The notes beneath the pieces are model-generated. The model ran no database searches. It was given only the letters and a program-made list of their open reading frames with translations, and was not told the DNA's origin. A stretch of DNA of 64,000 bases from Mytilus edulis (taxonomy: Eukaryota): the NCBI RefSeq assembly GCF_963676685.1, contig NC_092353.1, positions 35,154,001 to 35,218,000 of the forward strand, read 5' to 3'. The position numbers were made by a program, and so were the translations under genes. Within the stretch, counting starts at the first letter, position 1, and each line of letters opens with the position of its first letter. Shown here one piece after another: positions 1 to 64,000 of the stretch.

Positions 1-98
1 CATTAAATTATTTCAAATATTTTACTTTTTATGTAATATAGTTTCTTTACTATCTGGAAAAACTCCTGCTATCTAGTTTTAAGTATGAGGTGGTAAAT

Positions 99-535
99 TA
101 GAATGAAATTCAAAACAGTGTGGACGTGGCCATTGATTGACACATCCATTGACTGGGACAATTTAGTGAACGTTTGTATGTAACAACTACTGCTCACTAT
201 GTACTTTTTAAAGACACCTAAACTATGGGGTCACCAAAGGTTCTCAACACCTTAATAAAGTAATTCGAAAAACTAATCAGAAATAACACGATGTTTTGAT
301 TTATATCAATTATATAAATCAAAACATAAAGGTTATTCCTGATTAATTTTTTGAATTATTTTATAATTAAAGGCGTTAAGAAACCTTTGGTGACCCAACA
401 GTTTAAATGTCTATCGTAGGTACGTCGTGAACAGTGGTCGTTACAGACAAACGTTCACGTAAATTGTCCCAGTCAATGGATGAATTTAATGTGTCAATCA
501 ATGGCCACAGCCACACTGTTTTGAATTTCATTCTA
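99..535. mobile_element. Fold-back MITE (~440-bp imperfect palindrome bounded by TA)
   Basis: tagaatgaaattcaaaacagtgtgg at 99 is the reverse complement of ccacactgttttgaatttcattcta ending at 535. Complementarity continues inward to a centre near 310. TA at both ends suggests Tc1/mariner type. Confidence 0.75.
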
Positions 536-3500
536 TTAAATGTGATTGAAAAAAGGATTGAAAATCAAAGAAACACGTGTTATATAATTTTGACCTGGCT
601 AGACAAGAAATCATCGTTTGTAAAAGGACAGAACGCATTATAAGATGGACGAAGATGAAACAGATGGTAAGTTTGTTGATATGTGATATGTATTACAAGT
701 ACACTTCATTTGAACTTCTTAGACATTTTTATGCTATCTATATTTGCCGTTTATCATTTTTGCTTATTTGATTTTCAATTTACTAGGTGATATCAAATGT
801 AAGATGACGCATGGAATACATAAATGAGACAGCAAACCAACAACACAAACATGAATTCTTCAACAATAGGATAAATTAAATACGCAAAACTCTGTACTTG
901 CCTGTTTCTATAAAATGGGTAAATAAATCGAACAGAGACAACCAGAGATCTGAAACCATCAAACTATTCTCAGTATAGCGTAAAACAGTTTAGGTATGAC
1001 ATAGGACAACTTGTCGCGTCACTAGGTTCTGGACATTTTTGGTGAGTCGCAACTTCGGAATTCAGTAAATATGTTTTTGAAATTAAATGTGTAAAACCCT
1101 TCCTTTCACAATAGTTAGCACTTATGAATGCCTGTTTGGTGTCTGTGTTGAAAACTTATATTTTCATGATTTCGTAGTTTATAACTTCTTTTCGATTTGT
1201 GTAACTAAATATGTTTAGCATAAAAACAACGAAGTCAAATTCATAATTGTTTTTTTGTTTGTTATTTATTTACACGATAAGGCTCCAAATTTTACACAAA
1301 TGCATTGAATTGGACTCATACAATTTTTCAGAGGCAATTGCATCTATAGCTCCTTTAGACGGGTCATTTGAAGCTGTTGGTGATACTAATTCATTTCTAG
1401 CATTCATAAAGTATAAATGAAATATTGTCTCATTTTCAAGATAATGACATTCTTAGATATCATAACATGCTCTTTTATGGTACTGACGAATTCCTTGAGC
1501 ACCATGTGCAAATCCATTATATGGGTTCACGATTGCACTTTTACATTTAGCAGTAGATCTTCGAGGTTGGTCAAACATTGCATGGCTGCTGAAATAAATA
1601 AACGTAGTATTGTTTAATTAGTTCTTTAGGATTAAAGTTTATAATATGACTGCGGCAATAAAAGATTTAAAAATTAAGAAACAAATATTGAAAAATAGGA
1701 TCCTCTCAATATTGTTTCATATAATGCTATTCAGTGAAACTACAGTGTTAAATATAATATATCGTTATTTATTGCTAGACATAATCCAAAGATGCTCACA
1801 ATATTGGCAGCAGAATTCCATCCTGAAATTTTAAACCCGATCTGGTGAGTTTTACATGTGTGGCATGGTTAAGGCGAAGAAGAGGTTGGGGAGCCCGCAA
1901 ACATGTTTTACTCCGCAATATTTTGTTTATAATGTCTCAAGATAAGTGTCTGTAATGCCGTTAATATCGTATGTTACTGTGTATCATATTTTGCTATTTA
2001 TTTTGGACAGAAATTAGGCTGATGGTTTTCTAATTGGAATTCCTATACATTGAATTTTGTCGCAGCCTTTTATATCTTGCTAAGAAATATGGTTTTGCTC
2101 ATTGTTGAATGTTGAAGGCCTCTTGATGACAAATAGCTGCTAACATCTACGTAATTTGATCTCAGGTGGATAGTTATATCATTGGCAATCATATTGCATC
2201 TACTTATAACATATTACTACATTGTATGTGCGTTCTTATGTCCTTTTGTGTTTCAAATGGAACGATTTTTGTTGATTTTGATAGTATAACCCTTCATTAT
2301 ACACGACAAGAATTACATAACTGAACCATGTCGAACATGAACTTAACCATGACACGAATGAACCAAACCATGACACAGATATTTCAGTAATTTTGAATTG
2401 ATTGCAAAAGTAGGAATTTTTCAGAATAATTGACCGCAGTGTTATATCACGAAGATATATGTGATGTAACAGACTGTAAGAAAATAACTTTTTTTATGCA
2501 CGATAAACCAATTAGCAGGTTTTAAATTTTGACATACGCAAGCTTTGTTCTGTGTTAAATCATTCGCTATATGATACAACTTGTGATGTACTAGCATATT
2601 TACTTTATACAAAGGTACTTACCAGCTTGAATTAATGATCAGAAGTTCCGTTTACAAAATATCCCAATGTTTACATTTTTGCATTGATTGTCATAAAAAA
2701 AACTTAACACCGTCATGTCAAACTTATCCAAACTATGACAAAATCACTGTACTAAACGCTCCTCGATATGACGACCTTACTACCCGTGATTGTTCAATTA
2801 TAAAAAAAACACTTCGCGTTTTTAAAAACCTGAAATTTTGCAAACCAGGATTACACTGTCCTAAAAGGCTTTGAAATGGCGAAAGTATGAATAAAGCAAC
2901 GCCAATATTGTCCTAATTCAGAACAATCATGTATAGATCATCGATCACGAACAATTAATACATTTCAAATGAAAGTGTTTTGTTTCATTTGTGAAAACTG
3001 AACCGATTGGAAAACCAATAAAGAATATAGTGCGTTCTGTATAGTATTGACGAAAAAAAAGTAAACAGCAATAGTTGATTTAAGGATAATTAAGGTTCTA
3101 CAACCATTTAACCAATTTACTTCTTCGAAATTTACTAATGATCAATTTAGAAAATTGCTTTGACTAACAACACCATATTCGAATATTGGACAACATTAAT
3201 TGAAATGTATAACATTGATTTGCCTACTCAATTATAGCAAAAACTGTTTACCAAATCGTTTATTAAGCTAGGTTCACACTGCCGATCAGATCAATTCGAT
3301 CAAGCCCGATTAAGACAAATTACGTGATCGGGCGACTGGTCTGACTCAATCGACAAGGATGTTCGGGATAGTCTACCCTACTCGTCATCGATCTGACCAT
3401 TTACCCGAGAGTTTTGACATGTCAAAAACAATCGAGTAAGGACCGAGAAGCAAGTCACTCGAGAAGAGACCGAGAATTCGTCGAGTAGCGGTGTCGACTA

Positions 3501-4011
3501 ATGTCTGATCATTTCAGAGTGGTCGAATGTTGTCGCAAAGGGATCGGGTATTGGTCGAGTTGGTCTAGGGTAAAATAAATATAGAAGTCGCAGTGAGCTT
3601 TTTGTTGACATTTTCTACGTGTACTACCATATACTACAAAATAAGACAACGATACTGATATCTAGCTGGCGAACAAAATTTAAATCCATGAAAAAAAACC
3701 CCAACAATAACAACAACACATAAAGCCTTTGGAAAGGCACTTCAAGACTACAAACACTACACAAAAAGTCAAGAACACGACCAGGCATAGTTACCGAAAC
3801 CATATCTTTTCACACCTTTTGGCATGTGTGGCTTACAATGCTATTAGTCTTCGTCTTCCATTTGGCATTTCTACTTCTTTTATTAGAGCACAAGTGATGA
3901 GTCGGACGTAGAAAACCCCATGTTTGGCGTAACAAATTATAAACCAGGGATCATTGATTAGTTTGAATGCATTAATGTAACAACTTATATACCAGGGATC
4001 ATTGATGATTT

Positions 4012-4267
4012 AGGGGCCTCGGTGGGGTAAGTAGTTAGTACTGTAACTGTTTGCCGGTCAACACTGAGGTTGTGAGTTCGAACCCCGATCGTGCGGGTGA
4101 ACTCGACTCCAATCTTAATTGACTAGGATTGTCAGTTTTCCTATCGAATGTCAGTGTTTTTTCCAGAGCACTGCGGCTTCCTCCACCAATAAAAACTGGC
4201 TGCCACGAAATAGCCTAAATGTGGTGCTTAAAAGTGGCGTTAAAACATCAAAAATCAAAAAATCAAC
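4012..4267 (+). mobile_element. tRNA-derived SINE with V-domain-like core
   Basis: 5' GGGGCC head, B-box GAGTTCGAACC, central gcactgcggcttcctccacc resembling the V-SINE domain, (AAAATC)n-like tail, and a 13-bp TSD tcattgatgattt at 3999-4011 and 4268-4280. Confidence 0.85.
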
Positions 4268-4387
4268 TCATTGATGATTTTTTAATACATTGATAATAAG
4301 TATTCAGTGATTTGCATCATATATTTGCGAATTGGTAAGTTTCTCTTATATAAACAGTAGTCATTATTACACAATTCACAAAAAAAG

Positions 4388-4700
4388 TAAAATCACAAAA
4401 ATACCGAACTCCGAGGAAAATTCAAGACGGCCAATCCCTAATCAAATGGCAAAATCAAAAGCTTAAACACATCAAACGAATGGATAACAACTGTCATATT
4501 TCTGACTTGGTGCAGGCACTTTCTTATTTAGAAAATGGTGGATTGAACAAGATTTTATAGCTAGTTAAACCTCTCACTTGTATGACAGTTCAAATTCCAT
4601 TATATTGACAACGATGCGTGCATGTGAACAAAACAGACATTATAGGTAAAAATGTCAATAATAAAGCAGTCAACATTGTGCTGTAATCCTAATCACTAAA
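4388..4700 (+). repeat. Dispersed repeat family A (aaaatcacaaaaatac[c/t]gaactccgaggaaaattc...ctgacttggtacaggc...ttgacaacgatg)
   Basis: The same sequence recurs at ~4975-5135(-), 5362-5470, 16625-16835, 23180-23405, 29880-29970(-), 31935-32260, 35965-36120 and 58190-58290(-). Confidence 0.8.
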
Positions 4701-5720
4701 AATATACAAACATGTAACAAAGAAGCACGAAATGGCATATAAACCAATCATATTAGTAAAAATTAGACAAGAATGCACAAATTTACCATAGAACAATAAC
4801 ACAATGACGGGATGTATAAGTACAGAGCCACGTCATACATGTAACGAAGAAACTTAAAAAGGCATATAGACAAAGCACATATTAAAAATGAAAGAAGAGC
4901 AACAAACAACTTTTCGAAGTAACACCAAAAAGGCATATAGACAAAGCAGATGAGCAAAATGTGTGTATATATTTAGTTCAGTCCTGGCAGCATAACACAC
5001 AATTCTCGTATATGACAGTTGTTATTCATTCGTTTGATGTGTTTGATGTGTTTGAGCGTTTGATTTTTTACCATTTGTTGAGGGATTATCCATTTGAAAA
5101 TTTCCTCGAAGTTAGGTATTTCTGTCATTTTACTTTTTTCTATCAAATATTTAAGCAAAATCAATTGATATATTATTTGTTCCGTTTATACATGGTCTAT
5201 AAAATAGTTTCTGAACGATAAACAACGAAATCATATTTGGAGGACAATATACCGTCTTTTTATACGTCGTTTTCAACAATATGTAAGTGTCTTTTCATTA
5301 TCTTAAAATATAAATCGCTCCGAAATAGATGCATAAATTTAGCTAAATGTAAGCTATTACAGAGTAAAATCACAAAAATACTGAACTCAGAGGAAAATCA
5401 ATCCGGAAAGTCCATAATCACATGGCAAAATCAAATAACAAAACGCATAAAAAACGAATGGACAAGAACAGAGATGGCAGTTTCATGAACAGGCCTTACT
5501 TCTTAAATGTCAGAAATAAAGTAATAAAAGACAACCACTAACTTTGAGCGTAAACATTTGGGGGAGCTATACTGGGATCGCTTAAATCTCAACTTCTTCT
5601 CACTTCCTCTCCGCTCCACCCTCCTAAAAATTACCTTTTTGTTAAGAAAATATAGTTGTTTTACTACAAATAGCCATAAGAACCGTTTTGTTAATTATAA
5701 CGCCTCGTGCCTTGTATATA

Positions 5721-6040
5721 GTTATCAAATGTAGCAGAATTATAATTTAGTACGCCGTTGACGCGCGTTTCGTCTACATAAGACTCATCAATGACGCTCA
5801 GATCAAAATAAATGTGAAGCCAAACAAGTACAAAGTTGAAGAGCATTGAGGATCCAAAATTCGAAAAAGTTGTGCCAAATACGGCTAAGGTAATCTATTC
5901 CTGGGATAAGAAAATCCTTAGTTTTTCGAAAAATTCAAAGTTTTGTAACAGGAAATTTATAAAAATGACCATATAATTGATATTCATGTCAACACCGATG
6001 TGCTGACTACTGGCCTGGTGATACCCTCGGGATCGAAACC
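5721..6040 (-). mobile_element. Retrozyme-like repeat with degenerate hammerhead ribozyme (core ~5752-5799)
   Basis: The minus strand reads gagcgtca-UUGAUGA-GUCU-uaugu-AGAC-GAAA-CGCGCG-UC, with C3->U and a disturbed stem I. The body aligns with the copy at 13175-13477. Confidence 0.8.
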
Positions 6041-6734
6041 TATATGCCCCTTTTCGGAACTTGTATTTGACTGGTCATAATATTGTGTGATTTATAAGAT
6101 AAACATATTATAGTACTGTAGCTACTGGTCGTAACTCGTCGTTACTGGTCGTTTTTAACATAAAAACTGACCAGTCAACTTACTGTTAGAATATTTATTT
6201 CAAAACGTAAAATGTAAGATTTTACTTGGTATGAACATATTTTATAAAGAGTTAATTCAAATGTCTTCATACCAAAATATTTGTATACAATTTAACAAAG
6301 TGAAATTTTGCAAAAACAACAATAACATCTGAAACATAGACACACACCAAAAACAAGTGTGACGTTATAACATACGGCACCACCATTTTTATATCACCAA
6401 CTACAACGGATATTCATAACTATATTTTTTTATCATATTTAGGTAAAAAGCTTTCGAATCAATGTTAGTACACAATTTCAATCCACATAAAATCTAAAGT
6501 AGAAATTGTATGTAGTACATTTGTAATTATTCAAGGTTTTCAAATTCTAAATATTGTTTTAAAATTTCATGTTATGTTTTAATTTTTTATTTTCATGGAT
6601 TGCAAAATAACAATAACAAAAACATCACAACTTAGAATATCTAGTGGTTAACATAAAATCTGATAAACAATCAAAGTTATCGTCTTTAATGGCTGATTTG
6701 TGTAATTCGAATTCCCTTTTGTTTCAACCCTAAT

Positions 6735-7901
6735 TTACATACTTGCATACAGAAAATATGCCACAAGAGTAATGACAATAATTAAATAGGAAGAAACTAA
6801 AAAAAACTTATCAAGCAAATAAGATACATATTTTCCATTATAGATCTGTTTTTCTTTTTTCTTACAATCAAAAAGAGTAACGTCCTGATTCCTTGTTTTC
6901 TTGTGAACGAAACAGTTCACGATCCTTCCAGGGAAATAGTCTTCCTGGTAGTACAGCTTGGTCGTTATAATGACAGCCACTACCGTTAATCCACTAATCA
7001 ACATGATAATAATCATAACAATCAACAGGAAACACATGGGATTAGAGGATGCTGGTATTGATGCTGAAACAAGCGTTAAAAATATGGCGTACGATAAAAG
7101 TATTGTCATTGATAATGATATGCGTTCTCCTGATTCTACCGGAAGTAAAAACACTAATGGATTAAGAAAGGACAGTAACATCGTTGGAAGGACAATCATT
7201 ATTATGTAATACATTGGTTTACGTTTTAATGATAGGCTCATATGAAACTTATAATAACCTTCTGGTTCTATTTGTGCATATGTTTTTCTAGTTACCACTT
7301 CCAAATTTGAGTCCTTTGTGTAAAAATCTAAATTAACTTCCTCAAAAAACGATATCAATTTGTAAAATGTAGCGCCTCCACCCCATGCAAGAAATTCTAA
7401 TAGGCATGGTTGGGTGTCAAAAGGAAATTTAGAAATATCAGTTTGACATTTTGCTTCTAAAATACTTCCTGGAGAATAATTAACAAACCCGCTGCTATTT
7501 ATATTTACTCTAAAAGCAGAATCAAATCCAACTGGTTCAAATTTTTTGGCATTGTTTTGTAGATAAAACCATGGTAACCATACATCTTTAGAATCCACAT
7601 CCAATGAATTTATATTTCCATATTCTACAGGATTCCATGATAATGATGTGTCTTTCCATACTATAGCTAATCCTCCTGTTAGAACTAGCGTTTCCTCGAC
7701 TTCTCTAAAAGAGTTGATTGATAATAAATAAAACGCCAGTGTAATTTCAAAAGGCTCTGATTGATTATTTAGAGGTGTGATATTATTCCTATAACTACTG
7801 AAAAGATCGTCATAAAGTTTTGTCACATTTTCAAAAGTTTGTCCTAAACCTGGCAAATGACATTGGAGAAATACCATGCAACAGTATATGAAACGATTCA
7901 T
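6735..7901 (-). CDS. Atypical nicotinic acetylcholine receptor-like Cys-loop subunit (non-alpha), copy 1
   Basis: 388-aa ORF with signal peptide, Cys-loop CQTDISKFPFDTQPC, M1-M2 LPVESGERISLSMTILLS and four TM segments. No vicinal CC in loop C. No introns in the CDS. Confidence 0.95.
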   Translation of the reverse strand: MNRFIYCCMVFLQCHLPGLGQTFENVTKLYDDLFSSYRNNITPLNNQSEPFEITLAFYLLSINSFREVEETLVLTGGLAIVWKDTSLSWNPVEYGNINSLDVDSKDVWLPWFYLQNNAKKFEPVGFDSAFRVNINSSGFVNYSPGSILEAKCQTDISKFPFDTQPCLLEFLAWGGGATFYKLISFFEEVNLDFYTKDSNLEVVTRKTYAQIEPEGYYKFHMSLSLKRKPMYYIIMIVLPTMLLSFLNPLVFLLPVESGERISLSMTILLSYAIFLTLVSASIPASSNPMCFLLIVMIIIMLISGLTVVAVIITTKLYYQEDYFPGRIVNCFVHKKTRNQDVTLFDCKKKEKQIYNGKYVSYLLDKFFLVSSYLIIVITLVAYFLYASM

Positions 7902-8967
7902 TTCTTAATAGTTCCACGTTTACTTGTTAAAAGAAGCAGAATGATATACACATACAAATTTCAAGTTTTAAATACGTTATAAAACGATATATTGTTGACG
8001 AATATCACGTCGTTTAATCTCTTGTTAAAATTTAATCACCTTGAGAAGTATATAAAGTAAATCGCTTTTTCATTTGCGTTAAGCTAGTTAAATTGGAAAT
8101 GACGTTTATACTCTGGAAGTAGTTCAAACTTTTAAATGGAACAGCATTATATTGTTAATTGAGTTTTATAATCACAATATTTAATAATCCGTATATAATA
8201 ATATTATTGTTGTAAATTTCATCAACAGTCGTCATTTATTGATGTATCGCCACTTGATTTACCCATAATGATACCTAGCAATATGAACTCTCAACACAAT
8301 TATGATGACGTGCGATTGCTGATTACTAGTAATGTAAAGTTGAAATATCAAATGCATATTGAGGACAAGAACATATTCAAATGAATTGAATCAGGACCCT
8401 CTTTTCCTTTCGATCATGGCAGTATCACTATATGTATTCTATGTTATTTTTTTAAAATATAAATTCGATAGCCTACTTGGTCGCTTAATCTATTCTTTTA
8501 TTTTATTGTGTGCACGAATTTCTAAACAAGTCTGTACTAAGTCAGGAATCTGATGTTGAGTAGTTCTCGTTGGTTGACGTAGTTCAGCAGTGTTGCTCGT
8601 TCTTTATATATATTAGCCCGTTAGTTTTCCTGTTTGAATGGTATTACACTAGTTATTTTGGGGGTCCTCTATAGCTTGCTGTTCAGTATGAGCCAAGGCT
8701 CCGTGTTGAAGATCTTACTTTGACCTCTAGTGGTTTACCTTTTACTTGGATGGAAGGTTGTCTCATTGGCAGTCATACCACATCTTCCTTTATATGTGTA
8801 AATACATATGTTGTTTAATTCCATTTCCATTTCATTTATAAGTATATCATCTCAGGAAATAGCAAAGAAAAAAGATAGTTTTTCTTTGTATGATCTATAG
8901 GCGAATAAATAGATCATGCATATCAGATCAAATTATCTTTCTAGTATAAATGTATGTCAATTAAAAA

Positions 8968-9280
8968 TTAAGGTCATCACTCAAGAAATTTTACGGTCGC
9001 CATCATGAGCTGATTATGCCAAAAGTGTATCAGAACTCATATCTGATATTCTCCCTATATCATAATAACCTTCCATCAATACCGGACTGAACAAAGAAAT
9101 AACACGACGGGTGCCGTATACGGAGCAGGAAATGCTTACCCTTCCGGAGCACCTGATTTCACTCCCGGTTTTTAGTGGAGTTCGCGTTGTTTCTTAATTA
9201 TTATTTATAACTGTTGATGTAAATGTCCTGTGTTTTTTTTGAGTCTTTGTTTACTCCTTGGTTTTGATTGTTATTGTCTT
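8968..9280 (+). mobile_element. Penelope-like element 3' fragment (RT thumb end plus 3' region)
   Basis: Encodes LRSSLKKFYGRHHELI, matching the C-terminus of the ORFs at 18785-19372 and 28591-28797. It is followed by the conserved gggtgcc...gcttacccttccggagcacctg motif. Confidence 0.8.
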
Positions 9281-10949
9281 AGATATGTTAATCTTTTTAT
9301 TTTAGAAATCTCCAAAATAAGAATAAATCTAAAAGAATAAGACTGACGCTAAAAGAGAAATAACGTTACGTTATTCAATTTTCCTTACCTACCTAAACAA
9401 ATCTTAACATATTTTAAAGACGGTTAAAGACGGTTTGAATATGGTATCACATTGATTTTAATAACTTAAACACATGTACATCGGTTTACAAGTATGATGC
9501 AATTTTCTACCGTAATACCTACCTTCTTGTTAAAATATAGGCAACTAATCATATTTAAATTTAAAATAATAAGCACTTCGTTGTACAAATAACCCATTCT
9601 TATTTAAAGTCTCATGAAGTGTGCTCATTAGATCTTGTAAACTCAATACATATAACTATTATCAAATTGATTCTCATTAAAGAGTTAAACTTGTTGGTAA
9701 GTTTGTGTTGTACTCTTACGCTACTCTAGAGGTTATGGGAAATACTATAAAGAGTAACAAAGTACGGACCTATAAAGTAAACTTCAAATGAACTTGTCCT
9801 TAAAAACTGTTAAAGCAAGCACTCTGCTATAGCAACCAAAGAGACGACTCGAATACAACTGTCATTGTCCTCACTTTATAAGGAATTTCCAGAATATGTA
9901 TAAAGTAATATGTCTTTTTACCGTGCAAGACTCCAATGGGAAGACAAGGAAAGATAAAAAACTATCGTAGGTAAGATACTTAGTTTGAAGGTTATATGAT
10001 GCGGACAGCAACTTAAATCAGTGTATTCATTACTGCAAAACGAAACTTGCGTTATTATCCTGAATTTTAAGAGAATTAAGAGAAGATATTTTTTTTTATA
10101 CATTTTGTATATTCATAAAAGGCTTTAAAAATAAACAATTCCAGAATCAAGATTATTTGAAGCAGATGTGCTATCTGTACGCCTACAGTAAATTGCATCA
10201 TTAAACTAAGTATCTTATCGCCGAGAGTTTTTTTTTATCTATCTTGTCTGTCCAAGATAGTCTTGCACGGTCCGTTTCAAAAGGAACTTACTTTGTGACT
10301 AAATAACATAAATAAAATTATGAAAGGTTCTTCATATTGGTATATAATATTTTGAAACGTTTCCAAACAAATAAACGAAAGTATAGATATACATAAATGT
10401 CTTTAATAAACACTTATAAATACACAGATCTATTTAAACATTCATAAATGTTGTTATGATTTAAAATTGAATTTAATAACTATACGTAAAGATAAAATTT
10501 TGAACCTGTTGTTGGTTGACAATACATTAAAATGTGATATTAAAAGAATTGATTAACACACCTTTCGTGCTCTAGCTTCAATGAATGTTCTAGTTCTAAA
10601 CTATTAATATAATCTCTAACTTAGAGACAGCTAATGAATGCTCACCAACAGTAAAGTATATTTGTCTGAAATGTTGTTAAACCTGCTCGGAGAAAATGTA
10701 CGAACTCCTAGACTTTCAAAGGTCATAATTAATGTGTTTAAACATTTATGCAATACGATTGTTAAACCTTATATGTCTCTTACGGTATAAAACACTAAAA
10801 CAGATCGAATGCTTGCATCAACTTACACAAATAAAGATTTGATTAAAGCCTGAAATTGTTGGCATTTTTTTTCTTTATTCATGTCAGTGTTAAAAAAGCC
10901 AAATGGTGAACAAAATAAGTAAAATCACAAACAAAAATGAACTTCTGAA

Positions 10950-11260
10950 GTTCTTAATAATAAAACGTATGTAGTACCCAGCCAATCCCAAGAAACGTCG
11001 AACATCTTCGGGTGATGTAGGTGTTGGCCAAGTCAGGACTTTCACGGTCTTTTCTGGATCTACTCCCACTCCATCTGCTGAAACAATGTGTCCCAGGAAC
11101 TTTACCTTGCGTTGAAAGAACGAACATTTCTTGGGTGCCAACTTCAGGTTCGCCTTTCTGATGCGGTCCACTACCAGTTGCAAGTTGTTGGGATGTTCCT
11201 CATATGTCTTTCCAAAGATAATCACATCATCAATGAACACAATGCATATTCTTAGGTGGT
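10950..11260 (-). mobile_element. Ty3/gypsy LTR retrotransposon RT fragment
   Basis: FIDDVIIFG...LKLAPKKCSF...VKFLGHIVS...DPEK...WPTP...VRRFLGLAGYY are gypsy RT motifs 5-7 and thumb. Truncated on both sides. Confidence 0.9.
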
Positions 11261-11261
11261 A

Positions 11262-11512
11262 ATCAGGTACCAGGATTATAATTTAATACGCCGACGCGCG
11301 TTTCGTCTACATAAACCTCATCAGTGACGCTCAGATCAAAATAGTTATAAAACCAAAAAAATACAAAGTTGAAGAGCATTGAGGACCCAAAATAGTAAAA
11401 AGTTGTGCCAAATACTGTCAAATACGGTAATGCAAAGAAAATCTATAATTATGACTATATCTGTTCAATGGTAATAAGTGCTGACTACTGGTTTGGTGAT
11501 ACCCTGGGGGAA
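11262..11512 (-). mobile_element. Retrozyme-like repeat with degenerate hammerhead (core ~11288-11332)
   Basis: The minus strand reads gagcgtca-CUGAUGA-gguuuauguagac-GAAA-CGCGCGUC-ggcg; stem II is mutated. The body has an internal replacement. Confidence 0.75.
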
Positions 11513-13174
11513 TAAAAACCCCACTGATTTATTCCAACCAACTCACTACAAACTATGCAAACTGTTTCATAGATTATATTATGGGACTGTACATAAGGAT
11601 GCAATGCACTCAGATAAAGATTTGTTCATACGGGTTTGGCTGTTTTGTTTAGAACCTTTCGGCTCTCATATATACTATCAAACATTTTATTATTTTTATT
11701 GGATATGTTAAACTGAAACCAGCTTTTGTAAATGAGTTAAATGCAATTAAGTAGAAAAATTTAGTTTAAAATTATATCTTAAGAAATAATCACAAAAAAA
11801 CAATAGAACAACACTGGAATTTAATATTAAATATTCAGTAACAAGCGAATTTGCTTTCGAAATTTTACCCTGTCCTGTATTCGGTATTTGATTTATGAAA
11901 ATGTCTGTTCTATTTTTGTGATTGATGCATGCAAAAAAAGTCAACATTAAACGAACATTTAAAAGTAAAATAAAAAAAAATTGAAGAAGCATTCAAGTCA
12001 AAGTTTAATTTAAAATCTTTCAGAAGTCTTTACACAAAGAAGCCAAAGATAAAATACAAACAACGATACGGTAACAGCCAAGTTGCTATTTCCTGAACTA
12101 GAGATAAAAATGTTTTAGTTTGTTACCCCGATTTTGTTTTTTGTCCATGGATTTATGAGTTTGAACAGCGGTATACTACTGTTGCCTTTATTTATATACA
12201 ACAGTTACGGTTAATATAAAAACATTGAAGGTTCTATAGATTTGACCAAAAAAAAAAACCCAGTGATAAACGGTAATATAGCATTTGTTGATTACAATTA
12301 ATATAATCAGAACCACTAAAGCAATTCCTTGGATCAAATGTTCGGATGATCAATCTCAGATTATTACTTTTAAAAATTGACAAAATCATAATGAAATTCG
12401 ACTGTTATTTATTCAAATTTTTAGCATTGATCGTTCTACTCAATTATACTAAAAACTGTAATCAACATCGTGTATTTTGTTTCATTCTGTTGACTAATTG
12501 GACAATATATCAGTTGTGTCTAAAGAACTAACACAGCATTAATTGTTTGCTAACTCGATGTAATAAATCATATTACAAAATGTGACTAAGACATTGGTAT
12601 CGAGGAGGCAATCAAAAAGTAGGCGAATTAGGTAAAAAGCAACAACGTATAGAACAACTGGAACCCATTTCCTTCCAAAAACAACAAGAAAATATATCTG
12701 CCATTTTTAGCTCTAACGTATTTTATAGGCCTGCTTTCTTTGATGATTGTTAACTATAGACTAATTCCCGGTTTTTATTGACAATCAATTGATCAATCAC
12801 AGTCCCTGCTGTTATGATTGAGAATCATGTCTCAAAAATTATACAAGAAAATAACCCGTACGGGTATTTTGTCAAATGTTTTGGCTAACACTAACAGCAA
12901 TCTTGTGAGAATTTCTAGTAAACAATCCCAGTTAAATAGACATAGGAAGATGTGGTGTGAATATTTTTCATCAAATCTATGATTTATTCTAAATAAATCT
13001 AATTCATTATCATGATATGCCAAACATTACATTAATTAAGAAATTATACTGAAATTGAGTCAGATATAGATGTTCTTACATGGTTAAAGGTGTTTTCCTC
13101 AGCCACTTTCGGTTTTTGAATACACGTAAAGTTTTTTATTTGTTATGTTGAAAAAAAAACCCTGAAAAAAACAC

Positions 13175-13477
13175 CAGCCCAGTAGTCAGCACTTCGGTGT
13201 TGACATGAATATCAATTATGTGACGTGAACATTTTTATAAATTTCCTGTTTACAAAACTTTAATTTTTCCGAAAAACTAAGGATGTTCTTATCTCAGGAA
13301 TAGATTACCTTAGCCGTATTTGGCACAACTTTTTGGAATTTGGGATCCTCAATGCTCTTCAACTTCGTACTTGTTAGGCTTGATAAATATTTTGATATGA
13401 GCGTCACTGATGAGTCTTGGGTAGACGAAACGCGCGTCTGGCGTATTAAATTATAACCCTGGTGCCTTTGATAACTA
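13175..13477 (+). mobile_element. Retrozyme-like non-autonomous retroelement (~300 bp)
   Basis: Reverse complement of the 5721-6040 repeat; ends in an intact hammerhead motif. Confidence 0.85.
13391..13450 (+). ncRNA. Type I hammerhead ribozyme, intact core
   Basis: Stem I gcguca(13401-06)/uggcgu(13439-44), extended by uuugaua/uauuaaa across a bulge. CUGAUGA 13407-13; stem II GUCU/AGAC; GAAA 13427-30; minimal palindromic stem III ACGCGCGU; GUC cleavage triplet ending at 13438. Confidence 0.9.
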
Positions 13478-15067
13478 ATTATACATTAGTTAAATGATTC
13501 TCAGCAGAATGATTGTGTTTGACAAAATGTATTCAAATAAATCATAAGGTATAACAGTAAAATCCATTTGATTTAAATAGCTTGTATTATGGAACAAGCA
13601 AATCATCTTTTACAATATCTCTGGTATCTAATGCATGAAATTGTTTTTAAGAGATTAATGCGTTATGCTTAGTTTGACTAATTGCTTTGTAGAAAAAAAT
13701 ATGAGACGAGCATAATACGTTTCTATCTTTGTTTGCGTATTTTTTTGTTTCTGTTGTTCCGTTGTCTTCCTCTTATAGTTGATGTGTTTCTTTCGGTTTA
13801 AGTTTGTAACCCGGATATGTTTTTCCTCAATCGAGGTATGAATTTTAAACAGCGATATACTACAATTGCCTTAACTTAAGTGAAAGTCAAATATTTTATT
13901 TCAATTGTTTATTGTTTATAGCATCAACCGCTATTTCCCTAAATAGCAACAAAAAGATGTCAATATTCCCTTAGCCAACCTACTGAACCAGCTTGAAAAA
14001 TAATTTGAAAATTAGTTCTTTTCAATATTATTGAAAAATATAAATACTTATTAAAGATCAAACAGCCATAGTTGATTTAAGGATAATTAAGTTATTATAA
14101 TCAACTAATCAATTCTCTTCATCCAATTTACTCTTGATTAATTTAGGAAAATTATTTAAAATTACACAATCATATTGAAATTGAACAATATATGACATTG
14201 ATCTTCCTACTCAATTACTAGTATACTTAAGGAAGTTGCCTTCTCTTGTTTTTTTTTGAATTTTTGCCAGATATTTGGAGTAGTGGACATCCTTAAAGTC
14301 CTTAAAGCTTAATCTTAAACAATATTTTTTGACGGTTTATGACAGTTTAATTTTCGCTCCCATATTTTGTTTTTGATTTCATTTTTACCAGTACGTAATC
14401 AAAAAATATGTTCAGAATACATGAATGAAACAGGAACTTCCTAAATGAAAAAAAAACTCATGTATAATTAAGTTATCTTATCTAATGAAGATTGTCGGAT
14501 GTTAACAAAACTTGTCTTTTTTTCTTTTTTAGCCATGGCGTTGTCAGTTTATTTTAGATCTATGAGTTTGACTGTCCATCAGGAATCGTTCACCCCTCTT
14601 CAAGGATGGATACACCCTTAAATGACGACTATTGAAACACAGACCAAAACCATCTCTTCATCTCTCCTTTTTCACTTAAAAAGCAGTATTCTAATTAGAA
14701 AGGATAATTAGTTTAACGTACCCAATCACATTAGTAAAATTGCTTATGGCACCACATAATCACTGAATCTTTATATTGACATCTATTATTGGAAATCAAT
14801 AAACAATTATTAAAATGTTAGAACATTTTAAACTTCTTTTGGGGTATATAACTGTCTTAAAATGTTTATTAAAAAGTAGTTTTCTTTCAAATATATTATA
14901 CATTTTACGGTATTTAAATTTTAACAAGCGATCAAACGACGTGATATTCGTAAAATTATATGTTTTAAAACATAGTTGAAACGCTTAATTTGTGTCTGTG
15001 TGTATCATTCTGTGCAATTCAACTTATATTTACCAGTAAATGTGGAACTCTTGGAAGAAAATAAGAA

Positions 15068-16234
15068 ATGAATCGTTTCATTTTCTGTGTCTTGATATTA
15101 CTCCCGTTTCCTTTGCCGAGTTTTGGACAAACTTTAGTTAATGTGACAAAACTATATGATGATCTTTTCAGTAGTTATAGGAAAAATATTATACCTGTGG
15201 ACAATCATTCAGAACCATTAGAAATTTCACTGGCTTTCTATTTACTATCTATCAATTCTTTTAGAGAGATCGAGGAAACGCTCGTTCTAACAGGAGGATT
15301 ATCAGTGGTATGGAAAGACACATCATTATCATGGAATCCTGAAGATTATGGAAATACATATTTATTGGAAGTGGATTCAACTGATATTTGGATACCGTGG
15401 ATCTATCTGATAAATAATGCAAAGAAATTTGAACCTATCGGTTTTGATTCTGCTTTTAGAGTATTTTTAAATAGCAGCGGATTTGTTCAGTATTCCCCGG
15501 GAAGTATTTTAGAAGCAAAATGCAAAACTGATATTTCAAAATTTCCTCTTGATACCCAACCATGCCTCTTAGAATTTATCATTTGGAATGGAGATGCTGG
15601 TACTTACAAATTAATATCGTCGTTTGATGAAGTAAATCTAGATTACTACACAAAAAACTCAAATTGGGAAGTGGTAACTGGAGACACCTATGCACAACTA
15701 CACCCAAGCTATTATTTTAGGTTTTTTATGAGTTTATCATTAAAACGCGAACCAGTGTACTATATAGTAATGATTGTTCTACCGACTGTTTTGTTGTGTT
15801 TGCTCAATCCACTAGTGTTTTTACTTCCGGTAGAATCAGGAGAGCGTATATCCTTAGCAATGACAGTACTTTTGTCGTACGCCATATTTTTAACGCTTGT
15901 TTCAGCATCAATCCCAGCATCCTCTAATCCAATGTGTTTCCTGTTGATTGTTATGATAATTATCATGTTGATGAGTGGATTAACGGTAGTGGCTGTCATT
16001 ATAACAACCAAGCTATACTACGAAGAAGAATATTTCCCTGGAAGGATTATGAAATTTTTCCTGAACAGAAAGACAAAGAATCGGGACGTTACTCCTATGG
16101 GCTGTGAGAAAAAAGAGAAACAACTCTATAATGGAAAAAATGCATCTAATTTTCTCGACAAATTGTTTTTATTTTCCTCATATGCAATTATTGTAATAAT
16201 TCTTGTGGCTTTCTTTCTGTATGTAAATACGTGA
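15068..16234 (+). CDS. Atypical nAChR-like Cys-loop subunit (non-alpha), copy 2
   Basis: 388-aa ORF with Cys-loop CKTDISKFPLDTQPC, GER at the M2 entry and 4 TM segments. No vicinal Cys; intronless CDS. Confidence 0.95.
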   Translation: MNRFIFCVLILLPFPLPSFGQTLVNVTKLYDDLFSSYRKNIIPVDNHSEPLEISLAFYLLSINSFREIEETLVLTGGLSVVWKDTSLSWNPEDYGNTYLLEVDSTDIWIPWIYLINNAKKFEPIGFDSAFRVFLNSSGFVQYSPGSILEAKCKTDISKFPLDTQPCLLEFIIWNGDAGTYKLISSFDEVNLDYYTKNSNWEVVTGDTYAQLHPSYYFRFFMSLSLKREPVYYIVMIVLPTVLLCLLNPLVFLLPVESGERISLAMTVLLSYAIFLTLVSASIPASSNPMCFLLIVMIIIMLMSGLTVVAVIITTKLYYEEEYFPGRIMKFFLNRKTKNRDVTPMGCEKKEKQLYNGKNASNFLDKLFLFSSYAIIVIILVAFFLYVNT

Positions 16235-16249
16235 ACACTTATTAAGACT

Positions 16250-16530
16250 TAATCCAATGTGTTTCTTGTTGATTGGTATGATAACTATCATGTTGATCAG
16301 TGGATTTACGGTAGTGGCTGTCATTATAACAACCAAGTTATACTACAAGGACGACTATTTTCCTGGAAGTATTATGAAATTTTTCCTGTACAGAAAAACA
16401 AGGAATCAGGTCGTTACTCCTATGGATTGTGAGAAAAAAGAAAAACATCTCTTCATGTATCTAATTTTCTCGACAAATTGTTATTATTGTAATAATTATT
16501 GTGACGCTCATTCTATATGTAAATACATAA
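16250..16530 (+). pseudogene. 3' fragment (M3 to C-terminus) of an nAChR-like gene, frameshifted
   Basis: Begins ~15 nt after the copy-2 stop with taatccaatgtgtttc (NPMCF). It has two deletions relative to intact copies (near 16450 and 16480). The homologous stop is at 16528-16530. Confidence 0.9.
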
Positions 16531-17272
16531 ACACTTTTAAAGACTCGATAAATAAACATTTAAAAAATCATCTGCTAATATAGACGGTATATATATAAAG
16601 AAAACAGTAATATTATAAAAAAACATAACTCCGAGTTGAAATTCCTAAAGGAAAGGTTCTCATCAAATCAAAAGCTCAAACACATCAAACAAATCGATAA
16701 CAACTGCCATATTTCTGACTTGGTACAGGCATTTTCCTATGAAGAAAATGGTTGTTTAAACCTGGGTTTATAGCAAGCTAGATCTCTCACTTGTAGGACA
16801 GTCACATCAAATTCCATTATATTGACAACGATGTTAATAGTCACTGACGACTGTATGTTGACCTGGAGATGTCTTTTGGTTCCATAACCATCATCCTTTC
16901 ACTTCTAAAATAGACCCAAAAAAAAAGTGATTTGAAGCTTCTACGTAAAGAAAACGAGACATGAAATTCAAACTGTATAGTGAGACATTTAACTGCCATT
17001 AAAATAATAAAATGAATTGATCCTTTCTGATATCTTTAATCAATTTTATAGTACCAAAAAACAAATAATTGTCGTCGCAATCAATGTAAAAAGTACATAA
17101 AAAACGTTGACTTAAAGAAAAAAAGAAGAAAAGGTGAACTTGACATATTTACTAAATGGAATTTCAAAATATAAAATTTTATGTACTGGTAATTATAAAT
17201 GAGGGACATTTGTTCCGGGACTTATGTTTAGATTTTTTTGGGTCCTGGACCCAACGTAATAAATACTTAAAT

Positions 17273-17649
17273 CGTTCTTATGGTGTACTGTTATACCACT
17301 GTCCCAGGTTAGGGGGAGGGTTGGGATCCCGTTAACATGTTTAACCCAGCAACATTATTTATGTATGTGCCTGTCCCAAGTTAGGAGCCTGTAATTCAGT
17401 GGTTGTCGTTTGTTCATGTGTTACATATTTGTTTTTCGTTCATTTTTTTTTACATAAATAAGGTCGTTAGTTTTCTCGTTTGAATTGTTTTACATTGTCT
17501 TATCGGGGCCTTTTATAGCTGACTATGCGGTATGGGCTTGCTCATTATTGAAGGCCGTACGGTGACCTATAGTTGTTAATGTCTGTTTTATTTTGGTCTT
17601 TTGTGGATAGTTGTCTAATTGGCAATCATACCACTTCTTCTTTTTTATA
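17273..17649 (-). repeat. Dispersed repeat family C (aagaagatgtggtatgattgccaatgagac...), inserted in a duplicated flank
   Basis: Flanked by ttaaat (17267-72 and 17650-55) and absent at the homologous position downstream of copy 3. Related copies at ~1880-2200, 8530-8790, 29570-29700, 33910-34090, 50890-50985 and 54130-54190. Confidence 0.75.
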
Positions 17650-17683
17650 TTAAATGATTATTGGTTGGAGTTGTTGATAAAAA

Positions 17684-19425
17684 AGGCAACAGTAGTATAC
17701 CGCTGTTCAAAACTCATAAATCTATGGACAAAAAACAAATTGGGGTAACAAACTAAAACTGAGGGAAACGCATTAAATTTTAGAGGAGAACAACGACACA
17801 ACATTAAAATGTAACACACACAGCAACAGAATAAGCATTAGACAAAATCCGATGAGAATAACCAATATAACATCAAAACCAAATACATGAATTTGGGATA
17901 GAAAAGTACCGTGACACGTCTTAAATTAAAGTAATTTGAATTCACACTCAAAAATAGGAGAAAACAAACGACACAACGGAAACACAACGTAAAAATGTTA
18001 CACACACAGAAACGAACTATGATATAAAAATGGCCATTTTCCTGACTTGGTACAGGACATTTTTAAAGAAAAAAAAATGGTGGGTTGAAACTATAGAACA
18101 ATTTATGCTATTGCAAACAGTAAATTTTATCAAATGAATATAAAAGATTTACATGATAAAACTGACGTCTTAATTAATTACAGAAAACAAACCCCGAATA
18201 CATAATACATTGAAGACCAACACAGAAAATAGACACACCCGACATACGAGGTGGTGAAATGGCACAATATTACTCCATGCAGACATGTGAATTTCTGAAA
18301 CAGCACAAATATGACGTCATATTTGAAAAATTATGTCTAAAAAATAAGATAGAAATAGGATTGATTTAAGATTATAATAGAACTAAATACTGATATTACA
18401 TTTAAACACAATGCACATTGCAACACTAATCAATAGCAATATATATATATTATATATGTCTGGTTTGTTTTGAATCTAACTTCAAACATAAAAATCGTAC
18501 AGATTACGTTGAACAAAATCAAAACTAGTAAATGAAAGAGGTGATTAATTTTCTTTACCATAACACATGAATTTAATAGAAAAGACGTCAACCAATTTGA
18601 CAAAAATGGATCAATTGATGAAAATTACAAATATAACATCAAACTAAATACATGAATTTGGGATAGATAAGTACCGTAACACGTCTTATAGTAATGCGAA
18701 TTCACACTCAGCAAAACAGTCACAATCGGGAATAAGTCACGTTCGGTAATTAAAAGATTAGACGACGTAATGACAAACCACAATCTACCATGTGGTAAAA
18801 ATGTCCTTAGCTAGTTTGGTCAAAGACACATCATATGGATCAATTAATTCGTGATGGTGTCCATAAAATTTTAATCTGTCCTTCTCATAACTTTGTTGAA
18901 GCAGTTTCTGTGTAAGGAGCACACTTCTGTATTTGAAGTCCGTATAGAGTGAACATGCACGAGAATAACGTATCAATTGTGATATGTAAACACCATACGA
19001 AGGGGCAGAGGGTATGTTACTGCTGAGAAATGGGAAATTGATAATTGGGAAGTTGAAATCGTCCCGTTTATCATAGATTTTCGTGTGAAGTCGTCTATCT
19101 GCGTCAATATTGAGGAAAAGATCAAGGTATGAAGTAGTCCTTCTATTATCAGTAGAATCCTTAATTTCAAGTTCGCTGGGATATATGAGATATAAGTATT
19201 GGCTGAAATATGGGTTATTCAATGATAGAACATTATCAATATATCGGAAACTAAAATTAAAGAATTTTGCAAGGTGCTTTTTCTTTTTGTCTTTTAGAAG
19301 GTTCTGAATGAATTCTGCTTCATACGAGTACAAAAACAAATCGGCCAGTAGGGGTGCACAATTAGTACCCATTGGAATACCGACTCTCTGTTGAAATATA
19401 AATCCTCCAAACTCAACAAATATAC
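17684..19425 (-). mobile_element. 5'-truncated Penelope-like retroelement (Naiad-type) with RT C-terminal half at 18785-19425
   Basis: FQQRVGIPMGTNCAPLLADLFL...FRYIDN...SYLDL...YDKRDDFNFPIINFPFLSSNIP...ISQLIRYSRAC. The ORF stops after the thumb with no C-terminal GIY-YIG. Catalytic YIDD is mutated to YIDN. The terminal segment recurs at ~12115-12195 and 13730-13875. Confidence 0.85.
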
Positions 19426-21928
19426 CTGATAAACAATATCACATTGTGGTGAATTAGACTTATCACCGAATTTATTCTTGAATGATCAACACAATGGGAG
19501 TAATATCTGCTACATCTTCCGAAGCACTCGATATCACCCCCGTTTTTTTAGTTTTAGTCAATTAGTTTTCTTTCTTGTGCTTAATGAATTGCCTTTTTGT
19601 CATTTTTTAACATTGCATTATCAATTTGGTTTTGATTTTTGAGTTTGGATCTTTCTCCTCTGTTTTACCTGATCAACAAAGAAAAATATTGTACTTAAAT
19701 ATGTTGCAAACTAAAGTTACATTCATCTTGTACCTTGGATGCATATAAAGTAATTTTATTTCATATTTATTATAAGGGATTTTTATAGAATATTGTAGAC
19801 TTTATCTACATTTAAGCCAAAAATTACTGTTAATCTTGTATCTAGTTATTAGTCTTTCTACATGTTCATGTACATATAGAAATTGCGTTACTGTAAACTG
19901 TCTTAGCTTTGATTAGCCTATTGAGAGGTGATTAAGTATCGTATTTTCAAATTTGCTTAATATGCAGTTATATAGAGAAAAATACAAGTTCGCGACCATT
20001 TATATTCACGTTGTTTTACTGCTCGCGAAAGTCGCGAAAGTAAATCCTTTTGGAACATTAGTTTTTTTTACAGTATATAGAATAACAAATGTTATATCCG
20101 GAGAAGACTTTAAAGGAGCTATATCAACAAAATACAAAATAAATAATTATGATCCATTAATGAAAGGTACTTGCAAGTGAACAAATCGACCTAGTTGAAT
20201 CCATATTCATGTAAACGTCACTTTAACCCCTTAGTAAGAGATGGATAACACATGAATCGTGCATGACTAGTTAGTAAAAGGAAATTAATGTCAACATTGG
20301 AAGTAAAAACTTCTGGTAAGATATTTGCTTCACAAAATTCATTGTTATACAGGTAATAACGAGGATTTTTTTTATATATCTTAAACCTATAATATGAAAT
20401 TAAACAGACCTAGAAAAATCAAATTGCACGAGTTCATTACCTATTTACATCTATTATTATGTTTACATCACTTATATAATCATCGGAAGTTTTCGAAGGT
20501 CAACTCGAAAGTAAATTAGATGGCGTCTAGACTTAAATACACACAAAACGATGAGACATATTATCGAGCACATGCCTTGTACCTTGCATATTTTATACTT
20601 TTTATTTTTTGAATAAATGTTTTAATATGTTATAATGCAATATGAGAATTCAACAGCTAGTGCTCTTTAATAATATATATTGAATGCAAGAATACATGAC
20701 CTATCTATTGTACAACTTATGTATGAAATTGAGAATGGAAATGGGAAATGTGTCAAAGAGAAAACAACCCGCATTTAGTAAAGAAGGCCACCAATGGGTC
20801 TTGATCAATTAAAGAGTATATCGAATGACAACTTGGACTGACGATTTTTTTTAAAGAACATAGAGTTCCATGTCAAAACAGAAATGCAATATCATGTCTG
20901 AAAGAAGAAAACAAATAAAATCTACAAACCACAACAGCGCAACATATGACTGAGGACATTCGTAGTTTTCCTTTGTTTGATATGCAAAAATATTGTATCA
21001 ATATAATCAACATTACTTATGTGACAGAAAAAAATTGAGTAATTAACAACATATGATATAGAATTTTATCTTATTCTTACATGGTCAAATTAAAAAAAAA
21101 TATATTTTCCCCATTTTTTGAATTGTTTATTGATGTCATGACTTTCAACATTGTAAAACTTCTAACTTATAAATTAACTTTATTTCCATTGTACTTTCCT
21201 TGATTTTCAATTTACAAGGATTATTTAGCAATTATGATGTTTTGGTGATTTCATGGGTAACAAATGATCTAATGAATAAACACTTGACAATATGTTTCCA
21301 ATGCTACAATTAAAAAAAAATATAAAGACATTTAAAGAGAGAACATAACATAAATCATGAATCAACTGGAACCAACATGAATTTGATAAAGACAGATACT
21401 TAAAAGAATTGGATTTAGCAACCAAGAACGACAATAACACCCGTATAGGGGTTACACCAATACATGACGACTATTGAAACATTGTACACAAAAGTTGAGT
21501 TAATCTCTCGTTTTCCATTAAAAAAGTAACATTCCTATAGAAATGCTAATTAACCTTTCGTGCCCAATCACACTGGTAGAATTGCAATTGGAATCCAATA
21601 ATAAATGAATCTTTATATGAGCACGTATTAATGAAAGCCAATCATCAATTATTACAATGCGAAAACATTTGAAGCTTCTTTCAGTATATAAACGTCATTA
21701 CGTATATAATTGTCTTAAGATATTTAAAAGGCAATGTTCCTTCAAACGAGATATGCATTTTACGGTATTTAAACTTTGAAAAGAGATTAAACAGTGTTAT
21801 ATACGTCAACAATATTATTTGTGAACCATATTTAAACGCTTAATTCATATCTGTGTGTATCAGTCTGTGTAATGCAACTTTTATTTACCATTAAATGTGT
21901 AACTGCTTGAACTTGACGAACATAAGAA

Positions 21929-23095
21929 ATGGCTCGTTTCATATTCTGCTTCATGGTATTACTCCAGTTTCTTTTGCCAAGTTTGGAACAAACCTTAGAA
22001 AATGTGACAAAACTATATGATAATCTTTTCAGTAGTTACAGGAGAAATATCAAACCTGTAAACAATCATTCAGAACCAATAGAAATATCACTGGCTTTCT
22101 ATTTATTATCTATCAATTCTTTTAGAGAGATCGAGGAAACACTCGTTCTAACAGGAGGATTATCAGTGGTATGGACAGACACATCGTTATCATGGAATCC
22201 TGAAGATTATGGAAATACATATTCATTGGAAGTGGATTCTACAGATGTATGGTTACCGTGGGTTTATCTGATAAATAATGCAAAAGAGTTTGAACCTGTT
22301 GGTTTTGATTCTGCTTTTAGAGTATTTATAAATAGCAGCGGATTAGTTCAGTATTCTCCGGGAAGTATTTTAGAAGCAAAATGTCAAACTGATATTTCAA
22401 AATTTCCTCTTGATACCCAACCATGCAAATTGGAATTTATTATTTGGAATGGACATGCTGGTACTTACAAAATAATATCGTCATTTGATGAAGTAAATCT
22501 AGATTACTACACAAAAAACTCAAATTGGGAAGTGGTAAATGGAGACACTTATGCTCAACTAGATCCAAGAGGTTATTATAGGTTTTTTATGAGTCTATCA
22601 TTAAAACGCGAACCAGTGTACTATATAGTAATGATTGTTCTACCGACTGTTCTGTTGTGTTTGCTCAATCCACTAGTGTTTTTACTTCCGGTAGAATCAG
22701 GAGAGCGTATATCCTTAGCGATGACAGTACTTTTATCGTACGCCATATTTTTAACGCTTGTTTCAGCATCAATCCCAGCATCCTCTAATCCAATGTGTTT
22801 CCTGTTGATTGTTATGATAATTATCATGTTGATGAGTGGATTAACGGTAGTGGCTGTCATTATAACAACCAAGCTATACTACGAAGAAGAATATTTCCCT
22901 GGAAGGATTATGAAATTTTTCCTGAACAGGAAGACAAAGAATCAGGACGTTACTCCTATGGGCTGTGAGAAAAAAGAGAAACAACTCTATAATGGAAAAA
23001 ATGCATCTAATTTTCTCGACAAGTTGTTTTTATTTTCCTCATATGCAATTATTGTAATAATTCTTGTGGCTTTCTTTCTGTATGTAAATACGTAA
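21929..23095 (+). CDS. Atypical nAChR-like Cys-loop subunit (non-alpha), copy 3
   Basis: 388-aa ORF with Cys-loop CQTDISKFPLDTQPC. The TM half is nearly identical to copy 2. Confidence 0.95.
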   Translation: MARFIFCFMVLLQFLLPSLEQTLENVTKLYDNLFSSYRRNIKPVNNHSEPIEISLAFYLLSINSFREIEETLVLTGGLSVVWTDTSLSWNPEDYGNTYSLEVDSTDVWLPWVYLINNAKEFEPVGFDSAFRVFINSSGLVQYSPGSILEAKCQTDISKFPLDTQPCKLEFIIWNGHAGTYKIISSFDEVNLDYYTKNSNWEVVNGDTYAQLDPRGYYRFFMSLSLKREPVYYIVMIVLPTVLLCLLNPLVFLLPVESGERISLAMTVLLSYAIFLTLVSASIPASSNPMCFLLIVMIIIMLMSGLTVVAVIITTKLYYEEEYFPGRIMKFFLNRKTKNQDVTPMGCEKKEKQLYNGKNASNFLDKLFLFSSYAIIVIILVAFFLYVNT

Positions 23096-24892
23096 ACACT
23101 TATCAAGACTCAATAAATTAACTTTTGAAAAAATAACCTGCTAACATAGACAAAATATATATAAAGAAAAAGTAATATAACAAAACTACTGAACTCCGAG
23201 GAAAATTAACAAAGGAAAGGTCCTAATGAAATGGCAAAATAAAACGCTTAAACACATCAAACAAATAGATAACAACTGCCATATTGCTGATGTGGTACAG
23301 GCATTTTCCTATGTAGAAAATGCTGGTTTGAACCTGGTTTTATAGCTAGCTAAACCTCTCATTTGAATTACAGTCACATCAAATTCCATTATATTGACAA
23401 CGATGTTAATAGTCACTGAAGACTGTATGTTGACCTGGAGATGTCTTTTGATTTCATACCCATCATCCTTTCACTTCTGGAATAGACCCCAAAAAAGTTA
23501 TATGAAGCTTCTACATAAAGAAAACGAGACATGAAATTCAAACTGTATGGTAAGACATTTAACTACCATGCAAATAATAAAATGAATTGATCTTTCCTAA
23601 TATCTTTAATCAATATTTAAGTTATTTACATTTACATGTAATTTGTTTTTTAGTATCATAGTACCCTAAAATAAATAATTTCCTTCGCAATCAATGTAAA
23701 AAGTAAATAAAAACATTGCCTAAACGAAAACGAAAGAAAATAAGAACTTGATGTTTTTACTAAAAGAAATTTTTAAATATTGAATTTTATTTACTCGCTA
23801 TTATAAATGGAGGGCATTTGTTTTTGGAATTTACGCTACGCTTTTGTTTTGTCCTGTACCCAATTTAATAAAAACTTATATGATTAATGGCTGGAGTCGA
23901 TGATATACAAGATAACTTTGTTGTGCTGTTGTTTTGTCTATGTAACGCCTACCTGGTTTTTATGTATACGTCTGCTTTTTAAAACTAATTGTAATAATTG
24001 TTGTGTGACATTTTACTTTAATAAAATGTATAAAGTTTTCTTATATCTTTTGATTTATACATATATATGTTTGTAGCCACACAATGTTAGATCTTTAAAC
24101 TTGCGTTAGAAATTTTTTGTTCAGCGAATTTATATATTTAATAACACACTTTTTTCATTCAACGTTTGAAAGTAATGTATTTTTGTTTTATTTGAGATAC
24201 TAGTATTTGTTTGTTTATACTCTTTTAATCGCAATGTTGATGTTTTTAATTAAAAAAATGTAACAAAAATACAGAACTCCAAGGTAAATCAAAATGGTGT
24301 TGTCAATACAAGTTACTATATTCAAACTTTATAAACCAACGAAATGAATGAAAAATGGCCGTTATATTTGGTAAAGGTATTTCCAAATTGGTTGGTCCAA
24401 CCTGGTTTTAAAGATATTTAATCCGCCATAAAGTATATGGTTAATATCCTGTTTATCTAGTCAGTATTGTGTGTATAAATTGGTTTGTACCTTCTAAAAT
24501 ATATAAATCTTATGAATCACGCAAAATATGAGCGAGACAAAAATCACTTACGGTTTAGAGACGGAATCACCGCCCCAAAAAAATTGCGATTTAGTTCGAA
24601 ATTTCGAAACCGTCTCACGACGCATTCAAGCAAAGTGGATATTATTAATGAGGATAGAGCTTGAGATCTAAAAGAGCTGGTTTCACCCGGCAAATATTAA
24701 TGATTTTAGAATTCAATCAGTGGTTGTCTTCAGTAAGTATTTTTCCTGTCATTAAAGAAGTTTCGTGTAATGATAAGACTGCCGTCTCTGTAAAATTCTG
24801 CTGACAAAAAAAAAATATAATTATGTTTTAGGGTCGTTTGGTTGCCATCACATTGACACATATTTATTTACCCATTTCGTGTGTAAATTGGT

Positions 24893-24985
24893 ATCAAAGG
24901 TACCAGGATAATTATTTCATACGACAGACGCGCGTTTTGTCTTTTAATAAGACTCATCAGTGACGCTAAGATCAAAATAGTTAAA
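24893..24985 (-). mobile_element. Truncated retrozyme-like repeat, hammerhead with G12->A
   Basis: The minus strand reads cguca-CUGAUGA-GUCUU...AAGAC-AAAA-CGCGCGUC; GAAA has become AAAA. Confidence 0.75.
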
Positions 24986-25664
24986 TTGCCATACAGATTA
25001 ATCAATATTACCAATTTTGCTTGAATAGTATTAATCACACAAATATGCGTACCATAAAATGTCAAGTGTGTAGTGTCTATAATGAATAGTCTACCCTAAT
25101 AGATGTAGGACTGTTTGACGACCAATCTTAAATTAAAAAAAAAGGGATCCGACAAAATCCCCAAAAGATAACAAAACTAGAAAGTGCGTTGAAACTTGGC
25201 TTTTACATTTCAAAGACGCAAACATTCAAAAATTAAACTGAATAAACTATTATAGTTATAAAAATAGTGTTATTTCTTAAATGCGGAAGTGGAATAATTA
25301 ATCCTTTTTTACCACTTACAGTAAATCGAAGTGTTTTGACACAGTTGATTGGTGTAATGATGAAATTTCCCGAAATTGCGCGGATGATTGTGACTTTAGT
25401 TCATTCATACATGAACATCTATGGCTCATGCTATTCGCTTGAAAATTGTTTATAACTAAAGTGGATACGAATGATGCATAACATAATGGTATTTACAGTT
25501 TGCACTGCAATTTGAAATGCAGAACCTTTTCAAAGACCTCAAGGGAGCCATTTTGCTTAGTTCTTTGATTTCAAATTCAGATATGTTGATTATTTCCTGT
25601 CTCCCTTTTACCTACACATCAGTCAGTCAGTACTTACATTCCACAGTTAGCTTGTCATAAAGGA

Positions 25665-25900
25665 TATTACAGAAACTAGAATGTTTGCTTCATATCCTGA
25701 CCTTTTCTTTGATTTTGAAACAGATTGACGACTTCAAACAAAAATCTATGACAAACGTTTGTAGTGCGATTCTAACTTTCTAATTGTCAATTTCACCATG
25801 TCTCAATGTACTATTCTCCTTTGCGCCATTGTTTGATATGCACATATATCAAATGATACCCTACGCTCGTGCATGTTGAGTCAGTCAAACTTCATGAACA
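25665..25900 (+). mobile_element. Degenerate Penelope-like RT fragment
   Basis: Translates as FASYPDLF...*RLQTKIYDKR and QMIPYARAC, with stops and frameshifts. Confidence 0.65.
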
Positions 25901-28340
25901 GGGGTGTACCCCCTGAGTACTTAAAACAAGCCGCAGATTAAAAAGGGATATTAAAACTTATTAGCCGACGATAATATCAAAGTAGCATGGTAAAAGTCGA
26001 AGAACGACGTAAATGACAAACAAAATTCTACAAAACTCTACATAGTCCACCAAAGATCAACACGAAACATCCTGAAAACTTGATGTCATCTCTTGAGCCC
26101 CTGGCAGGTAAAACAGATTCTATTTCAATTGGGACATCTGAGTGTCAAAAGTGGAAATTCGTAAATGTACTTTATTATGAAGAGGAACTGACGACTGAAA
26201 TAGAATAAGTTTTCATATCACGGATTAGGAATAATGTTATCTTGAAGCTCTATCGTGACCCAAATCACTAGCAATATCTTTTTGCGGTTTAAGATTTTTA
26301 GATACTTAGTGTCAGATCAGATCTGAAAATTTGCAATTAATATGTGTTCCATTCCTGATTGTAACATATTGATACTTTTGATTCGCATGACACGGGTTAC
26401 ATGTTGTTGACACAATCGAACTGATCTCTTTTTGAAATTTTGGAATTCCCCTAGCTTTAACATAAACATCAGTAAAATGCTGTTGTCTCTAATATTTCTT
26501 TGAGACATACATATAAAAAAGCAGCCGGCCCAAGTCAAGAAATCAAAGTCACGGCTATCTAGGGTTTTTGATATGTGTACTATTGTTTGTCTGTGAGTGT
26601 TTTCCTTTATATGACCATGGCGTTGTCAGTTTTATTTTCGACTAATGACTTTTAATGTCCCTCTGTTATCTTTCGTCTCTCTTTCATATGCTTGCATTTA
26701 TTGTAAAAAAAACCAACAATCAAGACAAGGAATTTCATTCTCTAAAACAGAATATTTACATAAAGGCCGTTTAATGTTTATTTGTCATACATCCACTATA
26801 AACTTTACTTGGAGTCATCAAACTGTATTCTGAATTACATGAACATTCACAGAAGAAAGTTTTTGACCATCAGCAGTGCGATATAAATGCTAACCCTAGT
26901 TCTGATATCAAATCAACTATACAGAACAGTCTGTAGGGCATAACGACCACGACAATCGGAAATATTCCGCAGACTACAGTCAATCATGTAATCATGGTTA
27001 GTGTATACTGTTGATCAAATATGGGTTTTTTCTTGACTTTTGTTTACAGATATTTTGAGTTGCAAGCAGCAGGACAAGACATTTCTTTCAAAACAGGTTT
27101 TTTGACATTTGTCCTAGCGGTGTACTGATCTTTCAGTTGTTTTATGCCTCCATTTTTAGGTTGATATTGTCAAAGTGTATTTTTCAATGACGAAATGTTT
27201 TGATGTTGATGTCCAATGATGCTGGATAAAAACTCGCTATATGTAGTAAACACACATTTTACCACGGTGCCACTCTTTTGCAATTCACATCACGCTAAAT
27301 GTCCGAAGTCGAAAATTCATATCTGCAATATTATCATAGGATTCATGACTAAAGAATTTTGTCGTGTTCTTTAAACACTATGGACCAAAACTGACATTCG
27401 AGATTTGCTACATTGTAAACCTTCCACTAACTTACGGACATATGTATTCCAGGCAAGGGTCTGATCATCGTAATAACGTTCCCACATTCCAAAAGTCATT
27501 TGCGGTATGAATTACTGGTCAACGTTACGTATATTTAGTGCTATGTTAAACTATCCTGCATAGAAAAAATATCTAGCGTAACTTAGTTTGGGATTGAATA
27601 ACCGAAACTTTCTCCATTTTCGAACGAATAAAAGGCTGTTTTATCATAAAACATATCTTTTTAAAGTTGTTAGTTTATCTTACAATGATTAATATTCCTA
27701 TTAACACAAATTTATTTTATAGAAATCTTTATGACATTGTAAAAACTCAATTATAAGTATGTTTTGAAATAATTTGTGTTGTCTGTTTTGCATGTACCGA
27801 ATTCAACGTATATGGCTAAAACTTAAGTTTTCACTTTCATTGAGGTATACTAGGTGGTTATATTAAAAAATACATATTTGTTCATAATTTTCTATAAATT
27901 TTGTTAAGTTTTGACGGTGGTTGTTCTAATTACTTGAAAAAATTCATCATGGTAAACTGAAAACTATCCCCCCTTTTGTAAAGTCGAATACGTGTGTTCG
28001 AAAATCTCATTTAACGATGGGTTTCCGCTTTATAAGGAGAAAAATAGATTCGAGTTTTCAATCATTCTACTGTAAAGAGGGTATTTGAATTGGAGCTAGA
28101 TATTCATTTTTGTTTTTCCTCGAAAAAGACATGTGACCTTTGATTAAGATTTCTGAAAACTACACCATATTTTCTTTTGACGACCAGAAGAATCTCAAAG
28201 TAGACATATTTCCGAATCAAATGATATATGATATAGCCGTGTACCATTTTTGACGATTAAAATTTCATAATCGCGACTTTGGCCCGAGTTATATGTTGGT
28301 CAAAAATTTAAGCCGGATAAAACTTCGCATTTATAAGTTG

Positions 28341-28815
28341 AAAAGAGGGACGAAAGATACCAAAGGAACAGTCAAACTCGTAAATCTAAAACAAACTGAC
28401 AACGCCATGGGTAAAAATGAAAAAGACAAAAAAACAACAGCACACACGACACAACATAGAAAACTAAAGAATAAACAACACGAATCCCACCAAAAACTAG
28501 GGGTGATATCAGATGCTCCGGAAGAGTAAGCAGATCCGGTAAATAGTCTAATGCGGTAGGTCACATTCATGAAAGGGAAGGAGATTGTAGTTACGACGTA
28601 AGGAACATATCCGATATCATTTGTGAAACGGTTATTCCATAACGGTCAACCAACTCGTGATGGCGTCCGTAAAATTTACGAAGGGATGATTTCAACTTCA
28701 CTATTTGGAACTCTTGGTTTAATAGCTTCCTTGTGAGAAGCAACCCTCTATCAAGAAAATCATGATAGGAAATGCAAGCACGGGAATATCGTATCAATTT
28801 GGAGATATATACCCC
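28341..28815 (-). mobile_element. Penelope-like element 3' fragment (RT thumb plus terminal repeat)
   Basis: ORF IRYSRACISYHDFLDRGLLLTRKLLNQ...LRKFYGRHHELVDRY. The terminal segment aaaagagggacgaaagatacc recurs at 46638-46875, ~14510-14600 and ~26600-26685. Confidence 0.85.
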
Positions 28816-28849
28816 GACTTATTGACCAAAGTCCGTTTTTAGAGACACA

Positions 28850-29870
28850 TAAGGCTGTGAACTACGAGTGTCTTGTGAAAGAATACAAAACATATCATTT
28901 GACCAAGATGAGATTTTGGCAAATCATAAATCCTCCATGGCTTCAATGAACACCCCATTGAGCAACAAATCGGAAGACTTACCTTGTTTGTATTGAATAC
29001 CTTGGCTTTTCAAAATATCGTACAAACAACGGTACATTGCCGGCTCATCTGCATGTTCCATTCAAGAATTGTTCATAGATTGATTAAATGTTGTCAGCAG
29101 TGAAAGAGGGTCTTCAGATATACTGTGAGACAGTTTACTCGCGTAGTGGTATTCGCCATATGGGGATAATAAAAAAAACTCTAAAGAACTGCTAGATAAT
29201 TTTAAATCTCGATCTTTTTTTCTGAAATTAGGTTTATCAAAATTTTTGATTTCTCAACCCTGTGTACTGCCATTCACCACGAGAAATTGAAAAATTGTCT
29301 AAAATAAATAATCCATAATGTATTTCAACATAAAACAGTAGCATACGTTATAAATTTATTACTTTGGAATACCATGATGCATATTATGTAAATAGTGAAT
29401 AAAAAGGTAAAATATGCAACACAAAGAAACAAGTGATAAGAATATATGAGCTTTTCTTATGGACAACAAATTGTGAATTGGAGGCAGACTTTTTCAACAA
29501 ATTGCCGGCATTCGTATTGGAACGAAGTGGGCACCTCTCTTTGCCGACCTGTTCTTGTTTTCATATGATAGATATAAGAAGATGTGGTATGAGTGCCACT
29601 GAGACAACTCTCCACCGAAGTCACAAATTGTAAAAGTAAACCATTATAGGTCAAAGTACGGTCTTGAACGCGGAGTCTTGGCTCTTACCGAAAAACAAGC
29701 AATTCCGTCATACACTTGCTAAAAAAAAGAAGATCAAAGAAGCAACGACATTCAATTTCCTTTTATTTCAGTTAACAGTCCCAACTTTTGTGACGTTCTA
29801 TTAATATATCCTTCAGAACTAAACTTTAAAAAAAAACATACACGGCTTTTTCCACCACATTTTAAAAAGT
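28850..29870 (+). mobile_element. Degenerate Penelope-like RT, N-terminal and central part
   Basis: Pieces YKQRYIAGSSACS, VKEGLQIYCETVYSRSGI, NSKELL, IKIFDFSTL and FQQIAGIRIGTKWAPLFADLFLFSY, with stops and frameshifts. Interrupted by a family-C repeat at ~29570-29700. Confidence 0.8.
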
Positions 29871-31315
29871 CTGAAATTTGACAGTTGTTATCCATTCATT
29901 TGATGTGTTTGTGCTTTTGATTTTGTCATTTGGTTAAGGACTCTACGTTTTGGTTTTTCTTTGGAATTCATTATTTACCTTTTTACAAATAGAAAAACGA
30001 AAATTGGCGAAGGTCTTCCTGAGTTTTATCACAACATAAGGAAACTTTTGCAATTTAGGAACGTCATTAATTGTCATATTATGAATTTAGTGTTGTTTGT
30101 CGCAGATCTATGATTTACTAGATAATATCAACATGATCAAGTCTTATTTATCTTTCATGCTAAAGAAAGGCAAAGCCTTATATATAATATATGTTACTTT
30201 CTTTTCTGAGGTTGTATATTAACTCCTAGTTTTCTATTCAATGGGTCAGGTGATCCATTGACGTACACCCCATTCTTTATATATCTATCAACATATTATT
30301 TACTCAACATTATGTGATTACCATATGTATTAATCTATTTATTTTACCATTATTTTTTTCCAATAGATATGATGTCAATTCAGTTAAAAGTCAACTAAAA
30401 GAGATAACAACCAAGTTTGTATTTGAACAATCTAACTATAATTTGAACATTAATGATCTGGGCTGAATTGAGTTTAATTTAAAGTGTTTTGAAATATGTC
30501 ATTGTTTTTATTACATTTCATTGGTGTTTTACTAATAATTACTTAAAAGTTATTCAATTGGAATCGTTTTCCATTTCTTATTATTTAATTCAAATGTATT
30601 ACGAAATTATACAAGGTACCTATTATATCAACAATACCGCAACTTCAGTCCATCGAAAACGCTTATCATATGTTGACATGAAATGTTGCTGACGTTGTTA
30701 TTTTCAGTAACTTTCCGGTTGTTTAATTTCAAATTCATATTCGAAAAGCAAAGATTTTCTATCTTTTTTTGACACGCAAATTCGTGAAGCGTTCCATATT
30801 TGTAATTTGTAAATATTAAGATAAAACTAAGACACTTAGTATATGGATACAAAACTTCTGAAAGAATATTTTGACTTTAACCATTTTTTTAACAATTGTG
30901 GGGTTTTCAATTTACAAAGCCTACTACATATCTGATCAAAAGACAAAAAATGTCAATGTTTTCTCAATTTTTCTCAATGAATTCAATAGAAAAGCATGTT
31001 TCAAAATTAAAAGTAATGTTTTAGCAACTATTAGAAAACATATGAATAGTCATATTAAGTAATTAAGTGATGTTATTTAATATATATTTGATGTACAAAA
31101 TGTAATATATATTTTACAACAAATTACTATCCTGGGTGATTAGTGGATTATAACAGGAAACATCAGGAGGAGATTGGACACCAGAAGGATATTGTAACAA
31201 GCTAATATTTGAAATAAATATTTAATTATGTTGTTAAAAAAAAAGGTTTTCAATCTCATAACTGAACATGGCAAAATCTGACAAATTAACTTAAAAATAT
31301 TAAGTTTTTCAAATA

Positions 31316-31493
31316 AACTCATCATAGATACAAAGATTAATTTTGTATTTACGCCAGAAGCGCGTTTCGTGTTCAAAAGACTCATCAGTGACGATCGAAT
31401 GCAAAAAAAATAAAAAGGCCAAATAAAAGTACGAAGTTGAAGAGCATTGTGGACCTAAATTCCTAAAATTTTACAGCTAAGGTAATCTATTCC
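31316..31493 (-). mobile_element. Retrozyme-like repeat (variant subfamily), degenerate hammerhead ~31351-31393
   Basis: The minus strand reads cguca-CUGAUGA-gucuuuugaacac-GAAA-cgcgcuUC-uggcg. Confidence 0.7.
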
Positions 31494-34400
31494 AATTCGT
31501 TTTTGATTTGACCTTCCAACTGCTTTGATTTGAATACGACTTGACTGTCTTGTGTAGAGGAAACTGAGAGAGGAAACGCGCATTATTAGCCTAGATTAAT
31601 TCGTTTAGAAGAAAAATACAACTGCTTTATTAGACAGTTCAAATTAATCACGTTTCACATTAACTGAATATTGTGACCTTTCTAACAAGTGAATTAACAC
31701 TACTGCCTCAAATACCTGTAACAAGTCAAGGCATTTTATTTTGTCATTAGTTTGGGGTCTTTCCGTTTAGAATTTTCCTCGGGGTTCGGTATTTTTTGTG
31801 ATATTACTTTTCACTCACTGTTATTCTATAAGTATATGGTATCCTCCTAACAATAGTCTGCAATTCTTTATTTAATTGATGCTATCATTTTCTGTAAATT
31901 AATAAAATGTAAAGTTGTTAAAATTACTAGAAAGTAAATAACAAAATTACAAACTCCGAGGAATATTCACAAAGAAAAGTTCTTAATCAAATGGCAAAGT
32001 AAAAAGCTCAAACATATTATATAATTGAATAACCACTGTCATATTCCTGACTTTGCAAAGGTATTTTTTAGGTAGAACATGGGTGATTTAACCCTGGTTT
32101 TGTAGCTAACTAAACCTCTCACGTGTATGATACCCGCATAAAGTTGCATTATATTGACAACTACGTGTGAACAAAATAAACAGACATAATAGGTAAAAAT
32201 GTCAAACATAAGGGAACAGCAGTCAGTATTGTGTTATAATCGTAGTCACTATATAAACAAAACAAAAACACAACTAGGCATACACACACAGTACACCAGC
32301 AAAAACGAAATCCAAGACACAAAAATTCACCATAATACAAAAGCACTATGACGGAAAGTATCGAGCCTGTAATGAACATTAACAAATATTTATGACTCAT
32401 TTATGGCTGGATTACAAATTCTGTCAATTTCATATGTGGAAAGGTTTTATCTCTTAATTTGTGACAGCTGGTACCAGAAAGAGCATTGTCAAATACAAAG
32501 TATACCGATATACCACCCTGAGATAATGAACATACATCACTCTTCAGTGTTTACTTACATTTTACAATATTTGTATTTTACTAATAAAAATGTTCGCTTT
32601 AGTGATAAAATTATAAGGACAGATTATTTGTTTTACCAGCGTCGATCCAGTATTGTTTTTGTCTTCCCGATATTTGATACTGAAGGTTACAATACATCAT
32701 TAGATTGTATGGGAGCAGCCATTTTATGAGCATAACATGGTATTCAGAATTAAAAGTATGGCTAATCCTAATTGGTTGATATGTGCGCCCGTTATTTTTT
32801 ATTATTAGAGACTTCGTGCTTTTTGCATTATATCATGGGCCTAATTATTTTCCTTAGCCCTAACGGAAATGAAATGTCTTTTCAACTCTAGGACGAGACA
32901 CGTATTTTTAAGTGCAAAAGTGATAGGCATGGGAGATAGTTACAAAATACGTTAAGAAAAGCAACGCGAACCTATATTTTTTGGACCAAAATATACTGTC
33001 CGAATAACTTTTCTGTAATTCTAGCAAGGTTTTGTTAAAAAAAACTTTCTATAGTCTGTATCTCAAAAAAGGCTATCATTGTCGCCTATGGGGAAATTAA
33101 TTGTTTATTTCAATCTGAAGAGCATTTTAATATGTCGCGTTCTTCGTTCTTGTTTCTCAAAGAGGTTCCAAAAATGGCGGAAATTAAAGATACTCAATTA
33201 AATTTAATTTGAAAATCTTTGAAAGTAACACAAAAATTGTTTTTTTCAGAAGATCCATGAATATTTGTAATGCATTTTATAGTTTGCTTGAATCTTTTCG
33301 GTGATTTAAAAACTTTACAAATCCTGTGCGCCCGAAGAGCTTTTCTCAATTTAATTTCATCTGAGTGCTAAATTAAAAAAAAATAGAAAACCAAAGATGT
33401 GTGACCAGGTAACTTCTTGAACGTACGCGGAGCTATTTGCCCAAAGGGAAACGAAAAACAGTACAGAAATGAATAAATGTCCTGCAAAAACACCAGGTTG
33501 TCCTTCTTTTTATCCTGATGATAAACACAAGTTTGTGGTTGCCTCCGGATGATCCAAAATTCTGATCTCTTCTATTCTGCCTCTTTCAACATAGCAAAAC
33601 AGCATAAGATTATTATTTCAAAATATGTCGTTTTAGTCATAAACAGGTGAGTTTAACTGTTTAAAGTAAAGGAAATATGATAATTTATGTAATATTAATG
33701 GTTAGATAATGAGTAAAACTTGCTTTTGGGGGAAAACACATGTACTTGAAAAGGAAGAACTATAGTGTTAGACACTAATGAAAATTACCCAGGAGGTCTT
33801 TAATTCATCAAATAGAAGATAAACTACCAGCTGAAGCATCAAATGAAAAACATAATTTTTCATGAATACAATACTATTTATTTCAAAAAGGGACTTCATA
33901 ATCGCAGTTTATACACGTGTCAGGAGCCTGTTGTTCAGGTGTTGTCACAGGGGCACTTTATAGGTTGCTTTTCGTTGTGAGACGAAACTCCGTGGGGAAG
34001 GCCGAACGTGGACCTATTATTGTTTACTTTTTACACATTGTGACATGAATTAGTTGTTTCATTGGAACTGATACCACATCTTCCTATTTATATGTAGAGA
34101 ATCGGCAAAAATGAATACGAGGCAACCCGTTTAAATGGAGAAGAAACAAAATCCGTTTCGCTTTTAATTTAAACAATAGTTTGTTCCAAATAAGGTGTGT
34201 TGTATACAAAAAAATAAGTTTATAAAGTGGTTTGAAATCTGCGAATAGTGTCCTGGGATATAGACAAATATTGTATAATAAACTAATTAGGCAAACAAAT
34301 ATGCATAAACCATAGAACATCTATCACACGTATCATATCATTGTTTTGTTTGTAGTTTGAGAGTCAATAGCAATTTCATTAAAGAGCATTACCAGAAATT

Positions 34401-34735
34401 ATGTATTAATATATTGATGTAATTTCATTGTCATATAAATGGAATTTCCTGTGTTTAGAAGAAAACATTAAAGGACCGCAATAATTTTTGTATTTGTATG
34501 AGCAGGTGATAATGTAAACTTAAACTAAACTGAGTTGAATTAGACACAAAAGAGTCAACTTTACTTCAAATGCTGAAACTTATATTGTTTCTGTGAGTTT
34601 AAATATCACGTCTTTTCGCAATAAATATAACGTAATTTGAATTTACTGAGAGGCAAACCAGGATATACATTTGGTGAGCAACTGTGGGGGATTTCCAAGT
34701 AAACGTATGTTACTGCTTGCAAAAGTCACCGAAAT

Positions 34736-35902
34736 ATGAATATTATCGTGCTCTGTTTCCTGGTACTTCTCCAGGTGGTAATGCCATGTGTAGGACAAAC
34801 TTTAGAAAATGTGACCAATCTTTATGACGATCTTTTCAGTAATTACAGGAGGAGTATCATACCAATGAACAATCATTCAGAGCCTTTTAAAATTAATATG
34901 GCTTTTTATCTATTGTCAATCAATTCGTTTAGAGAGGTCGAGGAAACGCTCGTTCTTACAGGAGGATTAATTATGGTATGGAAAGACACATCATTATCAT
35001 GGAATACTGTAGATTATGGAAATATAAATTCATTGGATGTGGATTCTAAAGATGTATGGCTACCATATATGTATCTAGTAAACAATGCAAAAGAATTTGA
35101 ACCAATTGGCTTTGATTCTGCTTTTAGAGTAAATATAAATAGCAGCGGTTTTGTCCATTATTCTCCAGGAAGTATTTTAGAAGCAAAATGTCAAACTGAT
35201 ATTTCTAAATTTCCTCTTGATACTCAGCCTTGTCTATTGGATTTTCTTGCATGGGGTGGAGGCGCTACATTTTACAAATTGATATCATATTTCGATGCAG
35301 TTAATTTAGATTTTTACACAAAGGACTCACATTGGGAAGTGGTAACTAGAGACACATATACACACCTAGAACCAAAAGGTTATTATAGTTTTCGTATGAG
35401 CCTATCATTACAACGAAAACCAATGTATTATATAGTAATGATTGTCCTGCCAACGATATTACTGTCCTTAATAAATCCATTAGTGTTTTTACTTCCGGTA
35501 GAATCAGGAGAACGTATATCCTTAGCTATGACAGTACTTTTATCGTACGCTATATTCTTAACGCTTGTTTCTGCATCAATCCCAGCATCCTCTAATCCCA
35601 TGTGTTTCCTGTTGATTGTTATGATAATTATCATGTTGATAAGTGGATTAACGGTAGTGGCTGTCATTATAACAACCAATCTATACTTCCAAGGAGAATA
35701 TTTCCCTGGAAAGATTATGAAATTTTTCCTGTACAGAAAAACAAGGCACCAGGACGTTACTCCTATGGATTGTGAGAAGAAAGAAAAACAACTCTATAAT
35801 GGAAAACATGTATCTGATTTTCTCGACAAGTTGTTTTTATTTTCTTCATATGTAATTATTGTAATAATTCATGTGACGTTCTTTCTGTATGTAAATACGT
35901 AA
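34736..35902 (+). CDS. Atypical nAChR-like Cys-loop subunit (non-alpha), copy 4
   Basis: 388-aa ORF with Cys-loop CQTDISKFPLDTQPC, GER-M2 and 4 TM segments; intronless CDS. Confidence 0.95.
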   Translation: MNIIVLCFLVLLQVVMPCVGQTLENVTNLYDDLFSNYRRSIIPMNNHSEPFKINMAFYLLSINSFREVEETLVLTGGLIMVWKDTSLSWNTVDYGNINSLDVDSKDVWLPYMYLVNNAKEFEPIGFDSAFRVNINSSGFVHYSPGSILEAKCQTDISKFPLDTQPCLLDFLAWGGGATFYKLISYFDAVNLDFYTKDSHWEVVTRDTYTHLEPKGYYSFRMSLSLQRKPMYYIVMIVLPTILLSLINPLVFLLPVESGERISLAMTVLLSYAIFLTLVSASIPASSNPMCFLLIVMIIIMLISGLTVVAVIITTNLYFQGEYFPGKIMKFFLYRKTRHQDVTPMDCEKKEKQLYNGKHVSDFLDKLFLFSSYVIIVIIHVTFFLYVNT

Positions 35903-37577
35903 ACACCTGTAAAGACTAGATAAATCAAAAATCATCTGCCAATATAGACGGTATATAAAAAAACGTGGCAAAATCAAAAGCACAAACACAGCAAACAAAT
36001 GGATAACAAATGTCATATTCCTGACTTGGTACAGGCATTTTCTTGTAGATTGAACCTGGTTTTATAGAACCTCTCACTTGTATGACAGTCGCATCAAATT
36101 CCATTACATTGACAACGATGTTAATAGCCACTATAAACTATATGTTGACCTGCAGATGTCTTTTGGTTTAATATCTATCATCCTTTCACCTCTAACATAT
36201 ACCCAAAAAGTTATTTAAAAAATGTTTCATTAAAAAAATCTAGACATGAAGTTAGAGCTGTATGGTAAGACATTTGACTGCTATGCAAATATTATATGAA
36301 ATGATCCCTCCTGACAACTTGAAACAATATTTGTGTTATATACATTTGCATCTAATTGGTTGTAAATATGATAATACCACAAACAAAATAATTTGCTTTG
36401 AAATCAAAGTATAGAACAAGTAAAATATTTCAAAAATAAAAATGAAAAACAAATTAGAATTATAATATTATCGAATGGAATCTAAAATATTTTAATGGTA
36501 TTAACTTCTAATTATGAATGAAGTGCATTTTTTCTGGGATTTATGTTTAGGGTATATTTTTGTCCTGCTCCGAATGTTATTATAATACATGATTATTAGC
36601 CGAAGTCGTTGATATTCAAGATAGCATCGTGGTGCCGTTTGTTGTCTTTGTAACGCCACACTAGTTTTAAGTATTATTTTTTTCTGCAAAGTGAAGATTA
36701 TATAAGTATGTAGTAACATTTGTAGTTTGGCAATTTTATTTACAGAAATGAATTCATGTACTTTTTCGTAAATGTATAACAAAGTTTGGTTTCTCTTCAC
36801 ATAACCTTTGTATTGAAACTGAAAGTCATGTTGGTACTAGATATTGTAAAGATATCGTATTTTTTGTGATTAAAGAGTAACAGGAGATGACTTTCATTTC
36901 ATCCTACAATGTAGCAGATATACTGATTTGCGTAATGTTTTTATTAAAAAATATTACTGGTGTAGGCCATCAACTTTTAAGTCAACAGTTTATTGTAAAG
37001 ATATATTGTAATCATAAATTTTCTGACGTCACCTATTGTTATTTATGTACATTGTTAATATTGCTTGTAATAAGTCATATGTGTACATCGTCTTTAAATA
37101 CACGGATGAGCGGCAAGGCTCAAAATTGATAAAAAATATGAATTTGAAGGAATCTGTCTATCTTTTGTTATTATTGTTGTGCGACATCTGACTTGAATAA
37201 AGTGTAAAGACTATTCCCTAATTATCTTTAGGCCTTTTTAATATACAGATTTTAATCTTCAAAATTGTGTAATATTTTTATATATGTGCTAACATGCCGT
37301 TTTTATACTAGTATTCAAAGTTTTAAATGTAATATCGTGTCTTTTAGTTCAGTATTTGGCTTTTAAAAAAACGACATTTTGTTTATACTTACATAATATA
37401 TATATAACAAACAAACAAAAAACGAACTCCAACAAGTCCTATGAAAATTCAAGAAGGGGAATTGCGTACAAGTTAACAAATTCAAACTCTACAAACCAAT
37501 GGAATGAATGAAAAAGTAATTGCCGCATTCCTAGCAGTGTACAAATATTTTATGACAGTAAAATGATGGGTTCATTA

Positions 37578-38155
37578 GTTATCAAAGGTACCAGGATTAT
37601 AATTTAATACACCAGAAGCGCGTATCGTCTACATACGACTAATCAGTGACGTTCAGATCAAAGTATGTATTATTAGTTACACAGTGTGCAATTGTCCTAA
37701 TACGAGAATTTATCGGGTCAATAAAATTCATATCGGGTGAGGCGAAGCCAAACCCGATATGAATTTTATTGACCCGATAAATTCCGTATTAGGACAATTG
37801 AACACTGTGTAACGAATTTATCCTGATTTTGTTATATTGCATATTATTATATTTAAATTCAATGTAAGGACAATATCAACCAATTATATTTTAGATATTT
37901 AATCTAAAACTGTGAAAAAATAAAATATTAGGACTATGAAGCAACTCATTTTTTTATTAGGTCAATGGTATAAGGGAGATAATCCCAATTGACGTAATAA
38001 ATAAGGGAGATAATTCCTATTGACGTAATAAAAAATTGTACTGAAATTTATTAGGACAATATCAGCCAATCAAATTGCGAGAAATTACTCTAAATCAGGA
38101 TAAAAAGCAAAACAAGTACAGAGTTGAAAAGCATTCAGGACCCAAAATTCCAAAA
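37578..38155 (-). mobile_element. Retrozyme-like repeat (degenerate hammerhead) split by a nested hairpin element
   Basis: 37578-37665 and 38103-38155 are colinear with the repeat consensus. The intervening ~430 bp are unrelated. Confidence 0.7.
37672..38103. mobile_element. Non-autonomous DNA element with long terminal hairpin
   Basis: Near-perfect ~65-bp-arm hairpin at 37674-37817 around gaggcgaagcc. A second inverted pair is ttatcctgattt (~37818) / aaatcaggataa (~38092). Confidence 0.7.
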
Positions 38156-38625
38156 AAAAAAACCCCAAAAAAAACCGTCAGCAGTTAAAACTATATATAA
38201 AGGAAGCTAAACCTCCGTGAAGGTTGTGTTCAACATCCTGTCTCAATTTCCAGTGTTATAATCGATCTGTAACTGATAAATTATTTTCATCTTATTGATC
38301 ACACAAATATATGAGCGACGACAAAAATGTCTTTCAGTTAAGGGCTGGAGCAAGGTTCAAAGAAAGATGGTTAACTTGTTTAAACTTTCGAAGCCGTCTC
38401 TAGACAATTTCAACCAAAATGAATATGTTTATGAGGGACGAGGTTGAGATCTAAAAGAGCTGATTTAATTTTTGTTCTTTGTAACTTAGTCAGTGGTTGT
38501 CTTTAGTAAGTATTTTCCCTGTAATTAAAGAAGTTTCGTGCAATCATTAGACTGCAACTTCTGTAACATTCTACTTAGAAAATGTGAATCTTGTTTAGTG
38601 CCGTTACTTTGGTATCTCATTGTCA

Positions 38626-38814
38626 TACGGTGGATTCATTATTATTCGTTAGATACCAATGTTCGTTTATTTCGGGGGTATACGTGAACCGCGAAATTCA
38701 ATATTCAACGAATGACGATTTAAATAAGGCTTGTATAAATAATTCGTCAAAACCATGAAATTAAATGTTAACGAACACGAAAATTGGTACCCACGAAAAT
38801 AAACGAATCCACAG
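38626..38814. mobile_element. Tc1/mariner-type MITE
   Basis: Termini tacggtggattc...gaatccacag; same family as 58894-59104. Confidence 0.7.
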
Positions 38815-41800
38815 ACCACCCTTATATTTTCATGTGCAAACAGTTCAATCAATATTACCAATTTTGATTGAATAGTTGAAATCAAATTAAAATTGATATG
38901 TGTATCATGCAATGCATGGCTGGTGTTAAAAGTGTTTATACAGAACGAAAACATTTCGTAACACAAAACTATTGAAAGAATATTAAAAAAAAAAGAAAAC
39001 TAGATCCATACTGTTTTTGTTCAGAGGTTGTCGTTTGTTGATGTGATTTATAAGTGTTAAATTAAAACTATGGAAATCCACGAAAAAAAAGTACAGTTTA
39101 CATTTTACGTCCACCTGATTTCTTTTTAGTCAATTAATATATTGTGTACATTCGGTTTTTTTTTCACAAGCGGCTTTAAACAAAGTAACAATATGAAGCT
39201 AAAATTTATTAATTGGATCAAAACCATGAAAAATTTGACCAAAACCAGTACGAATTTCTAGAAACTTAACTGAACCATGTCAATTGATTAACCAAACCAT
39301 AACCATTGCGATAAGTTGGTTACCTTACATTAAGTTCTTAACAATAACAATTCCAATGTAGATCGATCGACTTACAATATAGATTCAAACAGCTTAAAAG
39401 CTGTTTTTTGCTCATTTGTAAAGAACAGAGGCAATCGTTCTTGGATGTTACCTAATTAAACCATGACTAACTTAACCAAACTATGACAAAATCACTGAAA
39501 TAAACGCCCTTCGCTATGACGACGTTACTACTCGTGACCAAAGCTAACAATAAAAATACAAGTAAGCTGGGTCCTGGCTGACGAACTATAAAGATGGGGT
39601 CAGAATGCCATGCTAAATCAAAAGTACAAAAAAAGTCACACAAAACAATATAATAGTGCACAAGTCTTTCTTACCTAATCATATTCAATAATGCGTTCTA
39701 CACACACTGATATTTCTGGCTTTGGTGTCACCGTAAAAGAATAACACAAATATACTAGCAGAACTAACTCACAAACTGTGAATCGCCTCGTTTATTGCAT
39801 AATAGCTTGTTTGCTTCTAATACGGAAAGTCGTGAGTTAGAACCAACGGCTGAATCAACATATCTGAAGATAATCTGGAGCAGGATTGTCTTTTTTAGTA
39901 ATTGAGAATATTTGAAGATCTCAACGTGCATTTTTTTTTAATAAATCTAGCTAAATAGGCATTGTCTAAAAAAAAAATCAAATCAAAGTTTTATTTATTG
40001 TCGAAACAAAGTAACACAAGCTCTAGGTATCTTTTAAAATCGACATTATAAAACATTACACACAAGCAAAATGACATGCAAACAAACACACAGACACACA
40101 ACAAGATATAAAACATCTAGCACATAAGTAAAATAAAATAACAGTGTTAATGCAAATGTATTATTAAATCAAAGTGAACTAATTAAAGTATAAAAGCAAT
40201 TATGTCTCTTGTTACGCAATTGTGTTATATTCTTAACTAGTCAGACCTCCTTTCTTGTCTGAAAACTAGGCCAGTTGAAATTAGATAGTAATAAGGGTAT
40301 CTCGTGACCTCGAACTACAGGTAAACAATCGACCAATAGTTCAAAAATAAATGGTGAGTAAAAAGCATTGAATATTTACACAGGATAAATAGTATACAAA
40401 AATGGTATGTACGTCTTAAAATCTTGTCACTTTCTGAAATTTTGAAAAAAAATGTTGTAATTGTAAAACATATACTTAGCACACCATCTTAGACGAGAAT
40501 GCAAAGAAAATTTATACGTAGATCCTACTTATATGTGATTTTATCTAAATTGCGTGTTTTTAATTTAACTTAAAAGTTCGTAGATTTTAAAGTCAATTGA
40601 CATTTAAAAAGTACCGTGTAAATTATACTCATATAGAAAAGGAGAAATGTTACTGAATGAAAACTATTAGAATAGTTCAGGACTTCATGTAAGCTGGCTT
40701 TGACTGTATATTCATGGCGGTTGTATCAGTTTGTTCATATATTATAAACAATGCAAGTAATTTAAAAACAGTAAGAAACGTTAAAAAATATTAACACACA
40801 AAGCATTTGAGTAGTATTCAATCAACTGCACAATCGTCCCAAAAAAAAAAATGTGGAGTTCCAACCCCGGAACCCTCCCCTGGATCCGCCAGTGCATGAT
40901 TAAGGTGGATTGTTCTGACATTTTGTGCAGTACCTTTATTTTTATTTTGTATTTGCAGAAAGTATACACTTAGATGTCATTATTCAATTCTTATTTTTGT
41001 GGTAGGATTTGTTCACAAATTGAAAACTAACATAATAATTAAACGTATTATAGGCAATAATTCTAGTACTAATTATTCACAGGTATGCGTACTTCCTTAG
41101 TATATGACAAACCAAAATATTATGACAATTGATGATGGATGACATTACAACTTTTCTGTAAAGTTTTAATAAATCATTTAAATTGATATTGATCAATTAA
41201 ACTTTTTATTACTTCATTTTATTTTAAAAACCAAACAAGCGTTTAAAACTGTCACAGCGGTTGAATGCCGAACTAGTTTTCTTGTCTTGGGATATTTTAC
41301 ATAGTAAACGTAAGTATTTTGAGATATCTATACTAATAAGTATATTTATATATTAAAATGTTGGTTTGCGGTTCAAGATATTTGACCATTAGTTGTTTAT
41401 TTATGTGTCATTTGGTCTCTTGTGGAATTGTCTCATTAGCAATCATACTTACAAATTGATTGATTGGCCAGGCTGTACAGTTTACACAAAATTAATTTTT
41501 ATAGACAGTTGAAGGTTACATGTTTGCATTATACCTGTTGGTTATGATGAACCCATTTTTTTTTAACGGAATTGCGCACTTAACGAACTAAATGAAAATA
41601 ATTCTTTTGGTTACTTCCACCTCAAAGCCTCTTGAAAGTCGCGAGGCATCGTGATTCAGTGTGAAGCATAAACCCATACCAAACTGCATATTCAAGACGC
41701 CCACTACCACTGGTTTGAACGATATATTTTGCTATGTTTGATTACTACCCACCTGTGCAATAAAAGAGTGAAACAGATGACCATGATGAAAGGGAAAGAT

Positions 41801-44022
41801 CAACATACTAATTTAATCAAAAATAAGAATGAAAATACTGTCTCTTAAGAACGTGTGGGTTTCTTTTTAAAAAGACGGTTTAAAAAAAATCATAATCATT
41901 AATTTTTACAAAATAAATAACTTTCTGTTTTCTTTTTCTAAAATGATATTTTAAACTTTTGAGAAATAAGAGAAGTTCAAAATGTGTGCTTGTTGATTCA
42001 TAAAAAACGAGTTTATCAGACCATTAAAATATTTACCAATCCATCTCAATCCATTTAATATATATACATATGGTTTGGTTTGTGTATTTAAATTAAGGTA
42101 ATTTGAAACCATAACATTTCAAATATATTTAGAGTACAGTAATTACCTGATTTGTCTAAATAAGTATAGATAAAGCGGTAAGGCCAACTTCCCCTGAATA
42201 TATTCACACCGAGTACGTTTTCAAAAGTCTTCCAATCTTTGACTTACTTCACAGTGTGACAGCTTTATATGTATATACATTGCAATTCTTAAAACATCAG
42301 AGCGGATGTATTGGTGTGTTACGAATTTGTAAATAATCTGGGACCTGGCTCACTGCTCGACAGTAGCGTATTGCGTCGAAGAGGGGTTATACTACACACG
42401 TAGGATGTCAGATTAATTCATAAAGGCCTAAAGCATTTAGAATGTTTGTATATTTTGCACACTTCTGGTAATTATCTCAAAATTGGATAAGAAGGACATA
42501 CAGATCAAAAACCAAAATTATATTTTGTAAGTAATTTATAGCTTTATTTTGTTTTTCAGTTAGAATGATTTACTAGTATTGGAATTTTAAGAACAATGCA
42601 AAATAACCATTACGATTTATTGAGTCTGTATACAAAATATTCACAACCGGGTACATGCATATGATAACATAAAATGAAATAAGAGAATCTTGATGATAAT
42701 TATTTTCGATACATTTAAGTACAGTTTTACTCAGGAATTTAAAAATAGATAAATACATATAAATACATTTTTATTACCGACAGGTTTTAAATTGAATGAT
42801 AAAAATAGAAACTCGGTCAATGATTTCCTAACACAATGTATATCGGCATACAGGTGCATACTGCTTCTTTGAAACAAATGACGGTTTTGTTGCTATTCCA
42901 TGATTTTTTAAATGTTAGTTTGCTTTGTCTCTCAGTTACAGCAAAGTCATTGAACATTACAATATAATAGTGCATGTGTCCCTAAAGTCAGTAGTGTCGT
43001 ATATATTATGTATTCTCATATGATAGTTGCCCTTGTGCTATTCGTTAAAAAAAATCCTTTGATATCCAAATCCGAATGCTTTTTATTTGTCTGGTATCTT
43101 AGTTTTATAGCATTATTCAATATCCCCATGGATCTTCTGTCATTATTTTTTTCACCAATCAATGACCCATAAACATTCTTCTAACTGTCCTTTGTGACAG
43201 TGTCGGTGACATTTACGCCATATCTCAGTTTTATATGTGAGTACGTACAATACTAATATATGTATTTACAATAACAAGATATGGAAAGAGATTCAAATGA
43301 CCCCCCCCCCCCCCCTTTTCCCACCACCACCACCACCACCAAGGACTAAACTACGTTGTTAATTGTGTTTTTCCCCGGAAGTGTCTGTGGTGTCTCGTAC
43401 GGGATTCATACCAAAAATCCATGTAATTTTGAAAATAATGCACATTAAAAAATAGCTTTAGTTACTGAGGGTCTGTATAATGGTGAATGAGTGAATGAAT
43501 ATTTTATTTGCAAAAGCATAAATAACAATAAGGCAATACATAAACAAGTATATACAATCGGACAAAAAGACAGATAGCAGAGAACAATACATAATGTTGT
43601 AAAGGTACAATAGTTCACAATATATGTTTCCATGCATGTTTCAGATAGTTACAGTTTAAAATTGAAATTTCAATATTTCAAATAAAACTAATTGGTATTT
43701 CATGTAATTCTAGAAATTCATTCAGTACAGTATACAGGTTGTGGTATACAAAGATATGTAAGAGAGAGTCTAATGTAATAGTAACATTTAATCTACTTGT
43801 ATGTCTTTGATATGCAATTCTTTATATTTGATTACACTTTACACTTTGAATTTAAATAAGGTTTGACAGCCGGAACTCGTAGAAGTATGTCCTTGGTCGA
43901 ATATGTCTTATTCTTTTCTTTTGTCCACATATTGTTCTTTCTAACCAATAAATTGGATTTATTCGCAAACACAAAGTAGAATTATATTATCTCAAAATGA
44001 ACAACGAACATGGAAAGTGTTT

Positions 44023-44152
44023 CCACAGAATCATCGCCTCAAATCTCTCCACGGAATCATCGGCTCAAATCTAGCCACGGAATCATCGGCACAACTCAAG
44101 CCACGGAATCATCGGCTCAAATCTCGCTACAGAATCATCGGCTCAAATCTCG
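44023..44152 (+). repeat. Minisatellite, 5 x 26 bp (ccacggaatcatcggctcaaatctcg)
   Basis: Five contiguous units are read directly in the sequence. Confidence 0.9.
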
Positions 44153-44380
44153 TCAAGGGAAAACTTTATATTTGCGGAAGTAGATATTACAGCGTTGGAC
44201 TACATATCAGATGAAATATATTTAAATTGTGGTGGTAGCTTGAATAACCCTATAGGTGATATGAGGGGAAGTTTTTATCATCTGGTTTTGGTTAATAGTG
44301 TTTGTTTATTTTGACGATTGTCAGCTTCTGTCAGAACGACATACTCATTATCTCTTAGTTTTGAAGTGCATGTTTTTCCA

Positions 44381-45468
44381 TTTTTTGTCGAGCCTGTGAC
44401 TTTTGACGCATAAAGCTCGACATAGGGATAGTGATCCAGCGGCGGCTACGGCGGCGTTAGAAAACTTCTTATCAGCATATATTTTAGAAGGTGGAAGACC
44501 TGGATGCTTCATACTTTGTATATGGATGCCTCATGTTACGAAGTTTCCGTCAGTCACATGTCTAATATCCTTGACCTCATTTTCATGGTTCAGTGACTAC
44601 TTGAAAAAAAGTTAAGATTTTTTGTAATGTTAAATCTCTCTTATTATAAGTAACAGGATAACTATATTTGGTATGTGCGTACCTTGCAAGGTCCTCGTGC
44701 CCGTCAGACAGTTTTCACTTGACCTCGACCTCATTGCATGGATCAGTGAACAAGGTTAAGTTTTGGTGGTCAAGTCCATATATCAGATACTATAAGCAAT
44801 AGGTCTTGTATATTCGGTGTATGGAAGGGCTGTAAGGTGTACATGTCCAACTTGCAGGTGTCAGCTGACCCTGGCCTCATTTTCATGATTCAGTGGTTAT
44901 AGTTAAATTTTTGTGTTTTGGTCTGTTTTTCTTATACTGTATGCAATAGGTCTACCATATTTGGTGTATGGAATGATTGTAATGTGTACATGTCTAGCTG
45001 ATAGGTGTCATCTGACCTTGACCTCATTTTAATGGTTCAATGGTCAAACTTACGTTTTTGAGTTTTGGTCTGTTTTTCTAATACTGTATACAATAGGTCA
45101 TCTATATTTGGTGTATGGAAATATTTATTTATATGTCAGTGGCGCCGTTTTTATTTGACCTTGACCTCATTTTCACGGTTCATTGCAATTGCTCAGTGTT
45201 AAGATTATGTGTTTTGGTCTGTTTTTCTTAAACTATAAGCATAGGTCAACTATATATGTTGTATGGAATAATTGTTAGCTGTACATGCCTGCCTGGCATG
45301 CTTCATATGACCTTGACCTCATTTTCATGGTTCATTGGTCAATGTTTAGTCTTCTTGGTTAATGTTAAGTTTATGAGACAGTTGTAATAAAGCTTTATAT
45401 TGAGGACTATCAACATAATATCAAGGATTAGTAAAGAAGGCGAGACATTTCAGCGTGTGCACTCTTGT
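44381..45468 (+). mobile_element. Helentron-associated (HINE/pearl-like) element with ~150-bp internal tandem array
   Basis: T-run start, 5' inverted pair tgtcgagc/gctcgaca, (GGC)n tract, about six ~150-bp units marked by tgaccttgacctcattttcatggttca, and a 3' end ...gtgtgcactcttgt. Confidence 0.8.
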
Positions 45469-45744
45469 CTTAGATTGCTATGGTATTTTTGTGAAGTGCA
45501 CGTTTTTCCATATTTCCTAGATTGCTATGGCATTATTTTGAAGTAATGTGAAAAGTTTTAATAGTTTCTACGTTTGATTCTCAATTAATCAAGTCTATTT
45601 CTAGGGGTGCTTATTGGTCTATTTCGTATAGGAGAACCATCGTATTTTTAGCTATGATACTATTATTGTACGGTTGTACCACTTCTTTTTCTAGGGAAAT
45701 TCCAGTGATTGATAACTAGGTTGTATCATTATGAAGAACCGATT

Positions 45745-48700
45745 ATGTCAACTTATGAACCAGAAACTACAATAAAACTAGACCCAACCTTAAAACCTGA
45801 TATTTTCGAGCCTAAACAAGACGAAGATAACCAGTAAGTAACTAATAATTGATTCATCTGTTTTAAATGTTTAGTGTTTGCATACCTATTCTTACAATTT
45901 ATAAAATTCTAAATTCGTTGATAAATTAAATTATAAAAAACTAAAGATTCAGCCCCCCTCAGACATGGTTGACCTAGGGTAAATTTTGCTACGTTAGGTT
46001 CTTTTCGGTCATAAAGTTCCAAATGTATTCAAGTAGTTATATTTCCTCGATTTTGAAAATAAGTTTGAGCGTTCCTGTGAAGTTAATCGAGTAAAGCGCC
46101 GCGGCTTAGGACGGAATAATTTATACGTTATTTTTTTAAAACTATGACTGTATTTAGGTGTCCGAATCAACAAAATATGCTGCAATCATAAGTTTGACAG
46201 TTACAACATGTTGGCTCGATGAAAGCTTGGTTCGGGTCGGAATAATGTGTTCAAGTAAGGTGACATGCCATCCTGCATGCCGTTATCCTGTGAACTAGCA
46301 TATCAAAATCCCATGTTCAGCATGTCGGCTAATAAGTACAAAGAAGGGTTAATATCCAAATCACATAATCAGGTCTTCGTTCTGATTTGCCACCGGATGT
46401 TAAACAGCTATTCATTATTATCATTAAAATCATCTCGATCGGTTTTCCAATTTGACCAGTGTTTATCAATTTGTTGTTGAGGTGAAAAAGTATAAATTTC
46501 AAAATTCTAGGACCAATTTCAATATTTCCTGAAGTAGGGATGCATAGTATATTGTGCTGATATCCCGTTTAATTGTCAAAGTGCATTATCAGAGATGTAT
46601 ATGTGTTTCTTTATATTAGTTAACTTGAAAACTTTGTAAAAGAGGGACGAAAGATACCAAAGAGACAGTCAAACTCTTAAATCTAAAACAAACTGACAAC
46701 GCCATGGCTAAAAATGAAAAAGACAAACAAACAAACAATAGTACACATGACACAACATAGAAAACTAAAGAATAAACAACACGAACCCCACCAAAAAACT
46801 AGGGGTGATCTCAGGTGCTCCGGAAGGGTAAGCAGATCCTGCTGCACATGTGGCACCCGTCATGTTGCTTATGTTGTAATTTTGTAAGCAAAATCGTTTG
46901 TAGAAGAGACGTACGGTGTGTAATATACTTCTCGCTCAGTCTTCAATTTATACAGATTGTTTGTTTGTCCATCAGATATTTGTTAAAAGAGCAACCTCTT
47001 CAACATAGCGAAATGTGTGCACATTCATTTTAATGTATATTTTCTATAATCAAACTCGAAGAAAACTGAGGTATAGAATTACATCACTTGGACTTCCTCA
47101 ATCGACAATAAATTCTATACTAAAGAGGATTGTCTGTATGCTCCGGCGGGATCATAGTATACATCTGCAGACGTCCTTGGTCGGAATGCACTGAAACACT
47201 TTACCTGGTTCTTTCTGTATGAAAATAGTCATGTCGTCTTCGTGTTATAGCTGCCTTTGCAAACTATCTTTAAGGTGCTCTTTTGTACATTTCAAACAAT
47301 ACCCCTTTTTCTGTTGGAATCTATTGTTCACGCTCTTCATACCGTTTACCTTAATCTACTGTCTGAAAGACGTTCCGCAAACAATAATTCATCAATCAAT
47401 CAGGTTTCTTCAAATTGCTTATGAAGAATTCTTTTTCATTATTCCCGTAGTCTGTATAGGAACGACATCAAAAGATTATTGTTGGATAAAAACGTAATTG
47501 AAATATATAATATGGGGTGGTTGTGGGAGGAGGTTTAGAATTGCTACAAGTTTTGTTTATCAAAAATCGATTTTACATATATCCTTATTGGTTTGTTTTG
47601 CTTTTTTTTAATCCTACATTGAACTTTTGATGTCGTCCCAATAGTGATGTTAATTTCATCCTCATAAATTGTTAAATAGAGGTTACACATAAAGTCATTA
47701 AAAAAAAAAAATCAAGTGTAATTTAATATACATGACTTTTTTGTATATTTGTATGTTCGCATACTAGGCAGAAAAATATAACTTGTAATTAAATGTCTTT
47801 TTGTCCATATTTGACTTTCAGTACCAGGTATGCCATTACATCAAATCTCCAAATAAGATGTTTATTTGTATGATTGTCTATTTTTTACTTTCAGTACCCA
47901 GTATGCTATTTCATCAGTCATCTGTGTATCTATTTTCATCTTGGTAGGAGTAGTTCTTGTTAAGTTTTGTTATTTACGGAGATTGTCTGCTAAAAACTTT
48001 CAAAATGGTAAGTGATTTATAATTCGTAGAGTGCATGCGTGCGATCAAACACATCTAAATACAGTCATTACTAATTCCAGACTAAATTTTGTACGTAAGA
48101 AGCGGGATTTGTCTACTAAAAATCTCATCAGTGAAATGCTTGAATAAAAATAATAGAAACAAGAATGTGTCCATAGTACACGGATGCCCCACTCCCACTA
48201 TCATTTTCTATGTTCAGTGGACCGTGAAATTGGGGTCAAAACTTTAATTTGGAATTAAAATTAGAAAGATCATATCATAGGGAACATGTGTACTAAGTTT
48301 CAAGTTGATGTAACTTTAACTTCATCAAAATCTACCTTGACCAAAAACTTTAACCTGAACTTTGCACTATCATTTTCTATGTTCAGTGGACCATGGAATT
48401 GGGGTCAAAACTATAATTTGGCATTAAAATTAAAAAGATCATATCATGGGGAACATGTGTATTAAGTTTCAAGTTGATTGGACTTCAGCTTCATCAAAAA
48501 CTACCTCGACCAAAATCTTTAACCGGACGGACGAACGGAGGCACAGACGGACGGACGGACGGACGGACGAACGGAGGCACAGACCAGAAAACATAATGCC
48601 CCTCTACTATCGTAGGTGGGGCATAAAAATGCACAAAAAAAAAGAGTTGGAGAGTAGTTATAACAGATACAAATCGTGGATGTACACATAAAACTATGCA

Positions 48701-49341
48701 ATTCAAATATTTCCCATTACTTGTGACTCTATGGAGAATTATTCACTAAATTCAAGACATACAATAAACTTTTACAAATATACACATATGCTTAACGGGA
48801 AATAACTTCCGATGTTTGTGCTTGTCTAGAATGAGAAAATACTACTTAGTATTTGATGGACGTGCATACCTACATGCGTCAAAAGATACAAGAGATATGG
48901 GTATCGATTACACAGAACAATACCATTCTGTTATCTCACAGCTTTCTTAGTTATATATTCTATAGTTTAAACTGATCGTTTATGTTATATTGGTTATATT
49001 CTTTCAAAAGAGTATATCTTAAATGACATATTAAACCTTTTGTGTTTTCACTGGATCCCCTTTGTGGTAGGTAGATGAGTTTGCTTTATCATACAGTCTG
49101 TAGCACTCAGACACGAACATATACTTGTATGATTTAATTCACATGCATCATCTAAGACAATTATTCAATATTATATATTCCAGCTCGGCGAATACGTACT
49201 GTGTCTGAAACCCTCCGAGACAGGCCACCACAGTATAATGACATACCATGCAGAGTAGCAACATCTCCAGATGGATCTATAGAAATCGCAGTTCCAGAAA
49301 GCCCACCCTATGTTAAAGATCCTCCACCATACATAGAATAA
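45745..49341 (+). CDS. Spliced single-pass membrane protein with cytoplasmic PPxY motifs (exons 45745-45833, 47895-48007, 49184-49341; true start uncertain)
   Basis: Canonical GT-AG junctions with matching phases (2, then 1) give MSTYEPETTIKLDPTLKPDIFEPKQDEDNH-TQYAISSVICVSIFILVGVVLVKFCYLRRLSAKNFQN-ARRIRTVSETLRDRPPQYNDIPCRVATSPDGSIEIAVPESPPYVKDPPPYIE*. AATAAA occurs downstream at ~50355. Confidence 0.75.
46638..46875 (-). mobile_element. Solo Penelope-like terminal repeat
   Basis: Near-identical to 28341-28540; contains the gggtgcc...cttccggagcacctg motif. Confidence 0.8.
48158..48628 (-). mobile_element. HINE/pearl-like element (intronic) with (GTCC)n microsatellite and two ~169-bp core repeats
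   Basis: The minus strand reads TTTTATGCCCC...GGGGCAT inverted repeat, GTCC tract, two tandem cores, and 3' GGGCATCCGTGT...ACACATTCTTGTT. Confidence 0.85.
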
Positions 49342-51499
49342 GGCATAGGTAATGATAAATCTGCAGAAACACTATAACAGGTGTTAGCATGGGGACTAAA
49401 CTGAAAAAGTAGACCCCTTCTTAACAATATTAATGCATTTCGATGTGTGCCAGTATATATGTATATATCGCGTTTATATTCTGAATGGATAATATTGATA
49501 AAATAGAATTCTAATGATATTAGTGGAAATATAATCTATTTGCGATAAATGAAAATTATCTTGCTACAGCTGGTATTGTTTATCAGACTATATAAATATA
49601 GAAACACATATTTTGGTTTTATGACATTTTGATAGACGTCTGTATTTTATCACTTTGAACTTTTCGAAGAAGGCGTGTATTGATGTTTTATATTGTCTGT
49701 TATATACTTTAAGATATTTTTGGAAACAAAAACGGGATTAACTTTTCCATAACTTGACGTATTGGTCAGATTGAATGTGTTTGATGTGTACGTACGTGAT
49801 TATTTCTGGTATGATTGGGAAAGTTAAATCTAGGATGTTATTAATTCAGTAATTGTTGTGTGCAATGGATGAACAATAGACCTAACTGCTAAATTTAATA
49901 TAACAATTTTAGCAAGAGCTGTATGTAAATAATGTCATTAAAATGTCGTTCGAGTTAGTGTCACGCTCATTGTACGTTATATGAATACTAGTAATGGAGA
50001 TATTATATACGTCAAATACAAATTGTACTGCAAATGTAATCGGAATTCACTTATTTTAATTCTTACAAAAATATGCATACATGTACATGGTTATAATCCA
50101 ACAAATCACATTTTTAGTTGCACATATTTTAATCGTCCACGGTAAAAACATGAGCATTTATTGCACCAGAAAAAGACGTCTTTTAGAGAATGTTCGTAAC
50201 TATTTTATTAGCGTGTAAATATGTAAGTGTTCAAATAACTTTGATTCGTCGGCGATTGAAAAGAAACTGTTTTTATTGCATTTCAATATTTTGAAGATAT
50301 GAATGGTTTGAACTTATTATTTGTCTGTATATTGTATGTATATATGTTAGAATGAATAAAACTATTGAGAAAGATTTAAACATTAAACGGCCTTTCTGTA
50401 CTATATTACTACCCCCCCCCCCTTATTGGGAAAAAAATGGTTGCTTATATAGGGAATCACTGAAGGGTGACTGGAGCGGGCCCCCTCTTAGGCAGTCAAT
50501 GGGCCCCCACTTATGAACATTTCTGGATCCGCCACTGTATATTAGTATAAACTGTCCCTGCATCAAAACAGACCTGAATTATAAGACAGGCATATCGTGT
50601 ACTATATTTATCATTTTGTTGAATCTGATATATTATGTTTACATTGCATCATCTCTTTGCATTATTGAATCATGAATAAAAGTGTAAATATTATTCGTTT
50701 TTAAGTGTAAATATTTATCGTTTTTAAGTGTAAATATTTATCGTTTTTAGTTAAATTTATGCATGTATGGTATGATTGCAAGCTTCGTCGGGTTTCGTCA
50801 TCCCATTGATTTCATTGTGATCTTTATTATATTAGTACTGTATTTACATAAAACAGATTATTACCTATGTTCTTTATTGATATATTTAAAATAGAAGATG
50901 AGGTATGATTGCCAATGAGACCACTCTTCACAACAGACACAGAAATTAATAGCAATATGTTACCGTACGGCCTTCAACAATGAGCAATGAAACTGTTTGC
51001 AGTTGCGTATGTTCCCCCTTTTTTACGTTATTCATGAAGGTTCAGAAAACAAACAGTAGGACATCGCCAAGTTCTGCGAGGGTAACAATGCTAGCTCCAA
51101 TAAACAAGCATATAGGACCCCAAGTTTAGCTTAATTAAAATGAAAGTAGAAATGATTAGAAACTCTAAAAGTGCGGGAATGATGGCGTGACAGGGTACAG
51201 GTCTCTTGCTGTATATGTTTCATCCGCCAGCGGAATCCACACTCGGTCACAATGGCGAATAGGACGTCAAACTCGCCACTATCGGCAATAGGACATACTC
51301 GTCACTATAACTTATCTGATATAATGTGTTCGTCAACTGCAAAACCAATGTGCCGAGACATAGACAACCAATTAGAGATGGTGACTAAAACTTTATTAGT
51401 TTTGAATTTAAAAATCTTCCTCATAAATCGGATATAGAGCAGTTTTGTGTACGGTACACACCATCAATTGAATTCTGTATAGAGTGAACATTAACATAT

Positions 51500-51630
51500 C
51501 AAATAATATATGTTTGAACGCAGTTAGATGAGCAAACATAGAGTATATTCCTGCTGAAAAGAAATGGGAAATTGACGATTGGAAAGTTGAAATCATCACG
51601 TTTGTCATATGGATTTGAGTTTTAAGCCAT
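51500..51630 (-). mobile_element. Degenerate Penelope-like RT fragment
   Basis: The minus strand encodes YDKRDDFNFPIVNFPFL. Confidence 0.7.
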
Positions 51631-51654
51631 CCTTTTGTCTCATATTGAGAAAAT

Positions 51655-51958
51655 AAAATTGAGAAAAGAAATGAGGTATGTGTCAAAGCGACAACAACCC
51701 GACCATAGAGCAGACAACAGCCAAAGGCCACCGATGGGTCTTCAATGTAGCGAGAAACTCCCGATCCCGGAGGCGTCCTTCAGCTGGCCCCTTAAAAAAT
51801 ATGTATAATAGTTCAGTGGTAATGGACGGTCACACTAGACCCCGAATTATACACAAGAAACTAAAATTAAAAATACATTAATACATGAAGCAGACCTTCT
51901 GCTCTATGGTCGGGTTGTTGTCTCTTTGGCACATTCCCCATTACTATTCTCAATTTTA
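51655..51958 (+). repeat. Dispersed repeat family D (aaaattgagaa.ggaaatggggaat.tgtcaaag.gacaacaacccgacc) with a short inverted copy
   Basis: Direct copy at 51655-51880 and inverted copy of its start at ~51895-51958. A longer copy is at 55578-56290 and a fragment at ~20727-20800. Confidence 0.75.
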
Positions 51959-53849
51959 CTTCTTGTACGGTAGTGTACATAATTTCCAATTTACATGGGA
52001 ATGTGATATTTTGCAAGCATCGACTGAAATTCGGTTAAATTGAGTCACAGGACATCATAAATATATCTGAATGTGAAATAAAAGAACATTGCATGATGTT
52101 CTGCTTTTCTTATTTTTTTGCGATATGGCATAAAAATCATTTCTTAAATAACATACCAAAGAAACATTTGTTGCATATTTTCAGTAGATAAAATTAATTT
52201 ATTCGGTTTTTTTTCTCAATGAGCGAGTTTTTGACATGACCGGATGGTATTGACCATCACACCAGTTTGTCTCTCGTAACTGTCAATTATTATAGCTGTA
52301 TGCTATGTGAAAGGTTAATAACACAAACACACGTAAGGCGCTATGTTGATTTACTGTCGCTATGATGACTGTGCACATAAAAATCAGTATGAAATAAATG
52401 ATGTATTGACACTCTCTCGAACAACCTCCGTGTTATTTAATGTAAAGTAAATAGAACACTTTAGAGTTCATCCGTCACCGGGAAAAACTCGTCAATTATG
52501 CACGCCGTTAATATAACGTCATTTACCAGATAGAAGGGATCGCATGTATCCCTGCACCATCCCCGTTCATCAAGCGTCTTAGTAATCGTCATTGTGCAGG
52601 ATAAAGTAGGAATACTGTTTATTTTGTAAGTACTTACTAGTAATCGCAATCCTCTAATGACAGCAGTGCTGATTGTCAATTATGAGAATTTAATTTGACG
52701 AATAATTCGTGCAATATAACATTATAGTTTTTCAACCACTTGCTCAACATTGGAACGAAACTGTTGATGCCCTTAAACGCACGAATGATTTTCACTTAAA
52801 CCAGATTTTTGTTTCAACCTTTTTTTCTTCTTTTTTTTCCAACATGAGGCATTTGCCTCCATATAGTTACGGCCCTGCAATTAGACTTTATTAAAACCTA
52901 ATTGAATGAAAAGATTATTTCAAAACGTGTGTTGGACCACAGATAACATTTTCTAAACATTCAAGTTGGTGTGTGCATTTTTATTCTTGTAATAAAAAAA
53001 CCCAACTTTTTCACAAATGTAAGTCACATGATGCGTGTTGTATGCATGTATAACCTTCAGCGTGTGTTTTGGGAAGTCAATGACACCAAACGTGTGTAAC
53101 CATAGGTCCCCATTCAAATGCATTGATCGTCCAAAAAATAGGGGGGAGGTTAACCCCCTGAATCCCCCTCTGAATCATCCACCGACTAGTACGGATCATC
53201 TCTATCTGAGAAAGTTTCAGTCGACAATTGTTAGTAGATTTATATGAAGAACAGTAAAAGTGTTTTAAAATAAATATACAGAAATTACGTTTTTCCAGTC
53301 CAAAAGGATTATCATAGTTTTTGATCACGAACAATATCAATCATTTATAACGAGTTATTTCCCCTGATAACGAATTATTAAAGTCTTTTATAATGATTTC
53401 CTCCGATTCGTCACCAATAAATTAATCTATGATAACGAATAATACAATTCGCAATGACGATTTTAATCTGAGATCATGATTTTTCAAATTCGCCTTTACA
53501 GTTATGTGATGTACTTTATGATCTTCGGTGTACGGCCTTTATATTCTTAAACAAAAATTAAAGTAGTTTAATGTTATCCTAATTTTCACACATAATTGTT
53601 TTAAATCGCCGAAAAATCATTCAATATGGTGTACATAAATAGTATTTGTCTGAAAATCATAATTGTAATTAGTAATTATACCCAGCATATGTATTTGTCA
53701 GTACCTTGTCACATATATAAAATGCATTAAAAATACATGGATCTTATAAAAAAACGTTTTACTAAATTAATAATATCATGTATTGGTTGTTATGAGGGCA
53801 TTAATCTGTCCGAATAGTACGAAAATAACACAGTCTTAAGAGACAAGCT

Positions 53850-53920
53850 GATTGATTGGGCTATTTAATAAACATCTACCAATAAAATGGCCATTTGTTG
53901 TTTTATCTGTTAGTTCAGTC
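53850..53920 (+). promoter_or_regulatory. Candidate core promoter of the Pro-rich secreted protein gene
   Basis: ATTGG/CCAAT boxes (~53855, ~53879), TATTTAA (~53862) and Inr-like TCAGT (~53915), all upstream of ATG 53988. Confidence 0.3.
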
Positions 53921-53987
53921 CCGTTTGCTTTGTTTCTCAAATGAAAGTTTTGATCTCGTAGGACTAGACAAAGGAAAATATCTAGTG

Positions 53988-54033
53988 ATGGGATCTAGTC
54001 TTATATTAATTTCTTCTTGCTTACTTGGTTGCG
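53988..54033 (+). CDS. Exon 1 (signal peptide) of the Pro/Met-rich secreted repeat protein
   Basis: MGSSLILISSCLLGC-G|gtgagt is a strong phase-1 donor. It joins in frame to the acceptor at 62042 to complete the signal peptide ...CAVIVNG. Confidence 0.65.
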
Positions 54034-54669
54034 GTGAGTATTTTTCTAAAAAAAATGTAAAATTGTTTAACATAATGCATACAGGAATAGAATCATCTAG
54101 AAGAAGATAATTTTGAGGGGATAAGTATAAAAATAAGAAGATGTGGTATTAGATTGCCAATGAGAAAACTCACCTCCAGAGACCAAATGACATATATGTG
54201 AAAAAAAAACCAATTTTTGTTTTGTTTTCTACTGTAGTGCAACGTATTCGTGACTAGGAGATTTAAAAACGATCCTTTAAAGTTTTTTTCTGCTGTTTTT
54301 GACACAGTTGACATGGTTAAACTATGCGCAATTTATACATTTTAAAATTTGAATAGACGATATAATCTATACAGGATTTCTTAAATTTTAACAGATAGAA
54401 ATGAAAAATAATGCATTCGGAACAACACGAATTTTGAAATACAAACTGCAATTACAAAAAAAAAAAGAGAAATATCATTAACATGACAAAGCATTAATGC
54501 AATTTTGGATTATTGTGCGAACAATGTTAAGAATTATATTGAAGTACATATAATAACATTAACGTAATATATACAAAAACATTTTTTATCATTATATATA
54601 TAGAATCTAACCAAAATTTTGTAGACGTTGTGTGACGTTTGTTGTTGTTTTCTTAACGCTACTCAAGTA

Positions 54670-55241
54670 CATGGTAATAAGCTGAGAACATATAGACAGC
54701 TTAAAGAAAATTATAAATTGGAAACCTATTTATTGTTAAATATAGACAGAAAAGTAATAGGGCATTTTGCTAAAATTCGTATTAGTAATAGTGTTCTTAG
54801 AATTGAACAAGGGCGTCACACTAAAACCCCTGTAGAAGAAAGAATTTGTCCTTTGTGCCTCTTATAAGTAGAAGATGAATTTCATTTCACTTTAAAATGT
54901 ACAAAACTAAATATAATTAGAGACCAACTGTTTTCCAAAATTAGTGAAATAGTTCCCTCTTTTTTAAATATGACTAATGAAGCAAGATTTAAATTTTTGT
55001 ATACGTGTGTTGAGACTGATATAATTAGAATTATTGTTAAATTTATAAGCGACATGTACATTTCTAGAAATGCTTTATTAAGCACTAAATAACTTTGTTG
55101 TACCACCTCCTCATATAATGTTTATGAAATTGGTATGATATATATATGTTTGTATGTTTGTGTATAACAAATTTGTATTGTCTTGGGATCAATCCTGTAA
55201 TTTTGGATTTTAAACCAATAAAAATTACTTACTTACTTACT
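54670..55241 (+). mobile_element. 5'-truncated non-LTR retrotransposon (LINE ORF2 C-terminus, probably RTE-X/L2-like), intronic
   Basis: KLRTY...IRISNSVLRIEQGRH...ERICPLC..*VEDEFHFTLKC Cys/His motif, AATAAA plus (TTAC)n tail, and a 10-bp TSD tactcaagta at 54660-69 and 55242-51. Confidence 0.85.
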
Positions 55242-55577
55242 TACTCAAGTAGAAACAAATACATCGTTTAATCAGCGTTTATTGACCCTGTTTGATTTTT
55301 CAATAATGCATGCACATGTTGTTGGTGAACAAACGTTTTACAAACGTAGAAACAAATACATCATTTAATCAAGGTGAAGTTAGAAACAAATATAGCGTTT
55401 GATCTAACAAACGACGAATGACAAACTGTAGACGCATTTTTAGCTCAAAGGCATAGTTTGTCAAAGTTTATGTAAACTTTGCAAACGTATGTTAGAATCA
55501 AATGATCAAAACATGTGCGCGCTTAGCCGTTTGTATCGTTTGCGTTAGAAAGAAATGCATCCTATATGTTAGTTTTT

Positions 55578-56290
55578 AAAATTGAGAAAGGAAATGGGGA
55601 ATATGTCAAAGCGACAACAACCCGACCATACATAGAGCAGACAACAGCCGAAGGCCACTAATGGGTTTACAATGTAGCGAGAAACTCCCGCACCATGAGG
55701 CGTCTTTCATCTGGTCCCTTAAAAATATGTATAATAGTTCAGTGATAATGGACGTCACACTAAACACCGAATTATACACAAGAAACTAAAATTAAAAATC
55801 ATACAAGACTAACAAAAGCCAGAGGCTCCTGACTTTGGACAGGCGCAACATGTTTATGAAATCTCAACCCTTCCCCCATACCTGTAGTCAATGTAGAAAA
55901 GTAAACGCATTAGAATACGCACATTAAAACTCAGTTCAAGAGAAGTCAGAGCCCGATGTCAGAAGACTTAACAAAAGAAAATTAACAAAATGACAATAAT
56001 ACATAAATAACAACAGACTATTAGCATTTAACTGACATGCCAGCTCCAAACCTCAATTTAACTGATTGAAAGATTATGTCTTCATCATATGAATATCAGG
56101 CACAATCCCTCCTGTTAGGGGTTTAGTATCATGCTATCATAAAATATATGAGAACATAACCCGTGTAATGCCAACAACTGTTTTTTTTTTAAATAAATGT
56201 TCCGATGCAAAGACGCTATAAGTAAATCAATATTAAAGCCAAAATATGCAATCTTTCATGACCTGACAACAGTATCGTAACTATATCCCT
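55578..56290 (+). repeat. Dispersed repeat family D, long copy
   Basis: The first ~230 bp align with 51655-51880. Confidence 0.7.
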
Positions 56291-58893
56291 TTTTGCATAT
56301 GTATTAGTGTAAAACCAGCGGAAGTAAACTAGTCATTAATTTTTATGATTTGTTTGTTATAGCAATGATAAATTGAAAAGAAGGAAATAAACTCTTTTAA
56401 ATAATTTTTTTGTAATTTAATTGGAAAACAATCTTTCTTTGAAGGTGAAATGAGTTGTTTATACTAGACATATTAGTCCAGTACGATATAGTTAAGAGGT
56501 CACGAAAGTAATATACTGCAGGGTATGCGTCTATGAAACCATACATCTTCTTTCTGTATCTGGTAGAAACAAACCAAAATAAAACGAAAATGCATTTTTT
56601 TTTTATTGAAACCAACCAGTCAGTTGTTGGAACAAACAATAAACACACGCGCATCTTTGTATCACGGGGACAAAAACAATAAAAATAGAGTAAATCATTA
56701 ACAAAACGAAAATAAACAAGACCAAAACCATTGTCTAAAAAACGACCAAAAAAACCCCATTTCCCAACCAAATATCCAGATTTGTATAATGTAAAAATAT
56801 CCTTATTCGACTGAAACAATCGTTTTATTACACATTGGTCAAAGCAGACGAATAGATAGCATTTGTAGAGTTATTATAAATAGGAGAAATACGTCAGTTA
56901 AGCTATCTCAAAATTTATCAATTGATCACCATGCCCTTTCTAAAAAGTAAAGAACAACGTTACGTTATTGAAGAAGACGAACAATAATTGGAATAATTAA
57001 GAGGTCACCATCAGTCTTTAACATAAAGAGATTCCAAGGTCAGCAACATGCTGGGCGCTATATATTCTTGAACAATAATATTGTTTATCGCTATTTTGTG
57101 AATTTTTCCTTTGATCCTTTTTTTGTTATAATTTTTCATATCATGCTAGTAGCTTTAGATGGAAAATTATCGCTAGAAACTAAGGAAACACGTGGCGTTG
57201 CTAACGAAATTGACATGAAATTGACATCGATCGTCGTCATAGGTAAAATAGCGATAAGCAGATTATCATTGGTCATCTCAACTCGATTGCTCTTCTCGCT
57301 TTTGCCGTCCCGGCTCAAGCAAGAAAATCGATCTCGTTGAGATGATCAACGATAATCTATAATAATTGTGGAACAAAGTTTCAGAATCAATTTAACATGT
57401 AAATAAAACATTTCGCGGTGTCCGGAAAAGTTGGAAAATTGCATGTAAATTTTTTAAAAGTTAGCAAAATAGTTTCCCTCAGTTATTCAACTTTAATGAT
57501 TCCTCGGAGTACAACATGTGTGCCCGGAACACCGAATCAAACATTTTTATCGCTTTATTTTTGAGTCTGAGTTAGTACCATTTTCGTTCTCGCAAGTCTT
57601 GTGACCTTTAAGTTTGAACTTGACCTTGAATTGTTTGCAAAACATTTATTAGAATGATGGACGAGTCAAATCCCCAAACCACATCACACGAAATGATATT
57701 GACACGAAATTTTTAATTGTACATGTACCAATAAAAACAAGGATGTCATCATGTCATTTACATGTATATTTTATGTACAAATTCTAGAAGTTTTATAAAT
57801 AAAATACCAAAAATAACTGTTTTGAATCAAAGATAGAATATTGTAATGAATCTGACAATTGGAAAGATTGTGAATTAATTATTCCTTTGTATTTCGTTGT
57901 TCTCATACACACATTTAATTAAGGTAGTTTTTATCTCTGTCATAAAAAATAAGCGACAATGTCCCAAAATATACAACAATGTCTGGGTGTTCTTTTGCCA
58001 ATACACTAAACAATGAAAATTTGATTTTGTTTAAGAAATAAGTGCCCCTTTTTAAATTTTATTGAGGGTGTTAAAAGGCGTTGTCCGAACTCATTTTGAA
58101 TGAAAATGAATAGCTTCATATTAAAAATTGTGACGATCAATGATTTATCATTTTTACAAACATTCACTGAATTCTTATAATTCTATGTTGACGCGACTGT
58201 CATACAGGTGAGATGTTTGCCTACCTATAAAACCAGGTTAAATCCCCCATTTTCCAAATAAGGAAATGCCTCTACCGAGTAGGAATATGCATTATTCTGG
58301 CGTTGTCAAGGAAAACAAGTGCTTTCATAAATGTTGAATTTGATTTGAAAATAAAACCTAAATTGGAATGACTAGTGATTGTTGTCTTCTTCGCAATTTT
58401 GCGGATTCTAAATTTTTAAACATAAATGCAATGTATCATGAAATCAAATACATCAGACATTTTAGTTACACGTAGGCGACTCATCAAAAACAGTGCGTAT
58501 CTTAAGTATTCGCTTTTAATATTTGTCATAACAATTCTGTAATAATAAATTGTGTTTTATTTCAAAACGCTGAAGAAAATCTTATCATGTAATTTTGAAA
58601 TTGGTCCACACCAGAAAGACTCCAAACCTAAAACTATGGTAGCTAAATACACCTAAAGATGATTGCTGTTTTTTTTCTTCAAAATTTCAAGTCTTTTATT
58701 TTAAAAAAGACGGACATTAAATGATAGTACATAGATTAGTGATCTAAAAAAACAGCAAAAACATGACAAGTCCGTACCCGTGTCCTTGTATTTATAATAT
58801 GAGATATTGAAAATTTACGGGAATTGATTCTATCTAGTTTTTTTTTTATATGTAGGTAAAATAGAAATATTTTTTTCTAAATAAAACCCCAAC

Positions 58894-59104
58894 TACTGTG
58901 GATTCATTGTTTTTCGTGGGCACCAATGATCGTGGATTAAGGAAATAACATGTTAGTGGATTATTTAAATTCGTGAATTAGCTGAAGTCTGCATACAAGC
59001 TTTGGGAAAATTTGTCATTCGTTGAACATTTAATTTCGTGGTTCAACTGTAACCTCGAAATCCACGAAAATTGGTATCGAACGAATAATAATGAATCCAC
59101 AGTA
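58894..59104. mobile_element. Tc1/mariner-type MITE
   Basis: TA-ctgtggattcatt ... aatgaatccacag-TA terminal inverted repeats. Confidence 0.8.
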
Positions 59105-59649
59105 TGATAAATAAGAATTTATGAGAATTATCTAAAATGGCTTTTAAAACGATATGTAATAAAATAAGAAAAAAAGAAGGGGTAAGCCGGCAATAAACCA
59201 CTTTCGAGTTATGTCCTTCAGCGGATAAGTTTGTCAATTTTGAGAGCCATTATGACGTCATTTACCAGATAGAGGGGATCGCTTATAAATATCTTTGTGG
59301 TCTTTATTATACATACCGACCGTGCAAGGGCTGTATAGCCAGTCAAGGTTGTTAAAAACTTCCATTTGTTGTATTATACATGTTAAACTAGAAGTAATAC
59401 TTGTTTCGATACACAATTCCCAATTAATGACAACAGTGTCGATTATTTATTACGATATAAAGAAGTTAATTTGCCGAAGGATTCCGTCTTGCAATACAGC
59501 ATTATATTTCTTCAACCACGCACTTAACATGGGAAGGAAGTGACAATGCCCCTAAACGCACGAATAAAGTTCACTGTTGTTTCAGGGGCACTACGTAGAT
59601 TAAACACGTTTTAACACGTGAAAAAGATAACAAAATGTTTGAAGATTAA

Positions 59650-59936
59650 GGGAGCTACCATTTGATTTTTATGGGGGGGGGGGCTAGGATGAAAAATTTT
59701 GTCCTGCATTTTTTTTTAGTTGTAATCTCTGTCCTGCCTTTTTATTTTTCACTCTATTCGGTCCTGCCTTTTTTTTATTAGTTTATACTGACTTTTTTTA
59801 CCTAAATTGTCATCCTGCCTTTTTTTTTTGCAAAGTGTCTCATCCTGCCTTTTTTTTTTACTCAAAACTCCTGTCCTGCCTATTTTTTTCAAATTTCATC
59901 CTAGCCCCCCCCGATAAAAATCAAATGGTAGCTCCC
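59650..59936. mobile_element. PIF/Harbinger (Tourist-like) MITE
   Basis: ~45-bp TIRs gggagctaccatttgatttttat(g)nctaggatgaaa, TAA on both sides, and internal tcctgcc-poly(T) repeats. Confidence 0.85.
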
Positions 59937-62042
59937 TAAAGAATTTAAAAAATTTAAAGACGAGGAATTAATTTTTCAATTCAATTATCCAATAAGAATA
60001 TCTCTTTGGAACTATCGTTTACGCATTTTCAGCACTGAAATATCTGTATTCACAAATTTCACCGAAAATAATGTTTGGCCGAAAAAAGTTAATCTGTTTT
60101 TGAATATATTGAATACATAAAACAGTTTATAAGAGCTATATGTATATGTACAAATTTTATTTCATTTCAAGTCCGCCTATACACATCTAAATAGACACCT
60201 TCAATTATCAAAACGATTGTTTTTATTCTTTTATATAAAACTGTGTCACTGGGTTGTCAAAACAGTGTTTGTGACATAATTAACATAATGTAGTCACAAC
60301 TCCCTCATGTAAACATACATGTTTATAGCTGAGGACCGTTTGTCGACCTTTGACTTTTAAAGTGTTTGAGATGTTGACCACGTGTTGCTATCGCCGTGAC
60401 GTATGACTAACGTCTCTTCTCCTGAAAATTTATAAATTTCTGGAAAATATTTTCGATATTTTCATGTCTTCGTATCAGTTTCATGTATTAGATTGCATTC
60501 CATCTACTGAGGAATACACACATAGAACGGTTTTGTTAGCCATCTTGTAAGTGTTTGAAAATTGGCACGATATCCAATCATCGGTAATCTCACCACGAAT
60601 TAATTTCGAATCTGCGCCAATGATCCCCAAATGCTACAATGAGGCACTACCAAGGGCAAGTGGCAATTAACCATAGGTCGAAGAATACCAAGGCCTAAAG
60701 AATACAAGGAGGCCACACCAAAGGGACAATCAATCATAGGTGTAAGAACTTCATGGCCAAAACAATAACACGTAGTATATGCAAAGGGAGCAATCAATCA
60801 TAGGTCGAAAAACACCATGGACTAAAACAAAAGACGAATATAAAAACAACAGTACAAAAACACTCCGAACAAAGCCAACAAAATAAGCAAAACAAACGTA
60901 TGCGCACCGGAACAGTCGGCAAGTGGAAAATTAAAGTTTTCAGCAGTGAGTCCTTATTTCTAACAATAGGAATTTCAGTCTTTGTTGAGGGTTTTCTTCT
61001 ATATTTCCCTATCGGCCTTCTAAAAATTAAATGGCAAATGACTGATGTACAATGTTTATTATGTTTATTGTCAGGACATTAACTCCCAACATGGTAAGTG
61101 TCGAGTTAATTGGTTACAACGAGAATACATTGTGATACACTGTGACAAATAGACAGTTCAATGCCATTGTCTGAGGAAATGATTGACACACTTCGCAACA
61201 GGTCAATAGTTATATACAGAAAATAATTTATCTCGCCATGCAAACTTTTAAATTTAATAAATACTTGGGGATGTTGGTGTACTCAATAGAACAATATCGA
61301 AGTATTTTGAATACTAAAAAACCCATTCAAAACAGTTAAAGTGTTAGCAAAAAGTCATACATCACTTCAAATTGAATTTCCAATCTGATTTTTTATGTGT
61401 TACAATCATCACTCATCTGGTTTCCTTTGTTCGATTGAAAGTAACAATCAAATTGAATCATATTTTTTTTCAGTACCTTTGTTTTCTCTGACTTACATAA
61501 GTATTGTTCTTAATCAATTTTATAACAAATTGGAATGTATCGAAATACACTCGATTATATCTTAAGCTAAACAAATTTCTTAAAACCCTTTATATATACT
61601 GATTATATATAAATTTGCTTTTTTTTACAAAAGAAAATTAGCTTTTTTTCATCAATGACATGACATAAGGTTCACAAACAACTAGTATAGACAAAGTACA
61701 CACATCTATAAAATAGTTTTTAAAGTAACAAAAAAACTAACAAAAACAAAACAATTATAACCAGTACAGAGTAGCAAAGGACTTTCTCAGTTTATAAAGG
61801 CTATTAAAGAAATACTTTACCCACTTTACACACTAAATGACATATTCTGCCCTACACTGTTTATTTTAGACGTACAAAAATCTTGATGGCCTTAATTCTC
61901 GATCTTGAAAGTTTTATGTTCACAATAGTGAAATCAACAACTTGAAAAAAATGTTATGAGAGTAAGTATCAAAATTTTAAAGATGGTGTTTGTGAATTTT
62001 GTACTTTTCAAGAATCAAACAGATGTTAATTTTATTTTTCAG

Positions 62043-64000
62043 CTGTCATAGTAAATGGGTTAAGTGGATCAGCGCCTGAAAATGGGCCAAGATATGTGTT
62101 TTCCGGTGGTGCTACATCTCTTAATAAGCCGCAGTCGGCCGGAGTTAAATTTTCTGCTATAAGAGTAAACGACAATAATCAAAGGTTCACTATAAAACAA
62201 GGGAAATCTATAAGACCTAAACCAGTATCAGCGAAATTTTACCAGCCAACCTTTAGACCTGGACCTCCTATGCCAGCATCAAATAGACCTGGACCTCCTA
62301 TGCAAGGATCAATTAGACCTGGACCTCCTATGCCAGCAACAAATAGACCTGGACCTGCTATGCCAGCATTAAATAGACCAAGACCTTCTATGCCAGCATC
62401 AAATAGCCCTGGACCTCATAAGCAAGCAGCAAATAGACCTGGACCTCCTATGCCATCACCTTATAGACCTGGACCTCCTATGCCAGCACCAAATAGACCT
62501 GGACCTCCTATGCTAGAATCAAATAGACCTGGACCCCCCATGCCAGCAAATATGCCTGGATCTCCTATGCCAGCACCAAATAGACCTAGACCTCCTATGC
62601 CACCATCAAATAGACCTGGACCTCCTATACCAGCATCAAATAAACCTGGACCTCCTATGCCAGCACCAAATAGACCTGGACCTCCTATGCCAGCATCAAA
62701 TAGACCTGGACCTCCTATGTCAGCTTCAAATATGCCTAGACCACAACTGGCATCTTCAAATATGCCTGTACCTCCTATTCCAGCCTCAAATAGGCCTCAA
62801 CCCCCTTTGCCAGCTTCTAATATGCCTGGACTACCACTGGCAGCTTCAAATAGTTTTGGACCCTCTCTGCCAGCTTCAAATATGCCCGGACCCCCTCTAC
62901 AAGCTTCAAATAGGCCAGGATCTCCTATACCGGCTCCAACATTTAATACACCGGCTTCAAATAGACGTGGACCCTCTCTACCAGCTTCAAAAAAGCCCGG
63001 ACAACCATTGGCAGCTTCAAATAGACCTGGACTTCCATTGCCAGCATTAAAAAGACCAGGACTTTCTCTACCAGCTTCAAATCAGCCAGGACCGGTAATT
63101 CCTCCATTTGCAGCAAGTCGACCTAGTTTATCAATTATCCCGTATAAACCTTTGACACCTCCAAACGGGGCTTCTACAATGATGCAGAGATCTGAGATGA
63201 CTTTTTCTGGACTAAAACAAGGCAAAGCTGGAGCGACTTTTTCGGGACAATCATTCAATAAACCCAATGTAAGGGCAACCTATTCAAGTAGTAGGGGAAT
63301 AGCTGCAGGCGCAAGAACAGTCGGAAGCGTAGGGCGTCCAATGACAGGTTTTACGCCACTTGTTTCTGCCGTTGGAGGACCAAGTGCATCACCTGGTGCC
63401 ACACAATTAGCCAGAAAATCAACAGGTCCAGTATCAAAAGTACCAGGAATGAACCGTGTTGGACGACCAGCAGTTGGAGCAGTACAAGGGACCAGTGCTG
63501 GAACAAATTCGGGTTCAGCATCTGGTATAGTACGATCTGGCAGACCTGGAGCAGTGCCTGTAGCATCAAATTTTATATATAGGCCAGTACAAGGCAAACC
63601 AATAGGAACCAAACTTGTAAATACACCAAGTTCAAGGGTAACTTTGAAAGGGCTTGCACCATCAGCACCCGTGGGGGGAGCAACACAATCGGCATCTTTG
63701 GGAAGATCAGCACCAATGAGACCTGCGAGAGGACCATTATCTATGGCACCTATTGGAGGACTAGCACCAATGAAACCTACTGGAGGATCAGCACCAATGA
63801 CACCTGTCAGAGGATCAGCACCAATGACACCTGTCGGAGGATCAGCACCAATGACACCTACGGGAGGATCAGCACCAATGACACCTGTCGGAGGATCAGC
63901 ACCAATGACACCTATGGGAGGATCAGCACCAATGACACCTGTCGGAGGATCAGCACCAATGACAGGTATGGGAGGATCATCACCAATGACATCTGTTGGA
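62043..64000 (+). CDS. Large exon of a secreted Pro/Gly/Ser/Ala/Met-rich repetitive protein (3' end beyond window)
   Basis: Polypyrimidine ttttatttttcag acceptor. The frame starting at 62045 is stop-free to the window end (~650 codons). It encodes RPGPPMPASN decapeptide repeats and then GGSAPMTPV nonapeptide repeats. Confidence 0.88.
62255..63110 (+). repeat. Coding 30-bp tandem array (RPGPPMPASN, ~28 units, degenerating 3')
   Basis: aatagacctggacctcctatgccagcatca units read directly. Confidence 0.9.
63701..64000 (+). repeat. Coding 27-bp tandem array (GGSAPMTPV)
   Basis: ggaggatcagcaccaatgacacctgtc units continue to the window end. Confidence 0.9.

What the first reader, a model, noticed from the sequence alone, without database searches (positions are those of the whole stretch)
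6735..35902. Tandem cluster of intronless non-alpha Cys-loop receptors with a dismantled acetylcholine pocket: candidate bivalve chemosensory receptors
Seen: four intact ORFs of exactly 388 aa. Loop C has no vicinal Cys. The loop A WxPD...Y motif becomes WxPW/Y...Q/I/V. The loop D Trp position is Gly (LTGGL). Only the loop B Trp (AWGGG / IWNG) and some loop C Tyr remain. The M3-M4 loop is only ~50 aa. Known: bivalves have large expansions of intronless nAChR-like genes, and cephalopod chemotactile receptors are clustered, intronless, ACh-insensitive nAChR derivatives lacking vicinal Cys. Inference: these may be environmental ligand-gated cation channels (contact chemosensation or settlement cues) that evolved in parallel with, or are related to, the cephalopod receptors.
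Basis: partly seen in the sequence, partly recalled or inferred. Interest (0 to 1): 0.8.

Follow-up and report, generated by a model that had tools for sequence, protein, structure and literature searches.

The report
Mussel orphan nicotinic-like channel gene cluster
This stretch of a blue-mussel chromosome holds four intact, intron-free genes (and one broken copy) for nicotinic-receptor-like ion channels that lack the usual acetylcholine pocket; they are an ordinary example of a bivalve gene expansion already described, and the proposed taste or smell role remains untested.

Summary
Four uninterrupted 388-aa ORFs encode complete Cys-loop channel subunits. A 5'-truncated fifth copy sits 17 bp after gene 2. 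Alignment to human alpha7 confirms every residue claim: no loop-C Cys pair, loop A WxPW/Y..Q/V/I, loop D Gly, loop B Trp kept. The genes are under purifying selection (dN/dS 0.27-0.42) and keep cation-channel pore and gating motifs.

The altered pocket is not special to this cluster. Of 70 intronless paralogues sampled from the same Mytilus genome, 0 have the Cys pair, 1 has the loop-A Tyr and 5 have the loop-D Trp. All 3 sampled exons of intron-containing genes carry the alpha-type loop-B and loop-C (Cys-pair) motifs.

The genes are no closer to octopus or squid chemotactile receptors than to alpha7. I could not obtain cephalopod sequences for a joint tree.

Expression evidence is weak. Three RNA-seq runs gave zero reads over gene 3, and one PacBio transcript library gave low-depth contigs.

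The expansion, its intronless tandem arrays and its divergent binding sites are in print (PMC6896357, PMC13174522). This scan has already reported two similar arrays elsewhere in this genome (s1-832318, s1-834665). The chemosensory role is unsupported speculation.

The parts
6735..7901 (-). Gene 1 (type I): intact 388-aa Cys-loop subunit ORF, with signal peptide, ligand-binding domain and M1-M4
   Evidence: The M. galloprovincialis orthologue P0121 (XP_076079065.1, 'beta-3-like') is 99% identical.
15068..16234 (+). Gene 2 (type II): intact 388-aa subunit ORF
   Evidence: The orthologue P0003 (XP_076079064.1, 'beta-like 1') is near-identical.
16251..16583 (+). 5'-truncated fifth copy (pseudogene remnant). 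It matches codons 287-354 (M3 to M3-M4 loop), then the frame is lost. Homology of its 3' flank runs on to about 17272.
   Evidence: tblastn shows 72-79% identity to aa 287-354. Flank homology to the gene 3 and gene 4 3' flanks is. It has no Pfam hit on its own.
21929..23095 (+). Gene 3 (type II): intact 388-aa subunit ORF. It is 91.5% identical in protein to gene 2.
   Evidence: AlphaFold2 model: mean pLDDT 83.6, pTM 0.67.
23096..24039 (+). Candidate 3' UTR of gene 3
   Evidence: Contigs from the PacBio transcript library (X14) run from 22089 to 24039. They end 14 nt after an AATAAA at 24020-24025. About 0.8-0.9 kb of 3' flank is shared with gene 4 and the truncated copy. This is weak evidence: AATAAA is common here and DNA in the library is not excluded.
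34736..35902 (+). Gene 4 (type I extracellular domain with a type II-like C-terminus and 3' flank): intact 388-aa subunit ORF
   Evidence: Extracellular-domain dS to gene 1 is 0.243 against 0.512 to gene 3. M4 dS to gene 3 is 0.095 against 0.410 to gene 1. The 3' flank is homologous to gene 3, not gene 1.
21451..21928 (+). Upstream block shared between genes 2 and 3 (about 460-480 nt; 150-260 nt shared with gene 1): candidate 5' UTR or promoter inside the duplicated unit
   Evidence: blastn of the flanks. Function not tested.

Best explanation
The window holds a young, Mytilus-specific tandem cluster: four functional paralogues and one truncated remnant. It belongs to the known bivalve expansion of intronless nicotinic-receptor-like genes. 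Each gene encodes a full subunit of a pentameric, most likely cation-selective, ligand-gated channel. The parts are a signal peptide, an extracellular ligand-binding domain with the Cys-loop, four membrane helices and a short cytoplasmic loop.

Gating and pore elements are intact: the FPFD Cys-loop, the pre-M1 Arg, Glu at -4' and -1', and the 9' Leu. The orthosteric site is non-canonical. On the principal face the loop B Trp and two loop C Tyr are kept, while the loop A Tyr and the loop C disulfide are absent. On the complementary face the loop D Trp is Gly.

From this I infer that these are not canonical ACh-binding alpha or beta subunits. They are either gated by another small ligand, or they serve as non-binding partners. 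The retained Trp and Tyr residues would suit a cationic amine, but that is a guess.

The cluster arose by duplication of a unit of about 2.5 kb, roughly the size of an mRNA, followed by gene conversion in the channel half. Shown here: sequence, domains, selection and phylogenetic place within the genome. Inferred: ion selectivity and loss of canonical ACh binding. Unknown: ligand, partners and tissue.
For: Domains: Pfam LBD plus TM in 4 of 4 genes. Fold: the best solved relatives are nAChR subunits, with alpha7 at 148 bits, Foldseek TM about 0.7 and VIA Z 29-30.

Pore: M2 reads VESGERISL(S/A)MT(I/V)LLSYAIFLTLVSAS in all four genes.

Selection: pairwise dN/dS is 0.27-0.42 overall, 0.25-0.39 in the extracellular domain and 0.00-0.16 in TM1-3.

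Orthologues: proteins 98-100% identical occur in M. galloprovincialis for genes 1-3. Relatives occur in M. californianus and M. coruscus. The Mytilus clade has 100/100 support, and the type I / type II split predates M. coruscus and M. californianus.

Place in the genome: the four genes form a 100% clade on a 0.58 stem. That clade lies inside a 30-row clade (99%) of intronless paralogues. At least 106 protein matches and 150 LBD matches were scored in the genome, out of 378 and 494 candidates.

Pocket: W173 is invariant and Y208 and Y216 are near-invariant in 16 subfamily members. 0 of 139 stored relatives and 0 of 70 sampled paralogues have a loop C Cys pair.

Gene conversion: genes 2 and 3 have dS 0.218 in the extracellular domain against 0.046 in TM1-3.

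Literature: PMC6896357 (Results parts 1-2 read) reports 99-217 nAChR genes in bivalves, many of them intronless and in tandem arrays. [quoted passage not shown]
Against: There are no functional data. Three Illumina RNA-seq runs of a near-identical organism gave zero depth over the gene 3 coding sequence (6-18% of each run was read). The only RNA-labelled holder is a low-depth PacBio library in which DNA cannot be excluded. Ion selectivity and loss of ACh binding are read from motifs, not measured. ACh-gated channels without the Cys pair exist (recalled: nematode ACC channels), so ACh gating is not excluded. Loop C columns are poorly alignable among distant paralogues.
Confidence: 0.8

Rival explanations
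1. One reading: the subunits form ACh-insensitive, environmentally gated cation channels in sensory epithelia (contact chemosensation or settlement cues). They would be a bivalve analogue or relative of cephalopod chemotactile receptors.
For: They share general traits with CRs: nAChR-derived, intronless coding sequence, clustered, canonical ACh residues lost. Amino-acid variation among the four paralogues is enriched in the binding loops: 38 of 87 loop sites against 32 of 121 other extracellular sites, Fisher p = 0.012. Very low expression in bulk RNA-seq would be compatible with a receptor of rare sensory cells. PMC13174522 (sections 3.4 and 4.2 read) raises the same idea for divergent molluscan clades and reports a 'CR-like' clade that includes bivalves.
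Against: The traits are generic to the genome's intronless paralogues (0 of 70 with the Cys pair, 1 of 70 with the loop A Tyr, 5 of 70 with the loop D Trp), so they do not mark a sensory subset. Similarity to CRT1 and CRB1 is lower than to alpha7: 106 against 148 bits, Z 22.3 and 21.6 against 29.3, and 24% against 28% identity. None of 5 paralogue groups tested has the octopus receptor in the part of its PDB hit list that was shown, apart from gene 1 at about rank 55. dN/dS in the extracellular domain is 0.25-0.39, with no domain-wide positive selection. No tissue evidence. By the alpha7 alignment, the complementary-face positions are small or polar (Gly77, Asn/His/Gln141, Ser143), unlike the aromatic, hydrophobic CRT1 pocket described in 10.1101/2025.03.03.641191 (passages read). 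The residue correspondence to CRT1 was not checked.
Confidence: 0.13
2. The subunits are non-binding accessory partners. They would co-assemble with canonical alpha subunits, encoded elsewhere in the genome by intron-containing genes, into heteromeric ACh receptors and tune their properties.
For: Both binding faces are incomplete while the pore and gating elements are conserved. Canonical alpha-type exons with GSWTYDG and YxCC are present in the genome: 3 of 3 exon-level matches sampled. NCBI's automatic names for the orthologues are 'beta-3-like' and 'beta-like 1'. Accessory subunits of this kind are known in vertebrates (alpha5, beta3; recalled).
Against: W173 is invariant and Y208 and Y216 are near-invariant, and variation is enriched in the loops. 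Both suggest the pocket is used rather than idle. The automatic names are inconsistent (alpha-7-like, beta-3-like, CHRNA7). More than 100 such genes seems too many for accessory roles. No co-expression data.
Confidence: 0.2
3. The copies are transcriptionally silent retrogene duplicates on the way to becoming pseudogenes.
For: Zero reads in 3 RNA-seq runs. One truncated copy lies in the cluster. PMC6896357 (Results part 2 read) reports that more intron-poor than intron-rich nAChR genes have no or low expression in oysters.
Against: All four frames are intact. dN/dS is 0.27-0.42 overall and 0.00-0.16 in TM1-3. Near-identical intact orthologues exist in M. galloprovincialis, and intact relatives exist in M. 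californianus and M. coruscus. Contigs from a transcript library cover gene 3 and end just after a polyadenylation hexamer.
Confidence: 0.05

Closest known systems
Bivalve / lophotrochozoan expansion of intronless, tandemly arrayed nAChR-like genes (Jiao et al. 2019, PMC6896357)
   Same: Intronless coding sequence, tandem array, lineage-specific paralogue clades and divergent ligand-binding residues. Hundreds of LBD candidates occur in the same genome.
   Different: Nothing of kind. This is a Mytilus-genus subfamily on a long stem that the paper, which did not include Mytilus, does not describe.
Cephalopod chemotactile receptors CRT1 / CRB1 (PDB 8eis, 9e6b, 8eiz)
   Same: nAChR-derived pentameric channel fold, no loop C Cys pair in the window genes, clustered and intronless genes (the last two for CRs as stated in PMC13174522).
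   Different: Only 24% structure-based identity and lower scores than alpha7. No evidence of a hydrophobic pocket, of sensory expression or of clade membership. No domain-wide positive selection.
Alpo4, orphan nAChR-like receptor of the annelid Alvinella pompejana (PDB 8bx5; PMC10338036)
   Same: Lophotrochozoan, lacks the loop C Cys pair, ligand unknown, nAChR fold (VIA Z 24.7, 23% identity).
   Different: Alpo4 keeps the full aromatic cage, including the loop A and loop D aromatics (passages of PMC10338036). The mussel genes have lost both.
Vertebrate alpha7 nAChR (closest solved sequence relative)
   Same: Best PDB sequence match (3.8e-42, 148 bits). Same Cys-loop, pre-M1 and M2 motifs, including SGE(K/R) and the 9' Leu.
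   Different: No YxCC, no loop A Asp or Tyr, no loop D Trp, no 20' Glu, and a cytoplasmic loop of about 45 aa instead of more than 100.

Membership tests
Cys-loop pentameric ligand-gated ion channels, nAChR-type branch | Neur_chan_LBD plus Neur_chan_memb domains | tested here: met
   4 of 4 genes are above the Pfam cut-offs.
Cys-loop pentameric ligand-gated ion channels, nAChR-type branch | Cys-loop C-x13-C with the FPFD core, and four membrane helices | tested here: met
   C152 and C166 are invariant in 114 relatives. Model helices are 230-252, 259-281, 287-317 and 356-387.
Cys-loop pentameric ligand-gated ion channels, nAChR-type branch | Cation-type M1-M2 / M2 motif (Glu at -1', no Pro-Ala-Arg). 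The meaning of the motif is recalled. | tested here: met
   VESGER precedes M2 in 4 of 4 genes. Selectivity itself was not measured.
Alpha-type nAChR subunits | Vicinal Cys pair at the tip of loop C | tested here: not met
   No CC in loop C in 4 of 4 genes.
Canonical ACh-binding complementary (beta-type) subunits | Loop D Trp (alpha7 W55 column) | tested here: not met
   Gly in 4 of 4 genes.
Bivalve intronless nAChR-like expansion (PMC6896357) | Uninterrupted coding sequence, tandem arrangement, nesting among same-genome intronless paralogues | tested here: met
   RefSeq orthologue proteins have the same 388-aa length.
Cephalopod chemotactile receptors (CR clade) | Phylogenetic membership in, or sisterhood to, the CR clade | not testable with these tools
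Proxy scores do not favour it.
Cephalopod chemotactile receptors (CR clade) | Expression in a contact-sensory epithelium | tested here: inconclusive
   0 reads in 3 RNA-seq runs of unknown tissue. Low-depth contigs in one PacBio transcript library.
Cephalopod chemotactile receptors (CR clade) | Hydrophobic orthosteric pocket; gating by poorly soluble ligands and not by ACh | not testable with these tools

The most novel reading that the evidence does not exclude
The cluster encodes ACh-insensitive channels gated by external chemicals in a small population of mussel sensory cells. That would make it an independent, bivalve invention of nAChR-derived chemoreceptors parallel to cephalopod CRs. 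The binding-loop differences between type I (genes 1 and 4) and type II (genes 2 and 3) would then set ligand range.
Probability: 0.12. Interest if true: 0.7.

Novelty: new member of a known kind. Interest (0 to 1): 0.25.

Why it matters
If any of the hundred-plus orphan nicotinic-like channels of mussels turned out to sense environmental chemicals, two things would follow. It would give bivalves an ionotropic chemoreceptor family. It would also show that the octopus invention has a parallel elsewhere in molluscs. This cluster is a compact test case: four intact, easily cloned, intron-free genes of two pocket types. However, nothing found here singles it out from the many other arrays in the same genome.

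Tried and rejected
A joint phylogeny with cephalopod CRs was not possible. CR sequences exist here only as PDB chains, which the protein tools do not accept. The 120 relatives listed by the word search carried only Mytilus names or no name.

As a proxy I ran PDB sequence searches for five paralogue groups: gene 1, L041, L032, L045 and L065. I was looking for a 'CR-like' group in the genome. The top hits were always vertebrate nAChR subunits, so this led nowhere.

The ESM Atlas look-up only repeated the family assignment.

Pocket geometry could not be analysed because model coordinates are not returned.

Site-wise tests of positive selection were not attempted, since only four coding sequences were available.

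The clade lists of PMC13174522 and the residue figures and expression tables of PMC6896357 might say which clade these Mytilus genes fall in, or how related genes are expressed.

The pseudogene reading was considered and rejected on the selection evidence.
Full report
OBSERVATION. The window holds exactly four ORFs of at least 200 aa. All are 388 aa: 6735-7901 (-), 15068-16234 (+), 21929-23095 (+) and 34736-35902 (+). I call them genes 1 to 4 in window order. All four match Pfam Neur_chan_LBD (E 5.9e-35 to 7.2e-38) and Neur_chan_memb (E 3.1e-10 to 1.8e-11). tblastn of the proteins against the window finds these four and one further piece. That piece is at 16251-16454 and is 72-79% identical to residues 287-354, starting 17 bp after the stop of gene 2. 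Its ORF (16257-16583) loses the frame before M4. Its 3' flank is homologous to the 3' flanks of genes 3 and 4. It is therefore a 5'-truncated fifth copy. Protein identity is 91.5% between genes 2 and 3 and 75-79% for the other pairs.

RESIDUE CLAIMS.
- Loop D is LTGGL, with Gly at the W55 column.
- Loop A is W-x-P-W/Y, with Gln, Val or Ile at the Y93 column.
- The loop B Trp is kept (W173).
- Loop C has no Cys pair. Two Tyr (Y208, Y216) are kept and are near-invariant in a 16-member subfamily alignment, where W173 is invariant.
- The Cys-loop (C152, C166), the FPFD core, the pre-M1 Arg and most of M2 are invariant or nearly so in 114 relatives.
- M2 reads VESGERISL(S/A)MT(I/V)LLSYAIFLTLVSAS. 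This gives Glu at -4' and -1' and Leu at 9', with no acidic residue at 20'. I read these, from general knowledge of the family, as a cation-type pore.

The AlphaFold2 model (mean pLDDT 83.6, pTM 0.67) has the expected beta-sandwich and four helices, with a short M3-M4 segment.

WHOSE GENOME. The closest database proteins are from Mytilus: M. galloprovincialis at 98%, M. californianus at 89% and M. coruscus at 83%. The window lies on contig C10, which is 84,842,022 bases long. C13 (75,045,669 bases) matches likewise. I take the genome to be M. edulis. The window's proteins for genes 1-3 are already in NCBI and UniRef. The exact gene 4 sequence is not in the collection. The M. galloprovincialis orthologues carry automatic names: 'neuronal acetylcholine receptor subunit beta-3-like' (XP_076079065.1) and 'acetylcholine receptor subunit beta-like 1' (XP_076079064.1).

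HOW SPECIAL IS THE POCKET? A protein search of the whole genome scored 106 matches out of 378 candidates at E <= 1e-10. Nearly all were full-length in one open frame. Outside the cluster the best are only 45-46% identical. The Pfam LBD model scored 150 of 494 candidates.

I took 70 of these single-frame paralogues (L001-L070).
- 0 of 70 have a Cys pair in the loop C region.
- In a MAFFT alignment, 1 of 70 has Tyr at the loop A Y93 column (L065; two more have Phe).
- 5 of 70 have Trp at the loop D column.
- 60 of 70 keep the loop B Trp.

Loop C columns of distant paralogues are not reliably aligned, but the absence of CC does not depend on alignment. Likewise, 0 of 139 stored relatives have CC between residues 170 and 260. 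In contrast, 3 of 3 exon-level LBD matches that I could still fetch from intron-containing genes carry GSWTYDG and Y-x-C-C. So canonical alpha subunits exist in this genome. The 'dismantled' site is the common state of its intronless expansion, not a mark of this cluster.

EVOLUTION. In a tree of 68 paralogues (L015 and L028, shorter than 320 aa, were left out), the four genes form a 100% clade on a 0.58 stem. That clade lies inside a 30-row clade with 99% support (quick method, SH-aLRT only).

In a careful tree of 27 rows, the Mytilus sequences form a 100/100 clade of 12. It has two sub-clades. Type I holds genes 1 and 4 plus a M. coruscus protein. Type II holds genes 2 and 3, a M. californianus protein and a M. 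coruscus fragment. Genes 1-3 pair with M. galloprovincialis proteins and gene 4 pairs with a protein of an older M. edulis record. Support for the two sub-clades is moderate (91/59 and 89/94).

Unnamed relatives at 46-57% identity (P0008-P0013, from Logan and ENA assemblies) lie just outside.

Pairwise dN/dS (NG86) is 0.27-0.42 overall, 0.25-0.39 in the extracellular domain and 0.00-0.16 in TM1-3. This indicates purifying selection and no domain-wide positive selection.

Genes 2 and 3 have dS 0.218 in the extracellular domain but 0.046 in TM1-3. Gene 4 is nearest gene 1 in the extracellular domain (dS 0.243 against 0.512 to gene 3). It is nearest gene 3 in M4 (dS 0.095 against 0.410 to gene 1) and in its 3' flank. 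Both patterns fit gene conversion or unequal exchange. They agree with two other first-reader notes on this window (s1-839923, s1-839969).

Copies share 150-480 nt upstream and, for gene 3, gene 4 and the truncated copy, about 0.8-0.9 kb downstream. The duplicated unit is therefore about 2.5 kb.

Amino-acid variation among the four is enriched in the six binding loops: 38 of 87 sites against 32 of 121 other extracellular sites, Fisher p = 0.012. Fixed type I / type II differences are not significantly enriched (9 of 87 against 7 of 121, p = 0.29). Loops are also surface-exposed, so this is only suggestive.

RELATION TO CEPHALOPOD RECEPTORS. By sequence, the octopus sensory receptor (8eis) scores 106 bits against gene 1. 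Alpha7 scores 148 bits, and the 5-HT3A entries shown score about 105-109. Foldseek's 50 best matches are all nAChR subunits.

The search against all PDB cluster representatives gave these values:
- adult muscle nAChR, chain E of 9gu0: Z 29.9, 24% identity
- alpha7: Z 29.3, 28% identity
- beta2: Z 29.1, 23% identity
- Alpo4: Z 24.7, 23% identity
- CRT1: Z 22.3, 24% identity over 288 residues
- CRB1: Z 21.6, 24% identity over 312 residues

Four other paralogue groups also have vertebrate nAChR subunits as their top PDB hits, with no octopus entry in the lists shown. None of this is a phylogeny, and fast-evolving CRs could score low even if related. It gives no support for kinship, and I could not build the joint tree.

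EXPRESSION. Nineteen runs from 10 studies hold at least half of gene 3's sampled words. Only one is on record as RNA: X14, a PacBio transcript library labelled 'mollusc metagenome'.

I laid reads on 20001-25000 at 97% likeness or better. Three Illumina RNA-seq runs were used, from an organism whose other run (X4) holds 88% of the gene's sampled words. They gave depth 0 in every bin over the coding sequence. About 6, 6 and 18% of the runs were read, which is 8.7, 8.3 and 12.7 million records. All laid reads sat on short repeats.

X14 contigs cover 22089-22349, 22418-23357 and 23336-24039 at depth 2-4. The last ends 14 nt after an AATAAA at 24020-24025. This fits a polyadenylated transcript with a 3' UTR of about 0.94 kb. 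However, AATAAA is frequent in this AT-rich flank, and DNA in the library is not excluded. The tissues are unknown to me. Expression is therefore at best low and is unproven.

WHAT IS KNOWN. I read the following papers, to the extent stated.
- PMC6896357 (abstract and Results parts 1-2). It describes 99-217 nAChR genes in five bivalves, many of them intronless and in tandem arrays. Only 33 of 132 oyster genes are alpha-type, and 13 of those 33 have fully conserved principal sites. Expression is highest in gills and there are stress and immune responses. The authors suggest that the diverse domains may bind diverse ligands.
- PMC13174522 (preprint, 2026; abstract, sections 3.4 and 4.2). It resolves 15 molluscan clades. 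It places CRs as a mainly cephalopod clade and reports a 'CR-like' clade that includes bivalves. It proposes that divergent clades may be ionotropic chemoreceptors. Its supplements, which might assign these genes, were closed.
- PMC10338036 (passages). It describes the orphan annelid receptor Alpo4.
- PMC11682238 (passages). It states that CRs are known only from cephalopods and did not look for nAChR-like genes in bivalve tentacles.
- Searches found no paper that tests a bivalve nAChR-like gene as a chemoreceptor.

This scan has already reported two similar arrays in this genome (s1-832318, s1-834665). Their follow-ups reached the same verdict.

VERDICT. The genes are functional-looking, orphan, probably cation-selective nicotinic-like subunits. 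They form a young Mytilus-specific cluster within a described expansion. The chemosensory reading is not excluded, but it rests on traits shared by most intronless paralogues of the genome. It gains nothing from the expression, similarity or selection tests I could run.

Noticed in passing
window 16251-17272 (+): A 5'-truncated fifth receptor copy begins 17 bp after the stop codon of gene 2 and keeps the 3' flank shared with genes 3 and 4. It looks like a relic of unequal exchange within the array.
   Followed up: partly
window 10890-11240 (-) and 18785-19372 (-): Retroelement debris lies between the receptor genes. The first ORF matches the end of the Pfam reverse-transcriptase model RVT_1 (E 5.9e-12). 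The second (195 aa) has no Pfam hit.
   Followed up: partly
window 20669-20835, 23174-23507 and 24844-25000: Short repeats are heavily covered in all three RNA-seq runs by reads that match only in part. They are probably transcribed dispersed repeats, not part of the receptor transcripts.
   Followed up: no
window 62001-64000: GC content jumps to 47%, against about 31% elsewhere. A 110-aa Pro/Gly/Thr-rich ORF at 63280-63612 (-) has no Pfam hit. Another first-reader note (s1-839901) covers this region.
   Followed up: no
G000 C7:23935877-23936506 (L031:984-2609, -): The strongest LBD match in the genome (232 bits) is a 542-aa single-frame gene. It has a canonical complementary face (loop D Trp, WKPD in loop A, GSWTY in loop B), no loop C Cys pair and a long cytoplasmic loop. 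It is a canonical-looking non-alpha subunit that also appears intronless.
   Followed up: partly

Follow-up and report, generated by a model that had tools for sequence, protein, structure and literature searches.

The window, the whole 64,000-nt stretch of Mytilus edulis DNA analysed here, contains four single-ORF Cys-loop receptor genes, at 6735-7904 (minus strand), about 15065-16234, 21926-23095 and 34703-35902. The second of these, receptor copy 2 (15068..16234, plus strand), encodes a Cys-loop ligand-gated channel with PF02931 and PF02932 domains. About 1.6 kb upstream of the start of its reading frame at 15068, on the same strand, lies a type I hammerhead ribozyme (13401..13444), an arrangement that an earlier note on this DNA had described correctly. 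The ribozyme is embedded in a single, 5'-truncated copy of a non-LTR retrozyme (13172..13484, plus strand). Downstream of the receptor, a 5'-truncated Naiad Penelope-like element occupies 17676..19438 on the minus strand. It consists of the C-terminal part of a reverse transcriptase (RT; 18788-19438) and pieces of a 3' end, with pLTR matches at 17676-18205. A 3'-end fragment of a second Naiad family (14512..14600, plus strand; 86.5% over 89 nt) sits between ribozyme and receptor, and is one of many isolated remnants of the 3' ends of both Naiad families (12112-12195, 13752-13872, 14512-14600, 28341-28537 and 46637-46874). Elsewhere, tandem repeats of 26 bp and about 147 bp are found at 43997-44158 and 44560-45353, and repeats of 30 bp and 27 bp lie in a GC-richer zone (47%) at 62125-63983 that is possibly a repetitive coding exon.

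The hammerhead motif is confirmed as genuine. It matches the full length of the Rfam model RF00163 (Hammerhead_1) at 13401-13444 with 32.6 bits (E 5.1e-6), the check that had been proposed for it, and its stems covary between subfamilies. The match is a near miss, as scanning the window at the gathering score of 34 returned no matches. Intact array units elsewhere in the genome reach only 33.0, likewise below 34, so the sub-gathering score is a property of the family as a whole. Read along the plus strand, the motif consists of the 5' strand of stem I (13401-13406, pairing with 13439-13444), the core CUGAUGA (13407-13413), a 4-bp stem II (13414-13417/13423-13426) closed by the loop UGGGU, the core GAAA (13427-13430), the stem III palindrome ACGCGCGU (13430-13437; 2 bp plus a palindromic GCGC loop) and C17 at 13438. 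The predicted cut falls at 13438/13439. The conserved core and fold of a type I hammerhead are present (CUGANGA, GAAA, UH and three helices with helix I open), and the claim of an intact core at this position is upheld by both the sequence and the Rfam score. Loop II differs from the UAUGU/UUUGU of the retrozyme family.

Across four subfamilies, 95% of the cells in stems I-III are paired and 5 of 13 pairs have changed on both sides, in an alignment that misplaces stem II in two subfamily D rows. Most rows of the subfamily alignment retain the stem III palindrome, as ACGCGCGU, AUGCGCAU or AAGCGCUU. It had been taken for the minimal stem III of Penelope-associated hammerheads, a reading we do not retain. 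Minimal Penelope hammerheads do resemble the mussel motif in their type I topology, palindromic stem III region and option of acting as dimers (Cervera and de la Peña 2014, PMC4209133, in the text available). However, they lack helix III and have a helix II of 7-8 bp, whereas in the motif at 13401-13444 helix II is 4 bp long and helix III consists of 2 bp and a tetraloop, which is the canonical metazoan form. The combination that marks the minimal type (no helix III, long helix II, residence in the pLTR of a coding element) is not found here. The broader affinity with retrozymes and Penelope elements proposed at the same time is borne out below.

The bulged, extended stem I described in the earlier note survives in part: in the constrained fold it forms at 15 and 20°C and is lost at 37°C, and the 3' strand of the extension is not conserved across subfamilies. 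The loop1-loop2 contact expected from it is not supported, as mussel hammerheads are described as lacking most of the contact nucleotides (PMC7229834, available text). The folding energies take no account of magnesium or tertiary contacts. The 71-nt hammerhead region folds no better than its shuffles (z -0.35). Relative to the minimum free energy, the active fold costs 5.4 kcal/mol in the 13172-13484 copy and 5.8 kcal/mol in an array unit, so the truncated copy folds no less well than other family members. Pairing into a double hammerhead is energetically feasible (-27.7 kcal/mol, compared with -9.6 for two monomers, counting core pairs only), and to that extent the suggestion of dimer cutting stands. 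Against it, a cloned mussel repeat self-cleaves during transcription at about 0.1/min (PMC7229834), and cleavage as monomers is reported for most type I hammerheads of invertebrates (PMC7761336, a review by the same authors; both as far as their available text goes). A loose hammerhead pattern occurs 21 times in the whole window against a shuffle mean of 12.5, and 17 of 100 shuffles score equally high.

The host copy is 313 bp long and matches a subfamily A array unit at 288/313 positions (92%). Counted from the cut site, it comprises unit positions 94-354 followed by 1-46, in a family whose unit length is 354-355 bp and whose GC content is 38%. Alignment to the unit shows that its first 14 nucleotides (13172..13185) are the 3' arm of a Naiad-type hairpin, of which the 5' ~48 nt are absent. 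Its last segment, after the cut (13439..13484), stops at the family's fixed 3' insertion boundary, the putative RT start. No target-site duplication over 5 bp flanks the copy; such duplications are an optional trait of this retrozyme (PMC7229834, available text). It contains no ORF of at least 120 aa, and we found no RT frame adjoining it. The copy is thus a clipped member of a common, already described mussel non-LTR retrozyme, and it is likely dead because most of the hairpin is missing.

Searching the 1.37-Gb genome with this family yielded 2728 candidates, of which 40 were scored. These had 92-95% identity and several were spaced 354-355 bp apart. The arrays carry one hammerhead per 354-355-bp unit and are 99% identical internally. 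Exact hammerhead cores number 14,680 genome-wide against 0 for a reversed control, that is, one per 93 kb or 0.69 expected per 64 kb; the window holds 1. The family has the traits of metazoan non-LTR retrozymes (tandem units of 150-450 bp with one hammerhead each, non-coding, GC under 50%, no LTR), and 13172-13484 by itself is a partial monomer. It is the non-LTR retrozyme known from Mytilus galloprovincialis, for which the available text of PMC7229834 describes type I hammerheads in non-coding, low-GC tandem units of 350-390 bp, thousands of copies, strong expression and RNA that is abundant as circles. Unlike that published retrozyme, our locus is a lone copy of less than unit length. The same account gives about 5000 hammerheads in two families, compared with 14,680 exact A/B cores in the M. 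edulis assembly plus subfamilies C (L121, L122, L125, L127, L130, L133) and D (L123, L126, L128, L129). These are additional 350-bp retrozymes with different hammerheads, and in subfamily D an additional A follows the CUGAUGA core. By eye, the published 375-nt M. galloprovincialis unit (PMC4918200, Additional file 11) agrees with subfamily B in its hammerhead, its hairpin and the letters that follow the cut.

Seven further family fragments lie in the window, most of them on the opposite strand and with damaged cores; like the 313-bp element itself, they had escaped the earlier note. The largest (5713..6039, minus strand) is 91% identical over 328 nt and has a core reading UUGAUGA and a disrupted stem I. 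Four more on the minus strand are a fragment with a damaged stem II (11265..11511), which lies 3.4 kb upstream of receptor copy 1 in its sense, two that end at the fixed boundary (24881..24995, with the core GAAA damaged, and 37576..37670, with a damaged core) and a damaged subfamily B fragment (31350..31493). The remainder are scraps at 3781-3958 (plus strand) and 38101-38156 (minus strand). An RVT_1 fragment with the look of an LTR retrotransposon (10890-11282, minus strand) abuts the damaged copy at 11265.

Family RNA is abundant. In four RNA runs from 2 studies, sampled at 6-18% of each run, 2152-5821 reads per run fell on the stretch analysed, mostly on the retrozyme copy and one other repeat. 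At position 13376, however, the letter typical of the family is found in 1063/1090, 1130/1138, 1807/1814 and 322/330 reads, which leaves at most a few percent for the 13172-13484 copy; the family RNA seen in all four runs originates from other copies. Three of the four runs show a strand bias fitting the ribozyme sense, which is absent from the random-primed run and from the neighbouring repeat. Reads pass from 13481 through 48 letters that the copy lacks and back to 13172, and these 48 letters show up as unaligned read ends at both 13172 and 13481. Such end-to-start reads fit circles or multimers of complete copies. Read ends did not pile up at the cut site in any of the four runs, whose libraries are fragmented and in which circles would hide a pile-up.

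How the copies arise can be read from their ends. Among the best 30 loci, 7 overlap other arrays; once these are set aside, the 3' end lies 39-46 nt beyond the cut in 21 of 23, arrays included. We also sampled by position, a design meant to avoid score bias, taking 60 stretches over listed exact cores consecutively along contig C1, as far as about 7.19 Mb; this sample requires an exact core, represents one chromosome arm and contains a few segmental duplicates (L076/L077, L053/L054). The 3' end lay at unit position 29-48 in 56/63 insertions and elsewhere in 7/63, with subfamily B ends reading slightly short against the subfamily A reference. The 5' ends were spread from 7 to 319, with at most 9 of the 63 in any 20-nt window. 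One exact core in unrelated flanks was found in 54 of the 63. A fixed 3' end combined with scattered 5' ends is a hallmark of target-primed reverse transcription. Because the copies span the cut site, their template would have been a circle or an uncut multimer, not a linear monomer. A tail-to-tail inverted pair occurs once among the 23 loci (L028). At the right junctions of L028 and L086, inverted family sequence directly follows the copy, a Penelope-type insertion pattern.

Which enzyme might make these copies is not evident from the retrozymes, for which a 2020 review mentions no conserved motif indicating a helper (PMC7761336, available text). The RT fragment at 18788-19438 led us to full-length candidates. 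It is 89.6% identical over 222 aa to a 1007-aa Naiad ORF, and the genome search that started from it scored 150 among 49,507 candidates. Naiad family 1 (L106) has this 1007-aa ORF, with an N-terminal GIY-YIG domain (PF01541 at 138-226, E 1.4e-4, 22.5 against a cut-off of 22.6), CxC and DKA motifs, and pLTRs of about 816 bp. Naiad family 2 (L120) has a unit of 3370 bp and a 1000-aa ORF with CxC and DKA motifs that is 63% identical to the family 1 protein over residues 2-1004; a Pfam search of this ORF for GIY-YIG gave no match. Judged by their sequence features, both full-length families are Naiads as defined in the available part of PMC8557442. They show pLTR or partial tandem structure. Family 1 holds only a decayed hammerhead core, and Rfam has no match in sense on L106. 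The retrozyme resembles the Naiads of Craig et al. 2021 (PMC8557442) in its 5' truncation, partial tandems, fixed 3' end and AT-rich junctions. Unlike the retrozyme, Naiads are autonomous and, according to the available text, without canonical hammerheads.

The two kinds of element share an RNA structure. In the retrozyme, a hairpin of about 63 nt lies directly beyond the fixed insertion boundary, about 45 nt after the cut. The Naiad body likewise opens with a hairpin directly after its fixed end, in 7/7 junctions inspected for family 1 and in L120. The stretches following the respective fixed ends align with a score of 50, compared with a maximum of 25 in 5000 shuffles. Between Naiad family 2 and subfamilies A, C and D, the only common sequence is a hairpin stretch of 61-74 nt at 84-87% identity, and the retrozyme units A and D themselves match only across the 94-nt hairpin region. 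In an alignment of 10 rows, 99.5% of the cells in the three-helix hairpin are paired, against 30-47% in slid controls, and 7/19 pairs have changed on both sides; the set is small, its structure was drawn from the same sequences, and most double changes come from two Naiad rows. A similar segment lies about 500 nt inside the family 1 pLTR, and we rejected a common 3'-terminal sequence of Naiad and retrozyme on that ground. A pseudoknotted or HDV-like hairpin was also rejected by eye, as the additional pairing breaks in Naiad family 2 and Rfam places no family there.

A pattern made from the hairpin stretch had 8066 matches in the genome and 0 in the control. The 14 matches that we examined brought up subfamilies C and D and the second Naiad family. 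The motif also stands at the start of deposited Naiad consensuses. In the available part of the PMC8557442 supplement, an 8-letter word from the hairpin occurs at ten places, nine of them in the opening lines of a named consensus (three from corals, three from oysters, Mphi and two Pfla) and one unnamed, and Naiad_Mgal and Naiad_Mcor open with a variant. Neither the hairpin nor a retrozyme client is described in the available text of that paper. A metagenome scan with the hairpin pattern, which proved too loose, gave 120 loci, of which 2 had GC under 45% and 0 had a hammerhead core.

The ribozyme and the retrozyme family are already known, and the locus is an ordinary one. A general link between retrozymes and Penelope elements was hypothesised in 2020 and is supported for Xenopus by a preprint of July 2026 (Li, Clavereau and Pollet, bioRxiv 10.64898/2026.07.22.740005), which proposes that animal retrozymes use Penelope machinery. 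There, 24/57 Xenopus families match known elements, and 21/22 of these are Penelope-like, with matches at pLTRs. In its available text the preprint includes no mollusc, mentions Naiad only in coral and does not link it to retrozymes; it names no common structure or start point, and places non-vertebrate links outside its scope. The newer point concerns the boundary: family copies stop directly short of an RNA hairpin with which Naiad retrotransposons also begin, and this likely identifies the copying enzyme. Neither a fixed insertion end nor a helper signal features in the available account of the mussel retrozyme (PMC7229834), and we found no paper stating the link between Naiads and the hairpin in the open-licence PMC and bioRxiv literature, with supplements partly covered. 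At the level of the family, the Naiad lead is well-supported.

We therefore read the ribozyme, with considerable confidence, as part of a 5'-truncated, likely dead mussel retrozyme copy that was likely pasted in by a Naiad Penelope-like RT. We propose that transcription in the ribozyme sense, seen in the reads, starts the cycle from complete tandem copies elsewhere, and that hammerheads would cut out monomers that are ligated into circles, as published for the family. A Naiad RT likely binds the irregular hairpin of about 60 nt that lies some 45 nt past the cut and also opens the Naiads; common sequence and covariation are what we observe here, and the binding itself is inferred. The RT would then use nicked AT-rich DNA as its primer, begin cDNA synthesis immediately 5' of the hairpin, cross the cut and ligation junction, and break off at random, in some cases after going round several times. 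The end pattern and the near-identical arrays are what we observe of this step, and the chemistry is suggested by analogy with an anole element. In that element, the Anolis Poseidon PAc, the available text describes RT starting internally in an RNA stem-loop on AT-rich nicked DNA and genomic ends that coincide with RT start sites (Frangieh et al. 2024, PMC11167929). PAc belongs to another clade, is autonomous and has a minimal, protein-assisted hammerhead, and the likeness drawn here is one of mechanism. The 13172-13484 copy would have halted after 313 nt, inside the 3' arm of the hairpin and about 45 nt before a full round. With one cut site and an incomplete hairpin, it would give rise to no circle and would not be copied again.

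That a Naiad RT starts beside the hairpin on circular or multimeric RNA is likely from the sequence patterns. We also think it probable that mussel retrozyme circles are clients of the hammerhead-less Naiad, with the ~60-nt hairpin, conserved at Naiad starts from corals to bivalves, serving as the landing and start signal of the RT. The family pattern bears on a stated question, namely which enzyme copies animal retrozyme circles and what it recognises. The lead supplies a pair of intact ORFs as candidates, a defined hairpin for which compensatory variants occur in nature, and a start position narrowed to a few bases. If true, the hairpin would be the first cis-signal for Naiad elements, which are dominant in many invertebrate genomes. 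A retrozyme would then amount to a small circle that combines a Naiad-type hairpin with an independent hammerhead, and a telomerase-related RT could turn any RNA circle bearing the hairpin into tandem DNA copies.

The hairpin could instead be a promoter or a relic of an origin from a Naiad end, with another Penelope clade (Neptune or Poseidon) or some other RT copying the retrozyme. Our helper search covered Naiads, and a second helper may exist beside them. Xenopus retrozymes resemble the pLTRs of annotated Penelope-like elements (10.64898/2026.07.22.740005, available text), and a decayed retrozyme-like segment does lie inside the Naiad family 1 pLTR. This segment is 72-75% identical over about 220-240 nt, has a mutated hammerhead core, ends near the retrozyme's fixed boundary, and is present in 14/14 stretches examined (L106:6549-6764 and like places in L032-L045 and L107-L119); it is either a passenger that inserted long ago or the sequence from which the retrozyme arose. 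Against this alternative, the hairpin directly follows the fixed end of insertions in retrozymes and Naiads alike, and it is kept with compensatory changes while the remaining unit diverges. In the anole element, moreover, a protein-binding motif has been proposed in the same region as the stem-loop where RT starts (PMC11167929, available text). We regard this alternative as unlikely and favour the hairpin as a signal used by a Naiad RT.

The earlier note had proposed that the ribozyme could cut upstream-initiated or read-through transcripts of receptor copy 2. Such co-option would suit an intact core in the same sense 1.6 kb upstream of the gene, a placement with a chance of about 6% given one core, calculated post hoc (4 genes x 2 kb / 64 kb x 1/2). 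Receptor copy 1 likewise has a damaged copy in sense 3.4 kb upstream, and contigs from two runs that carry different organism labels (X15, X18) span the right junction of the 13172-13484 copy. Among the DNA contigs listed, none skips the whole element, and those at the left junction reach only 25-28 letters in. On the other side, one exact core is close to what the genome-wide density predicts for a window of this size. Similarity upstream of receptor copy 2 ends at -460 relative to copy 3 and at -171 relative to copy 1, and no ribozyme occupies the matching place upstream of the three paralogues. Read depth is zero in the flanking bins 12993-13123 and 13517-13647 in 4/4 RNA runs, and also from 14696 to 16136, although silence of the receptor in these runs is weak evidence. 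Finally, the copy is 8% diverged, as in a neutrally ageing insertion. The proposal thus finds no support in a mobile copy that is absent from the paralogues and has read-free flanks, and we consider co-option very improbable; receptor copy 2 is likely a bystander and the ribozyme's upstream place likely chance. Least credible of all is that the repeat spreads as a DNA-level satellite, by local tandem expansion from a Penelope end and unequal crossover, with this copy a fragment: arrays exist and the route is discussed in the 2026 preprint (10.64898/2026.07.22.740005, available text), but it is largely refuted by single-core insertions in unrelated flanks with fixed 3' and scattered 5' ends, and by arrays that end at the same boundary.

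The receptor genes have features of their own. They encode a short cytoplasmic loop and, by eye, lack vicinal cysteines in loop C. The end of receptor copy 2 is partly duplicated at 16250-16567. The set as a whole agrees with PMC6896357, going by its title, which speaks of receptors having expanded in lophotrochozoans.

Follow-up and report, generated by a model that had tools for sequence, protein, structure and literature searches.

A likely shell-matrix protein of Mytilus edulis with a cationic repetitive tail and four predicted Kazal domains

Gene structure and transcription

The window (the whole 64,000-nt stretch of Mytilus edulis DNA that was analyzed) harbors the 5′ part of a six-exon gene that encodes a protein of 1,187 amino acids and runs about 8.8 kb beyond the window end (Table 1). 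The gene is spliced and transcribed. Its start codon, at 53988, is the earliest in-frame ATG downstream of an in-frame stop lying 35 codons 5′; exon 1 ends at 54033, followed by GTGAGT, and the acceptor TTTCAG immediately precedes 62043. RNA-type contigs cross this junction with a skip of 8009 nt (GT..AG) in two of four runs, X1 and X7, which come from separate studies, and the X7 contig, which covers 53894-54032 and joins to 62042, places the transcribed 5′ leader at 53894 or further upstream. In run X2, exon 2 is covered and a contig spanning 54033/62043 was not found, and in raw-read run X21 the depth over exon 2 is zero. The junctions between exons 2/3, 3/4 and 4/5 are present in all four runs, and the predicted exon 6 agrees with the C-termini of two NCBI proteins, CAG2187027.1 and CAC5386727.1, and with 209 further bases of the X7 contig. 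In runs X7 and X8 the acidic block varies in length without loss of frame. The exon 2 frame is open for 1017 codons, against a longest open reading frame of 240 codons in 200 base shuffles; this frame and the spliced contigs rule out a non-coding satellite or an artefact. As for environmental data, a marine metatranscriptome (X13) contains 0.23 of the sequence words, a figure that counts word matches only and no alignment to the gene.

Table 1. Features of the gene. Positions beyond 64,000 are window-extended coordinates (contig position minus 35154000).
Feature	Position	Strand	Description	Contigs
Coding exon 1	53988..54033	+	Residues 1-15 plus 1 base; bulk of predicted signal peptide	
Intron 1	54034..62042	+	8009 nt, GT..AG; dispersed repeats inside	X1, X7
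Exon 2 start	62043..62254	+	Residues 16-86: remainder of signal peptide, then basic N-terminal segment	
Decapeptide block	62255..63130	+	Consensus RPGPPMPASN, about 28-29 units, decaying toward 3′	
Spacer	63131..63754	+	Non-repetitive G/S/A/P/V/T/R, 208 aa, net +23	
Nonapeptide block	63755..64321 (window part to 64000)	+	Consensus GGSAPMTPV	
Basic linker	64322-64510	+		
Acidic EVPVAEPKP block	64511-64948	+	25 Glu in 146 aa, net -11	
Degenerate Kazal 1, first half	64985-65049	+	End of exon 2	
Exon 2 end	65049	+	Within degenerate Kazal 1	
Exon 3	66439-66570	+		
Exon 4	67682-67855	+		
Exon 5	68951-69106	+		
Exon 6, coding part	72727-72775	+	Ends with TAA; predicted by script	
ATTAAA	72922	+		

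The cationic repetitive tail

A predicted signal peptide (Kyte-Doolittle 9-residue means of 1.4-3.0 in windows starting at residues 1-16) suggests that the protein is secreted; a membrane anchor was rejected, the highest 19-residue hydropathy past the signal peptide being 0.78. Directly after the predicted cleavage site, within 62060-62089, lies the motif GSAPENGP, which is identical in the oyster protein K1QLG9. The start region of exon 2 has one DNA match in the genome, and the basic N-terminal segment that it encodes is 82% identical over 51 aa to an unnamed protein, P0171; a search of the mussel genome with P0171 returned no match and missed this gene as well. The decapeptide block (292 aa; 33% Pro, 11% Ser, 10% Ala; net +27) has a period of 30 by TRF, with 22.6 copies and a score of 755 besides a degenerate tail of 4.4 copies, the 28-29 units of Table 1 being our own division of the array. 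The nonapeptide block, followed past the window end, has a period of 27 with 23.4 copies, 21 of them clear units, and comprises 189 aa (22% Pro, 20% Gly, 14% Met; net +6). Residues 22-838 are net positive and the last 350 net negative, and the Cys-free cationic tail of ~820 aa carries a net charge of about +72. Differences among the repeat units are mostly non-synonymous (31:6, 50:15, 7:3), close to a neutral ratio, and selection for the exact repeat sequence was rejected on these counts.

These results bear out the preliminary description, made from the window, in proposing a hidden, spliced and likely secreted block-copolymer protein of about 28 decapeptides, a spacer and nonapeptides, and in singling out junction 54033/62043 for confirmation in RNA. 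It also held that the mature part seen has almost no acidic residues, no Cys and little Tyr; this stands for the window (4 acidic residues, 0 Cys and 6 Tyr in 647 aa, net +60) but not for the whole protein, because an acidic block and Cys-rich Kazal domains lie beyond the window.

Its analogy to mussel foot protein 1 (mfp-1) extends to a tandem array of cationic, Pro-rich decapeptides in a predicted secreted protein. mfp-1 lacks a Kazal cassette and relies on Tyr/DOPA and Lys, whereas here Arg and Met dominate, a Kazal cassette is present and the 292 decapeptide residues include 1 Tyr and 2% Lys, so that DOPA chemistry is not expected from the single Tyr; membership of the mfp-1 family was rejected on the Tyr and Lys content, and the analogy fails further in that the repeats are not kept in the oyster and scallop orthologues described below. 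A structural or adhesive role in byssus or foot gland, as an mfp-like coacervating cation that carries its own protease protection, would nonetheless fit its strongly cationic array, the over-representation of the Kazal domain among Mytilisepta foot transcripts (PMC5549309) and the pediveliger-specific ‘dipetalogastin-like’ genes of oyster, which have other gene ids (PMC6337334). Given the scarcity of Tyr, the existence of a Pacific oyster orthologue with unrelated repeats and a likely Pinctada orthologue from shell, we regard this as rather improbable.

The nonapeptide composition could also suggest an elastomeric, Met/Gly/Pro-rich protein of the hinge ligament or periostracum, both of which would be expected in whole larval-shell extracts. 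A Met-rich nacre protein of Pinctada has Met-Gly repeats (PMC6231486, supplement), but the nonapeptide block holds only 3 MG dipeptides in 189 aa, Tyr for cross-linking is sparse and the oyster and scallop orthologues are without Met-rich repeats, which makes such a protein very improbable. Assignment to the methionine-rich nacre/ligament class was likewise rejected on the MG count, a Met content of 5% in the whole protein and the four Kazal domains.

The acidic block and the Kazal domains

Extension of the gene 3′ in search of globular domains, as the preliminary description had suggested, reveals a C-terminal end made of an acidic block and four Kazal domains, which are completed by exons 3-6 and together contain 30 Cys with a net charge of -16; the idea of a purely cationic, Cys-free polymer without domains is thus abandoned. 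In Pfam, all four exon-level pieces score above at least one curated cut-off (Kazal_1/Kazal_2), and PF00050 matches the cassette (P0002) with 79.4 bits in 4 stretches. Domains 2-4 have the six-cysteine pattern with the C2-x7-C3 reactive loop, whereas domain 1 has a C-x5-C loop and lacks C1 and C5, a degenerate pattern that is alike in oyster and scallop. The AF2 model (pTM 0.30) shows four compact domains at a pLDDT of about 90 and leaves the acidic block unstructured; the small alpha/beta disulfide fold is present in this predicted model, with a truncated helix in domain 1. Foldseek matches the domains to LDTI (TMt 0.89) and to Galleria silk protease inhibitor 2 (SPI2; TMt 0.84, rmsd 0.6). 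Judged by sequence patterns and predicted fold, these are four Kazal-type inhibitor domains (MEROPS I1). They share domain fold and cysteine core with LDTI, SPI2, rhodniin and dipetalogastin, and differ from them in an extra terminal Cys-Pro-Cys, in an attached low-complexity tail of ~975 aa and in a domain 1 without the canonical loop.

The P1 residues of domains 2-4 are Gln, Glu and Asn, which are not those of classical trypsin or chymotrypsin inhibitors, and they differ among orthologues. Variable P1 residues, as in Kazal diversification, would suit a defensive inhibitor tethered to mucus or surfaces, in which a Kazal head acting against microbial subtilisin-type proteases would be held on the mucus or microbial surfaces of gill, mantle or gut by a cationic and probably O-glycosylatable tail. 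A silk-protecting inhibitor is among the nearest small solved folds, and Pro/Arg-rich tails resemble proline-rich antimicrobial peptides. Contigs labelled ‘dipetalogastin’, not matched to this gene, respond in mussel haemocytes (PMC7023338). Against a defensive role stand the likely Pinctada orthologue in a larval shell proteome and the lack of expression in one raw-read run (X21), and we consider it unlikely.

Orthologues and database records

In the public Mytilus models, the protein is reduced to its C-terminal 291-351 aa. CAG2187027.1 of M. edulis (351 aa) represents the same gene with 7 substitutions in 351 aa, and CAC5386727.1 of M. coruscus (291 aa) lacks the exon 4 part; both are N-terminally truncated, without signal peptide or cationic blocks. 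No annotated full-length relative was found among 112 candidates of 616-2000 aa, which gave 14 matches, all to generic Kazal proteins at 30-40% identity; this absence is weak evidence, because K1QLG9 sat hidden in a cluster with a short representative. The ESM Atlas gave no usable match for P0002 or K1QLG9, and a literature search for peptide strings and accessions found none in print.

Sequence comparison identifies orthologues in the Pacific oyster (Magallana gigas K1QLG9, 1083 aa, automatically labelled ‘serine protease inhibitor dipetalogastin’) and in a scallop (Ylistrum balloti XP_060069228.1, ‘dipetalogastin-like’). The mussel protein and K1QLG9 are reciprocal best matches among the 173 proteins compared, and the oyster cassette finds exon 4 of this gene as its best of 14 matches in the mussel genome (E 1e-10; next 8e-7). 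With the mussel cassette as BLAST query the margin is thin, 174 bits for oyster vs 169 bits for an algal protein. The degenerate Kazal 1 pattern occurs in 5 of the 173 proteins (2 Mytilus, 2 oyster records and 1 scallop) and, of 47 Kazal cores from the mussel loci examined, in that of this gene alone. Compared in register with oyster, Kazal 3 and Kazal 4 are 69% and 62% identical, above null maxima of 62% and 56% from 1040 other, mostly non-bivalve domains, whereas Kazal 2 (58%) falls below its null maximum of 68%.

K1QLG9 shares with the mussel protein the mature N-terminal motif, a cationic Cys-free tail, an acidic head and four colinear Kazal domains, the first degenerate; it differs in a Ser/Lys-rich tail with repeats of its own, in lacking Pro/Met deca- and nonapeptides and in its P1 residues. 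XP_060069228.1 likewise has a Pro/Arg-rich cationic N-terminal part followed by a degenerate Kazal 1 and three more Kazal domains, and differs in that its short model (334 aa), in which the N-terminal motif is not visible, has no signal peptide, no regular repeats and a weakly acidic head. The repeats of the orthologues are thus unrelated; their common features are the degenerate Kazal 1 and a cationic tail, and charge polarity is kept in mussel, oyster and scallop (tail +61, +78 and +17; head -16, -19 and -4, respectively).

The link to a pearl-oyster larval shell protein

In Pinctada fucata, the protein pfu_aug2.0_921.1_04697, identified from 3 peptides by mass spectrometry, occurs in the D-shape shell and is absent from adult nacre and prism; it is described as a Kazal protein rich in P, V, G, S and A with a pI of 9.5 (PMC6231486, supplement), compared with 9.6 for the mussel protein. 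Like the mussel protein, pfu_aug2.0_921.1_04697.t1 has a long low-complexity part and a C-terminal cassette in register with Kazal 2-4. Counted by eye from the supplement text, the Kazal 2, 3 and 4 cores are identical to those of P0002 at 21/31, 24/32 and 20/34 positions, at or above null maxima of 0.68, 0.62 and 0.56, and the Pinctada cDNA (pfu_cdna2.0_079924) shares an identical 15-residue linker/Kazal 3 stretch with K1QLG9. These similarities make it likely that the mussel protein is orthologous to the pearl-oyster one. The visible part of the cDNA holds Kazal 2-4, with neither Kazal 1 nor the N-terminal motif in view; the visible repeats differ, and the gene model has no signal peptide and an N-terminal MACPF part, which is probably a fusion artefact. 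Of 30 MACPF matches, not one is close to the mussel locus, and synteny therefore lends no support to the link. The Pinctada protein has mass-spectrometric evidence in shell, whereas the mussel protein is known here from its gene and transcripts.

The best C. gigas match of the Pinctada protein, CGI_10021720, which we infer to be the same as K1QLG9, is described as being expressed in the larval stages that form shell and is itself absent from the C. gigas larval shell proteome (PMC6231486); a literature search for CGI_10021720 returned one paper. In M. edulis larvae, Kazal contigs, not matched to this gene, rise during formation of the first shell (PMC6662379); mytilid foot and digestive gland likewise show an enrichment of Kazal genes (PMC5549309), which speaks against a larval-shell role. 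Mussel motifs were not found in the supplements of two papers on adult shell proteomes (PMC4517812, PMC5854119), nor was there a match in those of PMC5824581, files that may contain no sequences.

Proposed role

On balance we modestly favor a shell-matrix protein, predicted to be secreted and probably belonging to the first larval shell, that combines a cationic tail, an acidic spacer and four Kazal domains. Its likely orthology with the pearl-oyster larval shell protein supports the shell-matrix role, one of several that the preliminary description had offered and now a probable one, and the mussel protein would also reside in larval shell. Its most likely function would be that of a matrix scaffold with protease-guard domains. 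The presumably disordered cationic tail would anchor the protein in the shell field by binding to, or condensing with, its anionic organic sheet of acidic proteins and polysaccharides, while the extended acidic, Pro-rich spacer would keep the disulfide-locked acidic Kazal head apart from the tail. Kazal domains 2-4 would guard fresh matrix against serine proteases, and binding of these domains to Ca2+ or to the mineral surface is possible; for the degenerate domain 1 a structural, non-inhibitory role is likely.

More tentatively, the proteins of mussels, oysters, pearl oysters and scallops may form an unrecognized family of self-assembling charge-dipole scaffolds in the first larval shell. The tail would lie between a conserved N-terminal tag and a non-inhibitory Kazal 1, each lineage would have replaced the tail sequence without giving up its net positive charge, and association of the cationic tail with anionic heads or acidic matrix would yield a condensed pre-mineral sheet of the shell field. 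Such a family could have been missed in annotation because the models are truncated, and under-sampled by proteomics because Arg-Pro bonds resist trypsin. In the mussel protein, tryptic peptides suited to detection lie mainly in residues 22-80, 325-605 and 788-870, whereas the decapeptide block yields fragments of 62 and 181 residues.

Significance

The first larval shell belongs to the bivalve life stage most sensitive to acidification, and to our knowledge many of its matrix proteins are without an assigned function. The present architecture is not altogether surprising, as shell proteins that join a low-complexity region to a protease-inhibitor domain are already known as a class. The claim of a new protein holds in that the full-length form, recovered here, is absent from the public models found, which truncate it by about 70%; it does not hold for the C-terminal third, already in NCBI, and a shell proteome in the literature contains a likely orthologue (PMC6231486). 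The protein is tied to oyster and scallop records that bore only automatic ‘dipetalogastin(-like)’ labels and, likely, to the pearl-oyster protein, whose mussel equivalent it probably is; a new glue protein is the less likely reading. The orthologue group would offer constructs for the study of matrix condensation and protease protection, and a natural experiment in low-complexity evolution in which the repeats are unrelated while charge polarity and terminal anchors are kept.

Gene structure and transcription

The mussel gene that joins a low-complexity region to Kazal domains is a real gene. The anatomy given in the preliminary description (an exon 1 donor, an exon 2 acceptor and arrays of period 30 and 27) is present in the sequence: Tandem Repeats Finder reports 22.6 copies of period 30 (score 755) plus a 4.4-copy tail, as well as a period-27 array, in exon 2, whose open frame runs to 1017 codons against a longest ORF of 240 in 200 shuffles. 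The proposed exon 1/2 junction is borne out by contigs from two of the four runs examined, belonging to two studies, in which the 8009-nt intron with GT..AG ends is spliced out; exons 3, 4 and 5 are joined in all four of the runs examined for them. The runs are RNA-type by guess only, but the contigs are transcripts nonetheless because their joints are spliced. The C-termini of two independent NCBI models match the predicted exon 6. In one raw-read run of 1315 million letters no read fell on exon 2, which, for a single run, fits restricted expression. Within the 5′ leader there is a short upstream ORF of 6 codons (ATG at 53941) that is out of frame, and the contigs of runs X1 and X7 have 21-30 additional unplaced 5′ bases, which may reflect a small exon further upstream or allelic variation.

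The four channel ORFs, which are alike, about 389 aa each and apparently intronless, form a tandem cluster of genes for Cys-loop (nicotinic-receptor-like) channels; an expansion of Cys-loop receptors is known in bivalves, and the cluster fits it. Downstream of the gene there are additional transposon-like ORFs and a 21-nt tandem repeat that can be read as a Tyr/Lys-rich YYNRKAP heptapeptide frame (143 codons), which is candidate coding only and possibly non-coding.

Features of the locus and protein (window = G000:C10:35154001-35218000, G000 being the M. edulis genome and C a contig; numbering extends past the window)
Feature	Position	Strand	Remarks
Cys-loop channel ORF	6735-7904	-	Neur_chan_LBD + Neur_chan_memb
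Cys-loop channel ORFs	15065-16234, 21926-23095, 34703-35902	+	Neur_chan_LBD + Neur_chan_memb
Partial duplicate of channel ORF 3′ end	16227-16583
Reverse-transcriptase-like fragments	10890-11282, 18785-19438	-	by eye
5′ leader	53894-53987
Exon 1	53988-54033	+	GT donor at 3′ end
Reverse-transcriptase-like fragment	about 54700-55090		intron 1; impression from raw sequence
Exon 2	62043-65049	+	TTTCAG directly before; 3′ limit from adjacent DNA
Exon 3	66439-66570	+	contig joints
Exon 4	67682-67855	+	contig joints
Exon 5	68951-69106	+	contig joints
Exon 6	72727-72775	+	script prediction
21-nt tandem repeat	about 87620-88000		L004 about 5620-6000
Predicted signal peptide	residues about 1-21
Basic segment	residues 22-86
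Decapeptides	residues 87-378		net +27
Spacer	residues 379-586		net +23
Nonapeptides (21)	residues 587-775		net +6
Linker, nonapeptides to acidic block			net +7
Acidic Glu/Pro/Val block	residues 839-984		net -11
Four Kazal domains	residues 997-1187		net -16, 30 Cys
Kazal exon clusters elsewhere	G000:C10 80.25-80.36, 11.27, 48.5, 54.1 Mb; C2:0.89-0.93 Mb; C6:43.1, 91.8 Mb; C13:64.3 Mb

Protein architecture and fold

The full protein (1,187 aa, 120 kDa, pI 9.6) is polarized in charge: all 50-residue windows are neutral or positive up to residue 871 and negative thereafter. Following the gene 3′, as had been suggested, in search of globular domains reveals four Kazal domains beyond the window, found by Pfam in all four exon-level pieces. 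The cationic N-terminal tail is probably disordered, judging by its composition. AlphaFold2 models the C-terminal 351 aa as an unstructured block followed by four compact domains (pTM 0.30) whose predicted folds resemble small non-classical Kazal inhibitors. Domain 1 is degenerate: its loop has 5 residues and the C1/C5 pair is missing. Domains 2-4 belong to the Kazal family on pattern and predicted fold and are putative inhibitors, with Gln, Glu and Asn at P1 under the standard rule. Because Arg precedes Pro in the decapeptides, in-silico trypsin digestion leaves pieces of 62 and 181 residues; together with truncated public models, these would help explain under-detection.

Orthology and tail evolution

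M. edulis CAG2187027.1 is the last 351 aa of the protein with 7 substitutions, and M. coruscus CAC5386727.1 (P0018) is likewise a truncated model; in the latter, the acidic block includes a short segment that looks out of frame and the exon-4 portion is missing (three Kazal domains), through assembly or prediction error or a true species difference. The best 150 of 3325 matches in 1.84 billion representatives pointed the way to scallop (Ylistrum balloti) XP_060069228.1 and Pacific oyster K1QLG9. Of 173 proteins compared, 5 show the degenerate pattern of domain 1, all of them from Mytilus, oyster or scallop; so does one of 47 Kazal cores from mussel loci (a subset, the genome having at least 142 Kazal matches), that of the reported gene. 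The best match of the oyster Kazal cassette in the mussel genome is exon 4 of this gene; the domains align in register, with domains 3 and 4, but not domain 2, scoring above the maximum of 1040 other domains; and the octapeptide GSAPENGP, which in mussel directly follows the predicted cleavage site, recurs at the matching oyster position. On these grounds the protein belongs to a small bivalve orthologue group. P0171, a protein encoded by an ENA contig of 1399 nt, is 82% identical to it over the N-terminal 51 aa but has other repeats (T/K/V-rich units, each about 26 residues long, plus Pro/Gly/Met repeats; net +49) and is probably either the orthologue in another mytilid or a paralogue. Elsewhere in the genome, large Kazal exon clusters (142 matches among 150 scored candidates) are multi-Kazal genes separate from this one.

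Outside GSAPENGP, mussel and oyster tails have no significant BLAST similarity (best E 0.42): the oyster tail is Ser/Lys-rich, the scallop tail Pro/Arg-rich. Net positive tail charge, absence of Cys, few Tyr and an acidic head are kept. Since variation within the mussel arrays is mostly non-synonymous and their length varies in frame, composition, rather than the exact decapeptide, seems to matter.

Link to shell and proposed role

The supplement of PMC6231486 (Data S1, S3, S5, Table S1) lists a Kazal-bearing, P/V/G/S/A-rich Pinctada fucata protein (pfu_aug2.0_921.1_04697; 136 kDa, pI 9.5), detected in D-larval shell by three peptides and absent there from nacre and prism. The 3′ end of its cDNA, as given, encodes three Kazal domains, has a 15-residue stretch in common with K1QLG9 and matches mussel Kazal 2-4 cores, by eye, at 21/31, 24/32 and 20/34 residues. 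Its listed best oyster match is CGI_10021720 (51%, E 3e-50), which we infer to be K1QLG9; this is described as expressed at larval shell-forming stages but is absent from the oyster larval shell proteome. The Pinctada gene model opens with a MACPF domain; 0 of 30 MACPF matches lay near the mussel gene. Passages of PMC6662379 and PMC5824581 describe Kazal or other protease-inhibitor transcripts accompanying first-shell formation, suggest that these protect the matrix or control the crystals, and give no link to this gene; Kazal is a shell-associated domain in general in excerpts of PMC8194122 and PMC5854119.

Rival readings stay alive because, in parts of PMC5549309, PMC6337334 and PMC7023338, Kazal/'dipetalogastin' genes also occur in foot, digestive gland, pediveligers and haemocytes. 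A surface or mucus defence inhibitor is unlikely. A byssal protein is less likely still: the likeness to mfp-1 seen in the decapeptide periodicity is not supported, the tested defining features of mfp-1 being lacking. Least probable is a ligament or periostracum elastomer; the tested defining features of Met-Gly repeat proteins are lacking too. Neither the peptides nor the accessions of the protein are named in the literature searched, which lay apart from subscription papers and two relevant proteome/transcriptome studies.

The protein resembles low-complexity shell matrix proteins with protease-inhibitor domains and would work the same way: on balance we lean towards a matrix protein secreted into the space where shell forms, and its service as a charge-dipole scaffold of the larva is a tentative, rather doubtful reading. 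The cationic tail would anchor the protein to anionic matrix or condense it with that matrix, and the Kazal head would be held out on the acidic Pro-rich spacer. Within the head, domain 1 would probably be structural, and domains 2-4 would keep proteolysis in check and perhaps also bind calcium.
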